From: a virus
Lineage: Duplodnaviria; Caudoviricetes
Strand: one strand, 5' to 3'
Length of the DNA stretch: 59,428 bases
Virus record (IMG/VR): IMGVR_UViG_3300025379_000012
Span: 1 to 59,428 of that record
Made by a program: the position numbers and the translations under genes. How positions within the stretch are numbered: position 1 is the first letter of the stretch; every line of letters starts with the position of its first letter. Shown in pieces: positions 1 to 59,428 of this stretch. A model generated the notes under the pieces. It saw nothing but the letters and a program-made list of their open reading frames with translations, was not told where the DNA came from and searched no databases.

Positions 1-101
1 GCACTCAGGATGCCAAGGTAAAGGCTATATGCAATGCAGTCTGGACTTCGGATGTAATCTCTGCCTATCAAGCTCAAGTAGCATCACAAGCAAAGGTGTA
101 A
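1..101 (+). CDS. 3' fragment of small tail-fibre-associated protein (partial)
   Basis: Frame from nt 3 reads TQDAKVKAICNAVWTSDVISAYQAQVASQAKV*, with the stop at 99-101 just before the next ATG; truncated by the window edge. Confidence 0.6.
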   Translation, partial: TQDAKVKAICNAVWTSDVISAYQAQVASQAKV

Positions 102-102
102 T

Positions 103-1236
103 ATGTTGACCCAAGTCCAGAGCGGAATGCTCCAAACGACAGCGCAGTACTATGGCTTTAAGAACCGTATTATTAATGGTGCGATGGTTATTGACCAAAG
201 GAATAATGGTGGTAGTGTTACTGGAAATGATGTTGTTTTTCCAGTAGATAGATTTCGTTTTAATGTATCTCAATCTTCTAAGCTAACAGCACAACAAAAC
301 CAAGGAAGCGTAACACCTCCATCAGGGTTTGCAAACTATTTGGGGATTACATCTTCATCTGCATACTCTGTTTCAAGTACAGATTATTTTAATATCTGTC
401 AATTTATTGAAGGTTATAACGTAGCAGATTTTGGGTGGGGTACTGCAAATGCTAAAACTGTAACTTTATCGTTTCAAGTTTATAGTTCATTAACAGGTAC
501 TTTTGGCGGTTCAATTTTAAATGCGGCGGCAAATCGTTGTTATGTTTTTAGTTATTCTGTACCATCCGCAAACACTTGGACAACAGTTAGCATAACTATC
601 CCTGGAGATACAACAGGAACTTGGTTAACTAATAGTGGTCAAGGACTTTTATTGCTATTTGGATTGGGTGTTGGTTCTTCTGTTAGTGGGTCTGCGGGTT
701 CTTGGGGTTCGACACTTTACCGTTCAGCTACAGGAGCAACATCCGTAGTTGGTACAAACGGAGCAACCTTCTACATTACAGGCGTTCAACTAGAAGTAGG
801 AACCCAAGCAACATCTTTTGATTATCGTCCTTATGGTATTGAAATACAGTTGTGCCAAAGATACTATGAAACATCATATTATCCTGGATATGCAGTACCT
901 ACAAACGCTTGCCCAAACTATGTTAATATAAGTATAGGTAATGGTTCACAAAATTATATTGGTTCTTCAGGTGGGTCTAACTCTCAAACTGTTGGGCATA
1001 TTTTTTATAGAGTAAATAAAAGATCTCAAGCTCCATCAGTTGTTACATACAGCTATTCATCAAGTACTACTGGTGTTGCAAGTAAAGGTTGGTCAGGTAC
1101 AGATTTAGGTGCTAGTACAGCCGTAGTTAATGTTACTTCTTCTTTTGGTTTTAGTATATATAACAATTCTCTTTCAAATGCAACAACCGATGGATACAGT
1201 CTTATTATTCATTACGCCTCAAATGCGGAGCTATAA
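103..1236 (+). CDS. Tail fibre/receptor-binding protein, paralog A (conserved N domain + variable C domain)
   Basis: NRIINGAM..QR / IEG..D..WGTA / TGVQLE.G..AT.F.YR...LCQRYY shared with 56808 and 58077; S/T/G-rich beta composition. Confidence 0.7.
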   Translation: MLTQVQSGMLQTTAQYYGFKNRIINGAMVIDQRNNGGSVTGNDVVFPVDRFRFNVSQSSKLTAQQNQGSVTPPSGFANYLGITSSSAYSVSSTDYFNICQFIEGYNVADFGWGTANAKTVTLSFQVYSSLTGTFGGSILNAAANRCYVFSYSVPSANTWTTVSITIPGDTTGTWLTNSGQGLLLLFGLGVGSSVSGSAGSWGSTLYRSATGATSVVGTNGATFYITGVQLEVGTQATSFDYRPYGIEIQLCQRYYETSYYPGYAVPTNACPNYVNISIGNGSQNYIGSSGGSNSQTVGHIFYRVNKRSQAPSVVTYSYSSSTTGVASKGWSGTDLGASTAVVNVTSSFGFSIYNNSLSNATTDGYSLIIHYASNAEL

Positions 1237-1437
1237 ATGTACAAATTATTAGATCAAAATAAATTACAAAAATTTGTATGGCGTGATTCTGATGGAGCGC
1301 AAATTCCATTGCATACAGACAACACAGACTACCAACAATTTAAAAAAGACATCCAAAACGGAGTAGTCTTAAACGATGCTGAAGGTAATCCTATTACTGG
1401 ATCAGCACTAACAACATTTATGGAGACATTACCATGA
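1237..1437 (+). CDS. Small fibre-associated (assembly/chaperone-like) protein, DNTDY family
   Basis: IP..TDNTDYQ.FK.D..NGV.L.DAEGNP motif; paralogs at 57865 and 59161, each following a fibre paralog. Confidence 0.6.
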   Translation: MYKLLDQNKLQKFVWRDSDGAQIPLHTDNTDYQQFKKDIQNGVVLNDAEGNPITGSALTTFMETLP

Positions 1438-1495
1438 GCCAATCCGGATACACTCCTTTGCTGATATACGGAAGTGGTACGTCAACAAATACTCC
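1369..1495 (+). repeat. 127-bp exact direct repeat of the window end (59302-59428)
   Basis: Direct comparison: TTAAACGATGCTGAAGG...GTCAACAAATACTCC is identical at both positions. Confidence 0.97.
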
Positions 1496-1913
1496 AATCG
1501 CGGCCAATTTGACTAGCTCATCCTCTGGCTGTGAGTTAGCAATTAACTATGCCGATGGTAAATTGTTCTACAAGGATAACTCAGGTACGGTTCAAGTCTT
1601 GGCTACTAAGTCAGCAACAAGCGGTACATTCAGTCAAATTACCTCAACCGTATCCACAGGAACGCCTCCTTTTGTTGTCTCAAGCACAACCCAAGTGGCC
1701 AACCTAAACGCCGCAACCGCGGGTACTGCAATAAGCGCAACAACCGCAACAAGTGCCACAAAAATATCTAATTCAGGAGGCTGGACGGTACAAACCGGCG
1801 GTACAGCCACAGTCCTAGAATTTAGCTATAACGGTACTGTAGTGGCCTCTTTAGACTCTAGCGGTAATTTCATAGCCCTTGCTAACGTAACTGCATCAGG
1901 TACACCAGCATGA
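1434..1913 (+). CDS. Short tail fibre/adaptor protein
   Basis: ELAINYADGKLFYKD N-terminal fibre-anchor-like motif; T/S-rich; within the fibre cluster. Confidence 0.55.
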   Translation: MSQSGYTPLLIYGSGTSTNTPIAANLTSSSSGCELAINYADGKLFYKDNSGTVQVLATKSATSGTFSQITSTVSTGTPPFVVSSTTQVANLNAATAGTAISATTATSATKISNSGGWTVQTGGTATVLEFSYNGTVVASLDSSGNFIALANVTASGTPA

Positions 1914-3118
1914 CGCTACCCAGTTCTGGCGCAATATCCCTCTCAGCCGTAAATACTGAGTTTGGTGGTTCTACGCCTATTGGACTTAAGACTTATTACC
2001 GAGGCGGTGGATACGTACCCAACACGTCCAATAACAGCGGTGTAGCTACCTCTGGTGCCATCAATATGAATAGCTTTCATAGTGCCTCAGCCTTCTTAGG
2101 ATTTACTACACCAACCTCTTTATACGCTAACGGTGTTACTTACGGCGTAGATTGCAGTTCTGGCGGGGTATATTGCGTCGTAGGCGGTTACTATACCAGT
2201 GGACCCACAAACAACAATGCGGCCTTTTGGTTATCGTCAAATGGTACAACCTGGGGTGCGCCAACTACATTACTGAACTCAAGTACCAAAATACCGTTCT
2301 TATCATCTGTAGCATGGAATCAAACCCTGGGAGTATTTATTGCTGTAGGGCAAGACGGTAATAACAACGGCGTTATTTACACGATAACAACCGGCGGAAC
2401 GGCTACTTTACAGGCCACAATATCTAACTTCTTTATTAGTTGTGTGGCTGTAAATTCTTCAGGTCTTACAGTTGTTGCGGGACAGTACTCTTCGCTGATT
2501 GCGACGGTTTACTCTTCTAATGGAACTACCTGGACTTCTCCAGTAACCATAAGCGGTACAGGTAGTAGCCCGACACTATATGCATTAACTGTAAATCCAG
2601 CAGGATATTGGTCAGGCGTAGGTGCGTACTTTAACATTGGCCCAAGCGCTCAGACGCCGATTTTTATATCGTCTTCAAACGGTACGAGCTTTACTGGCGG
2701 ATCAATGGGCGTACCACCTGCAACATCTGGCGTTATTATGGCTGGAGTAGTTTGGAACGCTAAATTAAATCAGTTTGTAGCGATTGGTTCGTATGGACCT
2801 TCTTACTATTCATTATCAAATTCAACTGGATCTACTTGGGCTGTTCCGTCTTTGGCCAGTGGTACATACGGCGTAAATCTAGGCGGTAAAGGATCTAGTT
2901 GTCTTGCTATTAATGCCGCAGGATTAATGATTTCAGCGGCACAAAATGGAAGCGCTGACCAGGGTTATTTTAAGTCTACAAATGGCACAACATGGACTTA
3001 TACTTTGTTAGTCACAAGCCAAGTTAATTCTTTCTTAGCAATTGCGTGCAGTGCTAATACATCTCAACGGTATATTGCTGTTGGCGCAAACAATATCAAT
3101 TTTTCTGTTTCGACATAA
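1910..3118 (+). CDS. Putative adhesin with BNR/Asp-box-like beta-propeller
   Basis: N-term MTLPSSGAISLS resembles fibre-tip proteins; five S-S/T-N-G-T-T-W-like repeats (SSNGTTW x2, SSNGTSF, NSTGSTW, STNGTTW). Confidence 0.6.
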   Translation: MTLPSSGAISLSAVNTEFGGSTPIGLKTYYRGGGYVPNTSNNSGVATSGAINMNSFHSASAFLGFTTPTSLYANGVTYGVDCSSGGVYCVVGGYYTSGPTNNNAAFWLSSNGTTWGAPTTLLNSSTKIPFLSSVAWNQTLGVFIAVGQDGNNNGVIYTITTGGTATLQATISNFFISCVAVNSSGLTVVAGQYSSLIATVYSSNGTTWTSPVTISGTGSSPTLYALTVNPAGYWSGVGAYFNIGPSAQTPIFISSSNGTSFTGGSMGVPPATSGVIMAGVVWNAKLNQFVAIGSYGPSYYSLSNSTGSTWAVPSLASGTYGVNLGGKGSSCLAINAAGLMISAAQNGSADQGYFKSTNGTTWTYTLLVTSQVNSFLAIACSANTSQRYIAVGANNINFSVST

Positions 3119-3123
3119 TAAAA

Positions 3124-3153
3124 TGGGTCAATCCGCTACCCAATCTTAGCGGA
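3124..3153 (+). promoter_or_regulatory. Putative H-type RNA pseudoknot abutting an RBS
   Basis: TGGGT(3124-28)/ACCCA(3138-42) and TCCGCT(3132-37)/AGCGGA(3148-53) interleave; AAGGAG follows immediately. Confidence 0.55.
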
Positions 3154-3165
3154 AAGGAGAAAAAA

Positions 3166-3333
3166 ATGGAAAAACTGCAAATTTCTACAAATCTAATAAA
3201 CGGACTTTTGTCTTACTTGGGAAGCCGTCCTTACCAAGAAGTATTTCAATTGATCGAAGGAATTCAAACTGAAGCCAGAAATCAGCCAGAAAACGCGATT
3301 CAATCGCCCCCCACAGAAACTCTAGCGAGCTAA
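3166..3333 (+). CDS. 55-aa hypothetical protein (below ORF-track cutoff), paralog of 54970-55125
   Basis: Strong RBS; MEKLQISTNLINGLLSYLGSRPYQEVFQLIEGIQTEARNQPENAIQSPPTETLAS. Confidence 0.75.
   Translation: MEKLQISTNLINGLLSYLGSRPYQEVFQLIEGIQTEARNQPENAIQSPPTETLAS
3294..3308. repeat. Dispersed palindrome copy 1 (CGCGATTCAATCGCC, 1 mismatch)
   Basis: Read directly from sequence. Confidence 0.85.
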
Positions 3334-3335
3334 TC

Positions 3336-3551
3336 ATGGACGGCGTGCACGAATTAGCCACAGAAACCGACAAGAAGCTTGCAGTCCATGAGGCTGTTTG
3401 TGCACAGCGGTACACCGCGATTCAATCGCGTTTTGATGATGGTTCCAAAAGAATGAAGCGAATTGAGACTATGCTTTATATTCTCATGGCCTGCGTTCTT
3501 TTGGGTCCTGGAGTTGCCGCCCAGCTCCTGCACAAGTTTATAGGTTTCTAA
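3336..3551 (+). CDS. Small coiled-coil + C-terminal TM protein (holin/XhlA-like)
   Basis: HEAVCAQRY coiled region then a hydrophobic C-terminus; at the head of the lysis region. Confidence 0.5.
   Translation: MDGVHELATETDKKLAVHEAVCAQRYTAIQSRFDDGSKRMKRIETMLYILMACVLLGPGVAAQLLHKFIGF
3416..3430. repeat. Dispersed palindrome copy 2 (CGCGATTCAATCGCG)
   Basis: Read directly from sequence. Confidence 0.95.
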
Positions 3552-3552
3552 C

Positions 3553-4257
3553 ATTGAGTTCTTGCTTTTATTCCAAGCCGCAAATGCCGCCTTCACGGGG
3601 GTTAAAGAGTTGTGCGCGATGTACAACGAAGGCAAGGCGCTTGTAAAAGATGTCAACAAGACTATCGGAGAAGTTAAACAGATTGCAAAAGAGGTTAAGG
3701 GAATATGGGGATGGATTGGAAAGCTATTTGCGCAACCAACTCCAGATCAGGGAAATCAGAAAGTCGAAGCGCCTAAGAAAAAAGAAAAAGTAAAGTTTGA
3801 CGAGAAGGCAATATACGCAGAGATTGGTGATCAACTGGTAATATTCTTTAAAAATTTCAGAGATTGTGCAGAGGCGATAAGGGTAGAAGAAGAGAAGATT
3901 GAGAAGATTTTTGACCCAGATGGGGACACGTATGAGAGGTCTATCCGCTTGGTAATAGCTAAAACACAGCTAGAGCAGATGGGGCAGGATTTGACGGATT
4001 ACATGATCTATCATGTGCCGCCGGAGTTAAAGGATTTATATTCCCGCGTCAATCAGATGATTGGAACGGTCAAAGTTAAACAAGAGTTAGCCAGGAAAGC
4101 GGAAGTCAGAAAGAGGGCGCAACGAGAAGCGGAGGCAAGGGAAGCGGCGGATAGGGCTTGGTTTTTGAGTGCTTGCACAGTAATGGTAATCTTTGTAGCA
4201 ATATATTTGGCAGGACTGATGTGGGCAATAAATCGAGTGACACATGGGGGTATGTAA
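3553..4257 (+). CDS. Coiled-coil membrane-anchored hypothetical protein (start ATT 3553 or TTG 3562)
   Basis: 231+ aa ORF with a C-terminal TM helix; no ATG at the 5' end. Confidence 0.65.
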   Translation: MEFLLLFQAANAAFTGVKELCAMYNEGKALVKDVNKTIGEVKQIAKEVKGIWGWIGKLFAQPTPDQGNQKVEAPKKKEKVKFDEKAIYAEIGDQLVIFFKNFRDCAEAIRVEEEKIEKIFDPDGDTYERSIRLVIAKTQLEQMGQDLTDYMIYHVPPELKDLYSRVNQMIGTVKVKQELARKAEVRKRAQREAEAREAADRAWFLSACTVMVIFVAIYLAGLMWAINRVTHGGM

Positions 4258-4421
4258 TTACCATCATCATCCTAGCGCTTCTTATTGTCCTGGTGTTGCC
4301 GATTCTTGGGTTTTTGTACATGGATATACATCAAGAAAGAATTTTGATTGCTAATGATTTAAAGAGAATAGAGAAGTTAAAGAAAGAACTTGAGCGTCAA
4401 AAAGAAAAGAGGGAAGAATGA
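4221..4421 (+). CDS. Small membrane protein
   Basis: GTG start after AGGA; TM segment VITIIILALLIVLVLPILGFLY then a charged coil. Confidence 0.55.
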   Translation: MGNKSSDTWGYVITIIILALLIVLVLPILGFLYMDIHQERILIANDLKRIEKLKKELERQKEKREE

Positions 4422-4651
4422 GAGTATGCGCTTTATTGATTTTATTGTTAGCGGGGTGCGGAGATCAGTATAGATACTTTTGTCAGAACCCTGATAACTT
4501 TAGTGCCGCACAGTGCCAAAAACCGCGTTGTGAGTTTGATCAGACATGCCCAGAATATTTAATTTCACCCGTCTTGGAGAAGAAAATTGAAGGAACTATT
4601 GTTAGCCCTCCTGTCCAACAAGCAGGACCAGCCTCGACTAACTGCCGATGA
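4418..4651 (+). CDS. Cys-rich lipoprotein
   Basis: Signal peptide with lipobox LAGC; further cysteines. Confidence 0.65.
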   Translation: MRVCALLILLLAGCGDQYRYFCQNPDNFSAAQCQKPRCEFDQTCPEYLISPVLEKKIEGTIVSPPVQQAGPASTNCR

Positions 4652-5054
4652 GATAGACGTCCGAGTACGGGCGTTTGTCGTTATCATGGTGACGCTTATA
4701 TTTGCGTTCATCACCTTTGCGCTTCTCTATTCAGTTACTTTTGTAACCCAGCCGATCAAGCAAATGGCGCCAATTGACCAGGCGTACACCAAGATGCTTA
4801 ATGACATCGTTCTGCTGATTGTGGGCGGTATAGGCGGTATTTTGACTAAGGGGCTGACTAACGAGGCCACAGCCATGATGAACAACATCAAGGCGGGTAA
4901 GGATGCTTACGTGGCACCTCCACCCCCACCTATTCAAAATATCACTGTAGCGCCTGCTAATTGGACGCCTCCACCTCCACCGATGAGTCCGCCTACACTA
5001 GAGGCTGACCACGAGCGTGAGCGCATGGCGCAGGCGAGGGCTGGAAATGTTTAA
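4587..5054 (+). CDS. Putative holin (2 TM, Pro-rich tail)
   Basis: Two hydrophobic helices; directly upstream of spanin and endolysin. Confidence 0.5.
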   Translation: MKELLLALLSNKQDQPRLTADEIDVRVRAFVVIMVTLIFAFITFALLYSVTFVTQPIKQMAPIDQAYTKMLNDIVLLIVGGIGGILTKGLTNEATAMMNNIKAGKDAYVAPPPPPIQNITVAPANWTPPPPPMSPPTLEADHERERMAQARAGNV

Positions 5055-5502
5055 TCCGTGGTTAATTATTGGTGTTATTTCAACTTTTATAGGAGTGTAC
5101 TTTTATGGACATCATGCAGGCTATCAACAACGTGTGGACGAAGATCAAGCAGAAATTATCCGACTTAATGGCGAAGCTCGCGCCAAAGAAGCCGAGTTAA
5201 ACCAGAAGATCGCGATTGCGACAACAGCTTTAAGGAAGGCCAAAGATGATATTAAAACCAAGCAGTCTAGTATTGATGCTCGTGTTGACTCTGGCGAGTT
5301 GCGCCTCCCGACCAGTTGTGCCGTACAAGCCAATCCAAGTGCCCCCGCTGGAGATGGAAACAAGGGAAGCGAATCTGACAGACAGGCTATTAAAGATATT
5401 GTCGCCATCACCTCAGACGGGGACTCAGCCATCAAAGACCTCAACGCTTGTATCGCCCAGTACAACAGCGTCAGGGAAATAGTTAACAAGGGGGTCAAAT
5501 GA
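5047..5502 (+). CDS. Rz: Rz-like inner-membrane spanin
   Basis: N-terminal TM, coiled coil, ELRLP..C and C-terminal LNACI; contains an embedded lipoprotein ORF. Confidence 0.8.
   Translation: MFNPWLIIGVISTFIGVYFYGHHAGYQQRVDEDQAEIIRLNGEARAKEAELNQKIAIATTALRKAKDDIKTKQSSIDARVDSGELRLPTSCAVQANPSAPAGDGNKGSESDRQAIKDIVAITSDGDSAIKDLNACIAQYNSVREIVNKGVK
5246..5482 (+). CDS. Rz1: Rz1-like outer-membrane lipoprotein spanin, embedded in Rz
   Basis: +1 frame inside Rz, RBS AAGGAAGG, lipobox LASC, Pro-rich mature part. Confidence 0.75.
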   Translation: MILKPSSLVLMLVLTLASCASRPVVPYKPIQVPPLEMETREANLTDRLLKILSPSPQTGTQPSKTSTLVSPSTTASGK

Positions 5503-6095
5503 TCAGTGCAGAGAAACTTCATGCCCTGCAGATTGGGCCAGAATGGGTAGAGCCACTCAATGCTACCATCCAAAAGTTCAGCATTTTTACCGTCAAAGAG
5601 CAGGCCGCCTTTATCGGACAGCTTTCACACGAGTGCAACCACTTCCGTACATTGGAAGAGAATCTCAACTATAGAGCTGAAACCCTTCAAACCCTGTTCC
5701 ATACTCACTTTAAGCCAGAAGAGTATGCCCTTTTTGCCCATCAACCTCAAAAGATTGCCAACAGAATTTACGCCAATCGAGGAGGAAACAGGAATGAAGC
5801 AAGTGGGGACGGGTACTTGTACCGAGGAAGAGGGACAATTCAGCTTACCTTTCACGATAACTACTGGCACTGTGGACAAGCTCTTGGTCAGGATTTTGTG
5901 AAGAACCCAGACTTGGTTAAAACACCTATGTATGCCGCTATGAGTGGTGGATGGTTTTGGGCTACGCATGGATGCAACCAACTGGCTGAGGCTGAAGACT
6001 GGCTGAATCTAACTAAGCGCATCAACGGCGGAACATTTGGACTCGATGAAAGAATCGCTCTAACCAAACATTCCCTTGAAGTATTAGGCGGGTAG
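5499..6095 (+). CDS. Endolysin, glycoside hydrolase family 19 (chitinase-like)
   Basis: AAFIGQLSHE..., LEENLNY, YRGRGTIQLT, TKRINGG..GL.ER motifs. Confidence 0.9.
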   Translation: MISAEKLHALQIGPEWVEPLNATIQKFSIFTVKEQAAFIGQLSHECNHFRTLEENLNYRAETLQTLFHTHFKPEEYALFAHQPQKIANRIYANRGGNRNEASGDGYLYRGRGTIQLTFHDNYWHCGQALGQDFVKNPDLVKTPMYAAMSGGWFWATHGCNQLAEAEDWLNLTKRINGGTFGLDERIALTKHSLEVLGG

Positions 6096-6126
6096 TGGGA
6101 CAATAGACTAACTATAAAGGGCGCAC

Positions 6127-6774
6127 ATGGCAACGACAATTCCATCATGGGTAATGACGTACAACAGTTTGACGTCTATGGTGCTCTCTTATTTGGAACG
6201 TAGTGATCCAGCCACGATTGCCGCCATTCCTACTTTTATTACTCTTGCAGAATTTGAAATAGCTCAGGAAATCAAAACCTTGGGACAATTACAGGTGGTA
6301 ACGGCGACTATGGCCGCAGGTACACCGACTATCCAAAAGCCTGCCCGCTGGAGGAAAACAGTTTCAATGACCCTGACTAACCCAACAACTAGCCAGACTC
6401 AGCCGGTGTTGTTGCGTAAATTAGAGTACTTACAGAATTACTGGCCTAATGCTTCGCAGACGGCTACACCGGTTTATTACGCTGACAGCGATTATGAGCA
6501 CTGGTACATAGCTCCTACGCCAGACCAGGCTTATAACTTTGAAGTACTGTTCTATGAGCGTATAGCTCCTTTGAGCTCAACAAACCAAACAAACTGGCTG
6601 ACACAGTACGCGCCTAATGCGATGCTGTACGGTACGCTCTTGCAGGCTATGCTGTTCTTAAAGAATGACAACCGTGCAGTGTTCCAGCAAAAGTACACTG
6701 AAGCCATTACCGCCTTGAAGACCGAGGATGTTTCTCGTGTCGGGGATCGTCAAGCTATAGCTGTGGACTCTTAA
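6127..6774 (+). CDS. Head-tail adaptor / tail tubular protein
   Basis: [29 protein letters not shown] motifs typical of podoviral adaptors; position. Confidence 0.65.
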
Positions 6775-6776
6775 TC

Positions 6777-8210
6777 ATGACAACATACATTAATCCCTAC
6801 ACGGGTCAAACCGTTAATCAATCGCCGATTGGTTACGAATCACTGACCCTTAGTTCTACAACCCAACTACAGTGGCCAATCAACGGTAATACATCTAGCG
6901 TTGTTGCTGGAATTATTGAGGTTACTGCAACTCTAGGCGGTGGATCATTTACAGGATCTATCAGCGGTACAACTTTGACAATCAGCGCTGTAGCCTCTGG
7001 TGCAATTGCAGTTGGTTCTGTAATCACAGGAACTGGTATTACATCTGGAACAACGGTAACGGCTTTTGGAACTGGTAGCGGTGGTACTGGTAACTATACG
7101 GTCAACATTTCACAGACCGTAAGCTCAACCACGATTACAACTTCAGCCCTGCAATTACAGATGCCACCTGCAACCCAGGTATCTACTGGCCAAGCTGTAT
7201 TGGTTAGAAACGTTGGTTCAATCGCGTTTGTGGTGACTGATAACAGCGGTAACACAATATCTAGCATCGCCTCTGGGGTTGCTGATTTTATTTATTTGAC
7301 AGATAACACAACGGTTAACGGTACTTGGTCAGTCGTTGTCTTTGGTACTGGGGTGTCTCAGGCTAACGCTTCTACACTGGCTGGATACGGCCTGCTCGCC
7401 ATTGGTAGTACTCTAAACGAGTCCTATCCTCTCACAACGGTCAGTAGCGCTTATACGTTCCTACCGTCAGATCGTGCGTCCTTTTACGTATGGAACGGCG
7501 GAGCTGGTACCCTTACACTGCCTACATCATCCGTAGTTGGTAATGACTGGTTTGTGATTGTTCGTAACAGCGGAACAGGTATCTTAACAATAGCTCCAAA
7601 CGGATCTAGCTCAGATACGATCGACGGCAACTCACAGCAACAACTCCAGCTTACAGAATCTATTGTTTTAGTTTCTAACGGCTCTAACGGATACAGCACG
7701 TTTGCTTATGGTCGTTCAAATACCTTTGTATATACAAACTTGTTTGTTAATACGACAGGCGGTACAACGACTTTAACAACGTCACAAGCGGCAAACGCAA
7801 TTCAAACCTATGTCGGCACACTGACATCTAACGCAACGATTGTTCTGCCTTCTACGGTTAACCTTTATGCGCTTAAGAACAGTACGACTGGATCTTATTC
7901 TTTGACCTTTAAAACCGCGGTATCAGGCGGTGCGACACTGTCTTTAGGTCAAGGACAAACGATTATTGTGATCTGCGACGGTACAAACGTGTACAACTCA
8001 CAGACCTCTACTTCGTCCACGATTACAGCCTTGACGCTAGGTAACGGATCTGCTGGAGCTCCTTCAGTGAGCTTCTCAAGTGACGGTACAACTGGTGTTT
8101 ACTTAGTGGCCAGTGGACAACTTGGATTTGCAGTTTCGGGATCTAACGGTATGACGCTGACAACAACAGGACTCTTAGTTCCAGTAGGAATTGCCGGAGG
8201 GGCGTTCTAA
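6777..8210 (+). CDS. Tail structural/fibre-base protein
   Basis: 477-aa S/T/G-rich beta protein between adaptor and nozzle. Confidence 0.55.
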
Positions 8211-10774
8211 TGACAGCCAAGGTTGTTGCCCTACAGATCAAGCCTGGTATCCAAAGGGACGGTACTCAGTTTGCTTCGCCTACTTATGTAGATGGGCAGT
8301 GGGTACGCTTTCAAAACGGACTACCCAAAAAGATTGGTGGCTACAACGGCATCTTCTTAAATGCTACGGGCATATCTCGTGGCATGTACATGAGCTCACT
8401 CAACGGCCTAAACTACATTGTCTCTGGCTATAACAACGGCTTAGAGCAGTGGGTAACTGATAACGTATCTGGTATTGGTTCAGGACCTACACAACTCTAT
8501 CCAGTTGGTAGTATCACAACTCAATCCATCAAGTACGCTGGTATAGGCTACGTCAATGGTACGTACACTGGGGTTACGCCGGTCACATCTAGTGGCAACG
8601 GAAGCGGAGCAACTTATACGGTAGTTGTTTCTGGTAATGCTATAACGACTTTGACCAATACTGCAACCGGTATTAACTACGGTTACGGTGATACGTTTAG
8701 TTTTGCAAATTCAGATATAGGCGGTAATGCTTTATCTACTGTAGCGGTTACAGGAACTGCTGGACAATTTTCTTGTGCAAGCACAATCACTTTAGTCGCA
8801 GGTCAATCCATCAGTGTGACAGGTACTTTGACAGGTACAGCAACCGGCATACAGCCTGGTACGTATTACGTTATTACAGGCGGTACAACAACGTTCACAT
8901 TGTCAGCAACCGCAGGCGGTACGGCTTTAGTAACAACCGCTGGAACAACAACAGGTCTAACGTTTAACCCAGTGACACCGTTCCAAGGTCAGTTCACATC
9001 TGTAACTTATTACGGTAATAACGTTGCTCCCTCACTGTCTTATTTTCAACCAAATGCTAACAATCTTTGGCAGTTTGAGATTGGATATGACTCAACCGGT
9101 GGCAATCAGAATAAGTTAGTTGCTCATCCAGGGCAGAATCTGTCCGCAATTGATAGCACGGTCAATACTCGTCCTTTGTTTGGTAACTTTACCAGTACAG
9201 CATTAAACCCAGTTGGCGTGTTTACAGCAACTGGTACAACAACAAATGGATCTCCTAACGTTACATTCACAACGACCAATTATGCTATGGGACCAGGTGT
9301 CTCTATATCAGGAACTGGCGTACCGTCCAACACAACCATAGTCTCATCTAACCTGGTTAGTAATAACTTTACTCTGGCAAACGTTGCGGTGACGGGTACG
9401 GCTGGACAGTTTTCATGTAGCTCAACGACTCTTATTTCAGGCCAGCAAGTCATTGTGACTGGCGTACTGACGGGTACAGCTACAGGTATATCAGCAGGCA
9501 CTTACTACATCATTGCGACTAACGGATCGACAACATTCACATTGTCCACAACATCCGGTGGATCAGCGATTACGACTACAGCAGGCACAACGGCTGGACT
9601 GACTTTTGTTGCTCAAGTAGCTAGCGTATGGACAGTTGTTATGAGCGCTAATGCTACGGCCTCTGGTACGGTTACGCTGACATTTGATAACAACATTTCC
9701 GTATCTGGCGGAGTTGTTATGCTTCACCCGTATCTATTTGTTTACGGTAACAACGGCCTTATTCAGAACTGTGCGGCGTCCGACTTTAACAACTGGACAA
9801 GCGCAGACTCAAACGCCAACAACGTGTCTACAGGTAAGATCGTTAAGGGTCTACCTCTCAGGGGCGGTACAACATCGCCTGCTGGACTGTTCTGGTCTTT
9901 AGACTCAGTTATCCGCGTCAGCTACACACCGTCAACGGTAGGTGGTGTTAATTACTACTGGAAGTATGACTTGATTACGAGTCAGAGTTCAATCTTGTCT
10001 TCGTCCTCAGTAATTGAGTATGACGGATTGTTTTACTGGATAGGTGTTGATCGATTCCTCATGTATAACGGTGTTGTACAAGAGATACCCAACAGTCAGA
10101 ATCAAAACTGGTTCTTTGACAACCTTAACTACCAACAGCGTCAAAAGGTCTGGTGTACAAAAGTGACTCGTTGGGGTGAGATCTGGTGGTTCTATCCACG
10201 CGGTAACGCGACAGAGTGTACAGATGCAATCATTTACAACGTGCGTGAGAAGACTTGGTACGACGCAGGCCAAGCAGTTGGAGCCCAGCGCTCAGCAGGC
10301 ACATACACTGAGGTTTTCCATTATCCAGTAATGGGTGGATACGCGCCAAACAGCGCAGGCAAATACACGCTTTGGCAACACGAGACTGGTACAGACCAAG
10401 TCTACACGAACCAGGTTGACGCGATTAATTCATATATTGAGACACCGTCTTTAGGAACATATGCAGGTCTGGTAGGTTCTACTCAACAGCCTGGAGATAA
10501 CGTTTGGACTCGTTGTGAGAGGGTTGAGCCTGACTTTGTTCAATCTGGAACTATGACGGTCACGGTACTTGGTAAGGGCTACGCGGACGATACAGACATA
10601 ACCTCTGCGCCTTATCCTTTTGACCCAACGACTCTCAAAGTAGATATGCGTGAACAGCGTCGTGAATTGCGTTTGCGGTTTACGTCTAACGTTGTCGGCG
10701 GTAATTATTTCATGGGTAAAGTATTGTGTAGCCTGGATGTTGGTGATACTCGTAGTACTGCGAACCCTTCATAA
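8210..10774 (+). CDS. Tail nozzle / P22 gp10-like DNA stabilisation protein with inserted beta modules
   Basis: N-term PGIQRDGT..DGQWVRF..G.P.KIGG, propeller-like C half (FLMYNG.V, GEIWWFYP); duplicated internal module. Confidence 0.65.
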   Translation: MTAKVVALQIKPGIQRDGTQFASPTYVDGQWVRFQNGLPKKIGGYNGIFLNATGISRGMYMSSLNGLNYIVSGYNNGLEQWVTDNVSGIGSGPTQLYPVGSITTQSIKYAGIGYVNGTYTGVTPVTSSGNGSGATYTVVVSGNAITTLTNTATGINYGYGDTFSFANSDIGGNALSTVAVTGTAGQFSCASTITLVAGQSISVTGTLTGTATGIQPGTYYVITGGTTTFTLSATAGGTALVTTAGTTTGLTFNPVTPFQGQFTSVTYYGNNVAPSLSYFQPNANNLWQFEIGYDSTGGNQNKLVAHPGQNLSAIDSTVNTRPLFGNFTSTALNPVGVFTATGTTTNGSPNVTFTTTNYAMGPGVSISGTGVPSNTTIVSSNLVSNNFTLANVAVTGTAGQFSCSSTTLISGQQVIVTGVLTGTATGISAGTYYIIATNGSTTFTLSTTSGGSAITTTAGTTAGLTFVAQVASVWTVVMSANATASGTVTLTFDNNISVSGGVVMLHPYLFVYGNNGLIQNCAASDFNNWTSADSNANNVSTGKIVKGLPLRGGTTSPAGLFWSLDSVIRVSYTPSTVGGVNYYWKYDLITSQSSILSSSSVIEYDGLFYWIGVDRFLMYNGVVQEIPNSQNQNWFFDNLNYQQRQKVWCTKVTRWGEIWWFYPRGNATECTDAIIYNVREKTWYDAGQAVGAQRSAGTYTEVFHYPVMGGYAPNSAGKYTLWQHETGTDQVYTNQVDAINSYIETPSLGTYAGLVGSTQQPGDNVWTRCERVEPDFVQSGTMTVTVLGKGYADDTDITSAPYPFDPTTLKVDMREQRRELRLRFTSNVVGGNYFMGKVLCSLDVGDTRSTANPS

Positions 10775-11013
10775 TGGCCGTAACTTACGACCCTCGCAAT
10801 TTAACATGGGACTACTACTGTCGTCTCATGGAAGAACAGTTTGCTCCCAATCAACTTGGAAACGTTCCAGAAGAAAAATGGAGAGACTGGGTAGACGGGA
10901 TGAACGGCATCGGGTATTTTGTTCAATCTGCTATTCCTGACCACAGAGGTTTTACCACTTGGCAGGAATGGGCGGCACAGTTAGTCGGAATAATGAGTTT
11001 GGATCCACAATGA
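10774..11013 (+). CDS. Hypothetical protein (Trp-rich)
   Basis: Translationally coupled ORF. Confidence 0.7.
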   Translation: MAVTYDPRNLTWDYYCRLMEEQFAPNQLGNVPEEKWRDWVDGMNGIGYFVQSAIPDHRGFTTWQEWAAQLVGIMSLDPQ

Positions 11014-11372
11014 CACCTTCAGAAATTATCACAGCAGATGCTCTGCAACATCATGTTGATCCCCAACATGTCTTAGCCTATGTATCAGAGCAGGTTGCTT
11101 CGGCAAAGGGCAACGTGATGCAACACGGTAATAGTCTTTTGTTGTTGATTCATATGGGACAAGGCGCGGCTGAGTGTCATCTGTACACCCAAGACAATCC
11201 GATAGCACTGCGTAAAGCGTTAGTGGCTTTTCTCGACACGATTAAGAAAACACCTGTAAGACGTTTGTATGGAAAAGCAGACAACCCAGGTATATTGCAA
11301 ATGTTGCATATGATTGGATTGAATGTAGAGCATTCTGACCAGCCCCAGTTCAACTGGATGGTTAACATATAA
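11010..11372 (+). CDS. Hypothetical protein (possible degenerate GNAT-like virion assembly factor)
   Basis: ATGA overlap; lies before the ejection genes, where such proteins are common. Confidence 0.5.
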   Translation: MTPSEIITADALQHHVDPQHVLAYVSEQVASAKGNVMQHGNSLLLLIHMGQGAAECHLYTQDNPIALRKALVAFLDTIKKTPVRRLYGKADNPGILQMLHMIGLNVEHSDQPQFNWMVNI

Positions 11373-11382
11373 GGTGAAATAA

Positions 11383-12819
11383 ATGGGAGCAGTATCCTCA
11401 GTTGCAAACGACATAACTGGCGCAGTTAAAGATGCCGGTAATTTCCTGAACAATACGGTAAAAGGTATTGAAAGAAATCCTTGGACCGCTATAGCAGACG
11501 CAACAGCGATTGCGCTTGGACAGCCTGAGTTGTTGCCGCTTATTAATCCTGCAATAGCGATTGCGCAAGGCCAAGATCCTACAAAGATTGCTGAGAGCGC
11601 GGCGATAGGTGCGGCACTTGGTCCACTGAGCTCTGGCATATCAGATGTGGCTGGAACTAATTTGGCTGGAAACTTTGCCTCTGGTGCAATTAAATCAGGT
11701 CTGAGCGGTCAAAACATGCTTGCAGGCGGTATCAACAGCGACCTCAATACTTTGAGCGGTGATGCTAATTCTGCGATTAAAGACTATACCGGCGTATCAG
11801 GACTGCCTACAGTAAACTTTGCTAAGCTGGCAAGCCCTGTTGTTGGTGAGCTAACGGGTTCTGGTGGGTCAAGCATGGGTAGATCTAATGCACCTTTGGC
11901 CAAGCCTGCAACAAACTCTTTGTCAGCCCAAACTGATTTGCCTGACCTTACTTTGGGTAATTTGGGCATGTCTAAATTGGGTTTAAGTTCTTTAGATCCA
12001 AATGCACAGACCGAACTAAAGTCTAAGAATACGGCCGGTGAAAACGGTGTTGAGCAAGTAGCGGTTGCCCAGGGCGGTTCAATTGACATGAGTAAGATGG
12101 TGCCTGAGTTGATGGAAGTTTTACAAAGACACATCAAGCCCAAGCACTTTGATCAAGGCGGTTCTAGTGTCTGGGACAATCCAGATGTAAAGGCTATTGA
12201 TTGGAAGACCATGCAACAGAGCTTTACGCCTACGTTTGCAAAGACTTACGATCCAACTCTAATGACGTCTAAAGGATCTAACACGGCAGGCGTTAAGATA
12301 AATCCTCTCACATCTTTGGCTCAAGGTCCTTTGAGCGGATTAATTCACAAGGCTAAGGGTGGACTATCCAAGTACCACGAAGCGGCTCCAGAGGGGCATC
12401 ATCCTGAGTTTATAACCGGTGTGACTGGATACTACGCAGGCGGTAGGGGTACAGGCCAATCAGACGACATTCCAGCGATGCTCCACAACGGAGACTATGT
12501 AATTGATGCTGAAGCTGTATCAGCGCTTGGAGACGGTTCTAGCAAGGCTGGTAACGATGCCTTAATGAAGTTTATGCACCAAGTTCCCCATGACAAGAAG
12601 ATTGAAGGGGAGCCCGTACCGGCAAAGATAGCGGACGGTGAAGTTGTCCTTCCATCGTCCTTTGTAACTGCGTTAGGGCATGGCGACAACAAGTTTGGCG
12701 CAAAGATGCTCGACGCGATGAGAGAAGAGCTCAGAGAGCACAAAAGATCAGCACCAACGTCTAAAATACCACCAAAGGCAAAATCTCCTCTTGATTACCT
12801 CAAGATGGCAAAGGGTTAA
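11383..12819 (+). CDS. Internal virion/ejection protein with duplicated G.GTG.SD.IPAML..G.YV domain
   Basis: Gly/Ala-rich N half; GRGTGQSDDIPAMLHNGDYVI and VPAKIADGEVVL. Confidence 0.6.
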   Translation: MGAVSSVANDITGAVKDAGNFLNNTVKGIERNPWTAIADATAIALGQPELLPLINPAIAIAQGQDPTKIAESAAIGAALGPLSSGISDVAGTNLAGNFASGAIKSGLSGQNMLAGGINSDLNTLSGDANSAIKDYTGVSGLPTVNFAKLASPVVGELTGSGGSSMGRSNAPLAKPATNSLSAQTDLPDLTLGNLGMSKLGLSSLDPNAQTELKSKNTAGENGVEQVAVAQGGSIDMSKMVPELMEVLQRHIKPKHFDQGGSSVWDNPDVKAIDWKTMQQSFTPTFAKTYDPTLMTSKGSNTAGVKINPLTSLAQGPLSGLIHKAKGGLSKYHEAAPEGHHPEFITGVTGYYAGGRGTGQSDDIPAMLHNGDYVIDAEAVSALGDGSSKAGNDALMKFMHQVPHDKKIEGEPVPAKIADGEVVLPSSFVTALGHGDNKFGAKMLDAMREELREHKRSAPTSKIPPKAKSPLDYLKMAKG

Positions 12820-12821
12820 AC

Positions 12822-13925
12822 ATGGCAAATCTGCTTCAATCGACACAACAAACGGCGACCACAGCGCCACAGTACTACACAGATTATTTAAGTAATCTTG
12901 CTGGAGCTGGCACAGCCGCGCAAAAGAATGCGCAGTTCGTTGGCCCAACCGATCTACAAAACCAGGCATTTCAAAACGTTGGATCAGCAACGTCAGCTTA
13001 TCAGCCAACACTTAACCAGGCCGGTACTGCATTAAACCAAGCGGTATCAGGACCCTCCCCATTACAGGCGGGATCTAGCTACCTACAGTCGGCTACACAA
13101 GATCCATCACAGTTAGCGGCTCAGTACATGAGCCCCTATATCAATACGGTTGTAAACCAGATAGGGGATGCTAACTCACGTAACATTCAGCAAAACTTAG
13201 CGCCGGCGGCTATTGCTGGAGGAGTTTCAACTGGTCAGGCTGGATCACAAAGGGCTAATCAAGTCCTTGGACAAACGATTAACAATGCTAATCAAAATGC
13301 TTTAAATCAACAGTATCAAGCTCTGAATACTGGTTACAACACGGCTTTACAGACCGCTGAACAGCAGAATCAACTAGAGGGTACTTTAGGTAGTACAGCA
13401 GGTAACGAGGCGTCTTTGGGTCAGCAGAATCTGATTCAGGGAGGCACTCAGCTAGGTAATTTGGCTCAGACCAATCAAAACTTAGGACTGGGAAATATTA
13501 ATGCGTTGTCTACACTAGGCGGTCAACAACAGACAATTGAGCAGAATAGACAAAACTATCCGCTCACAACTTTGTCTACCCTGGCAGGTCTTATGTCTGG
13601 CCAACAGGTTCCTACAACAACAAGCACAACACTCAATGCTTCACCTTTGTCTACACTTGCGGCACTTGGTGCTGGTGGTGCTGGACTTGCTCAGCTTGGA
13701 AGTGGATTGGGATCAATACTTGGAAGTAGTGGATCAAGTTTAAGCAACATGCTTGGATTTAATACTACGGCACCAACACAAAATGGAATAGATACTACAG
13801 TTCCAGCAGGAGGTGATCAAATTTTAACAGATAAATTTGGTAACCCATTGAATAGTACACCTGTAAATAATCCTTCTCCAACATCTGATAACACTAATAA
13901 CTCGTCTGATAACTCAAATAATTAA
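12822..13925 (+). CDS. Ejection (DNA pilot-like) protein
   Basis: Q/A/N/G-rich, YMSPYINTVV motif, glycine-zipper-like C-terminal segment. Confidence 0.6.
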   Translation: MANLLQSTQQTATTAPQYYTDYLSNLAGAGTAAQKNAQFVGPTDLQNQAFQNVGSATSAYQPTLNQAGTALNQAVSGPSPLQAGSSYLQSATQDPSQLAAQYMSPYINTVVNQIGDANSRNIQQNLAPAAIAGGVSTGQAGSQRANQVLGQTINNANQNALNQQYQALNTGYNTALQTAEQQNQLEGTLGSTAGNEASLGQQNLIQGGTQLGNLAQTNQNLGLGNINALSTLGGQQQTIEQNRQNYPLTTLSTLAGLMSGQQVPTTTSTTLNASPLSTLAALGAGGAGLAQLGSGLGSILGSSGSSLSNMLGFNTTAPTQNGIDTTVPAGGDQILTDKFGNPLNSTPVNNPSPTSDNTNNSSDNSNN

Positions 13926-13936
13926 GTGGGTAAAAC

Positions 13937-15379
13937 ATGCCTGATAAATCACCTTTAACTTTACCTACGTTGCCAAACGTAGAGAACATTGATTCATCAA
14001 AAATCAATTTAGCAGGTTACTACGATAAAGAACATCCAGAAATTGCCAATCAAATTGATCAATTTATGGATGAAAGAAATAAATATATCAACTCTTTAGA
14101 AGAGAGATATAAAAATCCTAATTGGTTCAAGATTGCGGCTGGGTTTGCTAAACCACAGTTGGGTGGATTTGCCGCTTCTTTAGGTTCAGCCGCGGAGGCC
14201 GCTGGAGAACAACAAGAATTACAACGTGCAGTTGCTCCTACAGTTGCAAAGATGAGAGCCGAGAATGCCGCTTTTGGATCAAACTTAGCTCAAAGGAATG
14301 TACAGCAACAATTGTTTAGAAAGTGGCAAGAATCAGGTGGTAAGGATACTAAATTAGCCGGTGAAATATATAATTTAGATCCAAGCTCATCAGCCGCACA
14401 AGCTGTAAAAGGCTCTCTTGAAGCTGGTAGCACTATCTCTGGTACTCAGGCTACAAATGTAAATACTCAGATTCAAGGTCAAAAAGCAATAGCAGAAAAT
14501 CCCTACATTACTCTTAAAGAAGATCCAATGTGGAAGGGAACAGTTGCGGCCAATACGCCTCAAGAAGCTCAGAACTATTTAACAAAACTAAATCTTGCTA
14601 GACCAAAAGATTATCCACAAGATAAATGGGAAGCAATGACAACTTCTGAAAAGCAACATGCGATTGCAGACTATGGAAAAAATCTTACTTCACAAGGTCT
14701 AGATCAAGAGCAAAGATCAGCTACTAAAGCTGAGTCTGCAAACAACTTGTTGGGTGATTTAACTTACCTTAGAACATTGGGTGCTGATAAATCTTTGACT
14801 CCAGTATTTTCTGCATTCAACAATGGCGACTTAATCTCCATGTTTAGATCTTACTTGGATAAGAATCCTGGTAATGTTAACAATGCCATGGAGGGCATGA
14901 TTTCTGCGGCAATGCAAAACATTAAAAACCCAACTCCTGAGATACGTGAAAAGGTTGATAAGCTGGTCAAGGGTATTGCACGTCTTGAAGTTAACTTACG
15001 TGGATCTAACGTTAACCCAACGGATGCGTTCCAGACTTTGAACTCTAATGCCTCACCAAGCCTTGCAAACTCACAGTCTGGCTTTATTGGTATCTTAGAT
15101 CAGATGGGCTTACAGGCTCGTCACGATATTGACCGACATAATCGTCGCATCAACAGCGGTGTATCAAATCGTGAAGTTTGGAGCGATCCTACGCTTGAGA
15201 ATCAATATCAAGATGAAGTTGAAAGACTTGCTAAGTCTAATGCTTTAGAGGCTACGCCTAGATGGTACAAAGGCACTGCGCCTAAAGCTGAGCAAAAAGC
15301 AACAGAACAAAAAACAAGTGGATCTAAACCTCGTTTTACTAGCGCAAAAAGTTTAATTGAAGAAGCAAGTAAACCTTAA
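13937..15379 (+). CDS. Internal virion/ejection protein
   Basis: Helical 480-aa ORF in the ejection cluster; AAGFAKP..GGF..SLGSAA. Confidence 0.55.
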   Translation: MPDKSPLTLPTLPNVENIDSSKINLAGYYDKEHPEIANQIDQFMDERNKYINSLEERYKNPNWFKIAAGFAKPQLGGFAASLGSAAEAAGEQQELQRAVAPTVAKMRAENAAFGSNLAQRNVQQQLFRKWQESGGKDTKLAGEIYNLDPSSSAAQAVKGSLEAGSTISGTQATNVNTQIQGQKAIAENPYITLKEDPMWKGTVAANTPQEAQNYLTKLNLARPKDYPQDKWEAMTTSEKQHAIADYGKNLTSQGLDQEQRSATKAESANNLLGDLTYLRTLGADKSLTPVFSAFNNGDLISMFRSYLDKNPGNVNNAMEGMISAAMQNIKNPTPEIREKVDKLVKGIARLEVNLRGSNVNPTDAFQTLNSNASPSLANSQSGFIGILDQMGLQARHDIDRHNRRINSGVSNREVWSDPTLENQYQDEVERLAKSNALEATPRWYKGTAPKAEQKATEQKTSGSKPRFTSAKSLIEEASKP

Positions 15380-15387
15380 GGCAAATT

Positions 15388-16803
15388 ATGGCTGATCAAT
15401 TATCGAAAGAACAAAAAGAAATCATTAACAATATTGTTAAAGAGGCAAAGGCTCAAGGTATTGATCCTGAGTTTGCTGTTGCTTTGGCTAATCTTGAAAG
15501 TGGTTTCAAGCATGTTCCTGCTAGCGATAAAGACTCTACAGCTTTTGGTCCGTTTCAAGTTAACAAAGCTACAGCCAAAGCGAATAATGTTGACTATGAT
15601 GAAATGGTCAAAAATCCACAGTTAGCAATTGAAACTGGAATAAAGAATATTGTTCGTCATGCAAAGAATCCTTTGTTTGAGGGTGATCCAGCTCGTATTG
15701 CCGCGGCACATCGATATGGTGAAGGATCTGATTTTGCAAAGACTGGCGATCTTGAACATATTAAAAAAGATCCAGTGCTCCGTGATTATTTGATTCACGC
15801 CTCTGAGCATTTTGATAACGGCGAACTGCCTGAATCAATTTATAAAGAGCCAAAGCACGAAGAGAAATCTAATGAGCAACCCGCAGTTGCAAATGCTGAA
15901 GAGCCTAAAAACGTTCCTATTAATAGTTTTCCGCAACCTCAGACTGAAGTACCCAGAGCAATTGCTGGGGCTATGGGTGCGGCAGGAGGAGCTGGCGTAG
16001 GTGGCTTGCTTGGAACTAAAGCCGCATTGTTGCGTTCTAAGTACGATATTGCTCAACTGATTGCATCTTATCCAGACGCCAAGGCCGCTTTCTTAGCCGG
16101 TAAGTCTCCATCTGAAGTTGCCGCAATCGCACTCAAACACGTTAGTCAACCTGCACCAACACCCACAGGTACGCCTTTGCCAGAAGCGCAAGGACCGTTG
16201 ACTGGTAATCCTGCCGGCGGTTATCAAACACAAAACTGGGTAGCCTCTGGTGACACTCAAGGTAGATACTCTGACGTTGGAATGAATGCAAGAGATAAAG
16301 CTGAAGCTCATCAGATGAAGCTTAAGGCTATGGCCGCTGAAGATAAGATTAGACAAATTGCACCTGAGTTTGCTCCTGACGTTAACCGTGCAGGGTTATT
16401 TATTCCTCAAGGCGCAGGCCGTGGTCCTTCTCCAAGATTTGGCGGTACACCTAATGTACCTATTGCTCCAGTTGTTCAAGCAGTTTCTGAGGCCGCTAAG
16501 CCGTCTTTATGGAGCGGTCTTGCTTCTTTGGCAAAGAACTATACGCCAGTGATTAAATACCCTGCGACTGGGGCTCTTGCTGGACTCAACTTTGGCCAAG
16601 GTATGGCTGATGCTTACAATAAATTTTCACAAAAGAAATATGGTGAAGGTGCACTTTCTTTAGGCGAACAAGGTCTAGGTTATTTAGCACCTAGAGCACT
16701 TGGAGCTTTAGAACTTGGTCTACATTCTGGTGAATTAAATCAGAATGAACAAGAAGAGTTAGCAAGACGCCAAAGAATGGCTCCTACGATTACTGGGCAG
16801 TAG
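15388..16803 (+). CDS. Ejection protein with N-terminal lytic transglycosylase (SLT) domain
   Basis: GIDP..A.A.A..ESGF, AFGPFQV...TA, AAAHRYGEG motifs. Confidence 0.75.
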   Translation: MADQLSKEQKEIINNIVKEAKAQGIDPEFAVALANLESGFKHVPASDKDSTAFGPFQVNKATAKANNVDYDEMVKNPQLAIETGIKNIVRHAKNPLFEGDPARIAAAHRYGEGSDFAKTGDLEHIKKDPVLRDYLIHASEHFDNGELPESIYKEPKHEEKSNEQPAVANAEEPKNVPINSFPQPQTEVPRAIAGAMGAAGGAGVGGLLGTKAALLRSKYDIAQLIASYPDAKAAFLAGKSPSEVAAIALKHVSQPAPTPTGTPLPEAQGPLTGNPAGGYQTQNWVASGDTQGRYSDVGMNARDKAEAHQMKLKAMAAEDKIRQIAPEFAPDVNRAGLFIPQGAGRGPSPRFGGTPNVPIAPVVQAVSEAAKPSLWSGLASLAKNYTPVIKYPATGALAGLNFGQGMADAYNKFSQKKYGEGALSLGEQGLGYLAPRALGALELGLHSGELNQNEQEELARRQRMAPTITGQ

Positions 16804-16813
16804 CCCTAACAGG

Positions 16814-16860
16814 TCACGTCGAAAGAGTCTCCTCGGCGTGATGGCCTTGCAGTTGGCCAT
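16814..16860 (+). ncRNA. Candidate small RNA / structured 3' element (two hairpins, GTCTCCTC anti-SD-like loop)
   Basis: TCACGTCGA/TCGGCGTGA and ATGGCC/GGCCAT stems upstream of the terminator. Confidence 0.4.
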
Positions 16861-16863
16861 TTA

Positions 16864-16891
16864 ACCCCTACCGCGTGGTAGGGGTCTTTTT
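16864..16891 (+). terminator. Rho-independent terminator between convergent operons
   Basis: ACCCCTACC-GCGT-GGTAGGGGT then CTTTTT. Confidence 0.85.
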
Positions 16892-16892
16892 G

Positions 16893-17093
16893 TTACTCAG
16901 CGCGTACTTCCGCCAACTTCTCTCCGAGTACACGGTTGAGGTCAGTAACCACCTTTACACAGATTGCACGCTCTTCCCTGGCGCCTTCTCTGGCAAAAGC
17001 ATCTGCCAATAGCTTTAGATCTTCCTCTAGGAAGTTATGATTCTCTTCCATGTGTACAGACCTAAAGATCTCGTTCATACGTTCTACGTTCAT
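16893..17093 (-). CDS. Hypothetical protein
   Basis: Last gene of the leftward operon; EERAIC motif. Confidence 0.7.
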   Translation of the reverse strand: MNVERMNEIFRSVHMEENHNFLEEDLKLLADAFAREGAREERAICVKVVTDLNRVLGEKLAEVRAE

Positions 17094-17473
17094 TTAGCTC
17101 TCCTTTTTAGTGGTGGACGTCCGCGGCGTTTAGGTGCTTGTATCTCTGCAAGCTTTTTAAGATAATTTTCACGTTTTACTGGATCGTCCCAAATACCTTT
17201 TCGTTTCATAGCATTTATCTGGGTTTCGTTTAAAACGACTCGTGTTGGTTTCTTTTTATATTCTTCATCAACCATCCTTCTTAACACTTGACTGAATGCG
17301 CTTGGTTGATAAATAGCAGAAAAAGCCCCACCATCTTCTTTGTCGGCTTCAGCCTTACATTCATCCAAATAGTTAAGTAAAATTTTTGTTTTGTGTTCAA
17401 TCGCACCCTTTATGAACTCAAATTCATTGCGGGCAACATCCATAAGAATTCTTTCTTTCATATCAAGCTCCAA
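17090..17473 (-). CDS. Hypothetical protein with C-terminal AT-hook-like KRRGRPP
   Basis: ORF overlap pattern; RGRP motif. Confidence 0.65.
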   Translation of the reverse strand: MELDMKERILMDVARNEFEFIKGAIEHKTKILLNYLDECKAEADKEDGGAFSAIYQPSAFSQVLRRMVDEEYKKKPTRVVLNETQINAMKRKGIWDDPVKRENYLKKLAEIQAPKRRGRPPLKRRAK

Positions 17474-18251
17474 AATTATTTTTAAGTTTCCAAAACTGTA
17501 AGAGACACTTAAACATCTCCCACCCCTTTAGCAGATCTTCCTCAGACCACTCAACCACCTTGATGAGCCCTATGTGCGTCCTAGAGACAAACACATTCGC
17601 ACAGCGTGCATGAGTTAAATTAAGGCCGTAGCGATAGCTAGCGAGTTGCATGACGTGTTCGTCGTAGCCCTCTACCTTATCGTCTGGCCCAAAGTCCTTG
17701 GTCTTAGCGTCTATGACGATGCCGGTGGGTGCTGACTCGTCTGGTTCACAGTACATGTCTACCTTACCGCCAAAGCCTAGATTGCTGGAGAATGATCGCT
17801 CAGTCTTCCAGGGCTGGAAAGGATGGGTCTTAAAGTGATTAAAGACCGTCTCCTCAAACGCCTTGGCTATCTCTGGGTGCTCTACCTTCTTATTACCGCC
17901 GTACCACTTCTCAATTGATTCGTGAATGCGTGTACCGCGTTCTGCGGCCTGCTTTCCCGTCTCCTTTGAGTCAAACACAATACGAGCGATAAAGTCCTTC
18001 TCAGACTCATCTGGCCGCTTTGGCAGGGTAAGCGCCGCCAAGAGCAACTGCTCGTTCTTCCAGACCTCTAGACCAGGCTTAGCCATGATTTTCATCACGG
18101 TTGTGACCGAAGGTACTAGGTTGAACTTGCGTGCGTCTCTGAGCGTTGTAGGACGGTCTGAGCCGTCTTTGGCTTTGACGGTGTACTGGGGTGAGCCGTC
18201 TTGGCCGTACCAGTGAACCGACTCAGCCGATCTTGCGATTATTGTTGCCAT
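17463..18251 (-). CDS. PD-(D/E)XK exonuclease (RecB/Cas4-like phage recombination nuclease)
   Basis: PSVTT, RGT.IHE, GKVD...IDAKT, QLASY motifs. Confidence 0.8.
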   Translation of the reverse strand: MATIIARSAESVHWYGQDGSPQYTVKAKDGSDRPTTLRDARKFNLVPSVTTVMKIMAKPGLEVWKNEQLLLAALTLPKRPDESEKDFIARIVFDSKETGKQAAERGTRIHESIEKWYGGNKKVEHPEIAKAFEETVFNHFKTHPFQPWKTERSFSSNLGFGGKVDMYCEPDESAPTGIVIDAKTKDFGPDDKVEGYDEHVMQLASYRYGLNLTHARCANVFVSRTHIGLIKVVEWSEEDLLKGWEMFKCLLQFWKLKNNFGA

Positions 18252-18379
18252 TACTTTTCCGATGTGATTTTGATTGATTTAATTGCTTGTACGCCTTGAT
18301 CGAGATTGCTGGCCATCTCCATGACGTTGTGTGTTGCCACATAAAGTCCTAAGAAAAGTCCTATTAGGAACTGAACCAT
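18251..18379 (-). CDS. 42-aa membrane peptide
   Basis: RBS AGGAG; MVQFLIGLFLGLYVATHNVMEMASNLDQGVQAIKSIKITSEK. Confidence 0.6.
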   Translation of the reverse strand: MVQFLIGLFLGLYVATHNVMEMASNLDQGVQAIKSIKITSEK

Positions 18380-18388
18380 GGAGTTCTC

Positions 18389-18643
18389 CTAGTAAAAATA
18401 ACGCGGCGCACACGTAACTTCGCTGATCACATCCGTAATGTGGCCGCTGACGACCTTTTTTGATGTGACCATAACAGCCCGCATGCCGTTACTTTGACAA
18501 TCGTGAATGGCGTTGATGACCTCCTGCCTGCTCATTGCTGAGACGTGAGTATCAATTACCAGTTGTTGTGTTGGGTACGCGTTAGGATTGTTAGTTGTAG
18601 AACAGCCAACAAGCACCACCGCCAAGAGTGCTATGTATTTCAT
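18389..18643 (-). CDS. Early lipoprotein (possible superinfection exclusion)
   Basis: MKYIALLAVVLVGC lipobox, two further Cys, RBS GAGGAG. Confidence 0.6.
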   Translation of the reverse strand: MKYIALLAVVLVGCSTTNNPNAYPTQQLVIDTHVSAMSRQEVINAIHDCQSNGMRAVMVTSKKVVSGHITDVISEVTCAPRYFY

Positions 18644-18652
18644 GGTGTCTCC

Positions 18653-19297
18653 TCAGAAGGGAATATCAGAGTCTACGTCGTCGCTAAAGTTAGTCTCGAC
18701 GTGATGAACTTGGCCGCCTTTACCTTGCAATCTCTGCCACTCAGGGGACTGCGCGATTTTGGCTTTTAGCCTCTCGTGGAATGTCTCAAACATCTTCATG
18801 TCTGGGTTATCCAGTTGGAAGATCTCAAGCTCGTTAACGGGCTCTGGTAGCCCAGCTTTCTTGATCATGGCTGGCACAGGTGTGACGCCGTCTACGTTCG
18901 TGTAGGTCTTTCCGTCACTGCCCTTGCTGTCGATTAGGTTAAGCATGCACCAAGCCCCTAAGACCGTTTTAAGGTCAAAGCGACGCATCTCTTCCTCAGT
19001 AAAAGGCTTACCGCGCCAGGACTGTAAGTCGTTACGCAAGTTGGCCTTGGGTGACCAAGACAGCGTATAGTTTTGGAACGCACCGTATGGACGTCCGTCT
19101 TTCATGCGCAAAGGCTGACCGTTGTCGTCGGTGCCGTGGATTTCCCAGTACATAGTGATCTGGTGTAACAACTTGGGTACGCCTTTAAATTCCTTCTTCT
19201 GGGTACCAAGATCTACGATTCGGTAGCAACGAGCTAGGTGCATACCTGGTGGGCAACGTTCAAACTCACCACCCTTGTCTTCTACAAAAAAACTCAT
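18653..19297 (-). CDS. Putative single-stranded DNA-binding / recombination protein
   Basis: RBS AAGGAG before ATG 19297; acidic C-terminal DDVDSDIPF tail typical of SSBs; near the exonuclease. Confidence 0.65.
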   Translation of the reverse strand: MSFFVEDKGGEFERCPPGMHLARCYRIVDLGTQKKEFKGVPKLLHQITMYWEIHGTDDNGQPLRMKDGRPYGAFQNYTLSWSPKANLRNDLQSWRGKPFTEEEMRRFDLKTVLGAWCMLNLIDSKGSDGKTYTNVDGVTPVPAMIKKAGLPEPVNELEIFQLDNPDMKMFETFHERLKAKIAQSPEWQRLQGKGGQVHHVETNFSDDVDSDIPF

Positions 19298-19332
19298 TTT
19301 AAACTCCTTAAAACGGCACATGCCGCACACGA

Positions 19333-19395
19333 ACTATAACATAAAATTAAAACAATGGGCGTTTGTTGCAATTTAACAAAAAGTTATCGTAGAAT
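19333..19395. promoter_or_regulatory. Divergent promoter region with two 17-bp operator-like sites
   Basis: Leftward extended -10 TGTTATAGT; rightward TTGCAA-18-TAGAAT (19366-19395); TWTAAY-N5-RTTAW sites at 19335-19351 and 19372-19388. Confidence 0.65.
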
Positions 19396-19400
19396 CAGGG

Positions 19401-19481
19401 TGTTGGTAGCACGTGGTACGGGTTAGCGCCGTATTGATTTGTACAGACAGACACTGCTTTATGTGAGGCGTGTTACTAACA
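19401..19481 (+). ncRNA. Cloverleaf-like structured leader RNA (candidate)
   Basis: 13-bp closing stem TGTTGGTAGCACG/CGTGTTACTAACA (2 G-U) enclosing TACGG-GTTAGCG-CCGTA and ACA-CTGCTTTA-TGT arms; begins at the predicted TSS. Confidence 0.55.
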
Positions 19482-19497
19482 ACAGCGAGGTAAAACA

Positions 19498-19698
19498 ATG
19501 ACTCTGACGGAATATTTCTCAACAGAGCCACGGGGATCGAAGATAGAAATGGCTGAGTACCTTGGCATTTCACAGACGTGGCTGTCACTCATCATGAGTG
19601 GGCGCAAGCGTGCGTCGGCGCCTCTTTGCCTGAAGATTGAGGAGGCTACGCAAAAGCTGGTCACAAGGAAAGACTTGAGGCCAGACATATTTTCGTGA
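19498..19698 (+). CDS. Cro/YdaS-like HTH regulator
   Basis: MAEYLGISQTWLS HTH; IEEAT..LVTRKDLRPDIF C-terminal signature. Confidence 0.85.
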   Translation: MTLTEYFSTEPRGSKIEMAEYLGISQTWLSLIMSGRKRASAPLCLKIEEATQKLVTRKDLRPDIFS

Positions 19699-19709
19699 TA
19701 TAGTTATTT

Positions 19710-19811
19710 AACGCTTGGCGGCGTTTTTGGGTAAGCCCTAGACGGGACTCTGCTGGTACCCACCAGTCCGCCAACATCGCAAGATGAGAGTCTCGCCTAG
19801 GGCTTTTTTTT
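19710..19811 (+). promoter_or_regulatory. Structured attenuator-like leader of the ParB-like gene
   Basis: 19-bp stem 19733-51/19787-805 + T-tract, internal hairpins (one with a GCAA tetraloop), TTGGCGG/CCGCCAA complementarity. Confidence 0.6.
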
Positions 19812-19820
19812 GGAGTAAAC

Positions 19821-20603
19821 ATGAGTAGAACAATAAAACTAGAAGAGTTGAGAGTTGACGGAGGCACGCAAAAGCGTCCACTTGATCAGGCAACAGTTGA
19901 TCACTATGCGGATTGCATGGAAAGCGGAGACGTGTTTCCTATCGTTAAAGCAACATTTGACGGTAAGTATTACTGGCTGTGGGACGGCTTTCACAGATAC
20001 TTTGCGTATAAGAAGCTGGGCTACGCAACGATTGAGCTAGATTACATTCCAGGCACCCGTGAGGATGCCGAGGATCTGTCTTACGGTGCTAACGGTAAGC
20101 ACGGACGCTCTCGTACCAGACAAGAGAAAGAAGAGATTGTTTTAGATGCGCTGTCTAAAGAGCGTCACAAAAACAAGAGCAACAAAGAGATTGCCAGGCT
20201 GTGTGAGGTGTCTGACAAGTTTGTGGCCGCTGTTCGTAGCCCTGAGAAAAAGGCTAAACAGGCTCAAAACGTCAAAAAGCATTACGAAAAAAAGGCAAAC
20301 GAGAGCGCGATTGAATCGCGGTCTGAGGAACCCAAGCCCTCAATTTTGGACGGAAACGAGCCCAGTGAGGAAGAGTTAAAGGCCAATGAGATGGCTATGC
20401 AGGCCGATTTGGATACTTTAAACAAGCTCCTTGAGGCTGACGATGCCCTGGCAACTGCACACGCTGAAATTAAGCGATTAAACTATCTGGTCGCCCAGAA
20501 AGAGGTCAGGATCGCCGCGATTATGCGCGAGAAGAGTGAATGTATTAAGTTATGTAAGAGCCTACAGTCCCAGTTAGATAAGATACACAGGAACAAAAAA
20601 TGA
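19821..20603 (+). CDS. ParB/Srx N-terminal domain + HTH + coiled-coil protein
   Basis: LWDGFHRYFA ParB signature, N..HG motif, SNKEIARLCEVSDKFV HTH. Confidence 0.8.
   Translation: MSRTIKLEELRVDGGTQKRPLDQATVDHYADCMESGDVFPIVKATFDGKYYWLWDGFHRYFAYKKLGYATIELDYIPGTREDAEDLSYGANGKHGRSRTRQEKEEIVLDALSKERHKNKSNKEIARLCEVSDKFVAAVRSPEKKAKQAQNVKKHYEKKANESAIESRSEEPKPSILDGNEPSEEELKANEMAMQADLDTLNKLLEADDALATAHAEIKRLNYLVAQKEVRIAAIMREKSECIKLCKSLQSQLDKIHRNKK
20306..20320. repeat. Dispersed palindrome copy 3 (CGCGATTGAATCGCG), inside the ParB-like gene
   Basis: Read directly from sequence. Confidence 0.95.
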
Positions 20604-22129
20604 GCGAAGTCCTAGCCCCAAGTGAGGGTAATGATGGAACAACCTTCCCCGAACCCAGACCTTTCCAACTGTCCGCCCATGAAGCCCTACGCCAAGGATT
20701 CAGGAACGGCCATAAACGACAACTCATCATGGCGCCTACAGGTGCAGGCAAGACCTATCTGGGTCTACGCATCTGTAACGAGGCCATACAAAAGGGTAAG
20801 CGTGCCGTGTTCTTATGCGACCGTACTACTCTTATTAACCAAACTTCTGAGGTGGCTGACTCTTACGGCTTGAAAGAGCACGGCGTTATACAGGCTAACC
20901 ACTGGCGCAGGTTGCCAGATAAGCTCCTTCAGGTGGCCTCAGCGCAGACTATTGCCAAGCGTGAGTACTGGCCTGCGCTAGACGTCTTAGTCGTTGATGA
21001 GGCACACACCCAGTACAAGGTATGGACTGAATACGCGGTTGAATGTGGGGCGGCGGTTATAGGCTTATCTGCTACACCGTTTAGTCCTGGACTGGGTAAG
21101 ATCTTTACTAACCTGATTAACGCAACCACCATGCACGATCTGACTGAGTCAGGTGTACTGGTACCCATGCGGATATTCTCTTGTACTAAACCTGATATGA
21201 CTGGCGCGGCAACCAGGGGCGGTGAGTGGACAGACAAGGCCGCCGAAGAGCGTGAGATGGGAATCATTGGCGATGTAGTAAGCGAGTGGCTAAACTTTGC
21301 TGAGAACCGCAAGACGATTGTCTTTGGGGCAACGATTAAGCACTGTGAAGAGTTGTGTAGTTCGTTTATCAGCCAAGGCGTTATGGCCGCTGTGTTTACG
21401 TCTAACACGACGGCTAAAGAGCGCGAGGATCTACTGGAGGAGTACAGAAAGCCTGACAGCTACCTCAAGGTGTTGATCTCTGTAGAAGCGCTGGCAAAGG
21501 GATTTGATGTGCCTGACGTTGGCTGTGTGTGTGATGCTAGACCTTTGCGTAAGTCATTGTCTACAGCCATTCAGATGTGGGGGCGCGGTTTAAGGAGTTC
21601 GCCTGATACGGGTAAGAAGGATTGTTATCTACTCGATTTCAGTGGAAATATTATCCGCTTTGCTGAAGACTTTACCGACATATTCTTTAACGGTCTATCC
21701 GAACTCGACAACGGTGAGAAGTTAGATAAGAAGATTCGTAAGGATGAGGACTACGAGCTGAAGGGCTGTCCTAAGTGTGGATACAAACCCTTTACAAAGA
21801 GATGTATGGGGTGTGGTTACGAGCGCCCTGGTCGTCCAATGGAAGATGCTTTGCCTGGCCACATGAGCGAGATCTACATTGGAGAGGGTAAGAATAAAAA
21901 GAAACTTGCAGACAATGCTGAGCACTTATGGGCGCAGATTGTGACGTATGCCCGTGCGCACAGTAAGCCTGAGAATCAACAGGGAAGGGCTTGGCATTTA
22001 TTTAAAAGAATTACGGGGCAGGCGCCGACCTGGATGTTCTCAACTCAGAAAAATGTTGAGATTACGCGTAACGTTCACAACAAAATAACACAGATGAATA
22101 TGGCATGGAAAAAGGGACTACAACGATGA
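20600..22129 (+). CDS. Superfamily 2 DExH helicase with C-terminal Zn ribbon
   Basis: APTGAGKT, DEAH, SAT, GFD.PD, QMWGRGLR, CPKC..CMGC. Confidence 0.92.
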   Translation: MSEVLAPSEGNDGTTFPEPRPFQLSAHEALRQGFRNGHKRQLIMAPTGAGKTYLGLRICNEAIQKGKRAVFLCDRTTLINQTSEVADSYGLKEHGVIQANHWRRLPDKLLQVASAQTIAKREYWPALDVLVVDEAHTQYKVWTEYAVECGAAVIGLSATPFSPGLGKIFTNLINATTMHDLTESGVLVPMRIFSCTKPDMTGAATRGGEWTDKAAEEREMGIIGDVVSEWLNFAENRKTIVFGATIKHCEELCSSFISQGVMAAVFTSNTTAKEREDLLEEYRKPDSYLKVLISVEALAKGFDVPDVGCVCDARPLRKSLSTAIQMWGRGLRSSPDTGKKDCYLLDFSGNIIRFAEDFTDIFFNGLSELDNGEKLDKKIRKDEDYELKGCPKCGYKPFTKRCMGCGYERPGRPMEDALPGHMSEIYIGEGKNKKKLADNAEHLWAQIVTYARAHSKPENQQGRAWHLFKRITGQAPTWMFSTQKNVEITRNVHNKITQMNMAWKKGLQR

Positions 22130-22290
22130 AACCAACAACACTTGAAGCATTAATTTATAACCGTGAAGCCAGACTCAAAGACAGAATAGAAAGAATAGGC
22201 GGTGTAAAAGATAAGATTAGACTAGAAGAGGTTAGGTATCTCAAGAAGCAATTACAAGAGATGTTAAAGAATTTGAGGGGACAAGAATGA
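22126..22290 (+). CDS. Small hypothetical protein
   Basis: ATGA overlaps at both ends. Confidence 0.6.
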   Translation: MKPTTLEALIYNREARLKDRIERIGGVKDKIRLEEVRYLKKQLQEMLKNLRGQE

Positions 22291-23156
22291 ACTTCGTTGA
22301 CTTTGCACGTATACACGGCGTAGACATCGATTATTCCCAACTCTACCCTTCTGACAAGATACGAAGGTGTGGAACGGTTGATAAGCCTAAGTCTACGAAC
22401 GGTGCGTTCTTTTACGACGGTGAGCGTGGCTGGGTATTTAACTGGGCAGGCGAGGCTCGCGTGTGCTGGTTTGAGTCTACTAAGCCGTGGTCAGATGCTG
22501 AAAAGCGTGAGTGGGCTGTAAAGCGTCAGCAGGCTAACTCTGACAAAGATAGATCCTATGAGGTTGCCGCACAAAAGGCCGACACGATTTTGCGCTCAGC
22601 CAAGATGGAATCACACCCTTATCTAGAGATCAAAGGTTTCAAAGAGATGAAGGCGTTGGTGCTTGAGGGTAGGCTCCTTATTCCTATGCGCAATGTGGTT
22701 ACGTCTAAGCTCCAGGGGCTTCAATCGATCTATTGGGACGAGGAGGCCAGAAAGTACGAAAAGAAAATGCTACACGGTATGCGGGCTAAAAATGCTGTGC
22801 TCTGTATGGGTCCTAGAGGGGCTTCAGAGCTTTGGTTTGTTGAGGGGTATGCCACAGGTCTATCCGTTCACAAAGCGCTTCGTAGCATGGGATTACACGC
22901 CACGGTGGTGGTTTGTTTCTCGGCATCTAACATGGTGCAGGTTGTTGACCAGTTGAACGGTTATCGGTTTATCTTTGCGGATAACGACTTGAGCAAGACT
23001 GGAGAAAAATCGGCAATAAGTACTGGTTTGCCTTGGACAATGGCGGATGAGTGTGGTATGGACGCCAACGACTTGCATAAAAAGAAAGGTTTGATGGCTG
23101 TGCAAAAGAAAATTATGGATATTCGTAGGGAGTTCTTGACAAAGCAGGCCGCTTAG
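22287..23156 (+). CDS. TOPRIM-domain primase
   Basis: VEGYATGLS and IFADND motifs; LIPMR..LQ.I. Confidence 0.85.
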   Translation: MNFVDFARIHGVDIDYSQLYPSDKIRRCGTVDKPKSTNGAFFYDGERGWVFNWAGEARVCWFESTKPWSDAEKREWAVKRQQANSDKDRSYEVAAQKADTILRSAKMESHPYLEIKGFKEMKALVLEGRLLIPMRNVVTSKLQGLQSIYWDEEARKYEKKMLHGMRAKNAVLCMGPRGASELWFVEGYATGLSVHKALRSMGLHATVVVCFSASNMVQVVDQLNGYRFIFADNDLSKTGEKSAISTGLPWTMADECGMDANDLHKKKGLMAVQKKIMDIRREFLTKQAA

Positions 23157-23166
23157 GCTTTATAAT
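23136..23166 (+). promoter_or_regulatory. Sigma70-like promoter
   Basis: TTGACA (23136-41) and TATAAT (23161-66); the 19-bp spacer is long. Confidence 0.5.
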
Positions 23167-23171
23167 TTACG

Positions 23172-23613
23172 TAACGATGGCCTGGTAAACCATCGTAGTT
23201 CTGTGAAACGCACTCGCAAACCCATTGGTGAGCGGGCTTTGTCAAAGCTAGGATGTCCTGTCACAGCAGGCTCTTACGCGGCAACCAAGCCTAAAGCTCG
23301 TTCACCAATGGGTTTTTCGCTTTCTGCCGTACCCGTACTCCACACGATAGTAAGGGGCGCAAGTGGGCCTGCGTGGAAGTAAACCGCGACACGGTATGTC
23401 GTAAGACTAGGGGGCAGTTCCCGAATAATCCGTGCGGCTGGTCGAATCATCAAGCCGAGGGGCGTGTGGCTAATCCACAGCATGATGATGCTCACTGAGC
23501 GGTGAAGCACCTTCCCTCTCTACTCCGTCTGGGGTAGGGGGGTCTTTGGGTGAAAGGTATTCAGGGAGTCCAAGGAGTCCGACAGGGTGGGAGCCGTCCC
23601 CGCCCATTTTTTT
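23172..23613 (+). ncRNA. Candidate large structured non-coding RNA (or structured origin region)
   Basis: About 450 nt with no + strand ORF of 60 aa or more; several hairpins including a 23-bp stem with G-U pairs; ends in a GC hairpin + T-tract. Confidence 0.5.
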
Positions 23614-23623
23614 GTCTAAGTGC

Positions 23624-23642
23624 TTTAATTTAATGTTATAGT
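23624..23642 (+). promoter_or_regulatory. Operator/extended -10 motif copy
   Basis: TTTAATTTAATGTTATAGT. Confidence 0.65.
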
Positions 23643-23653
23643 AGGGGTAAGAG

Positions 23654-23944
23654 GTGAATATGACTGAAGAAGAACTAGAGATTGCGGCGATTAAGCATGA
23701 GAGACGGCGTAACACGTTTACGGCGGAGGGATTGAGCAACGCGGACGCTTGGGAGTTGGCCGATAAGATGATGGAGCGTGATCAAGATCCACAAGACGAC
23801 AGGCGGTTGTGTTTCGAGTGTAAGAAGTACGACACGGTGTACAAGACCTGCCCAATGATTGTTGATAAGAAGGGTATCCATCAACGGCCACTGAGGTTCA
23901 CGCTTCAGCGGTGTGATTGGTTTGACCTAAAGGGTAAGAAATGA
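23654..23944 (+). CDS. Hypothetical Cys-rich (Zn-binding) protein
   Basis: DDRRLCFEC...C...LQRCDWF. Confidence 0.7.
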   Translation: MNMTEEELEIAAIKHERRRNTFTAEGLSNADAWELADKMMERDQDPQDDRRLCFECKKYDTVYKTCPMIVDKKGIHQRPLRFTLQRCDWFDLKGKK

Positions 23945-24399
23945 AGATGTACCTTGGAATTGATCCAGGCTTTAGCGGAGCGTGGGGGATAGTGACCTAT
24001 CACGGTAAGTATCAGTCCTGCGGGGACATGTTGAACAACGGTAAACATATCCTATCGCGTGACGTACATGCTGAGATTGTTATGGCGATTGATCGACAAG
24101 ACATGTACGGCGTGATTGAGTCTGTACACAGCATGCCGGCGCAGGGAGTTGCATCTAGTTTTAAGTTTGGAGTTGCCTTTGGTATGGCGATAGCAATCAT
24201 GGAGCGGATTAACTGTCCTTGGATGTTGGTCACGCCGCAGGCATGGAAGAAGGATATGGGGCTCAGCTCAGATAAAGATTTATCTCTTGAGATGGCAAGG
24301 AAGCTGTGGCCTACAGCTCCACTGTCTCGAAAGATGGATAACGGACGGGCAGAAGCATTATTAATGGCAGAGTGGTTAAGAAGAGAGGAGCATAAATGA
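23941..24399 (+). CDS. RuvC-like Holliday junction resolvase
   Basis: LGIDPG, IESVH, S.FKFG, VTPQAWKK, GRAEALLMA. Confidence 0.85.
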   Translation: MKMYLGIDPGFSGAWGIVTYHGKYQSCGDMLNNGKHILSRDVHAEIVMAIDRQDMYGVIESVHSMPAQGVASSFKFGVAFGMAIAIMERINCPWMLVTPQAWKKDMGLSSDKDLSLEMARKLWPTAPLSRKMDNGRAEALLMAEWLRREEHK

Positions 24400-24587
24400 C
24401 TAAAGCAGAATTATTAAACGTACTTAGGATTGCAGGGCTTGGAGAGAATGCAGTTATCTTGGCGGGTAATGCATTTGATCTTGGGGCTGAAGCAGAGCGT
24501 GAGGAGTGTGCAAAGATTTGTGAAAACTGGTCGCATGCTAATGGTGATGACTGTGCAGAATCTATTCGTGCAAGGGGACAACAATGA
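24396..24587 (+). CDS. Hypothetical protein (EREECAK module)
   Basis: Coupled ORF; motif shared with 26586. Confidence 0.7.
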   Translation: MTKAELLNVLRIAGLGENAVILAGNAFDLGAEAEREECAKICENWSHANGDDCAESIRARGQQ

Positions 24588-24772
24588 AAGCATTTCCAAA
24601 ACTAAATGAAAAACAACCCTCTTACCAAACTGGCATGGACTTGAGGGACTGGTTTGCTGGATTAGCTATGGAAGGGATTGTTTTTGAGGGAGTTAGTCCA
24701 GAACAAACAGCTAAGGCCGCATACCAAATGGCAGATGCAATGATGAAGGCGAGAGAGAATAATCATGAGTAA
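24584..24772 (+). CDS. Conserved phage hypothetical protein
   Basis: AFP...GMDLRDWFAGLAM...AY.MADAMMKAR, a common phage family motif. Confidence 0.75.
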   Translation: MKAFPKLNEKQPSYQTGMDLRDWFAGLAMEGIVFEGVSPEQTAKAAYQMADAMMKARENNHE

Positions 24773-25100
24773 AGAAATAAACGAAGCAGTTGATTACATC
24801 TACACCCATGGCCAGAAGTATGCCGCGGCCAAGGCAGAGGTTACTTATGTGGAAGAGTACCGCAAGAGCCTGAAGGCCATGCTGATGAAGCAGGCGATGC
24901 TAGACGGGGCTAAATCAGCCGCCGCGGCAGAGATCGAGGCTTACTCTGATGCAAAGTATGTCGAGTTGCTAAACGGGCTCAAAGAGGCTGTAGAGAAGGC
25001 GGAGGGGCTCAGATGGGGTTTGGTGTCAGCACAGGCACGAGTTGAGGTCTGGCGGTCCTTAGAAGCGTCCAATCGCGTCATGGATAGGGCGGTGTCGTAA
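24765..25100 (+). CDS. Helical hypothetical protein (UvsY-like fold possible)
   Basis: Coiled-coil 111 aa; EAY....Y..L, WRS..A..R. Confidence 0.55.
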   Translation: MSKEINEAVDYIYTHGQKYAAAKAEVTYVEEYRKSLKAMLMKQAMLDGAKSAAAAEIEAYSDAKYVELLNGLKEAVEKAEGLRWGLVSAQARVEVWRSLEASNRVMDRAVS

Positions 25101-25654
25101 TGAATAACGCGATAGACGACTTAGGAATAGTGCGGCAGGCTGTGCTTGCTGACCTACCCTACGTTGTCTCCTTGTCCAAAAAAGAAAACCATAGCCTTGG
25201 GTTTATTCCAAAGATGGCGTATGAATCTGCTATCACTGGAATAAAAACAGGCGACAGGTGGAGCAACGTATGCAACGACAAACTTTTTGTTATTGAATGT
25301 AATGGCGACTTAGTTGGCTTTTGTATAGCAAGCTTTGGCATCCCTAACGCTATCAGCAAGAAGGGCAAGATCGCTCAGATATGCCTGCAAACAGATGCCA
25401 GAAAGTTCTTGCGCGGTAGAAAGCTTTTAGACACCGTGGTTGAGTACGGCAGGACGCAAGGCACTATGGCATTCAGTGCAGGCTGTGCAGACGATCTAGA
25501 GTCCAATTTATTCTGGCAGGCCATGGGTTGGTTCAAGATAGCTTCACGCTTTGGCATAAGCCACAAGAACACGTGGAAGCAAACAAGCAAGAGAGTGATA
25601 AACGTCTATAGATACGATCCATCAGATTTTTTATTGGGATTAGATTCAGTATGA
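25100..25654 (+). CDS. GNAT-family acetyltransferase
   Basis: LVGFC, IAQICL...AR...RGRKLL, LESNLFWQAMGW. Confidence 0.7.
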   Translation: MNNAIDDLGIVRQAVLADLPYVVSLSKKENHSLGFIPKMAYESAITGIKTGDRWSNVCNDKLFVIECNGDLVGFCIASFGIPNAISKKGKIAQICLQTDARKFLRGRKLLDTVVEYGRTQGTMAFSAGCADDLESNLFWQAMGWFKIASRFGISHKNTWKQTSKRVINVYRYDPSDFLLGLDSV

Positions 25655-25923
25655 ACAATACTTTGACACCTAAACAGAAAGCCTGGGTAGGGCTGGTCAA
25701 GCTCTTACCCTGCTCAGTATGTGACCAGGAAGGTCCAAGCGACGCGCACCACGTCAAACAGCATAGGCAGTACACGGTAGTGGCTCTATGTAAGAGCTGT
25801 CACCAGGGGGCTAAGATGGGTTGGCACGGTGAGAAGCGAGCTTGGGCTATAGCAAAGATGGACGAGTTGGACGCGCTGGACAAAACAATTGAGCGAGGGA
25901 TTGCCGCGCTGATTAATAATTGA
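25651..25923 (+). CDS. Ref/DUF968-like HNH-type Zn nuclease
   Basis: LPCSVC...DAHHV...VALCKSCHQG. Confidence 0.7.
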   Translation: MNNTLTPKQKAWVGLVKLLPCSVCDQEGPSDAHHVKQHRQYTVVALCKSCHQGAKMGWHGEKRAWAIAKMDELDALDKTIERGIAALINN

Positions 25924-25942
25924 ATACAAAGGTGTACATGAG

Positions 25943-25957
25943 CGCGATTCAATCGCG
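25943..25957. repeat. Dispersed palindrome copy 4 (intergenic; extends to 17-bp GCGCGATTCAATCGCGC)
   Basis: Read directly from sequence. Confidence 0.95.
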
Positions 25958-26027
25958 CCCAACTAGGGTTTGTCCCTACAAAATAGTTGTAAATAATTGA
26001 AAAATAATTAATTCATATGATTATTCC

Positions 26028-26057
26028 TTTAATTTTTTGTTATACTAAATGTACTGC
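26028..26057 (+). promoter_or_regulatory. Operator/extended -10 promoter copy with AT-rich upstream tract
   Basis: TTTAATTTTTTGTTATACTAAATGTACTGC, near-identical to 28035-28064. Confidence 0.7.
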
Positions 26058-26093
26058 AAACAAAGCAGGTTTAAATTTTTAAAGGAAATCATC

Positions 26094-26408
26094 ATGACAG
26101 TAGCAACAGCAATCCAAACAGAAGCAACAATCGTTTCTTTAGCTAACGACATCGACAACTTATATGTTCTCGACCAACAAGCTAAAGCATTGGCTGACAA
26201 AGTAAAAGCTCTTAAGTCTGACATCGCAAACAAGTACGGTGAAGGCAAGCACGAAGGTGAGTTGCACAGCGTAGAAGTTAAGTTAGTACAAGTATCTGGC
26301 ACAGTTGATTACGCCGCATTGTGTGTTGAGTACGGTATTACAGAAGAGACACTTAACAAGTTCCGTAAAGAATCACGCGCAGACATTCGCGTATCTCCAA
26401 AGAAATAA
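26094..26408 (+). CDS. Hypothetical early protein
   Basis: RBS AAGGA, own promoter and terminator. Confidence 0.75.
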   Translation: MTVATAIQTEATIVSLANDIDNLYVLDQQAKALADKVKALKSDIANKYGEGKHEGELHSVEVKLVQVSGTVDYAALCVEYGITEETLNKFRKESRADIRVSPKK

Positions 26409-26419
26409 TCATTTAAACT

Positions 26420-26441
26420 GGGGCCTATGCCCCTTTTTTTT
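26420..26441 (+). terminator. Rho-independent terminator
   Basis: GGGGC-CTAT-GCCCC + T8. Confidence 0.75.
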
Positions 26442-26452
26442 GTGGAGGATGT

Positions 26453-26620
26453 ATGACTGAAGAGCAAACGTTAATGGATAAATGGCGAGCCCAGGGATGG
26501 GTTCCGCCGTCAGAGTTGCCAGAGTATCAAAAGAAGTTTAAAGAGTCGCAAGAGGCCAACTGGCCACAACCAAAGGAAAAAAAAGATGACAGAGAACAAA
26601 GAGTTGAGTCCACTGGCTAG
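26453..26620 (+). CDS. 55-aa hypothetical protein
   Basis: RBS GGAGG; MTEEQTLMDKWRAQGWVPPSE... Confidence 0.6.
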   Translation: MTEEQTLMDKWRAQGWVPPSELPEYQKKFKESQEANWPQPKEKKDDREQRVESTG

Positions 26621-26843
26621 GCAGTTGCTGGGCACGTCCGGCGCGGTTAAGTTCTTTACGCAACAAGAGTTTGATGCGGCGCTGGCATTAGCTAAGGCTG
26701 AGATCATGACTGTGGCCATTGAGACGACCAAGCGGGCGATCATGATTGAGCGTGAAGAGTGCGCCAAGCTAGCAGATGAATGCGTAGACATCGAGAAGCT
26801 TGGAGAGGCTATTCGCAACCGTATACCAACACAGAGGCAGTAA
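26586..26843 (+). CDS. Hypothetical protein (EREECAK module)
   Basis: ORF track; shared motif. Confidence 0.7.
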   Translation: MTENKELSPLARQLLGTSGAVKFFTQQEFDAALALAKAEIMTVAIETTKRAIMIEREECAKLADECVDIEKLGEAIRNRIPTQRQ

Positions 26844-26964
26844 TGACAGACACTCAATTATTAACGATACTTGGGACTATATGGATAGCACCCCATTTAA
26901 ACAAATACTATGCCCAAATTACTGGTTTAATTTTTTTTATATTTTCTTGTTGTAAAGGATTGGG

Positions 26965-27225
26965 ATGGATATGACACCAGAAGACGAAGAGTTCACAAGG
27001 ATAGAAATGGAATCCAGAATAAAACAAGAGGCAGTTAAGTACACGTTGGCCAAAGAAAATAACTTTAAGGTCTACACGGCTAAGGCATGGATAGGATTGA
27101 CAGAACAAAAGATAGAAGAGATTAAGCATAAGTGCGTGGACAACATGACCTGGGATCTGACGCTGGACGAAACCAAGTTTGCCAGGGCTATTGAGGCCGA
27201 GCTCAAGGAGATAAACGGTGCATGA
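26965..27225 (+). CDS. Hypothetical protein (W.GLT...AIEA.LKE.N module)
   Basis: Shared C-terminal module. Confidence 0.7.
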   Translation: MDMTPEDEEFTRIEMESRIKQEAVKYTLAKENNFKVYTAKAWIGLTEQKIEEIKHKCVDNMTWDLTLDETKFARAIEAELKEINGA

Positions 27226-27526
27226 TAATAAATTGGGTGAGGAATTAATTCACACTTGCACGGCCTGCTCTTGCGAGTTCACGGACGACGAAGGAGGGGC
27301 GGTAGGAGACTTTGGAATACTGCCCATGGCATTTTGCCCCACATGCTTATCTTGTATGTACGACATGTTTGATCAGCAAAAGGAATGGAGTTATTTGATC
27401 AAAGGGGTTCGAGTTGTTGGCGATGATGTTGTGATAACGGTCAAAGGATCTAATGAGAAGATAAGGAACAACAACGCGCGTATGCTTTGCAATGAGCTGG
27501 TAGAGGAAATGAATCGCTGTGATTGA
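27218..27526 (+). CDS. Hypothetical Zn-ribbon protein
   Basis: CTAC...CPTC. Confidence 0.65.
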   Translation: MHDNKLGEELIHTCTACSCEFTDDEGGAVGDFGILPMAFCPTCLSCMYDMFDQQKEWSYLIKGVRVVGDDVVITVKGSNEKIRNNNARMLCNELVEEMNRCD

Positions 27527-27914
27527 CCTGCTGAGCACTACAGACGGCATAGACGAACAATTGCAAAAGCAGTTGCACTTAATCGCCGCTGTCATTGCAA
27601 AGGCTATTGAGGACATATGCGTGACACCATCTAGCGAGGAGCTTAGGTACCGGTGTAATCTGAACTATCACGCAGTTGATGCGCTTAATTTCTTTTACGG
27701 TGAAAAGTCTATGTTTAGAACGTATGCGGTGATGGTGGGAATAGATCCAGAGATCTTTGTAGAGGCCATGGAGCGGCGCGAGTATGAGCACCACACGAAC
27801 AAGAAGGGCAACAACCCATGGTTCACCCATACAGACGTCAAAGCAATGCGTATGAGGATTAGTTGGTGGATTAACAGCCCAGTGCAGAGTCAGCAACTGG
27901 AATTTGATTTTTAA
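27519..27914 (+). CDS. Hypothetical protein
   Basis: 131-aa coupled ORF. Confidence 0.65.
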   Translation: MIDLLSTTDGIDEQLQKQLHLIAAVIAKAIEDICVTPSSEELRYRCNLNYHAVDALNFFYGEKSMFRTYAVMVGIDPEIFVEAMERREYEHHTNKKGNNPWFTHTDVKAMRMRISWWINSPVQSQQLEFDF

Positions 27915-28034
27915 AGGATGTTTATGCTTATCAATGTAATGTGGATTATTGCTCTTATGGCAATCGGAGCAGTTGTAATACTTATGGTAACAATTGCATT
28001 CTTGAAAATATTTACCAACGATGATGATTAAAGC

Positions 28035-28064
28035 TTTAATATTTTGTTATACTAACTGTACTGC
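28035..28064 (+). promoter_or_regulatory. Operator/extended -10 promoter copy
   Basis: TTTAATATTTTGTTATACTAACTGTACTGC. Confidence 0.7.
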
Positions 28065-28092
28065 GACGTTGCAGTGTTAACTGGAGATCAAC

Positions 28093-28353
28093 ATGAATGA
28101 ATTTCAAACTATGGACACACTGGTAAAACAATTCTTTGGACAGGCGCCCTTCAAGCCCTCTCCAGTAGCGTACTGCGATTACATTGCAGAGATGATTAAG
28201 ATGGGTTTACCAGGCGACACAGGCGGCGAAGTAACAACTGGCCGCGTAAGATCTGATCTACATCCACACGAAGGATATTTACTCAGCACAAAGAAAACGA
28301 TTGAGGCTGAGTACTTGGGTAAGAAGTACAAGATCACGGTAGAAGAGGCTTAA
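28093..28353 (+). CDS. Hypothetical early protein
   Basis: RBS GGAG downstream of the promoter. Confidence 0.7.
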   Translation: MNEFQTMDTLVKQFFGQAPFKPSPVAYCDYIAEMIKMGLPGDTGGEVTTGRVRSDLHPHEGYLLSTKKTIEAEYLGKKYKITVEEA

Positions 28354-28366
28354 AGGAGCGCAACAC

Positions 28367-28606
28367 ATGAGTTGGGAGCCTACAAAAGTCGTTTGCAAGT
28401 GTGGATCATCTTTGATTAGTAGATGGACTAGCGAAATCAACGAATGGCAAAATCTTCATAAAGTTTGCCTAAACACCGTATCACCAATCAAAGAATGGGT
28501 AGGGTTAACTAAAGAAGATATTGATGAAATAATTATTAACTCTAAAAATTCTGAGCCATACTTTAAAGCAATAGAAGCTAAATTAAAGGAAAAGAATGAA
28601 ACATAA
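28367..28606 (+). CDS. Hypothetical protein (EWVGLT module)
   Basis: RBS AAGGAG; shared module. Confidence 0.7.
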   Translation: MSWEPTKVVCKCGSSLISRWTSEINEWQNLHKVCLNTVSPIKEWVGLTKEDIDEIIINSKNSEPYFKAIEAKLKEKNET

Positions 28607-29003
28607 ACACGCAGATTTAATTCACGCATGGGCAGATGGTGCTGAAATTCAGTATAGACCAGTTCCTGAATACGGAGAATGGAAAGATGAACCACGGCAT
28701 TTAATTTGGGATAATCTTGCTGAATACAGAATAAAACCAGAGCAGGATGGTAGCCTCATCAATGAGGGAACCAAAACCAAGCAAGGTAAGCCTGTGGGCA
28801 AGTTTGCAAAGTTTACTGATGGCATTTGGCGAGAAGTTACAGACGGATCTGCCGGAGTTTTTCTCTATACTCATCCTAAAGAATGGGTAGGGTTGACTGA
28901 TGATCAAATGAGGGCAATCGCTGAGTGGCAGTTAAGCGCCCACAGACCTTTAATTGATGTCATAAAGGCGGTGGAGCAGGCATTGAAGGAGAAAAATACA
29001 TGA
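28596..29003 (+). CDS. Modular hypothetical protein (KHADLI.AWADGAEIQ + EWVGLT modules)
   Basis: Common phage N-terminal module plus the shared C module. Confidence 0.7.
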   Translation: MKHKHADLIHAWADGAEIQYRPVPEYGEWKDEPRHLIWDNLAEYRIKPEQDGSLINEGTKTKQGKPVGKFAKFTDGIWREVTDGSAGVFLYTHPKEWVGLTDDQMRAIAEWQLSAHRPLIDVIKAVEQALKEKNT

Positions 29004-29212
29004 TCGAGTTTGACTTTGAAGGACATGCCAAATCTCAAATTGATAAAGGATTAGGCTACTTGGAAGGTTTTAGTAAAGGCTATCACCAAGCTAAATCAGA
29101 ATGGGTAGGGTTAACTAATAATGAGCTTGTTGATTTAGCAATAAAAAACGCAGGTTTTCCAATTTTGTTAGCAGAAGCAATAGAAGCTAAATTAAAGCAT
29201 AGAAATACATGA
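29000..29212 (+). CDS. Hypothetical protein (EWVGLT module)
   Basis: Shared module; ATGA overlap. Confidence 0.7.
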   Translation: MIEFDFEGHAKSQIDKGLGYLEGFSKGYHQAKSEWVGLTNNELVDLAIKNAGFPILLAEAIEAKLKHRNT

Positions 29213-29415
29213 ATAGAAGACTAACACCAACAACACAACTTAGGTGGGTAGACCGCCATATTACTTATTTGAGTGGATATGATTACATACACGCAGATAT
29301 AGAAGTTCTAGAGCAATGGCATCAAAACGAAGTGCTGACCGAGACACATGGTTGGCAACCAGTTGAAGGCGGCGAATGGAAAGAAATAAAGAAGGAAAAA
29401 AATGGTAACAGCTAA
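29209..29415 (+). CDS. Hypothetical protein
   Basis: LRWV.R...LEQW...GEW. Confidence 0.65.
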   Translation: MNRRLTPTTQLRWVDRHITYLSGYDYIHADIEVLEQWHQNEVLTETHGWQPVEGGEWKEIKKEKNGNS

Positions 29416-29653
29416 AAAGACAGTAAAGAACACACCTAAGCCGCTGGCAAAAAAAGCCAAGAGCACCGCGATTGAATCGCACTCAAGGGAAGAGTTCAGA
29501 ATGCCCGTAGAGGTCAAAGAATGGATAGACCAGGCATCCAGCAGAATGAATCACATGCGCACAGAGATAGAGAGGCTCAAGGAAGAGAACAAAGCCCTGC
29601 GCCGCGCAAATAAAGCCATGGAGACACGCGTAATGGGTGTGAGCTTTGAATAA
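29402..29653 (+). CDS. Hypothetical coiled-coil protein
   Basis: ORF track; carries palindrome copy 5. Confidence 0.65.
   Translation: MVTAKKTVKNTPKPLAKKAKSTAIESHSREEFRMPVEVKEWIDQASSRMNHMRTEIERLKEENKALRRANKAMETRVMGVSFE
29467..29481. repeat. Dispersed palindrome copy 5 (CGCGATTGAATCGCA, 1 mismatch)
   Basis: Read directly from sequence. Confidence 0.85.
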
Positions 29654-29831
29654 CTTAGATAAGTTCGAACAGCTTCAAAGCTTAATGATGGGCTATGAGT
29701 GGGCGACCATACATTGGAACAAAGACAGCAAATCATGGGTTTTCATCATCATGGACGACGACCGTGAAAATTGCATAATCACCACAAATCTAGACAACAC
29801 GATTAAGATTTTGTTAAACTCAGACTTATAA
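29646..29831 (+). CDS. Hypothetical protein
   Basis: 61-aa ORF, TTG start. Confidence 0.45.
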   Translation: MNNLDKFEQLQSLMMGYEWATIHWNKDSKSWVFIIMDDDRENCIITTNLDNTIKILLNSDL

Positions 29832-29938
29832 GCACTGAAATGAATGTGCGATAAAGGACTGAAATATGACCACACATAAAAACAAGTTAGTACACGCTAA
29901 CAAACAAATAAACAATTTGAATTTATTGGGAGCAGATT

Positions 29939-30289
29939 ATGAATGCTCCTAAGAAGGGTGCTGGAAGGCCTATGGGAAGCCCCAATAAGGCCACAGCGGA
30001 CGCTAGACAGGCCATAGCCTCATTTGTTGATGGAAACGCTCACAGGCTCACTACGTGGCTCGACCAGGTTGCGGCAGGTGTAGAGAATGATGACGGTACT
30101 TATGCTGTGCCGCCTAATCCGGCTAAGGCGTTTGATATGTTTCAAAGCGTAGTGGAGTATCACATTCCAAAGCTGGCCAGAATGGAGCACTCAGGCAGTG
30201 ATTCGAGCCCAGTGGTGATTGAGCACAATATTGATGTGTTCGGCGAGTTGCTTAAGAATATTAAAATGAAACGCCAGAGCGGCGAATGA
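29939..30289 (+). CDS. terS: Terminase small subunit
   Basis: GRP.GSPNKAT N-terminus, EYHIPKLAR.E; directly upstream of terL. Confidence 0.75.
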   Translation: MNAPKKGAGRPMGSPNKATADARQAIASFVDGNAHRLTTWLDQVAAGVENDDGTYAVPPNPAKAFDMFQSVVEYHIPKLARMEHSGSDSSPVVIEHNIDVFGELLKNIKMKRQSGE

Positions 30290-31716
30290 GCGTACTAGAA
30301 GCAATCCTAGAGGATCCAAAGATCCAGGAAGAGTTCGCTAAAAAGAATCCAATTGAGCAGGCTGTAATCAATTGGCAGTTGCGTTGGTTACACGTTGAGG
30401 CGCACAAACATCAGATCGAACCGTCGGGCGATTGGTGGAACATATGGCTGATGCTTGCAGGCCGTGGAGCGGGTAAGACTAGAGCGGCGGCGGAGACTCT
30501 GGCCAATTGGGCGTGGGAGCAACCTGGTACACGTTGGCTGGTATCTGCACCGACCAGTGGAGACTTGAAGGGCACATGCTTTGAGGGTGACTCAGGACTA
30601 CTGAAGGTCATACCGACGGCTCTGGTAGAGAAGTACAACTCTAGCCTGCATGAGATACATCTAAAGAACGGCTCATTCATCAAGGGCATACCGGCCTCCG
30701 AGCCTGAGCGCTTCAGGGGGCCACAGTTCCATGGTGGATGGTTAGACGAGTTGGCGGCGTGGGAGTACTTGCAAGACTCTTGGGACATGATCCAATTCGG
30801 TATACGTTTGGGTTCTAGGACCAAGCTCATATGCTCCACAACGCCTAAGCCTAAAGATGTGGTGCTGGATCTGATAGCCAGAGAAGGCGATGATGTAGTC
30901 ATTACCCGCGCCAGTACGTACAGCAACATTAAGAACCTGGCGCCGAGCTTTCAAAAGCAGATCTTACAGTATGAGGGGACGAACCTAGGACGCCAGGAAA
31001 TCCACGCTGAGATCATCGATCCAGAGGAAGGCGGCATTGTTAAGCGCGATTGGTTCAGACTCTGGCCAGACGGTAAGCCCTTCCCTAAGTTCGAGTACAT
31101 TATCCAGTCATATGATTGCGGCTTCAAAGACGGCCATGAGAATGACCCAACTGGATCTATTACGCTGGCTGTGTTCAAGCCACTGGATGGTGGCATGTGC
31201 GTGATGGTGGCTGACTGCTGGCAAGATAAGCTTCAGTACCCTGACCTGCGCCCCAAAGTGATCGATGAGTATGACGTGGTTTACGGTGAAGGACGGGAAA
31301 AGAAACGAGTTGACCTGATACTGGTGGAGGATAAAGCGGCGGGTATCAGCTTGATCCAGGACTTACAGAGGGCTCACCTGCCGGTGATTGGTTATAACCC
31401 AGGACGGGCGGATAAGACACAGCGGCTGTCGATTGTGGCCAACATCATTCGAGCAGGCCGAGTGTGGGTGCCGGAGCACAGTAAGCGCAAGGGATACGTC
31501 AGGGACTGGGCTGAAGGGATGGTGAGCCAGATCTGTAGTTTCCCTGAGACGGCGCACGATGAGTTTGTGGACTGTATCAGCCAGGGCTTAAGATACTTGA
31601 GGGATGCAGGCTGGATCAGTATTGACCCACCACCGCGGGATGAGTACGACCCAGAGGATGCTATAGATGCGATGGAGTTCAATAAGAAACAACGAGGCAA
31701 TCCATATGGCGCATAA
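30286..31716 (+). CDS. terL: Terminase large subunit
   Basis: AGRGAGKT Walker A, WLDELAAW Walker B, QSYD nuclease, VEDKAAG, HDEFVD. Confidence 0.95.
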   Translation: MSVLEAILEDPKIQEEFAKKNPIEQAVINWQLRWLHVEAHKHQIEPSGDWWNIWLMLAGRGAGKTRAAAETLANWAWEQPGTRWLVSAPTSGDLKGTCFEGDSGLLKVIPTALVEKYNSSLHEIHLKNGSFIKGIPASEPERFRGPQFHGGWLDELAAWEYLQDSWDMIQFGIRLGSRTKLICSTTPKPKDVVLDLIAREGDDVVITRASTYSNIKNLAPSFQKQILQYEGTNLGRQEIHAEIIDPEEGGIVKRDWFRLWPDGKPFPKFEYIIQSYDCGFKDGHENDPTGSITLAVFKPLDGGMCVMVADCWQDKLQYPDLRPKVIDEYDVVYGEGREKKRVDLILVEDKAAGISLIQDLQRAHLPVIGYNPGRADKTQRLSIVANIIRAGRVWVPEHSKRKGYVRDWAEGMVSQICSFPETAHDEFVDCISQGLRYLRDAGWISIDPPPRDEYDPEDAIDAMEFNKKQRGNPYGA

Positions 31717-31717
31717 A

Positions 31718-31732
31718 CGCGATTCAATCGCG
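31718..31732. repeat. Dispersed palindrome copy 6 (intergenic, just after the terL stop)
   Basis: Read directly from sequence. Confidence 0.95.
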
Positions 31733-31772
31733 GTCGGTAGACTTCGCCAGTGGCCACAGGCATAATCTAGGC

Positions 31773-33260
31773 ATGAACAAGCCCAACATTGACCAGATGA
31801 GATTGGCGCTCCTAAACAAAGGGGGCATCGTATCTCTACTCCGTAAGCATGGACGCCCAGCAGAGAGCGACCTAGATGCAATGAGGAAGCTGAGCAACGG
31901 ACACAGGGTGTTTGTAGCGCACGAGCAAGACGAGGCACCTAGAGAGATTAAGTCAGTCAGTGAGATGCATGGCTACACGCCTGACCAGATATACACGGTC
32001 GCACCGCATCACGAAGCCAAGGGCGGCTCTGCGCACATGAACAATGGTGGTGGGCTTGAGAAGTTCCTGAAGAAAAGCAAGATCAAACAACGCGTGTATC
32101 ACGGCACTGGCGCAAACGTCATGGACTTCAAGCCATCACGAATGGGCGCAATGGGGCCAGGTGTTTATGTCACTACCGATCCAGAGGTTGCGTCTGGCTA
32201 TGCCAACGTCGTCAACAATGGACGAGAGCAAAACAATCCAAACGTGTTGCCTTTGCACATTCAAGCCCGTAACCCATTCACGATCAGCCATGTAAACAAG
32301 TCGCATGATGAGCTGTTCAAGCATTTTGATCCAGAAGGCAAATTGACTGATGAGCAAGTAATTAAGTTGGTCAAGAAGGCTGGCCATGATGCGATTCATG
32401 CAATTGAAAGCGGAGAAATCAATATGCTTGATTCGCGCCGCATCAAATCAGCCATCGGCAACCGTGGCACCTACGACACCAACGAACACGACATCATCAA
32501 AGCCGATGGCGGCCAGGTAGACATGGACAGGATGCGCCTTGAGCTGATGAACAAGGGTGGATTGTCCAAGCAAGAGCGCAGGGCTAACCGCAAGAAATTT
32601 ATGGAGCCAAGCAAAGACAAGCGCCGCTTTTATCATGGATCTAAAGAGCCAAACATTGTTGAGTTCAAAACCAGAAAGCAAATTGCTGATGAGAACTATC
32701 CAGATGATCCATCAAATGATTACAGGGATGAGCGCAACGCGGTGTTCCTGTCGCCTGATCCAAAGTTCACTCGCCACTTCTCGGTAGAAGGGTACACCGA
32801 CACTGGGCAAGCACCTACAACGTACCCAGTGCATGTGCAAGCAAGGAACCCATTTGACTTTGATAATCCAAAGCATCGTGAAAACCTGTGGAAAACATAT
32901 CACGACATTTATTACAACCCTGAGTCTGAGTTGTATGCGCACGGGCCGCATGACACAGCCAGCGAGAAGACTCTTGCTGAGATGCGAATGAAAAAGAGAA
33001 TTTATGAATCGCATAAAGATGAAAACAATTGGCCGTTGTTTGAGAACCCTAACGTTCAAGAAGCAATACAAGACATGGGGCACGATTCGTTCTACATCAA
33101 AGAACGCGGAACCAAAAACCTTGGCGTGTACGATCCAAGAAGGATCAAGTCAGCCATTGGTAACCGTGGTACATACGACATCAATGAACCAGACATTAAC
33201 AAGAAGAACGGCGGCATCACCCACGCCCACCACCTAGATATAGAAGAGCGACCACTATGA
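31773..33260 (+). CDS. Polyvalent-type protein with two tandem ADP-ribosyltransferase-like (ART-PolyVal-like) domains
   Basis: Twice: YHG[TS]...F...[VY/VF].[TS].DP...P.H.QARNPF...GHD...RRIKSAIGNRGTYD.NE.DI. Confidence 0.65.
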   Translation: MNKPNIDQMRLALLNKGGIVSLLRKHGRPAESDLDAMRKLSNGHRVFVAHEQDEAPREIKSVSEMHGYTPDQIYTVAPHHEAKGGSAHMNNGGGLEKFLKKSKIKQRVYHGTGANVMDFKPSRMGAMGPGVYVTTDPEVASGYANVVNNGREQNNPNVLPLHIQARNPFTISHVNKSHDELFKHFDPEGKLTDEQVIKLVKKAGHDAIHAIESGEINMLDSRRIKSAIGNRGTYDTNEHDIIKADGGQVDMDRMRLELMNKGGLSKQERRANRKKFMEPSKDKRRFYHGSKEPNIVEFKTRKQIADENYPDDPSNDYRDERNAVFLSPDPKFTRHFSVEGYTDTGQAPTTYPVHVQARNPFDFDNPKHRENLWKTYHDIYYNPESELYAHGPHDTASEKTLAEMRMKKRIYESHKDENNWPLFENPNVQEAIQDMGHDSFYIKERGTKNLGVYDPRRIKSAIGNRGTYDINEPDINKKNGGITHAHHLDIEERPL

Positions 33261-36200
33261 AAGAACTTGTAGGAAAAGGTAAACCTTTTTACTCGGCACT
33301 TGATCGGGCGTTAGAAACATTGCCAGAGAAGGCTAGTCCTGAGCAAATTGTCAATCATCTAATTAAGATGGGTGTTAAGCCACAAGAGATAATAGATCGT
33401 CGAATGGACAAAGAAGTTGGTGCGCCGTTGATACCGCGTGAGCGCACAGTTAAGCTTAAGAAGCCTGACGATAAGGGGCGAACAGAAATCGTTGAGCCTT
33501 ACTTTGAGACAACAAGAGTTAGTGGTGCCAAGGCTATACCGCGCAAAGTAGTTTCTGAACTGGCACAAAAGAACCCAATGGTTGCACCAGTTGAGAAGGT
33601 GCTTGGCAAGATGAGCGATTCCGAGTTCTTACAAAGAGCTAATGACATAGCCGAACAGAATTTTGGCGTGCCCTACGGCCAGTTAGATCATGAGAAGCAA
33701 AGTTCAATTGAAGGCTACATAGATGAGGATACATCTTATCATCGAGCATACACATTACCTGGTGGTGAGAACTACCGTGAGATGTTGATTAAGGCTCCGA
33801 AAGGCGGAGAGGAGTTTCCTGGCGTATCAAATCACTTTGGTGGTGAACCTGGCATCCTTGCAAGTATGCGATTAAAAGATCGTATTGGCCCTAATGGTGA
33901 GAAGCTTTTACACCTAGAGGAGTTGCAGTCTGACTGGCATCAGCAAGGGCGTGAGGTTGGATATAAACGACCTAATACGGGTGGTTTGCCTGAACTTAAA
34001 GAGGGTTGGAAATATGAAGATTTCAATGGAAAGATTGGAATTCGTGATCCTCGTGGAATACTTGCGGTAGCAGTTGAAAAACCTGAAGATGCTATTCGTT
34101 ACATAAGAGAAAACGGTTGGGCAAAACCAAACTCAGGCGTACCTGATGCCCCATTCAAAAAGAACTGGGAAGAGATGGCGCTCAAGCGATTGATTCATCA
34201 TGCCGCTGAGAAGGGTTACCACGGCATTGTTGTGACGCCAGGCCATGAGCAGGCAGACCGTTACAGCTTGGCCAAACACATCAATGAACTTCATTTATCT
34301 GGCACAAACTTAGTTGCATACGATCACAATGGCAATGAAGTCATTAAAAAAACTGGCGTCACTTCACAAGAGTTGCCATCGCTTGTTGGCAAAGAAACGG
34401 CAGAAAAATTGATGGCACAACAGCCGCAGGGTACTTTACGTTCATTGACTGGTCAAAACCTTGAAGTCGGTGGCGAAGGCATGAAGGGCTTTTACGACAA
34501 AAAGGTGCCTAACATCCTCAACAGCATCGGCAAGAAGTACGGTGTGAAAACGCAGTTGCATGCACATCCAATCAAAACTGAGCGTGAGCAAATGGTTCCT
34601 GACAATGCTGGCCTCGGAATGATTCGATCAGGCAAACCTGAGTATGCTCATGCACATCATTTCCCCATAACAGAAGAGATGCGCAAAGATGTATTGACTA
34701 ATGGCCTGCCCTTGTATGCTGAAGGTGGTGGTGTTCCTAGCCAGCATAGGGCACAATTCGAGAAGACGTTAGCAGACCTTAAGATAAGGACTGAGCTTAA
34801 TAAAAAGTACAACGACTTGTACGAAAAAAAGCGCGTAGAAAATCAACCGACTATTCAAGAGTTCTATGCTATGCATGGAATACAACACAAAGCCGAAGGA
34901 GGCGCCGTGCAACCATCCCTTAACCATATGCGCATGGCGCTAATGACCGGCGGTAAGATACCGTACACAGACATATCTAACATAGGCGCAGACGAAGCAC
35001 CTAGCATGGGCGTTAAGGCGTTTATTAATCCTAATGAGCGCAACAACATGGGACCTGGTGGCGTACAGTTACCAACTGGTGGGATCGATATGAACCCGCA
35101 ACAGCCTGGCCAACAGTTAATGCCACAGCAACCACAACAACAACCGCAAGGACAGCCCTCCCCGCTCAGCGCAGGAGCATCTAGCCCATTACAGCAACCA
35201 CCTAGCAACATATTGCAGATGACACCGCAAGGTCAGGCGATGAATGCTATGACACCTCCTAAGCAGATGGCTGAAGGCGGTGAAGTTGAACATATGGCCA
35301 ATGGCGGCTACATGACGCCAGAAGATCACTATCATCAATTGTTGATGCGTCATTACATGGGAGACAAGCTTAGCAAGGCGGATAACATAGCTTTGGGTTT
35401 GTATCACCGAGTAGGTGGTGGAAAGAAATTAAACAAGCCAATAGGTGAATATCAGTTTAATGTTGCGCCTAATCTTAATGTGAACATGGCTCCTGAAAAA
35501 ATAATTACTCCAGAAGATTTGTTTGGAGGCCATGGCATGCCATTTATTGGCGACTCTTCAATGGCTGGAAGAATTATTACTGGTGCGGAAGGGCATCAGT
35601 TTGATCAACCCGTGGAGGTTGAAGGCGGTCATGATTACATGCGTGCCAATGCCTTACATAAAGATAAGTCTAAGCGTGCCATATGGGCAAGCGCTCCAGG
35701 CAAGATTAAACATTTAACCCAGAAAGCTGAAAGGCTAAAGACCAAAGGACCCGTATATGGCATACATACTGGTATGTCTCCTACTGGCGTAGATTTTTCT
35801 CACATGCCTGCTGAAGTCTTGGGAGAGATGGTTAAGAAATCAAAGATAACCAAAAAATCTGAAAAAGAATTTAACAAAGAAATGAGCGCCAGGTTTAAAG
35901 ACTTTCCTGGATTGATGCACGAGGACTTGCATGAAATGCTCAGAGCACCAGGATCTGGTGAATTACGCAAGCATTTTGTAAAGCGTATGGCGACAGATAA
36001 ATATCAGAATGCAGGATTTCCAGAAATTGCAATGGCTAGATTGGCCGTACAGCATCCTAACTTAATGCAACATGATGAACCAGGCAAAGAGTATGTTGGA
36101 TCTAGTATTGGTAGATTTAATCCTAACTATAGTCTTGTAGACAATCCAGTTAATCCACATCATTCATATCCAGCCGTAATTGGCGGTGAATACGTTGGTG

Positions 36201-36490
36201 CTCTGCACTCAGAAAAAGATAAGCCATTGTTAACAACAAAAGACTTTTTTCATGAGTTTCATAAATTACGTAGAGAGTTTAATGCTCCAGAAGGTGGAGA
36301 CAGACGTGCGTTTGAATTAGCACAACCTGTACAAAAATTTGATCAAGAGTGGCTTGATAAAGTAATGCCGATTTATCTTGCAAGACGCAAACAACTAACT
36401 GGTAAGAAAAAAGGCGGAAGTGCAAGACTCTCCACAAATAAAGACATGATGCAATTAGAATTGATGCGCAAACCTAAAAAGGCTAAATGA
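33257..36490 (+). CDS. Large multidomain (polyvalent-type) protein
   Basis: FYSAL, LPGGENYRE.L, EELQSDWHQ, PDAPFK, GM..FYD domain; Q/P linker; further domains separated by xxGG motifs. Confidence 0.6.
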   Translation: MKELVGKGKPFYSALDRALETLPEKASPEQIVNHLIKMGVKPQEIIDRRMDKEVGAPLIPRERTVKLKKPDDKGRTEIVEPYFETTRVSGAKAIPRKVVSELAQKNPMVAPVEKVLGKMSDSEFLQRANDIAEQNFGVPYGQLDHEKQSSIEGYIDEDTSYHRAYTLPGGENYREMLIKAPKGGEEFPGVSNHFGGEPGILASMRLKDRIGPNGEKLLHLEELQSDWHQQGREVGYKRPNTGGLPELKEGWKYEDFNGKIGIRDPRGILAVAVEKPEDAIRYIRENGWAKPNSGVPDAPFKKNWEEMALKRLIHHAAEKGYHGIVVTPGHEQADRYSLAKHINELHLSGTNLVAYDHNGNEVIKKTGVTSQELPSLVGKETAEKLMAQQPQGTLRSLTGQNLEVGGEGMKGFYDKKVPNILNSIGKKYGVKTQLHAHPIKTEREQMVPDNAGLGMIRSGKPEYAHAHHFPITEEMRKDVLTNGLPLYAEGGGVPSQHRAQFEKTLADLKIRTELNKKYNDLYEKKRVENQPTIQEFYAMHGIQHKAEGGAVQPSLNHMRMALMTGGKIPYTDISNIGADEAPSMGVKAFINPNERNNMGPGGVQLPTGGIDMNPQQPGQQLMPQQPQQQPQGQPSPLSAGASSPLQQPPSNILQMTPQGQAMNAMTPPKQMAEGGEVEHMANGGYMTPEDHYHQLLMRHYMGDKLSKADNIALGLYHRVGGGKKLNKPIGEYQFNVAPNLNVNMAPEKIITPEDLFGGHGMPFIGDSSMAGRIITGAEGHQFDQPVEVEGGHDYMRANALHKDKSKRAIWASAPGKIKHLTQKAERLKTKGPVYGIHTGMSPTGVDFSHMPAEVLGEMVKKSKITKKSEKEFNKEMSARFKDFPGLMHEDLHEMLRAPGSGELRKHFVKRMATDKYQNAGFPEIAMARLAVQHPNLMQHDEPGKEYVGSSIGRFNPNYSLVDNPVNPHHSYPAVIGGEYVGALHSEKDKPLLTTKDFFHEFHKLRREFNAPEGGDRRAFELAQPVQKFDQEWLDKVMPIYLARRKQLTGKKKGGSARLSTNKDMMQLELMRKPKKAK

Positions 36491-38955
36491 TGGATCAAGA
36501 ACCAGAATACATTGAAAATGAAGACGGCAGTGCTAATGTCACTATGCCGGAAGAGGATCTTGACATTGAAGAGATGCCAGATGGGAGCGCGGTTGTAAAC
36601 ACGCCTAATGATGGCCCAGAAGAGAATCCTGATTTCTACGGCAACATGGCGGATGGTTACGCTGAGTATGAATTAAACACGTTAGCGTCAAGGTATATTG
36701 ATCTACTCAGAAAAGACAAAGACGCACGTGAGCAAAGAGATAAGCAGTATGAAGAGGGTATCCGCCGTACTGGTATGGGTAATGATGCGCCAGGTGGTGC
36801 AACGTTTATGGGTGCATCTAAAGTTGTTCACCCTGCTATGGCAGAAGGCTGTGTAGACTTTGCCGCCCGTGCAATTAAAGAGATGTTTCCGCCAGATGGT
36901 CCAGTCAGAACTAAGATCCTTGGCAAGATGGATGACATCAAAGCTGAGCGTGCTGAGCGTAAGCGCGATTATTTGAATTGGCAGATTACTGAGCAGATTG
37001 AAGAGTTTAGAGACGAGCAAGAGCAGTTGCTGACACAGTTACCGCTGGGTGGCTCACAGTACTTTAAGCTGTGGTTTGACGAAGAGAAAAAGCGCCCCTG
37101 CGTTGAATTCTTACCGATTGACCGAGTGATCCTGCCCTTTGCGGCATCAAACTTCTACACGGCTCAGCGTGCGGCTGAAGTACACGAGATAACGCACTGG
37201 GAGTTCAATCGCAGGATAGCAAGCGGTATGTACCGTGATGTGGACGTGACTAGGGCTACACAAGAGATTGAGCCTAACCGCGTACAAAAGGCTAATGACA
37301 AAATTGAAGGTAAGAAGTACGAAGACAATGAGGACGGACTCAGAAAGGTCTATCACATCTATACGTACTTAGAGATGGAAGAGGACAAGTACACCAAAGG
37401 CAAGATGGCACCGTACATCTTGATGGTGGACGAGTTAAACCACCAGGTGATTGGTCTGTACCGTAACTGGGAAGAGCAAGACGAAACCATGACCAAGTTG
37501 GACTGGATCGTTGAGTTCAAGTTTATACCTTGGAGGGGAGCATATGCAATCGGTTTACCTCATCTTATTGGTGGTCTTAGTGCCGCCCTTACTGGTTCGC
37601 TTCGCGCTTTACTTGATTCAGCGCATATCAATAACTCTGCAACGATGCTTAAGCTCAAAGGAGCAAAGATCAGCGGACAATCGCAACAAGTAGAAGTTAC
37701 GCAGATTGTTGAGATAGAGGGAGCCCCAGGCGTCCAAGACATCAGGCAGATTGCTATGCCTATGCCGTTCAACCCACCTAGCCAAGTTTTATTTGAACTA
37801 CTAGGATGGCTAGATACGGCCGCTAAGGGCGTTGTTAGCACAAGTGAAGAGAAGATAGCGGACATCAACCAAAACGCGCCTGTAGGTACCACGCAAGCTC
37901 TTATCGAGCAAGGCGCCGCAGTGTTTAGCGCGATTCATGCACGCTTACATGAGTCACAAGGCCGTGTACTCAAGATCCTTTGCAGGCTCAATCGATGGCA
38001 CTTGGATGAGATGCGCAAGTCTGAGATTGTTGCGGATCTAGAGATTAACAAAGAAGACTTCAGCCGTAACACGGACGTTGTACCTGTTTCTGATCCACAC
38101 ATCTTCTCTGAAACACAAAGGATGGCTCAAAATCAGGCTGTACTGGCACTTGCTGAGAAGCACCCAGAAGAGTTCAACATGAACAAAGTGTTGTCCAGGT
38201 TCCTCAAGCAGATGAAGGTGCCAGACATCAATGAGTTAATGAAAGATACTCCAGCGCCAGAACAACGGACAAGTGCGGACGAAAATGCGGCGATGTTGTT
38301 GGGTCAGCCTGCGTATGCTTATATGCAACAAGACCACATTGCGCATATTCAAGATCACTTGCAGTTTGGCATGAACCCATTCCTGGGTCAGTCACCCTTT
38401 GCTGATCCTAACTACCTGAACAACTTAATTGAACACATAAAACAACACATGACGCTTTGGTATCTTAATAGATCCAACGGCTATGTTGCGCAAGCCAACA
38501 AAGGTAAGCCAATCGACAACTACGACGATCCAAGACTTACATCGACCTACGACAAGCTGTACACAAGCGTTGGCGGTCACTTGAAGTTGGACACGCAAGA
38601 AACGTTTGAGCAGTTTGCACCGCAATTCCAGCAGTTGATCCAGCAGGCTCAGCAACGTGCACAAGCGGCGCAAGGACAGTTACCGCCAGATGCACAAGTT
38701 GTTAAAGACACAAGCATGGCTGAGACACAGCGTAAGGCGGCGGCAGACAAGGCTAAGCAAATGTTTGACCAGGCTAAGTTGGCGGCTGATGCTCAGAAAA
38801 ATCAAGTTGATAATCAAACAAAGATTGCAATTGAGAATGCTAAGCTGACTCATGAAGCGATAACAAACATGGTGCAATCATCACCACCCGCCGCACCCGC
38901 GGTACAACCGGCGCAACCGCCACAACCTGAAGGAGCCCCAAATGGCAACGTCTGA
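36487..38955 (+). CDS. Portal protein (P22-like, long C-terminal helix)
   Basis: 822 aa after the terminase region; VHP.MAE, F.ARA..E.FP..GPV, LPL.GS...K, APVGTT.AL.EQ, DV.PVSDP. Confidence 0.85.
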   Translation: MMDQEPEYIENEDGSANVTMPEEDLDIEEMPDGSAVVNTPNDGPEENPDFYGNMADGYAEYELNTLASRYIDLLRKDKDAREQRDKQYEEGIRRTGMGNDAPGGATFMGASKVVHPAMAEGCVDFAARAIKEMFPPDGPVRTKILGKMDDIKAERAERKRDYLNWQITEQIEEFRDEQEQLLTQLPLGGSQYFKLWFDEEKKRPCVEFLPIDRVILPFAASNFYTAQRAAEVHEITHWEFNRRIASGMYRDVDVTRATQEIEPNRVQKANDKIEGKKYEDNEDGLRKVYHIYTYLEMEEDKYTKGKMAPYILMVDELNHQVIGLYRNWEEQDETMTKLDWIVEFKFIPWRGAYAIGLPHLIGGLSAALTGSLRALLDSAHINNSATMLKLKGAKISGQSQQVEVTQIVEIEGAPGVQDIRQIAMPMPFNPPSQVLFELLGWLDTAAKGVVSTSEEKIADINQNAPVGTTQALIEQGAAVFSAIHARLHESQGRVLKILCRLNRWHLDEMRKSEIVADLEINKEDFSRNTDVVPVSDPHIFSETQRMAQNQAVLALAEKHPEEFNMNKVLSRFLKQMKVPDINELMKDTPAPEQRTSADENAAMLLGQPAYAYMQQDHIAHIQDHLQFGMNPFLGQSPFADPNYLNNLIEHIKQHMTLWYLNRSNGYVAQANKGKPIDNYDDPRLTSTYDKLYTSVGGHLKLDTQETFEQFAPQFQQLIQQAQQRAQAAQGQLPPDAQVVKDTSMAETQRKAAADKAKQMFDQAKLAADAQKNQVDNQTKIAIENAKLTHEAITNMVQSSPPAAPAVQPAQPPQPEGAPNGNV

Positions 38956-39097
38956 TGCAGAACAAAAGAGTGACATGGTACGTTACCGTACCCGTATGGC
39001 CCAAGGCGTAAAGCTTGACGGCACAAGCCTACAACCCAAAGGCGGTAATCAGCCTAAGAAGCCACAAGGCGGATTAGCACACGCTAAAAAGAAATGA
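38942..39097 (+). CDS. 51-aa basic hypothetical protein
   Basis: RBS AAGGAG; MATSDAEQKSDMVRYRTRMAQG... Confidence 0.6.
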   Translation: MATSDAEQKSDMVRYRTRMAQGVKLDGTSLQPKGGNQPKKPQGGLAHAKKK

Positions 39098-39273
39098 TTT
39101 CAGCTCTGATCCATGTGATCAAACTGCACCAAGCTGAAATAGGAGCGGCTCTAGCGGACGGCAATGCCAGTACGTGGGAGTCGTATCAACGCATGGTTGG
39201 CGAGAATCAGGGGCTCAAGTATGTCCTTGATCAAATAAACCGCATGTTAGACGAAGAACGAAACCAAGAATAA
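39094..39273 (+). CDS. 59-aa hypothetical protein
   Basis: ATGA overlap; WESYQRMVGENQGL. Confidence 0.65.
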   Translation: MISALIHVIKLHQAEIGAALADGNASTWESYQRMVGENQGLKYVLDQINRMLDEERNQE

Positions 39274-39351
39274 GTCCCCCTAAAGGACTGAGGCCGCGCT
39301 GAAAAGCGCTTTAACGATGCACCTGAAATATGGTGATTTTTAGGAGTTAGT

Positions 39352-39816
39352 ATGAGTGAAGCAAACGAACCGATTCAAATTATCGGTGGTAGTGAAGGTG
39401 TGTCCGATCCAACTGAGTTGGCATGGGCATTCCCAGACGTAAACCCTGGACAACGTCCATACGGTGGTCGAGTGATTGTGCAACTGCGTCGAATTAAAAA
39501 GAAACGTGGCCGTATCATCATTGTTGATGAAACCAAAGAAAACGAAAAGTGGAACAACATGATCGGTAAGATCGTGGCGATTGGTCCATTGGCGTTTAAG
39601 AACAAAGACACTATGCAACCCTGGGTCGAAGGCTCTTGGGCTGAGATTGGTGACTATGTTCGCGTGCCTAGGTGGGGCGGAGATCGTTGGGAGCGATTAG
39701 TTCCTGGCGAGGCTAACGAAGAGTACCCAGACCCAGTGCTATTCATGACAATCAACGACCATGAACTGATTGCGGCGGTCACAGATGACCCGCTATCGTT
39801 CAAAGTTTACGTATAA
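39352..39816 (+). CDS. GroES/Cpn10-like co-chaperonin
   Basis: RP.GGRVIV, IIIVDE, GKIVAIGPLA, IGDYV, INDHELIA. Confidence 0.8.
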   Translation: MSEANEPIQIIGGSEGVSDPTELAWAFPDVNPGQRPYGGRVIVQLRRIKKKRGRIIIVDETKENEKWNNMIGKIVAIGPLAFKNKDTMQPWVEGSWAEIGDYVRVPRWGGDRWERLVPGEANEEYPDPVLFMTINDHELIAAVTDDPLSFKVYV

Positions 39817-39828
39817 AAGGACACAATC

Positions 39829-40821
39829 ATGGCAACTGATACAAAAGATTCAGCAGAACTGGACATTTTGGAAGAGAAAGACGGTTCTGCGGTGGTAGAT
39901 ATACCCGCAGATATGAACATTGGCGACGATGTTGAGGTCGAAAACGCGATTGAATCGCGCTCCGAAGAGCCTCCAAAGGCTGAAAACGAAGATGACGACC
40001 ACCCAGACGACGATGAAGCGCTCAGAGCGGCCAAAAGAAACCGTCGTAGGGCTAAAAAAGACCTAATCCGCAAGACAAACGAAGAAAAAGACCTGCGTTT
40101 ACAGCAATTACAGCGTGAAAACGAGGAATTCAAGCGTCGTTTATCCAATGTTGAGGATAGAACACGTCAAAACGACATTTTGCGTATAGAAAAGAACATA
40201 GAAGATAGCCAAGTACGCTTGGAATACGCAAAAATGAAGTTAGCAGAGGCTGTAAGCTCTAATGACGGCCAGGCTATGGTAGAGGCGCAAGACCTTTTTA
40301 CCACTGCTAAGCAAGAAATAGCTGAGTTACAACAGTACAAGAATCGTATGGCTGAACAGCCACGACAACAACAAAGAAACGATGATGTTGCAATGCCTGA
40401 TCCTTCAGTTCAGCGCAACGCGGCAGAGTGGATGCGTCGTAATTCTTGGTATAACCCGAACTCAAGTGACCGCGATGTCATGGTGGCAAAGAAGCACGAT
40501 GAAGCGATGGTTGCAGAGGGATGGGATCCGTCCGATAAAGATTATTGGGAAGAATTAGATAGTCGCTTGCAAAAAGCACTGCCACATCGTTACAATGCAT
40601 CAACGGACAGTGATTCTGTTGTTCGTAAACCGAGGAACGTTGTGGGAAGTTCTGGACGAGAAGCATCGGCGGCCTATGGGGGCAGAAATAACTCCCAGTT
40701 CGTGCTTTCACCTGAGAGGGTAAGGGCAATGAAGGAAGCAGGCGCTTGGGACAATCCAGTTCGCAAAAAAGCAATGGTCGAAAGCTTCATGAAGTACGAC
40801 CGTCAAAACCGCAATAACTAA
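39829..40821 (+). CDS. Putative capsid scaffolding protein
   Basis: Acidic N-terminus, long coiled coil, W..RNSWY, YWEELD.RL; upstream of MCP. Confidence 0.65.
   Translation: MATDTKDSAELDILEEKDGSAVVDIPADMNIGDDVEVENAIESRSEEPPKAENEDDDHPDDDEALRAAKRNRRRAKKDLIRKTNEEKDLRLQQLQRENEEFKRRLSNVEDRTRQNDILRIEKNIEDSQVRLEYAKMKLAEAVSSNDGQAMVEAQDLFTTAKQEIAELQQYKNRMAEQPRQQQRNDDVAMPDPSVQRNAAEWMRRNSWYNPNSSDRDVMVAKKHDEAMVAEGWDPSDKDYWEELDSRLQKALPHRYNASTDSDSVVRKPRNVVGSSGREASAAYGGRNNSQFVLSPERVRAMKEAGAWDNPVRKKAMVESFMKYDRQNRNN
39945..39959. repeat. Dispersed palindrome copy 7
   Basis: CGCGATTGAATCGCG read directly. Confidence 0.95.
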
Positions 40822-40838
40822 TACTTGGAGAATAAATT

Positions 40839-41384
40839 ATGGAATCACGTCTTAAAAAATCTTTGAAGGCTGGCGCACGCGAAGACCGTTCTAACGGGGA
40901 AGCAAGTCACCAGGCTCCAGAAGACAAGTTCATTTCTGCGCAGGAACGTCGAAAGATGTGGAGCGAGGAGTGGACGCAATCAGCACTGCCAAAACTGCCC
41001 AATATGGATGGGTGGCACCTTTGCTGGCTTTCGACAACCAACACTTACGATTCAATCGATAAGCGGATTCGCCTAGGATACGTTCCAGTTAAGTCTGAAG
41101 AGTTACCAGGTTATGAAGATTATCGGGTTAAGTCAGGTGAGCATGTTGGGTATATTTCGTGCAACGAGATGTTATTGTTCAAGTTGCCCATGGATATTTA
41201 CCAAGAGGTTATGACGCATATGCACCATGACAAACCTCGTGAAGAAGCGGACAAAATCCGTGTTCAATTGGAAAGTCTCCAGGGTCAAAGAGATAGTAAT
41301 GGTCGTTCGCTTGTAAATGTCGAGGGCGAGGGTATTGGTAGTATTGATCAACAACCAAGCAAATTGCCCGTATTTTCGGGTTAA
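40839..41384 (+). CDS. Conserved head-module hypothetical protein
   Basis: 181 aa between scaffold and capsid genes. Confidence 0.65.
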   Translation: MESRLKKSLKAGAREDRSNGEASHQAPEDKFISAQERRKMWSEEWTQSALPKLPNMDGWHLCWLSTTNTYDSIDKRIRLGYVPVKSEELPGYEDYRVKSGEHVGYISCNEMLLFKLPMDIYQEVMTHMHHDKPREEADKIRVQLESLQGQRDSNGRSLVNVEGEGIGSIDQQPSKLPVFSG

Positions 41385-41397
41385 CTAAGGAGAAATC

Positions 41398-42030
41398 ATG
41401 AGTTCAACCTCTGCTCCGTTCGGCTTGCGTCCTGCGTTCCACCCCTCTGGTCTGGATCGCGCACAAGCGCTCGCTAACGGAATCACTTCTGGATTGGCTG
41501 TCAATATATTGAAAGGCCAACCTGTATGTTACGCAACATCTGACACAGTAGGATCTACTGGTGCCGCTAACGGTACTATTATTCCTGCGGCAACCCCTGG
41601 CAACAGTGCGGCAACAGCGGCTTATAAAGTAGCTGGTGCATTCTCTGGTGTTGAGTGGACAGATACAACTGGACGTCGTCGTGTATCCAACTACTGGCCT
41701 TCTGGAACATCGTTCCAAACTGGTTCATGCGTTGCTTACTTCTACAACGATCCAATCATCGTCTATGAAATCCAGGCTGATGGATCTATGGCGCAAACCA
41801 CAATCGGTGGCGAGTACAACTTCAGTAACATTACCTCTGGTTCAACAACCACTGGTTTGTCACAGTGCACATTGGCTTCTGCATCCGCTCAATCGAACGG
41901 TGCACAAGGTCAAATGCGCGTCGTTGATCTAGCACCATATGTGGACAACGCTTGGGGTGACTCTTACACGATCGTTCGTGTACAGTTGTCATATACACAA
42001 TTCACTGCGGCAACAACTGCTGTCGTATAA
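41398..42030 (+). CDS. Capsid decoration/cement protein
   Basis: APFGLRP N-terminus, G.F.GVE.TD, DP.IVYEIQAD; precedes MCP. Confidence 0.65.
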   Translation: MSSTSAPFGLRPAFHPSGLDRAQALANGITSGLAVNILKGQPVCYATSDTVGSTGAANGTIIPAATPGNSAATAAYKVAGAFSGVEWTDTTGRRRVSNYWPSGTSFQTGSCVAYFYNDPIIVYEIQADGSMAQTTIGGEYNFSNITSGSTTTGLSQCTLASASAQSNGAQGQMRVVDLAPYVDNAWGDSYTIVRVQLSYTQFTAATTAVV

Positions 42031-42040
42031 GGAGTAAATT

Positions 42041-42955
42041 ATGGCCGCACCAATGCGAAGTACGGACTTTAGATCAATCGTTGAGCCAATTCTTAACGAG
42101 TGTTTCGATGGAGTCTATGACCAACGTGCCGACGAGTGGAGCCGTGTGTTCCGCGAAGAAGACGGTATTCCACGTAATTATCACGAAGAGCCAGTCCTTT
42201 ATGGATTTGGAGCCGCACCACAATTGCCTGACGGTACACCAGTAACGTATCAGCAAGGTGGCGTACTCTTCCTCAAGCGCTATGTGTACAAAGTGTATGG
42301 CCTCGCCTTCGCTTTGACCAAAGTGCTCGTAGAAGACGGCGATCACATCCGTATCGGTCAAGTTTATGCACGTCACTTGGCACAATCTTTAGTTGAGACT
42401 AAAGAACTGTTGTCAGCTAACGTTCTAAACACAGCGTTCAACTCCTCTTATCCAGGTGGTGACGGTGTATCTTTGATCAATACTGCTCACCCAATCGTGA
42501 ACGGTACATTCTCTAACCAGTTGTCTACAGCCGCAGTGTTGTCACAGACTTCTTTAGAGCAAATGTTGATCCAGATCCGCCAAGCTGTTGACAACAACGG
42601 TAAGCGTATCCGTTTGGTACCACGTCAATTAGTCGTGGCTCCAGGCAACATTTTCCAAGCTGAAGTATTGTTGAAATCTGTACTACGTACAGGTAACGCC
42701 AACAACGACATCAACCCAATCAAGTCTATTGGCTTGCTTGACGAAGGTGCCGCAGTTCTGTCACGTTTGACTTCATCTACCGCATGGTGGGTACAGACAG
42801 ACGCTCCAGAAGGCTTCAAGCTCTTAATGCGTCGTCATCTTGAGAAAACCATGGAAGGTGATTTCGAGACTGACTCTATGCGTTATAAGGCTACTGAGCG
42901 TTACGACGTTGGTTATACTGACCCACGTTGTGCTTACGGTACACCTGGCGTGTAA
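42041..42955 (+). CDS. Major capsid protein (HK97 fold, Mu gpT-like family)
   Basis: 304 aa, strong RBS; GGDGVSL....HP, P..LVV.P, GDFETDSMRYKATERY; followed by a terminator. Confidence 0.85.
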   Translation: MAAPMRSTDFRSIVEPILNECFDGVYDQRADEWSRVFREEDGIPRNYHEEPVLYGFGAAPQLPDGTPVTYQQGGVLFLKRYVYKVYGLAFALTKVLVEDGDHIRIGQVYARHLAQSLVETKELLSANVLNTAFNSSYPGGDGVSLINTAHPIVNGTFSNQLSTAAVLSQTSLEQMLIQIRQAVDNNGKRIRLVPRQLVVAPGNIFQAEVLLKSVLRTGNANNDINPIKSIGLLDEGAAVLSRLTSSTAWWVQTDAPEGFKLLMRRHLEKTMEGDFETDSMRYKATERYDVGYTDPRCAYGTPGV

Positions 42956-42961
42956 TCGAAC

Positions 42962-42993
42962 AGGGGGTTGGAGAAATCCTTCCCCCTTTTTTT
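42962..42993 (+). terminator. Rho-independent terminator after MCP
   Basis: AGGGGG-TT-GGA-GAAA-TCC-TT-CCCCCT + T-tract. Confidence 0.75.
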
Positions 42994-43025
42994 CTAAATG
43001 ATCAAGCTTTTCAAGGAGAAGATCA

Positions 43026-44270
43026 ATGCCTCAATTTCAAGATGATATTTTCGTAGGTGGTATTCAAGGCCAAACCTACATGGGTACTGGTGCTTATGCA
43101 TCAAACGCGGTTTTCTCAGGAACAATCGCATCAACAACATTAACAGTTACTGCTTTACTGTCTGGCGACGCACTCGTTGTAGGCCAGTACATTACAGGTT
43201 CAGGCGTAACAGCTAATTCCTACATTTCAGCATCCACAGGCCAAAACAGCCTCGGACAGAATACATATACATTGTCACAGTCATCAACAGTTAGTTCTGC
43301 TGTAACAATGTACGCCGCTGGAAATGCTTTGTTAGGCGATCCAAGCCCAATGTCTTTAGGCGTTGGACCACTAGGTCGTGTATATGTTTGGGACACAATT
43401 CCACAGACATTACAAGCCGCAAACATTGCCGCGTCACAAACCCCTGCCGCCGCTGGTAACTTAACACTTACAGCGGGAACATCCGCAACTTCAGTTGTAC
43501 GTTCTAACGGCGTTACAGCGATTCAAGTTGACGTTCCACGTGCATTGACAATCACAACTGGTACAGCGGCCGCTTCTACATTAGCAGGCGTTGCGATTAC
43601 TGGTACAGGTGGTCAAATTTCTTACACATCACAAGCTGGTCTAGTTTCAGGTCAATACCTAACTATCTCTGGTACTTTGGGTGGAACAGGTTCTATCACT
43701 GGTTACAGCAACCCAACAACATACGTGTTGACTGCTGTTACAGCGACTACAGCTACATTGACAACTACAGCCGGTGCGGCAGTTGTTACTACAGCCGGTA
43801 CGCCAACAGGATTGACCTACACACTAGGCGTTGCACCAGTTACAGCAACAATCAGCGGTTACGATTACTACGGTCAAGCAATGACACAAGCAATCACAAC
43901 TAGCTCATCTGTTTCTACTGCTGTTACAACAACCAAGGCTTTCTATCAGATCACTCAAGTGGCTGTAAGCGGTGCTACTGGCACAACTTTGACAGTTGGT
44001 ACATCTGATACGCTAGGTTTACCAGTGCGTGTAATCGACGCAGGATACGTAATCAGCGTTGGATGGAACAACACTTTAGCTCGCGATACTGGTACATTAA
44101 CTGTAGCGGCAACAGCAACAGCAACAAGTACAACTGGCGACGTCCGCGGTACTTATGCTGTAGGAACATCAAACGGATCTAAACGTCTGGTTATGTCCAT
44201 AGCGATGCCTGCGATTGCAGTTGGTCCTAACGCTACTCGCGTTGGTGCTCTTGGTGTTACTCAAGCCTAA
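43026..44270 (+). CDS. Virion structural/decoration protein with inserted beta modules
   Basis: T/A/G-rich; shares modules with the 6777 and 8210 proteins. Confidence 0.6.
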   Translation: MPQFQDDIFVGGIQGQTYMGTGAYASNAVFSGTIASTTLTVTALLSGDALVVGQYITGSGVTANSYISASTGQNSLGQNTYTLSQSSTVSSAVTMYAAGNALLGDPSPMSLGVGPLGRVYVWDTIPQTLQAANIAASQTPAAAGNLTLTAGTSATSVVRSNGVTAIQVDVPRALTITTGTAAASTLAGVAITGTGGQISYTSQAGLVSGQYLTISGTLGGTGSITGYSNPTTYVLTAVTATTATLTTTAGAAVVTTAGTPTGLTYTLGVAPVTATISGYDYYGQAMTQAITTSSSVSTAVTTTKAFYQITQVAVSGATGTTLTVGTSDTLGLPVRVIDAGYVISVGWNNTLARDTGTLTVAATATATSTTGDVRGTYAVGTSNGSKRLVMSIAMPAIAVGPNATRVGALGVTQA

Positions 44271-44282
44271 TAGGGGAACAAT

Positions 44283-45593
44283 ATGGGTCAATTTAAACCA
44301 ATGGTCAAAATGATGACCGATGAGCCCTCAGTTATTCTGAAGCTCAAAAAAGGTGGCAAAGTTCACTCTAAGCATGAGAAACATGAAGAGCATGGTCACA
44401 AGGCTATGCACCACATGGTTCATGAAGAGGCTGAGCACGGCCATTCACCTAAAAAGCCTTCTATGGCACATCGCCGTAAGGCTATGAACCCCAACTTGTA
44501 CAAGAAGGGTGGCAAAGTTGCGCACGAAGAGCACGAGATTCACAAGCTTGAGAAAGAGCTGAAGCATCACGAGCACGAGAAGGCATCTAAGGCACATCAT
44601 GGCCTCAAGAAAGGCGGAAAAGTTCATCAAAAAGCTACTGGTGGCTCTATTGATAACCACATGACCAAGACAACTATCAAGGGTAATGCCAAGAAGTTTA
44701 TGGAAGATTTTGTGGTTGATGGTGATCGTCATGACAAGGCTCATGGTACTAAAGGCATTAAAGAAGGCTCAATCGCTGGATTTAAGCATGGTGGACACAT
44801 GAAGCACCACAAATCAACTGGTGGAGCTATTCCTTCTGATACTCATGAAAAGAAAAACATGGGTAAAAGCAAGATGCACGGCACCATTGAGGGTAACGAG
44901 CATGACTACTTAGAGACTGAAATGCACTCTGCCAAGAAAGACAAAGCTCATGGTACAAAGGGCATTAAGGAAACTAACGCAGGTGGCTTCAAGCACGGTG
45001 GTAAAGCTCATAAGATGCACCACAAGGCAACTGGCGGTGCTATTCCTGCGGCTACTGAGAAGAAGCTCAAGGAAGGCCATATGAAGCACGGTACTGTTGA
45101 AGGCGGCGATTGGGAAGACCGTCCTGCTGATACAGCAATGCCTGGCAAGAAAAATGGTAAGACTGGCCAAGTTAATGAGTCTAATGCTGGTGGTTTCAAG
45201 CATGGAGGCCACGCCGCAAAAAAGCACTACGCCACGGGCGGTAATGTTGTAGATGACGGTAAAGCAGTAAAAATGCCCCGTCACTTCGTCAGCAAACCCG
45301 TGGCTAACAGCTTGCAATCTGGCACCTTTAAAAAGGGTGGGAAGGTACAACATCACCAAGTTGGTGGATTACAGTTTGCGCCTGGTCAAAACATGCGCGA
45401 TGTTTCACCTCAAGATGTTGCTGATGCCAAGCAAAGGATGAAAGATACTGAAAATTACGAAAGATATTCCAAACCCAATCCGGAAGAATATGCAAAGTAT
45501 GAACAGTATATGAAACCAGTTGCTGGAGCAGGAAGAGGATTTGTTAATCCTCCAATGGCCAGAAAACAAGGCGGTAGAGCCAAGAAGTGTTAA
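44283..45593 (+). CDS. His/Lys-rich repetitive protein with about 13 xxGG motifs
   Basis: LKKGGKV, KATGG, FKHGG repeats; HGTKGIKE..AG repeats. Confidence 0.7.
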   Translation: MGQFKPMVKMMTDEPSVILKLKKGGKVHSKHEKHEEHGHKAMHHMVHEEAEHGHSPKKPSMAHRRKAMNPNLYKKGGKVAHEEHEIHKLEKELKHHEHEKASKAHHGLKKGGKVHQKATGGSIDNHMTKTTIKGNAKKFMEDFVVDGDRHDKAHGTKGIKEGSIAGFKHGGHMKHHKSTGGAIPSDTHEKKNMGKSKMHGTIEGNEHDYLETEMHSAKKDKAHGTKGIKETNAGGFKHGGKAHKMHHKATGGAIPAATEKKLKEGHMKHGTVEGGDWEDRPADTAMPGKKNGKTGQVNESNAGGFKHGGHAAKKHYATGGNVVDDGKAVKMPRHFVSKPVANSLQSGTFKKGGKVQHHQVGGLQFAPGQNMRDVSPQDVADAKQRMKDTENYERYSKPNPEEYAKYEQYMKPVAGAGRGFVNPPMARKQGGRAKKC

Positions 45594-45595
45594 AC

Positions 45596-45617
45596 GGTGG
45601 GGGCTTCGGCCCCTACC
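45596..45617 (+). terminator. Stable CUUCGG hairpin (terminator or mRNA stabiliser)
   Basis: GGTGGGGGC-TTCG-GCCCCTACC; no T-tract. Confidence 0.5.
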
Positions 45618-45634
45618 CCATCAATAGGTGAAAT

Positions 45635-48268
45635 ATGTCACAACTATCGGTCTATACAGGTCCAACGTCGAATACCGACAATCAATTACGTCTCCAGCAA
45701 GCTCAGCGTTCAGGTGCTTATGATGCTGTAGACAAAATAAGAGTATCAACGCCTCAATCGCTCATTGATACTGACTTTGAGTATGGCCAACAGCCTACCA
45801 AGTGGGAGCAACTTGCTCTGCAAAACAACCGTCAGTCGTTGTACTACTTACCCAATTCTGCATTACCCGTATCAGCAATTACTGGTAATCAATCAAATAC
45901 CTATCAATTAGTGATTACGTTTGCATCAAACGTGACAATCGCTACAGGTACGCCGTTCTTTATTGAAGATACGATCGACCCAAATGCTCAAGGATGGGCA
46001 TATGTTGTTGCGGGTGTGTCTGCTGGAACATCAATTACTGTTCAAGTAGCTAACCCAGTCACAACAGTAAACAACTATTCCGCGGCAACTACATATTGCT
46101 ACCAGGGCTACACATTCTCTAACTGCGGTATTGCTTTAACAGGTACTACAGCATTTACATTTGTAGGCTCTACAATTACTGTTACCACATCTTTCCCACA
46201 TGGATTGTCTGCAAACTCAGCAATTTACATTACAGGAACAACTGGACCATCTACAGCAACACAAATCAATGGATCACAGACAGTAGCAACTACACCTAGT
46301 GCTACGACATTTACGTTCACTAACGTAAACGGTACACCATCAACAACGATTGCTAATACAGCAGGTCAAACTAACTTGTATGCTCGTCCTTCTGGATGGG
46401 TAGATACACATGCCTACGATGGTTCTGTTAACTTTACAGCAGGTGCATCTGTACCAAATCAACAGTTATTCCGTCAAACACGTCGTTATTTCCGTTACCA
46501 GTCTGGTAAGGGTATCCAGTTCTCAACAGGAACTATCCTTAAGCCACAAATTGCGTTTACGACACTAACTTCATCTGGAACAACAGTTACAGTTACAAGT
46601 AAAGTACCGCACAATTTAACGGTTGGTACGTATGTTCAGGTATCAGGCTTTGATCAGTCTGCGTATAACGGTATCTTTAAAATTGCTAGCGTACCTACAA
46701 CTCTGACATTTACATATACAGCGTTATCAACACCAAGTGCTACTACAGCAACATGTACTGTTCCATCAATACCGCACGTAAGTCCTTATTCATGGTACGG
46801 TTCAAGCAACAAGATTGGTTTCTTTGACAGCCAAAACGGTATTTTCTTCCAATTTGATGGCCAAACACTGTATTGCGTACTGCGTAACAGCGTAAACCAA
46901 ATTACTGGAACCGTTACAGCTACACAGAACAGTTCTTTAGTTACTGGTGCTAATACACAGTTCACAACTCAACTGGTTGTTGGAGATTACATCGTAATCC
47001 GTGGACAAACACACCGTATTACAACGATTACAAGCGATACACAGTTGTACATTACACCTGAGTACCGTGGAGTAACTATTGCAAATGCTTTGGTTTCTCG
47101 TGTTGTTGAGACAAGAGTTCCACAATCTCAGTGGTGGGATGTATGTGATGGATCAAACTCCATCTCTAACCCTTCTGGTTACTTGCTTGACCTTACCAAA
47201 GTCCAAATGTTCTACATGGACTACTCTTGGTACGGTGCAGGTGTGGCTAGATTTGGTTTCCGTGCTACAAATGGTCAAATCATTTATGTATACGGCTTCC
47301 AAAACAACAACGTACAGTACCAAGCTTACATGCGTTCAGGCAATTTGCCATCGCATTATGAGCAAAACACTGTATTGCCACTGACAACAATTACTGCAAG
47401 CGTTGGATCAACCGATACAAGTCTTAACGTACTTAGCACATCGGGCTTTAACCCAGCAGGCGGTACAGCACGTATCATCGGTAACGGCACATCTGGCGTA
47501 ATTGAGTACATCACTTACACAGGATTGACCACTACAACACTTACTGGTTTGACCCGTGGTGTAACTGGAGGCGCCGCCGCAACATCGTTTACATATTCAG
47601 CAACTGCACCAATCGCGGTTGAGTATGCATCTCCTGATACAGCGGCTCAGTTGTCACACTGGGGTTCATCTGTTGTTATGGACGGTGGATTCACTCAAGA
47701 CGTGTCATTGATTTATAACTACGGTATGACTTCAGCCGTATCTACATCTAGCGCGACTGCGGTACCTATCATGGCCATCCGTGTTGCTCCTTCTGTAGAT
47801 AACGGAACAGTTGGTACATTGGGCGTTAAGGAAATTATCAACCGTTTGCAATTGCAAATGCGCGAGATTGCTATGTTGACGACCACAAGTTACCTCGTTC
47901 AGTTTATTTTGAACGGCGTAATTGGTGGAACAAGTGGATTTACTTCTTTTGCATCGCCAACACAAAACGGTACTAATACGACTTCAATCGTTCAAGTGGC
48001 AACGAACACCAATACGGCAACCACCATTACTGGCGGTGAGTCGATTGCGGCATTCTTTACGAATACTGCGGGTCAAACCACTTTAGATTTAACAGCGGTT
48101 GCGCCGTTTGGTAACTGTATTCTTGGTGGTGGTCTGTCAAACACAGTTCCTACAAGCCAAGCCGGTACATATCCAGATGGACCAGATATTTTGTATGTAA
48201 CGGTTAGCCAGATTGGTTCAAACGGTACTGCATTTGCTCGTTTATCTTGGCAAGAAAGTCAGGCTTAA
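45635..48268 (+). CDS. Large beta-rich virion protein (spike/decoration; lectin-like core with inserted modules)
   Basis: RVSTPQSLIDTDFEYG.Q.TKWE, RQTRRYFRYQSGKG, YSWYGAG; repeated TVT...PH.L modules. Confidence 0.55.
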   Translation: MSQLSVYTGPTSNTDNQLRLQQAQRSGAYDAVDKIRVSTPQSLIDTDFEYGQQPTKWEQLALQNNRQSLYYLPNSALPVSAITGNQSNTYQLVITFASNVTIATGTPFFIEDTIDPNAQGWAYVVAGVSAGTSITVQVANPVTTVNNYSAATTYCYQGYTFSNCGIALTGTTAFTFVGSTITVTTSFPHGLSANSAIYITGTTGPSTATQINGSQTVATTPSATTFTFTNVNGTPSTTIANTAGQTNLYARPSGWVDTHAYDGSVNFTAGASVPNQQLFRQTRRYFRYQSGKGIQFSTGTILKPQIAFTTLTSSGTTVTVTSKVPHNLTVGTYVQVSGFDQSAYNGIFKIASVPTTLTFTYTALSTPSATTATCTVPSIPHVSPYSWYGSSNKIGFFDSQNGIFFQFDGQTLYCVLRNSVNQITGTVTATQNSSLVTGANTQFTTQLVVGDYIVIRGQTHRITTITSDTQLYITPEYRGVTIANALVSRVVETRVPQSQWWDVCDGSNSISNPSGYLLDLTKVQMFYMDYSWYGAGVARFGFRATNGQIIYVYGFQNNNVQYQAYMRSGNLPSHYEQNTVLPLTTITASVGSTDTSLNVLSTSGFNPAGGTARIIGNGTSGVIEYITYTGLTTTTLTGLTRGVTGGAAATSFTYSATAPIAVEYASPDTAAQLSHWGSSVVMDGGFTQDVSLIYNYGMTSAVSTSSATAVPIMAIRVAPSVDNGTVGTLGVKEIINRLQLQMREIAMLTTTSYLVQFILNGVIGGTSGFTSFASPTQNGTNTTSIVQVATNTNTATTITGGESIAAFFTNTAGQTTLDLTAVAPFGNCILGGGLSNTVPTSQAGTYPDGPDILYVTVSQIGSNGTAFARLSWQESQA

Positions 48269-48269
48269 T

Positions 48270-48788
48270 ATGCCCTTAACGAAGTCTAAATCAAAGAAAG
48301 CCTTTTCGCATAACGTGGAGGCAGAGATGCACGCAGGCAAGCCACAGCGTCAAGCAGTGGCGATTGCATATGCAGTCCAGCGTAAGGCTAAGAAGGCTAG
48401 TGGGGGTTCGATGAGCCCTCACTCCTATGACAGCGATTGGGACTACCGTCGCGCCATGGGTGAAGATATGGACTCAGACAATCCAGAGACTGAAGAGAAA
48501 GAGTCTTACAAGATCCCACGTAAAGAAGAGAAGAAGATTAACAAGCTTGAAGGCCGTATTGGCCTTGAGAAAAAGGCTTTAGCTTCTGGACGTAAGGAAG
48601 AGGCTAGTAAGCAAAGTGCTCGTATTGGGCGTAATCTAGAGTCAGAAAGAGCTAGAGCAGGCGCTAAGTACGAAGAGTCAGTTGGTAATAAACAGAAAGC
48701 ACAATCCCACCGCAAGGAATGGGAAACTACATTTAAGAAGCCCGCACCCTTCAAAAAGGGCGGAAAAGTAACTCATCCTTGCTGGTGA
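48270..48788 (+). CDS. Basic hypothetical protein with xxGG motifs
   Basis: MPL.KSKSKKAF..NV.AEM.AGKP..QAVAIAY. Confidence 0.65.
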   Translation: MPLTKSKSKKAFSHNVEAEMHAGKPQRQAVAIAYAVQRKAKKASGGSMSPHSYDSDWDYRRAMGEDMDSDNPETEEKESYKIPRKEEKKINKLEGRIGLEKKALASGRKEEASKQSARIGRNLESERARAGAKYEESVGNKQKAQSHRKEWETTFKKPAPFKKGGKVTHPCW

Positions 48789-48792
48789 AATC

Positions 48793-49188
48793 ATGGCCAA
48801 ACCTGGACTTTATGCCAACATCCATAAAAAGCAAGAGCGCATAGCCCATGGCTCTGGCGAACACATGCGCAAGCCTGGTAGTAAGGGCGCGCCAACTGCT
48901 GAAGCTTTCAAAGAGTCAGCTAAAACAGCAAAGATGAAGGACGGCGGTACAAGCTTGGCGGTGGGTAGGGGTGAGAAGCTACCCGTCTCTAAAGGCGCTG
49001 GACTGACAGCTAAAGGAAGAGCCAAGTACAACAGGGAAAACGGTAGCCACTTAAAGGCACCACAACCCCAAGGCGGGGCTCGTAAAGATTCATTTTGTGC
49101 CCGTATGAGTGGAGTTGTAGAACACTCAAAGGGTGACGCTCCAAGAGCAAAGGCTTCATTAAAACGCTGGAATTGCCCAGGTTGGTAA
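48793..49188 (+). CDS. Basic hypothetical protein
   Basis: GLYANIH.K..RI..GSGE.MRKPG; RKDSFCARM. Confidence 0.65.
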   Translation: MAKPGLYANIHKKQERIAHGSGEHMRKPGSKGAPTAEAFKESAKTAKMKDGGTSLAVGRGEKLPVSKGAGLTAKGRAKYNRENGSHLKAPQPQGGARKDSFCARMSGVVEHSKGDAPRAKASLKRWNCPGW

Positions 49189-49197
49189 AGGTAAAAA

Positions 49198-50277
49198 ATG
49201 TCAGGTACAACTAGCGGAACCGTCGGTCAAACAGTAGTCACCGTTCAAAATTTGATTGACAACGGTGCGCGGCGCGCTGGCAAATTAGCTGAAGAGTTAA
49301 CCGTTGAGCAGGTAAATAGTGCAAGACAATCATTGTTCTTTGTACTGAGTAACCTAATCAACCAGGGTATCCAATACTTTGCCGTCAAAAAGCAGGTATA
49401 CGGCCTTCAGCCAGCAAAATTTGAGTACACCCTACCCGATGGTGGTGTAGACGTTTTAAACGCCTTATACCGCCAAATGACTCAGCCTATTGGATCTTAT
49501 AGCTCCAGTTCTGGCGGCAACGTATCTTACTTGGCGGATGACAACGTCAGCACATACGCTCAGCAGACATCGTCTAACGGTTACTTTCAAGTAACTTACG
49601 GCACAAACAACTCACAGTACATTGGTTCAATCGGCATCATGCCTTATGTGGCCAGCTTTGGTACTGCAACATGGAGTTACAGTTTTCAGTCATCCATAGA
49701 CGGAACTAACTGGCAGACTCTGTATACGGCCACAAACGTTACCGTTACCGATGGCCAGTGGATATGGCAGGACATAGATCCAGGGGCGATTGTTCAGTAC
49801 TACCGCATCCAAGCGTCTGGCGGTACAACTTTGGCACTACGTGAGTGGTACTTAGGTGTTAACTCAACTGAGATCACCATGGCGCGATTGAATCGCGATG
49901 ACTACACAAATTTACCCAACAAGAACTTTACGGCCAATCAACCGTTCCAGTTCTGGTTAAACCGCACGATACCCAATGCGACGATAACTTTGTGGCCAAC
50001 TCCACAGAGCGCGTTTTATCAAATGACGGTCTGGTACTCCAGCCAGATACAAGACGTTGGATCTTTGACTAATTCTTTGGCTATTCCAGATCGCTGGTTG
50101 ATGGCCATACAAAACATGCTAGCTCACCAGATGAGCCAGGAGTTGCCTGGTATTGATTTAGCTAGGGTTCAGTATTTAGAAGCTCAAGCTGAAAAATACT
50201 TCATCATGGCTGAACAAGAAGAGCGCGACAAATCGCCGATCTACTTCGCTCCGAACATAGGAGTTTACACACGATGA
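49198..50277 (+). CDS. Head-to-tail connector-like protein with inserted discoidin/F5-8-like domain
   Basis: SAR.SL...L..L.N.G, ITLWPTP, IPDRW; insert with S.DGTNW..L and YYRI. Confidence 0.6.
   Translation: MSGTTSGTVGQTVVTVQNLIDNGARRAGKLAEELTVEQVNSARQSLFFVLSNLINQGIQYFAVKKQVYGLQPAKFEYTLPDGGVDVLNALYRQMTQPIGSYSSSSGGNVSYLADDNVSTYAQQTSSNGYFQVTYGTNNSQYIGSIGIMPYVASFGTATWSYSFQSSIDGTNWQTLYTATNVTVTDGQWIWQDIDPGAIVQYYRIQASGGTTLALREWYLGVNSTEITMARLNRDDYTNLPNKNFTANQPFQFWLNRTIPNATITLWPTPQSAFYQMTVWYSSQIQDVGSLTNSLAIPDRWLMAIQNMLAHQMSQELPGIDLARVQYLEAQAEKYFIMAEQEERDKSPIYFAPNIGVYTR
49883..49897. repeat. Dispersed palindrome copy 8
   Basis: CGCGATTGAATCGCG read directly; different reading frame (R-L-N-R). Confidence 0.95.
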
Positions 50278-50789
50278 CCTCATGTTCTGTTTATTGGATC
50301 AGAGCAGAACATCACTCTGACTTTATGACAGAAGGATACATCGGTGTCGCTCGTGATGCCAACAGGCGTTGGAAGTACGGACATTTTTGGTCGCAAAAAA
50401 ACAATCGCCATGACAATCCCAAGTTTTCAAATGCCATTGCAAAACATGGCTGGGACAATTTGATCAAAGAAATTTTGGTTATTGCGTCCGAAGATTACTG
50501 CTACGAACTTGAGTCCAAAATCAGAGCCTCTGAGGGAATTGGTTGGAACATTGCAATTGGAGGGCATAAGCCGCCCATTAGCAAATCTCGCGGCCCCGAC
50601 TATGTCAGCCCATTAAAAGGAATTCCGCGACCCACCCCTTGGCTTATTGGCAAAAAAAAACCAATGCCGGAAGATTTTTTCAGCAAAGGCGGCAAGGCCG
50701 GAAAAGGACGCAAGCAGACCCCCCAACAAATTGCCAAGCGTGTTGCCGCTCGTCGCGCCACGCTGGCGGCACAAGGTAGGACTGTCTAA
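50274..50789 (+). mobile_element. Free-standing GIY-YIG homing endonuclease-like gene with NUMOD3-like tail
   Basis: SVYWI...GYIGV....RRW..H, LE, GWN...GG, KGRKQT. Confidence 0.7.
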
Positions 50790-51136
50790 TGCCACGCTTC
50801 CTCAACACCGAAGGCAATGCAGTAATTGCAATTTTCATTTGCGACAGATGCAAAATGAAAAGACCGATTGTCGAGCAGATGCCTGATCCCAATTTTCCTG
50901 GCCTGCGTGTATGCCAGCAAAACTGTGCGGATGAGAAAGATCCGTACCGTTTGCCTGCACGCAAGACAGAGCGTATTAATTTAAGATTTCCTAGGCCGGA
51001 TGTTGACGTTGCAGTACAGCCTGATGCGATAATTACAACTGGAAACAACCAGTTAGATTTGTCACCAGAACAAAATACTCAGACACCTCACAACAACGGA
51101 AATCTAGATACTTTGAGTCCATCACCAGGGCAATAA
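50789..51136 (+). CDS. Conserved Zn-finger hypothetical protein
   Basis: ICDRC...VC...C.D..DP..LP....I.LRFPRPD. Confidence 0.7.
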   Translation: MPRFLNTEGNAVIAIFICDRCKMKRPIVEQMPDPNFPGLRVCQQNCADEKDPYRLPARKTERINLRFPRPDVDVAVQPDAIITTGNNQLDLSPEQNTQTPHNNGNLDTLSPSPGQ

Positions 51137-53389
51137 ATGGCAAATATAACCATCACCCAACTCCCACAAGCAGGTGCCATAACTGGATCTGAACTTGTAC
51201 CTATTGTTCAAAACGGCGTAACAGTTCAGACGACGACCGGTAATATTGCAACTCAACCGACGCAAACACAAACGTTTTTGACTGTTGGTCAGCAAAACTC
51301 CCTTGCTAATTCACGTTACTTAGCAACTGGTTCTGGATTGTCTTTGACTGACAACGGAGCCCAGGGAACGCTTCAGATCAATCTGACAGGTGCCGCGCAA
51401 AGCTTAGACACGTCTAGCACAGGCATTCAGGTCAAGACAGACATTAACACGCTTGCATCGATTTCAATCGCTACAGGCACTGGTTTAAGCGTTAGTAATG
51501 CAAACGGTGTATCTGGTAATCCTACGATTAGCCTTGGATCTTTCTTAGCTAACTTCCAATCTTTATCTGCTTCAACTGGATTAGTAGGCGTAACTGGTGG
51601 ATCAATTAATGTGTTGTCTATTGCAGGCACATCCAACCAGACTACGGTAACAAATGCAGATGGATCAACTGGTAATCCAACGATTGCGTTGGCGTCTAAC
51701 CCAGTTATTCCTGGTACAGCGGCCATAACAGTTCCAAAAGGAACAACCGCACAGCGTTCAGGATCTAACGGAGCTTTCCGATACAACACTGATTTAGCGG
51801 TGTTTGAGGGCTATGCAAACGGCGCATGGGGCTCTATTTCGGTAGGTGGTGGTGTTACATCGATAGCAACTGGAACTGGCCTGACAGGCGGTCCTATCAC
51901 TTCTACAGGAACAATTTCATTAGCAAATACAGCGGTATCTGCTGGTAGTTATACAAACGCCAACATTACTGTTAATGCTCAAGGACAGATTACTTCGGCC
52001 TCTAACGGATCTTCAGGAACCGTAACGTCAATTGGTATGGTTGTGCCGTCATTCTTGTCGGTCAGCCCATCATCAATCACAAGTTCTGGCACGTTTACGC
52101 TGAGCCTATCTGGTACGGCTTTACCAATTACAAGCGGCGGTACAGGGGCTACAACGGCCAGTACAGCGTTTAATAACCTATCACCTCTAACAACTGCTGG
52201 AGATCTGCTGTACGGTGGAGCAAGCGGTGCAGGCACAAGACTGGGTATTGGTGGAGCTGGATATATCTTAACTTCGTCTGGCTCAGCACCCCAGTGGACA
52301 CAGAATTTAGGCGTATCAAGCGGTGGTACGGGGCTTACAACGCTTGCAACAGGTGCTTTGGTATACGGCGCCGCAACAAGTGCTTTTGTACCGTTACCGA
52401 TTGGTAGTGCTGGACAAGTCTTAACAGTTAATCCAGGAGGCACAGCTCCTCAGTGGTCTACGTTATCTAGTTCTGCTGTAACGACAATCAGCTTCGGAAC
52501 GACTGGTCTTACACCTTCTAGCGCTACATCTGGCGCGATTACGGTAGCAGGAACATTGGCCGTATCAAATGGCGGTACAGGACTGACTACATTAACCGCA
52601 GGATATATTCCTTACGGCAACGGAACCGGTGCATATGCCTCAAGTTCTGGATTTACTTTTAGCGGTACAGTTTTAACAACACCCGTATTAAGCGTTACAT
52701 CAACTACAAATTCAACACCAAATTTAACATTTAACGCAAGTAATTCAGGATTTACTTCTGGTGCAAACGTAGCAAATAGCTACCTACAGACGGTTATCCA
52801 GAACAAATCAAATACTTCTAATGCTTCAACAAACTACGTCCTGAGTAACGATTTAGGTACGGATTCAAGCTATTACGGTGAGTTTGGTATGAACTCATCT
52901 GGCTACACCGCTAGTGGTACTTTTGCTGATTTTTACTCAATTAATAACGGTATTTATTTCTCTGGTCACGATGGCGACATTACAGTTGGATCTGGTAATG
53001 GATACAAGTTGTATTTTGCATGGGGATCAACAGGAGCTTCTGCCCACGTTATTAACGCATCTGGTGCGATTGGATTATCAACAAATCTAGGCACAAGCGC
53101 GGCAACAACGGGAACAAGTGGATTTGGAACATCTGGTCAAGTATTAACTTCTGCTGGTTCATCTGCTCCTCCAACATGGACATCATTGTCCAGTAGCGCG
53201 GTAACATCCATTAGTTTTGGTACAACGGGTCTTACGCCGTCCACAGGAACAACAGGAGCTGTTACAGTTGCTGGAACACTGGCAGTAGCCAACGGAGGTA
53301 CAGGAGCAACTACAATCTCTGGGGCACAGACAAATCTTCAAGTCGATCCTGCGGGAACTGCGGTTGCGATGTCCATAGCGCTTGGATGA
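51137..53389 (+). CDS. Proximal tail fibre protein
   Basis: ITQLP.A N-terminus, repeated L....GGTG.TT, GQVLT...AP.W fibre motifs; internal duplication SSSAVT.ISFGTTGLTPS. Confidence 0.75.
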   Translation: MANITITQLPQAGAITGSELVPIVQNGVTVQTTTGNIATQPTQTQTFLTVGQQNSLANSRYLATGSGLSLTDNGAQGTLQINLTGAAQSLDTSSTGIQVKTDINTLASISIATGTGLSVSNANGVSGNPTISLGSFLANFQSLSASTGLVGVTGGSINVLSIAGTSNQTTVTNADGSTGNPTIALASNPVIPGTAAITVPKGTTAQRSGSNGAFRYNTDLAVFEGYANGAWGSISVGGGVTSIATGTGLTGGPITSTGTISLANTAVSAGSYTNANITVNAQGQITSASNGSSGTVTSIGMVVPSFLSVSPSSITSSGTFTLSLSGTALPITSGGTGATTASTAFNNLSPLTTAGDLLYGGASGAGTRLGIGGAGYILTSSGSAPQWTQNLGVSSGGTGLTTLATGALVYGAATSAFVPLPIGSAGQVLTVNPGGTAPQWSTLSSSAVTTISFGTTGLTPSSATSGAITVAGTLAVSNGGTGLTTLTAGYIPYGNGTGAYASSSGFTFSGTVLTTPVLSVTSTTNSTPNLTFNASNSGFTSGANVANSYLQTVIQNKSNTSNASTNYVLSNDLGTDSSYYGEFGMNSSGYTASGTFADFYSINNGIYFSGHDGDITVGSGNGYKLYFAWGSTGASAHVINASGAIGLSTNLGTSAATTGTSGFGTSGQVLTSAGSSAPPTWTSLSSSAVTSISFGTTGLTPSTGTTGAVTVAGTLAVANGGTGATTISGAQTNLQVDPAGTAVAMSIALG

Positions 53390-53406
53390 ATAAAAAGGAA
53401 TGAATA

Positions 53407-53733
53407 ATGGCTAATCTGTTTACACGGTACGTCTCAAAGTCAGTAGGAACTACTCCCGTAGTTTTAGTTACTGCCGCATCTGCAACGCAGACCACAGCGA
53501 TTGGACTGACATTGGCTAACACCACATCTAGCCCGATTACAGCAAGCGTATACATCACGGCTTCAGCTACCAACTATTACCTGGTCAATAGTGCGACTAT
53601 CCCAGTAGGTGGATCTTTGGCGCTGTTTGGTGGGGATGGTAAAGTGGTTCTCAACACTGGCGATGCTTTCACCGTTGTCTCTGGAACTGCAAGTTCTATG
53701 GATGCTGTTTTATCCGTTTTACAGATAACCTAA
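53407..53733 (+). CDS. Small fibre-associated structural protein
   Basis: 108-aa beta protein, IPVGGSL, KVVL.TGD. Confidence 0.6.
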   Translation: MANLFTRYVSKSVGTTPVVLVTAASATQTTAIGLTLANTTSSPITASVYITASATNYYLVNSATIPVGGSLALFGGDGKVVLNTGDAFTVVSGTASSMDAVLSVLQIT

Positions 53734-53734
53734 T

Positions 53735-54970
53735 ATGTACATTGGCAACACCGTCATAACCCAAGGGTTTACACCGCAGGTAGATTTCTTCAGCGGTAAT
53801 GCAAGTACGACTGCGTTTACGCTGTCTCGCCCAGTTGCGTCCACATACCAGATGATTGTTAATGTAGCTAATGTAGATCAGAATCCTGGATCAGCGTACA
53901 CAGTATCTGGTAACACAATTACGTTTGCCTCTGCGCCCCCAAGCGGAACAAATAACATCTGGGTTGAGTACACAAGCTTAATAACTCAGGTTATTCAGCC
54001 TTCAGCGGGTACGGTTGGAACATTACAACTACAAAGCAATTTAACGCTTAGTGGAACAACAACAACCAATACGATAACAAGTGCCGCATCTACTAACTTA
54101 TTACTTCAAACTAATAACGGTACTACTGCGGTAACTATTGATACAGCCCAAAACGTAGGTGTAGGAGTTACACCTAGTTTATCTAGTACAAAAACCATTG
54201 AATTGCCAAATGGGTTTTCTTTAACAAAAGGAGACATAACTTATGGTGGGTATTTGGCGGGGAATTGTTATTGGAATGGTTCTAATTGGATATATATAAC
54301 ATCGCATTATGCAACAACTTATAGCCAAGCTGAAGGCAATGGTTCTCATAGTTGGCAAATAGCGCCATCTGGAACAGCGGGTACTTCAATAACATTTACC
54401 CAAGCAATGACACTAGATAATAGTGGTAATTTGTTTGTTGGTTCAACAAGCGATCCTGCAAGTGGAAAATTTGCAATAAGGGCGGCTAATAATATTAATT
54501 TATCTATGGGCGCATCTACTGGTTCTATATCAGGAGCTTTGTGTTTTAATTTTATTAATAATACAAATGGCGCAAACGTACCATTTGAAATCAGATGTTT
54601 GCCAGGTAATTTTTATATAACCAACGGATTAAATTCTGGTTCTGGTTCAACAATGGTTTTTAATACCTCAACAGGATTAGTCTCATACAGTACATCTTCA
54701 CTTAGGTATAAAGAAAATGTACAAGATATTAAATACGGTTTAGCTGATGTATTAAAAATGAGAGCTGTTAATTTTGATCATATCTCCGACAAGGTTGCTG
54801 ATATTGGTGTAATTGCAGAAGAAATGATAAACGTAATTCCTGAAGTAGTTGGTAAAAATAAAGATGGATTAGCTGATTATGTTAACTACGATAAACTAAC
54901 TGCAGTTTTAATTAAATCAATTCAAGAACTATCCGCAAAAGTAACCGCTCTAGAAGCAAAGGTAGCATAA
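53735..54970 (+). CDS. Tail fibre with C-terminal intramolecular chaperone (peptidase S74)
   Basis: SSLRYKENVQDI..GL, GVIAEE, VNYDKL..VLIKSIQEL. Confidence 0.85.
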   Translation: MYIGNTVITQGFTPQVDFFSGNASTTAFTLSRPVASTYQMIVNVANVDQNPGSAYTVSGNTITFASAPPSGTNNIWVEYTSLITQVIQPSAGTVGTLQLQSNLTLSGTTTTNTITSAASTNLLLQTNNGTTAVTIDTAQNVGVGVTPSLSSTKTIELPNGFSLTKGDITYGGYLAGNCYWNGSNWIYITSHYATTYSQAEGNGSHSWQIAPSGTAGTSITFTQAMTLDNSGNLFVGSTSDPASGKFAIRAANNINLSMGASTGSISGALCFNFINNTNGANVPFEIRCLPGNFYITNGLNSGSGSTMVFNTSTGLVSYSTSSLRYKENVQDIKYGLADVLKMRAVNFDHISDKVADIGVIAEEMINVIPEVVGKNKDGLADYVNYDKLTAVLIKSIQELSAKVTALEAKVA

Positions 54971-55125
54971 TGAACGAAATCAAACTCTCAGCACAGGTAT
55001 TCAACGGACTCATGCAGTATCTAGATAACCAACCTCACAGGGAAGTTAGACAACTCATAGATGCTATTACTAGAGAAGTGCAAGAACAACAAAAAGAGGT
55101 AGAAGATGCCACTAAGCACGATTGA
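54970..55125 (+). CDS. 51-aa hypothetical protein, paralog of 3166-3333
   Basis: MNEIKLSAQVFNGLMQYLDNQPHREVRQLIDAITREVQEQ... Confidence 0.7.
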   Translation: MNEIKLSAQVFNGLMQYLDNQPHREVRQLIDAITREVQEQQKEVEDATKHD

Positions 55126-55669
55126 TTCATATGGTTTAACACAAACCAATTGGACTACTGCGGGTAGACCTAGCTCTCCTTTTGTTGGGCAAATTGGGTA
55201 TAACACCACTTATGGTGGAATGGAAGTTTACAACGGTAGTGCTTGGGATACTATTACTGGTGGTCCTGCTTTTCAAACGTCAATAAGTTCAGGAACAACT
55301 CAAAGTGTTTCAGCTACTACATTTACAAAAATACAATTTAACACAGTAGCTTTTGATACCAACTCAAACTTTAATGCGTCAACTTATAGATTTACTCCTA
55401 CCATTCCAGGGTATTATCAACTAAATGTTTTTTGTGGCGTTTCTACTCCTTGTAGAGTTATTACTGCTTTAATTCAAAATGGATCTACTTACTATTATGG
55501 TATGGATTCTGGAAGTGCAAACGTAGGTTCTTCAATGAACAGTATGGTTATGAAGTTTAATGGTTCTACTGATTATGTTGAAGCATTTATTTATCTTTCA
55601 ACAGGTCAAAACCTTGCTAACGGTGTAACTGCCACAGGGTTTAATGGCTCATTTATTCGGAGTATATGA
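55106..55669 (+). CDS. Fibre-tip protein with C1q/TNF-like domain
   Basis: PAF...TKIQFNT..FDT...F....YRFTPT.PGYYQ...NGSTDYVE. Confidence 0.65.
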   Translation: MPLSTIDSYGLTQTNWTTAGRPSSPFVGQIGYNTTYGGMEVYNGSAWDTITGGPAFQTSISSGTTQSVSATTFTKIQFNTVAFDTNSNFNASTYRFTPTIPGYYQLNVFCGVSTPCRVITALIQNGSTYYYGMDSGSANVGSSMNSMVMKFNGSTDYVEAFIYLSTGQNLANGVTATGFNGSFIRSI

Positions 55670-55848
55670 TGGCTTTAATTGATCAAATAATGACAATTTA
55701 CCCAACACTTACTGAAGTAGACTTTGACCCAATCAAGGGAACAATTCATTTGCAAAACGATAGTGATGGTAAAGGTGATTACATAAAGTCATGGACAAAC
55801 AGTAATCCACAACCAACTGAAGAACAACTTCAGGCAACGGGGAAATAA
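55666..55848 (+). CDS. XkdW-like small tail protein
   Basis: IYP.L...DF....I.LQNDSDGKGDYIKSW...PQPTEEQL. Confidence 0.6.
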   Translation: MMALIDQIMTIYPTLTEVDFDPIKGTIHLQNDSDGKGDYIKSWTNSNPQPTEEQLQATGK

Positions 55849-56808
55849 ATGTACATTGGAAATCCTTTAATCCAGTCAGCATTTCTAGTTGATACGTTCA
55901 GCGGGAATAACTCGACTACAGTATTTACCATGTCTGTTGCCCCCGCCAATACTGCCTCGGTACTGGTGGCGGTTAGTGGCGTACTTCAGTCTCCTGATAC
56001 ATATTCTGTAGTTGGCACAACCCTTACATTCACCCAAGCACCCCCAACGGGTACGGGTAATATCTCTGCAAGGTACCTAGGTATCCCTGCATCTGGAGTA
56101 ACAACAACTGCATACAGAACAGTAACAACCTTTACTGCAACTGCATCACAGACAACCTTTACGCCTCCTAGTTATACAGTTGGGTTTATTAACGTATACA
56201 GAAACGGTGTACTGCTAACCCCTACATCTGACTACACGGCATCTAACGGAACAACGGTAGTACTGGCAAGTGGAGCGGCATCTGGAGATACGGTAATAGT
56301 CGAGAGCTTCCTGGTTAGCTCTGTGCTTAATGCTATACCGAATACTGCGGGTAGTGTAAGCGGTTCTAATCTGGTTCAAAGTCAAATATTAACTGCGGTA
56401 CAACAGCCTACTGGTAGTGTAATTCAAGTTGTTGGATCAACATTATCTGGAAATCAATCAACAACCTCAACATCTTTTGTAACAACAAACTTATCTGCAA
56501 GCATTACCCCGCAATTTTCAACAAGCAAAATACTTGTAATTGTAAATAGTGTTTCTGGTGCATCTACTGGGCAGTCAAGTTTTTACACAATTTACAGAGG
56601 TAGTACAAATTTAGGTGGTAGCAATGGTTTGGTTATTGATGGTTTAGGATCACAAGTTGACATGCCATTAAGTATGTCTTATTTAGATAGTCCATCATCT
56701 ACATCTTCATTAACATATACAGCTCAATTCAGAATCGGGTCTTCTGGTACTGCTTTTTTTGGAGAAGGTAATTTGACTTCTTGTATGACACTTATGGAGA
56801 TCAGATAA
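55849..56808 (+). CDS. Tail fibre protein
   Basis: MYIGN N-module paralogous to 53735; GSVIQVV...ITPQFSTSKILV...DSPSSTS.LTY C domain. Confidence 0.7.
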   Translation: MYIGNPLIQSAFLVDTFSGNNSTTVFTMSVAPANTASVLVAVSGVLQSPDTYSVVGTTLTFTQAPPTGTGNISARYLGIPASGVTTTAYRTVTTFTATASQTTFTPPSYTVGFINVYRNGVLLTPTSDYTASNGTTVVLASGAASGDTVIVESFLVSSVLNAIPNTAGSVSGSNLVQSQILTAVQQPTGSVIQVVGSTLSGNQSTTSTSFVTTNLSASITPQFSTSKILVIVNSVSGASTGQSSFYTIYRGSTNLGGSNGLVIDGLGSQVDMPLSMSYLDSPSSTSSLTYTAQFRIGSSGTAFFGEGNLTSCMTLMEIR

Positions 56809-57863
56809 TGACAAACGCAGTATCAGTAGCCCAGTACGGCTCTTCAAACCCAACAATGCGTAACCGTATTATTAACGGTGCGATGGTTATAAATCAGCGT
56901 GGTTTTAGTGGGACTGCGGTTGATGCAACATACAGCTTAGATAGATGGGCTTTAACATCTACACAAGCAAGCAAATATACTGTATCGCAATCATCTACCG
57001 CACCAACAGGGTTTACAAATAGTATATTAGCCACATCTTCATCTGCATATTCTGTATCTTCATCAGATTATTTTTCTATAAATCAATTTATTGAAGGTTT
57101 TAATACCGCAGACTTAGGGTGGGGAACTGCTACTGCTAAAGCAGTAACGCTATCGTTTTGGGTTCAGTCCTCATTAACAGGCACATTTGGGGGTGCTATT
57201 GTTAATAGCGGAACTTCCTATTCATATCCGTTTAGCTATTCAATTCCAGTAGCAAATACTTGGACTCAAATAAGCATTACTATTGCAGGACCTACTTCGG
57301 GTACTTGGGTTGGGGCTACCAATGGTGTTGGTATGCGTATTTATTTCTCATTAGGCGCAGGAACTTCTCAAAGCGGATCCGCAGGTTCATGGGCTAGTGC
57401 TTTTTATACGTCAGCCACAGGAGCAGTTAGCGTAGTTGGCACATCTGGGGCTACCTTTTATTTCACAGGAGTACAACTAGAAGCAGGAAGTACAGCTACT
57501 CCATTTGAATATAGACAGTACACAAATGAATTGCAACTATGTCAAAGGTATTATTGGAAGATATATTCTGGAACATACAACTACCAAGTTTTTACAATCC
57601 TGACTTTTGAAGCAACGGCTATTGCGTGGGGTCCAGTCAATTTAAAAGTGACAATGCGAACTATTCCTTCTGCAACTAAAAACGGCAATTGGCGTGTAAG
57701 TTATGGAACTGCAGGTACATTTCAAGTTGATAATAATCAGTCTGGACCGGATCTAATTCAAATAGGTTGGACTGGCGGTTCTGGTGGTACTCCAGGGTAT
57801 TCATCATACTGGACAGCAAGTTCAGATCCTACAGCATATCTTGCAATGAGTGCGGAGCTTTAA
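56808..57863 (+). CDS. Tail fibre/receptor-binding protein, paralog B
   Basis: Same conserved domain as 103-1236. Confidence 0.7.
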   Translation: MTNAVSVAQYGSSNPTMRNRIINGAMVINQRGFSGTAVDATYSLDRWALTSTQASKYTVSQSSTAPTGFTNSILATSSSAYSVSSSDYFSINQFIEGFNTADLGWGTATAKAVTLSFWVQSSLTGTFGGAIVNSGTSYSYPFSYSIPVANTWTQISITIAGPTSGTWVGATNGVGMRIYFSLGAGTSQSGSAGSWASAFYTSATGAVSVVGTSGATFYFTGVQLEAGSTATPFEYRQYTNELQLCQRYYWKIYSGTYNYQVFTILTFEATAIAWGPVNLKVTMRTIPSATKNGNWRVSYGTAGTFQVDNNQSGPDLIQIGWTGGSGGTPGYSSYWTASSDPTAYLAMSAEL

Positions 57864-57864
57864 A

Positions 57865-58080
57865 ATGTATAAACTATATTTTCCTTTATCTACAGGTCCT
57901 GCAACTGCGGTTTCGAGAGCAAACGCTGACGGCTCAGAAACATCAGTCCCATACGTTACAGACAACACCGACTACCAACGCTTCAAAGCAGACCTAGCCA
58001 ATGGCGTAGCACTAAGTGATGCTGAAGGCAACCCTATGACGGCAGATCAGATTAAAACCTTTCTTGAAGGATTAGCATGA
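57865..58080 (+). CDS. Small DNTDY-family fibre-associated protein
   Basis: DNTDYQRFKADL.NGV.LSDAEGNP. Confidence 0.65.
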   Translation: MYKLYFPLSTGPATAVSRANADGSETSVPYVTDNTDYQRFKADLANGVALSDAEGNPMTADQIKTFLEGLA

Positions 58081-59159
58081 GCTTGACACAAGTCCCAAGT
58101 GGGATGCTCCAAACGACAGCGCAGTACTATGGCTTTAAGAACCGTGTAATGAACGGTCAGATGCAAATTGATCAAAGATATTCTGGCGCAGTTCAAAGTC
58201 CCGCTCCTTCTGGTTATTCTGCCGATAGATGGGCTTTGTATAAGTCAGGCTCAGGAACTTGGTCGTATCAGTTGTCAAGTACTGCCCCCGCAGGATTTAG
58301 TTCAAGTATGTTGCTAACAGTAACAGCTACAGAAACTCCTTCCTCTGGTGATTATTTTATTATTCAACAACCGATAGAAGGTTTTACCACATCTGATTTT
58401 AATTGGGGTACTGCTAATGCACAAACGGTAACAGTATCGGCATGGGTTTATTCAAGTGTGACTGGGACATTTAGTGGAGCAATAAGAAATAGTGCAACAA
58501 CACTAAGCTATGCTTTTTCTTACTCAATACCTGTAGCCAATACATGGACGCAGATTAGCGCAACGATTCCTGGTCCAACAACTGGAACATGGGTAGGAGG
58601 AACAAACGGAGTTGGTTTATATCTTGATTTTTGCTTGAGTGCGGGTTCTTCTAATCTAACTGCGGCAGGTTCTTGGACATCAGGAAGTTACATTGGAGCA
58701 ACTGGACAGACTGCTTGGATTTCAACAAGCGGAGCTACTTTTTATGTAACTGGTGTGCAATTAGAAAAAGGAACGCAAGCAACATCTTTTGATTACCGCC
58801 CCATTACTACTGAACTAACTTTGTGTCAAAGATATTATTGGCAAATTATGGTGCTAGGCGGAACGGGCGGAAATTATGCAGGAGTTGCGGCAGGACATTA
58901 TTTTGCAAGTGCAAATGCTCAGTTATATTTAAAATATCCAGTTACTATGAGATCTGCGCCAACTTTTGTTGGAAATACTTTGTTGCTTGCAAGTGGTTCT
59001 GCATCTACTAGCGTAGGATCACCAAATCTTACTTATACAGGTACAGATTCAGCAATGATTCAATATAATTCTTTAACAGCAAGTACTGTTGGTTATGCCG
59101 CAATTCTTTATATTAACAATACTACTAGCGGTTATTTAGCGGCATCCTCGGAGTTATAA
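58077..59159 (+). CDS. Tail fibre/receptor-binding protein, paralog C
   Basis: Same conserved domain; N-terminus nearly identical to 103-1236. Confidence 0.7.
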   Translation: MSLTQVPSGMLQTTAQYYGFKNRVMNGQMQIDQRYSGAVQSPAPSGYSADRWALYKSGSGTWSYQLSSTAPAGFSSSMLLTVTATETPSSGDYFIIQQPIEGFTTSDFNWGTANAQTVTVSAWVYSSVTGTFSGAIRNSATTLSYAFSYSIPVANTWTQISATIPGPTTGTWVGGTNGVGLYLDFCLSAGSSNLTAAGSWTSGSYIGATGQTAWISTSGATFYVTGVQLEKGTQATSFDYRPITTELTLCQRYYWQIMVLGGTGGNYAGVAAGHYFASANAQLYLKYPVTMRSAPTFVGNTLLLASGSASTSVGSPNLTYTGTDSAMIQYNSLTASTVGYAAILYINNTTSGYLAASSEL

Positions 59160-59160
59160 A

Positions 59161-59370
59161 ATGTATCAATTGCAATCAACAACTGAAATGTTTCCCAAAA
59201 TTTTATCTGTTACAAGAAGTACAGATACTGCTTGCATCCCATTTGCACCAGACAATACAGACTATGCAAACTTCAAAAAAGACATTCAAAACGGTGTCCA
59301 ATTAAACGATGCTGAAGGTAATCCTATTACTGGATCAGCACTAACAACATTTATGGAGACATTACCATGA
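59161..59370 (+). CDS. Small DNTDY-family fibre-associated protein
   Basis: C-terminal 22 aa identical to 1237-1437. Confidence 0.65.
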   Translation: MYQLQSTTEMFPKILSVTRSTDTACIPFAPDNTDYANFKKDIQNGVQLNDAEGNPITGSALTTFMETLP

Positions 59371-59428
59371 GCCAATCCGGATACACTCCTTTGCTGATAT
59401 ACGGAAGTGGTACGTCAACAAATACTCC
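59302..59428 (+). repeat. 127-bp exact repeat of 1369-1495 (includes the 5' end of the 1434 gene at 59367)
   Basis: Direct comparison. Confidence 0.97.

Follow-up and report, generated by a model that had tools for sequence, protein, structure and literature searches.

A dispersed palindrome in a freshwater phage genome and its probable cognate ParB-fold/HTH protein, a possible origin-binding protein

Introduction

Which protein reads a palindrome that is scattered over a whole phage genome, and what does the pairing serve? The window studied here (the whole stretch analysed, 59,428 nucleotides) is the complete 59.4-kb genome of an uncultured freshwater phage, designated W. The original prediction had paired eight copies of a 15-bp palindrome with an orphan ParB-domain/HTH protein of the phage, and had named a host protein as the alternative binder. 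Related phage records and loci are given G and L numbers.

Results

The 15-bp palindrome CGCGATTSAATCGCG was found in six exact copies in W (3416, 20306, 25943, 31718, 39945 and 49883), while the expected mean was 0.00 and none of 100 dinucleotide-preserving shuffles held any copy. A scan allowing up to two mismatches added two one-mismatch copies, CGCGATTCAATCGCC at 3294 and CGCGATTGAATCGCA at 29467, which gave a total of eight against 0.06 expected and confirmed that the number is beyond chance. The palindrome is the most over-represented word of the genome by a wide margin, and its copies are distributed genome-wide at intervals of 2-17 kb. The sites, which carry no strand, and the neighbouring terminase gene are as follows:

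3294..3308, one mismatch, in small ORF 3166-3333
3416..3430, exact, in small ORF 3336-3551
20306..20320, exact, inside the ParB-fold gene 19821-20603
25943..25957, exact, intergenic between a stop at 25923 and a start at 26049, at the end of the early operon
29467..29481, one mismatch, in ORF 29402-29653, upstream of the terminase genes
30286-31716, terL, matching Terminase_6N/6C
31718..31732, exact, intergenic, starting 2 nt past the terL stop
39945..39959, exact, close to the start of ORF 39829-40821
41048..41058, weak ninth copy, 11-bp core CGATTCAATCG only
49883..49897, exact, in adaptor-like gene 49198-50277

Six of the eight copies are intragenic and two (25943 and 31718) are intergenic, and two frames are used, A-I-(E/Q)-S at five copies (3294, 3416, 20306, 29467 and 39945) and R-L-N-R at one (49883), all as first described. 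At the central position W has C or G, and relatives have any of the four bases. The core at 41048 is also present in G005, and its standing as a genuine site is uncertain. Contigs from all four other freshwater runs cover 20100-40050, and a variant of about 98.5% identity, X15, differs from W at 20231 and 20339, with no difference within 20306-20320 among the best-supported differences listed (there are 339 more). The palindromes of W are not an assembly artefact.

One copy lies inside the gene of the ParB-fold/HTH protein, as had been noted, and there it encodes S162-R167, the beginning of a disordered linker. The gene and the parts of its product are:

19821..20603, plus strand, ParB-fold/HTH protein gene, 260 aa (P0001), PHROG 1033 'ParB-like partition protein', 3.4e-19
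aa 1-90, ParB/Srx-like N-domain, with DGFHRY at 55-60
helices 121-128 and 132-139, HTH, with putative specificity residues D132 and K133
aa 141-164, long helix
aa ~165-182, disordered linker
aa 183-259, conserved C-terminal helical hairpin

A Pfam search of the protein, ParBc model included, gave no match at E <= 0.01; ParBc is precomputed for some homologues. Its AlphaFold model (pLDDT 87.6) was matched by Foldseek to Noc, ParB and KorB, with the fold match running through the HTH (KorB 8qa9: TM 0.42/0.51, rmsd 3.6, 148 columns). Profile alignment placed the protein with MxParB and sulfiredoxin. DGFHRY occupies the position of the GERRxR box, with neither GERR's catalytic Glu nor its first Arg present, and the best sequence matches were of the sulfiredoxin, ParB-nuclease type rather than CTPase ParBs. 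These matches, the DGFHRY motif and the recombination genes nearby would suit a site-specific nuclease or nickase, whose N-domain ('ParB-like nuclease', DGxHR type) would nick or cut the palindromes, for instance as a way of priming replication or recombination or of aiding packaging. We consider such an activity improbable, as the HTH too is covered by the fold match, which is the pattern of DNA-binding ParBs.

Neither ParA (PF13614, PF01656) nor tyrosine integrase (PF00589) was found in the six-frame genome, in line with the initial reading. The proposed ParA-independent ParB/parS-like system held in so far as ParA is missing and the fold is that of ParB; a canonical ParB/parS it is not, given DGFHRY, the failed Pfam match and the helical-hairpin C-terminus.

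In relatives, two unrelated N-terminal types (A and B) are joined to one common C-terminal module, and the palindromes are 13-19 bp long and differ in sequence from that of W. Of 40 type-A genes, 35 have an odd palindrome in the stretch that encodes the linker after the HTH, often in 2-3 tandem copies, and three further genes have even or spaced palindromes. In 11 of the 14 genomes that carry a type-A gene the in-gene core is present 4-9 times (the maxima in 20 Markov simulations of each genome were 2-4), and three of the 14 (G017, G024 and G025) showed no palindrome enrichment. Despite the different sequences, site positions recur syntenically in the own gene, in the 25.9-kb intergenic region (equivalent place occupied in 9 of 13 genomes) and right after terL (11 sites across 9 of 13 genomes); the site after terL is also present in the type-B genomes G007 and G013.

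Compared with G005, which is 80% identical and has five W-type sites, the 13-bp core was kept at 5/5 comparable sites while the flanks had diverged. The core of the 29467 copy is retained there, as are 14 of 15 positions of the 39945 copy between flanks of 73% identity. Such conservation islands support the earlier claim that selection acts on the DNA itself at the sites. G008 carries its own palindrome within the ORF homologous to 29402-29653. At 49883 the peptide is family-conserved, and the exact DNA occurs in 1 of 80 relatives picked without regard to the motif. G011 has swapped its N-terminal module for type B, with a similarity break (W 19833-20336) that ends just past the site, and stays W-like in the C-terminal part (94.5%) and the helicase (96.7%). 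Though of type B, it retains one W-type site. Its 3294 copy is kept with the central base switched, between flanks just 72% identical, and its 3416 copy has decayed to 11 of 15 positions by alignment reading. G005 and G011 come from the same sample and can be neither joined to nor separated from each other.

The pairing of motif and protein was addressed by covariation across relatives, in which the helix motif VS-x1-x2-F tracks the half-site:

x1x2 = QP, half-site TACTAATC
x1x2 = QS, half-site TACTAGTC
x1x2 = HP, half-site GTGGAAT(C/T)
x1x2 = HT, half-site GTGGAGTC
x1x2 = A/V-P, half-site GTGTAATC
x1x2 = KP, half-site GAGTAATT
x1x2 = RS, half-site GTAGTC
x1x2 = ET, half-site CCAGTT
x1x2 = DK, half-site (C/T)GCGATT

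Base -3 is A when x2 is P and G when x2 is S or T, a rule that all 32 rows obey. With the HTH columns left out of the tree, the two traits (x2 and base -3) changed 10 times each, and the independent pairs agreed in 5/5 cases on well-supported branches and 10/10 on all branches. Linkage alone is insufficient to account for this covariation because copies 5-30 kb from the ParB-fold gene match the in-gene copy. These results, together with the in-gene copy, indicate that the palindrome is very probably the cognate binding site of W's own ParB-fold/HTH protein, and so uphold the predicted pairing at the level of sequence. From them we infer binding by a dimer that would read two 7-bp half-sites with one unread base between them, the specificity probably being set by residues 132-133, with which the recognition helix begins.

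A host protein as binder is unlikely because the palindrome covaries with a phage residue pair. GANTC, seen earlier in every W copy, is indeed there, because W's particular palindrome sequence contains it, but it is incidental and is missing from most relatives' palindromes, such as TACTAATCNGATTAGTA. Host-factor sites or a GANTC/CcrM-type methylation signal apart from the phage protein therefore find little room, and neither chance, with enrichment far above expectation, nor assembly error, with the sequence held by independent assemblies, does better; as a group we regard these explanations as scarcely credible.

The ParB-fold gene is the first gene of a rightward early operon, and its stop is overlapped by the start of a helicase gene. 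The replication genes that follow are:

20600..22129, plus strand, SF2 DNA helicase, ResIII + Helicase_C, with a C-terminal Cys-rich segment
22287..23156, plus strand, DNA primase (Toprim), PHROG 2249 and 510 'DNA primase', 1e-30

The primase matched Toprim_3 weakly (E 1.3e-4, below the curated cut-off). The helicase lies downstream of the ParB-fold gene at 47/47 loci, and the ParB-fold gene is directly upstream at no fewer than 74 of 77 loci selected by helicase. Holliday-junction resolvase and exonuclease genes are also near. The 21 small early/middle ORFs scanned (16.9-29.4 kb) gave no family match to a known replication initiator, and the sole match of ORF 25100-25654 was a GNAT acetyltransferase. 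No AT-rich unwinding element adjoins the in-gene site (mean AT 0.43-0.57 in 30-nt windows), and the GC skew of W gave no clear origin signal.

The neighbourhood also bears on genome organisation, marking or partition, in which the protein would spread from its sites to compact, protect or position phage DNA, as a ParA-independent centromere, in a Noc-like function or as a 'self' mark against a nuclease. The ParB/Noc-like fold and the genome-wide sites agree with this, and the earlier analogy with KorB and N15 pointed the same way. It is nonetheless unlikely, since W shows no ParA, integrase or other plasmid-prophage sign, the GERR motif is missing, relatives carry direct terminal repeats, as linear genomes of virulent type typically do, and the strict helicase linkage would go unexplained.

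The main rival is a global transcription regulator like KorB, BisD or VirB, with the same site pairing and a different output. The protein would load at dispersed sites, possibly as an NTP-dependent sliding clamp, and repress or activate middle/late promoters, such as the ones that follow the early operon and terL. The 31718 copy ends 6 nt before a promoter-like TAGACT-17-CATAAT (31738-31766), and the element T(A/G)GACT-17-CATAAT is conserved after terL with sites 6-22 nt upstream; 3' of the 25943 copy lie a hairpin-like TAGGGTTTGTCCCTA (25964-25978) and then an AT-rich promoter-like stretch. The two most conserved intergenic sites adjoin promoter-like elements. The fold is near KorB and ParB, ParA-less regulators of this kind are known on mobile elements, and many dispersed sites, intragenic ones included, suit a clamp sliding to distant promoters. 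On the other hand, most W sites lie within genes, the 19.4-32.4 kb region holds no excess of promoter-like matches (16 against 17.6 expected), the distance from site to -35 is not constant (6, 10 and 22 nt), the protein lacks GERR's catalytic Glu and first Arg, and the invariable helicase-gene overlap and own-linker site are left unexplained. We hold a regulator to be possible but doubtful.

Discussion

On the best reading, the ParB-fold protein may bind the replication origin and recruit the replisome, with an organisation like that of lambda O or SPP1 gp38; we judge this reading, made by analogy, evenly poised. From the layout, a variable N-terminal DNA-binding module, a site in the own-gene linker and a conserved C-terminal helical module, we infer helicase recruitment and origin function: the in-gene site would act as an origin, the 25.9-kb intergenic site with its AT-rich flank probably also, and the remaining copies, scattered and in part syntenic, would serve as secondary sites for landing, pausing or titration. 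The helicase-primase coupling and this layout, neither of which figured in the original prediction, indicate replication rather than partition. Several observations run counter to the origin-binding reading. The helicase of W is of SF2, not DnaB type; the 4-9 dispersed sites resemble KorB, Noc or ParB site sets, and we know of no phage initiator that needs as many; the position of the best-conserved intergenic pair just upstream of promoter-like elements fits a regulator. The GC skew without a clear origin signal, the in-gene site without an AT-rich neighbour, the W-type site kept by type-B G011 and the three type-A genomes without enrichment weigh on the same side. To our knowledge no replication initiator has a ParB/Srx fold, and literature searches found none.

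Lambda O likewise has its origin in mid-gene and helicase-delivery genes downstream, its N-terminal part being specific to the phage and its C-terminal part interchangeable. The W protein differs in fold and has no sequence relationship to it (no Pfam match), its in-gene site lacks the AT-rich neighbour of ori-lambda and is joined by 4-9 further copies elsewhere, and the helicase is SF2 in W, whereas in lambda host DnaB is delivered by P. In SPP1, gp38 binds oriL, which lies inside its own gene 38, and also oriR, which lies in the late region (PMC6316719); its binding at oriR is proposed to arrest forks and to change the mode of replication (PMC6316719, PMC3485210). Like W, SPP1 has a further set of sites among the late structural genes, and exonuclease, annealing protein and Holliday-junction resolvase genes lie nearby (PMC6316719). 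The SPP1 origins consist of direct repeats plus an AT-rich unwinding element, and its helicase is of DnaB type and is served by a loader, whereas W has single palindromes, more sites and a ParB fold.

KorB of plasmid RK2, with about 12 OB sites, shares with W the N-domain and HTH fold (8qa9), a long flexible linker before the C-terminal domain, and a palindrome repeated many times across a mobile genome, in places next to promoters. Unlike KorB, the W protein is without the GERR box, ParA/IncC or a known KorA-like partner, and belongs to a virulent-type phage genome with helicase and primase coupling, an own-gene site and hypervariable specificity. ParB/parS (ParABS) and Noc/NBS also combine the ParB/Srx fold and HTH with a palindromic cognate site, and such sites are known to lie in the parB gene or next to it, as with B. 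subtilis parS inside spo0J; W differs in DGFHRY for GERRxR, lack of ParA and its C-terminal domain. The domain layout of KorB, a ParB-family CTP clamp and global repressor, is given in bioRxiv 10.1101/2024.02.16.579611.

BisD (ICEclc; PMC12409273) and VirB (Shigella plasmid; PMC10770331) are ParA-less ParB-like regulators on mobile elements and, with ParT (SCP2; PMC12260392), represent ParA-less or CTP-independent ParB-likes recruited to regulation or enzyme activation, while phage ParBs that have no DNA-binding domain activate 5mYOX thymidine dioxygenases (bioRxiv 10.1101/2025.08.14.668559). Neither covarying genome-wide sites nor helicase coupling is described for these proteins in those sources, and no TET/JBP-type gene was met among the window proteins scanned. 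In the relatives of W, protein and sites have changed together, which provides a natural set of matched protein-DNA pairs.

The palindrome is a genuine repeated element of the phage genome

The most over-represented word of the window is a 15-bp palindrome, CGCGATTSAATCGCG, with six exact copies. When up to two mismatches were allowed, only two further copies were gained, each mismatched at its last base, giving eight against 0.06 expected, and the palindrome was found in none of 100 dinucleotide-preserving shuffles. This bears out the copy number of the original prediction, whose positions and reading frames were also right: five copies code for A-I-(E/Q)-S, one for R-L-N-R, and two are intergenic.

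Copies of the palindrome in the window
3294, last base mismatched
3416, exact
20306, exact, within the ParB-fold gene
25943, exact, intergenic, past the early operon and ahead of the gene that follows
29467, last base mismatched
31718, exact, 2 nt past the terL stop
39945, exact
49883, exact
41048, additional partial copy, 11-bp core

The record is rated as complete (whole virus, 59,428 bp), and many freshwater metagenome runs hold contigs near-identical to it, with the stretch 20100-40050 covered by contigs from four further runs. A variant of about 98.5% identity differs at 20231 and 20339, and among its best-supported differences none falls in the in-gene motif. The motif is therefore not an assembly artefact. 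Compared with G005, a relative about 80% identical to the phage, the 13-bp core was intact at all five comparable sites, and at four of these identity in the flanks was 73-83%. Four copies have C at the centre and four have G, and relatives have any base there; such a free centre would fit a dimer reading two half-sites.

Two other repeated words, GCGGTACAAC (seven copies) and GAATGGGTAGGGTT (three copies), were rejected as relatives of the palindrome, both lying within coding repeats. The former occurs at 6964, 7759, 8880, 9864, 38899, 49820 and 56395, always on the + strand inside structural genes, and is probably a recurring G-G-T-T peptide, not a DNA signal. The latter (28493, 28881, 29099) is common to three adjacent small genes in 28367-29212, probably paralogues that have kept the peptide E-W-V-G-L. 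A tRNA scan of the phage found none, and megablast of 19000-27000 against deposited phages gave no match.

P0001 has a ParB/Srx fold with an altered CTPase motif

The 260-aa ParB-fold/HTH protein P0001 matched no Pfam family at E <= 0.01. Among PHROGs it matched only ParB-like families ('ParB-like partition protein', 3.4e-19), and by sequence its matches among solved structures were weak and to sulfiredoxin only. A structure model built with 44 homologues (pLDDT 87.6) showed the following parts.

Parts of the P0001 model
aa 1-90, alpha/beta N-domain
aa 100-112, 121-128 and 132-139, helices of the DNA-binding part, the last two forming the HTH
aa 141-164, long helix
about aa 165-182, low-confidence linker
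aa 183-259, long helical hairpin

Foldseek with the N-domain and HTH returned Noc (7ng0, 8.6e-7), MxParB (7bnk), BsParB (6sdk), Caulobacter ParB and KorB (8qa9; TM 0.42/0.51, rmsd 3.6, 148 columns), and the KorB and ParB alignments, of 140-148 columns, included both the N-domain and the HTH. The N-domain alone matched sulfiredoxin (6ky4), and the family profile searched against the PDB found sulfiredoxin (4.7e-8) and MxParB (5.6e-7). By Foldseek and profile, P0001 thus has the ParB/Srx-type N-terminal nucleotide-binding fold of ParB, and by the model and structural alignments the HTH follows it directly, as in ParB. The GERRxRA box II, with its catalytic Glu and two phosphate-binding Arg, was not found in the family: in the HMMER alignment 'GERRWRA' of MxParB stands opposite 'DGFHRYhA', so that the catalytic Glu is replaced by Phe (Trp in type B, the second of two N-terminal forms of the family) and the first Arg by His, while the second Arg is retained. 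The fold is therefore that of ParB/Srx without the catalytic Glu and first Arg of the CTPase motif, and these changes suggest altered or absent nucleotide hydrolysis.

As originally reported, P0001 stands without a recognised ParA or integrase. Searches for ParA-type ATPases (PF13614 and PF01656, E <= 0.01) gave no match in the six-frame genome, with controls matched in 14/14 genomes, and no tyrosine integrase was found there. At least 541 database homologues exist, all metagenomic, on contigs of up to about 58 kb and labelled 'hypothetical' or 'ParB-like Spo0J'.

Relatives carry palindromes of their own

A motif scan of viral contigs returned close relatives at 95-99% nucleotide identity and G005, a 27-kb fragment with five copies, all placed as in the window. 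Deeper conservation of the motif in four phages of about 57% amino-acid identity (G001-G004) was rejected as ascertainment: their exact copy in the adaptor gene codes the conserved R-L-N-R, and that DNA was retained in only 1 of 80 relatives picked regardless of the motif. These four genomes hold one or two copies each (up to two mismatches) and no other enriched palindrome, and tblastn of the ParB-fold protein against them gave no match. G010 was likewise rejected as a genome without the ParB-fold gene, since its contig ends short of that region.

Relatives picked by a structural protein have ParB-fold homologues 45-61% identical to P0001 and no copy of the window's motif; the top repeated word of each was its own odd palindrome, as in G008 (CCAGTTSAACTGG, 8 copies), G009 (TGGAATCSGATTCCA, 5 copies) and G006 (TGGAATTSAATTCCA, 4 copies). 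A protein-alignment search for P0001 relatives gave 48 loci. Among 40 type-A genes (the N-terminal form of P0001), 35, P0001 included, contain an odd palindrome with arms of at least 5 in the linker-coding segment, 485-615 nt into the gene, in one to three copies and often as two or three in tandem, 24-51 bp apart. Three further genes have even or spaced palindromes, and G017 has two degenerate units in tandem. In P0001 the site lies at +485 nt and codes aa 162-167, where the low-confidence linker starts. Copies were counted in 14 genomes that are complete or nearly so and contain a type-A gene; the in-gene core was the top odd palindrome in 11 of them (joint top in G018), with 4-9 copies, against maxima of 2-4 in first-order Markov simulations (20 per genome), and in G017, G024 and G025 it was not enriched (2-3 copies).

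Recognition helix and half-site change together

In the motif VS-x1-x2-F, residues 130-134 of P0001, x1 and x2 open the recognition helix, and the half-site, one arm of the palindrome, tracks these two residues.

Residues x1x2 and the half-sites found with them
QP: TACTAATC
QS: TACTAGTC or TACTAGTT
HP: GTGGAATC or GTGGAATT
HT: GTGGAGTC
AP or VP: GTGTAATC
KP: GAGTAATT
RS: GTAGTC
GS: GTGCAGTT
ET: CCAGTT
DK (P0001 and locus L223): (C/T)GCGATT

The third base from the centre was A where x2 is P and G where x2 is S or T, in all 32 rows having both traits. On a tree built with the HTH columns left out, residue and base each changed at least 10 times, always jointly; independent pairs agreed in 5/5 cases on well-supported branches (sign test p 0.0625, the best possible with five) and in 10/10 on all branches. 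The covariation of motif and ParB HTH that the original prediction had proposed to look for was thus found. With only about 70-150 bp between them, HTH codons and in-gene site could be inherited as one cassette; function is shown by the copies 5-30 kb away, which match the in-gene copy too.

Linker peptides of 117 database homologues gave a repeated 4-mer in 42, and x2 = P went with 'AAT/ATT-type' peptides in 21/21; this result carries little weight, because the peptide classes were set after seeing the data and x2 = T was ambiguous (20 vs 20, at protein level). A palindromic cognate site for P0001 is supported on comparative evidence, namely covariation, the in-gene copy and the genome-wide copies, and the pairing of site and protein, which we consider very probable, is as well supported as sequence comparison allows. 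The repeated re-tuning of specificity suggests diversifying selection, perhaps for less cross-talk among co-infecting relatives.

A natural swap of the DNA-binding module

Type B is a second, unrelated N-terminal form (DGWHRY, another HTH) joined to the C-terminal module common to type A, and its genomes also have sites in the ParB-fold gene and after terL, such as CCGCACCSGGTGCGG in G007 and GTTCC-N11-GGAAC, in three copies, in G013. Sequence comparison identifies G011, a genome of 77-86% nucleotide identity to the window, as a natural module swap: similarity breaks across window positions 19833-20336, ending just past the site, and its loci (L271/L272) have a type-B N-terminal module followed by a C-terminal part 94.5% and a helicase 96.7% like those of the window. 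The in-gene palindrome of G011 is GGAACTGGGTTCC, with no further copy in its 29 kb. It keeps a site of the window's type at the 3294 place and has lost the copy at the 3416 place; the leftover looks like decay after a recent swap and is also a caveat. G005 and G011 come from the same sample with complementary coverage of the window and may be one genome or two, their sole mutual match being 138 bp at 78% identity.

Sites hold their positions

We placed 70 sites from 13 genomes on the window's coordinates, and they recurred at equivalent places despite different sequences.

Recurrent places of the sites, with two neighbouring elements of the window
In the ParB-fold gene, 16 sites, 12/12 genomes covering the region
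Intergenic, about 25.9 kb, 9 genomes
Directly past the terL stop, 11 sites, 9 genomes
Just past the major head gene, about 42,975, 3 genomes, absent from the window
About 51,635, 4 genomes, absent from the window
31738-31766, promoter-like TAGACT-17-CATAAT right behind the post-terL site
25964-25978, inverted repeat TAGGGTTTGTCCCTA, 6 nt past the 25943 site

The post-terL site stands 6-22 nt 5' of a conserved promoter-like T(A/G)GACT-17-CATAAT, and GGCATAAT is kept at this place in G005, G006, G009, G007 and G013. Behind the 25.9-kb site come a hairpin-like TAGGG...CCCTA and an AT-rich stretch (AT 0.67-0.70 at 30-60 nt downstream), itself intergenic and promoter-like; no AT-rich DNA adjoins the in-gene site (mean AT 0.43-0.57). 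Several relatives show TAGGG...CCTA-like elements and a conserved 'CTTTAACTTC(A/G)TGTTA' behind the equivalent site. The inverted repeat at 25964-25978 may be a terminator, another factor's operator or part of an origin.

These positions bear on whether P0001 is a ParA-less ParB-type regulator, a reading we consider rather improbable. It draws on a fold similar to that of KorB, on copies close to promoter-like elements, and on the number of dispersed copies, eight in the window and 4-9 in 11/14 genomes, much as a KorB-type regulator has many dispersed operators. KorB is a CTP clamp that travels from distal sites to promoters (bioRxiv 10.1101/2024.02.16.579611). In the window promoter-like elements adjoin two of the eight sites, one such element being conserved in relatives, and a promoter scan gave 16 matches against 17.6 expected, with no enrichment over shuffles.

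Linkage to a helicase and a possible role in replication

The ParB-fold gene opens a rightward operon of replication and recombination genes; the remainder of the genome is structural genes.

Genes around P0001
19821-20603, + strand, ParB-fold gene, first of the operon
20600-22129, SF2 helicase, its start overlapping the ParB-fold gene's stop
22287-23156, primase, after the helicase
23941-24399, Holliday-junction resolvase, after the primase
Just upstream of the ParB-fold gene, opposite strand, PD-(D/E)XK exonuclease

The helicase follows in 47/47 loci picked by the ParB-fold protein, mostly with a stop/start overlap. Of 80 loci picked by the helicase, 77 include upstream DNA; an automatic test recognised the ParB-fold gene in 71, matched just the C-terminal part in two and gave nothing for four. 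Three of the six exceptions, checked by eye (L350, L384, L385), do contain a ParB-fold gene that runs into the helicase start, so that it lies upstream in at least 74/77 loci, with L353, L354 and L386 counted as lacking it. The helicase is 72-97% conserved versus 34-65% for the DNA-binding protein. In L244, L248, L256 and L260 the helicase match begins about 1.2 kb past the ParB-fold gene and spans only about 376-379 residues, which suggests an insertion or a split gene, conceivably by an intron, intein or homing element.

Because of this invariable overlapping-gene linkage to a helicase, we favour a replication role, with P0001 as an origin-binding protein, a reading we hold at about even confidence. 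The layout resembles that of phage origin-binding initiators: the site array sits inside the gene, between domains; the N-terminal module varies and the C-terminal one is conserved; helicase and primase are obligatory downstream; and recombination genes lie close by. Compared as a functional class, not a homologous family, lambda O and SPP1 gp38 likewise have sites in the initiator's own coding sequence (as in 35/40 type-A homologues) and a variable N-terminal and conserved C-terminal part followed by a helicase or loader. In lambda, 19-bp imperfect inverted repeats, variable in number, make up an ori placed midway along gene O (PMC7466680); SPP1 has its oriL inside gene 38 and its oriR in the late region, and gp38 bound at the latter may stall forks (PMC6316719). 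P0001 showed no sequence homology to O or gp38 (Pfam at E <= 0.01; PHROG matches ParB-like only), and the AT-rich unwinding element of that class is missing beside the in-gene site; the AT-rich stretch past the 25.9-kb site is promoter-like as well.

Among 21 small early and middle ORFs (16.9-29.4 kb), none had a family match to a known replication initiator, and ORF 25100-25654 matched GNAT acetyltransferase only. Complex prediction of the helicase with P0001 aa 165-260 scored 0.22 against a mark of 0.32. From the ParB-fold gene to about 42 kb (20000-42000) the genome has a strongly positive GC skew, reaching +0.20, and outside this stretch the skew is flat, even though almost every gene lies on the + strand; in most relatives, too, the first few kb past the ParB-fold gene (early operon) are G-rich, and across the window and relatives the skew showed no consistent origin-type minimum.

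The replication and regulator readings are compatible. DnaA, with its scattered boxes, acts in initiation as well as in regulation. The remaining probability is divided among organisation or protection, nicking and a host factor.

Elsewhere in the genome, the gene past terL (31773-33260) has an ART-PolyVal domain (ADP-ribosyltransferase of polyvalent proteins, 3.9e-25) and is followed by a gene for a 1077-aa protein (33257-36490); both products are possibly ejected or internal virion proteins. Positions 201-393 of L012, a related locus, match both 59236-59428 and 1303-1495 (91% and 97%), so the right end of the window repeats sequence near its left end, either through paralogy of small genes or as a remnant of terminal redundancy; direct terminal repeats occur in several relatives.

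Significance

ParB-fold proteins without ParA are now emerging as switches in regulation and other tasks. Orphan ParB-fold proteins of phages are, according to a 2025 survey, numerous and uncharacterised (bioRxiv 10.1101/2025.10.10.680097); phage ParBs lacking a DNA-binding domain, a different case, activate thymidine dioxygenases (bioRxiv 10.1101/2025.08.14.668559). Literature searches brought up no account of the P0001 family, of phage ParB-fold/helicase coupling or of covarying genome-wide sites, and the survey's supplementary tables may list the family. The P0001 system is very probably one of site-specific DNA binding by a ParB-fold protein, placed in a new context and with a specificity code that is unusually easy to read.

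Tentatively, the ParB/Srx fold could serve a large group of uncultured freshwater phages as a sequence-specific, helicase-loading initiator with distributed landing sites, its two-residue code (132-133) being re-tuned together with all sites. To our knowledge, no such role is known for this fold. If true, co-infecting relatives would fall into replication-specificity (incompatibility) types, and orthogonal protein-DNA pairs would be at hand as a ready-made library; matched pairs could be used as orthogonal parts in synthetic biology. The system may be a new phage mode of origin recognition or of timing gene expression. With more than 10 natural specificity variants whose cognate sites are legible from each genome, a simple residue-base rule (x2 P to A, S/T to G), and sites that keep their position while their sequence is replaced, the P0001 family is therefore a directly testable model for the joint switch of specificity in a DNA-binding protein and the full set of its sites in a genome.
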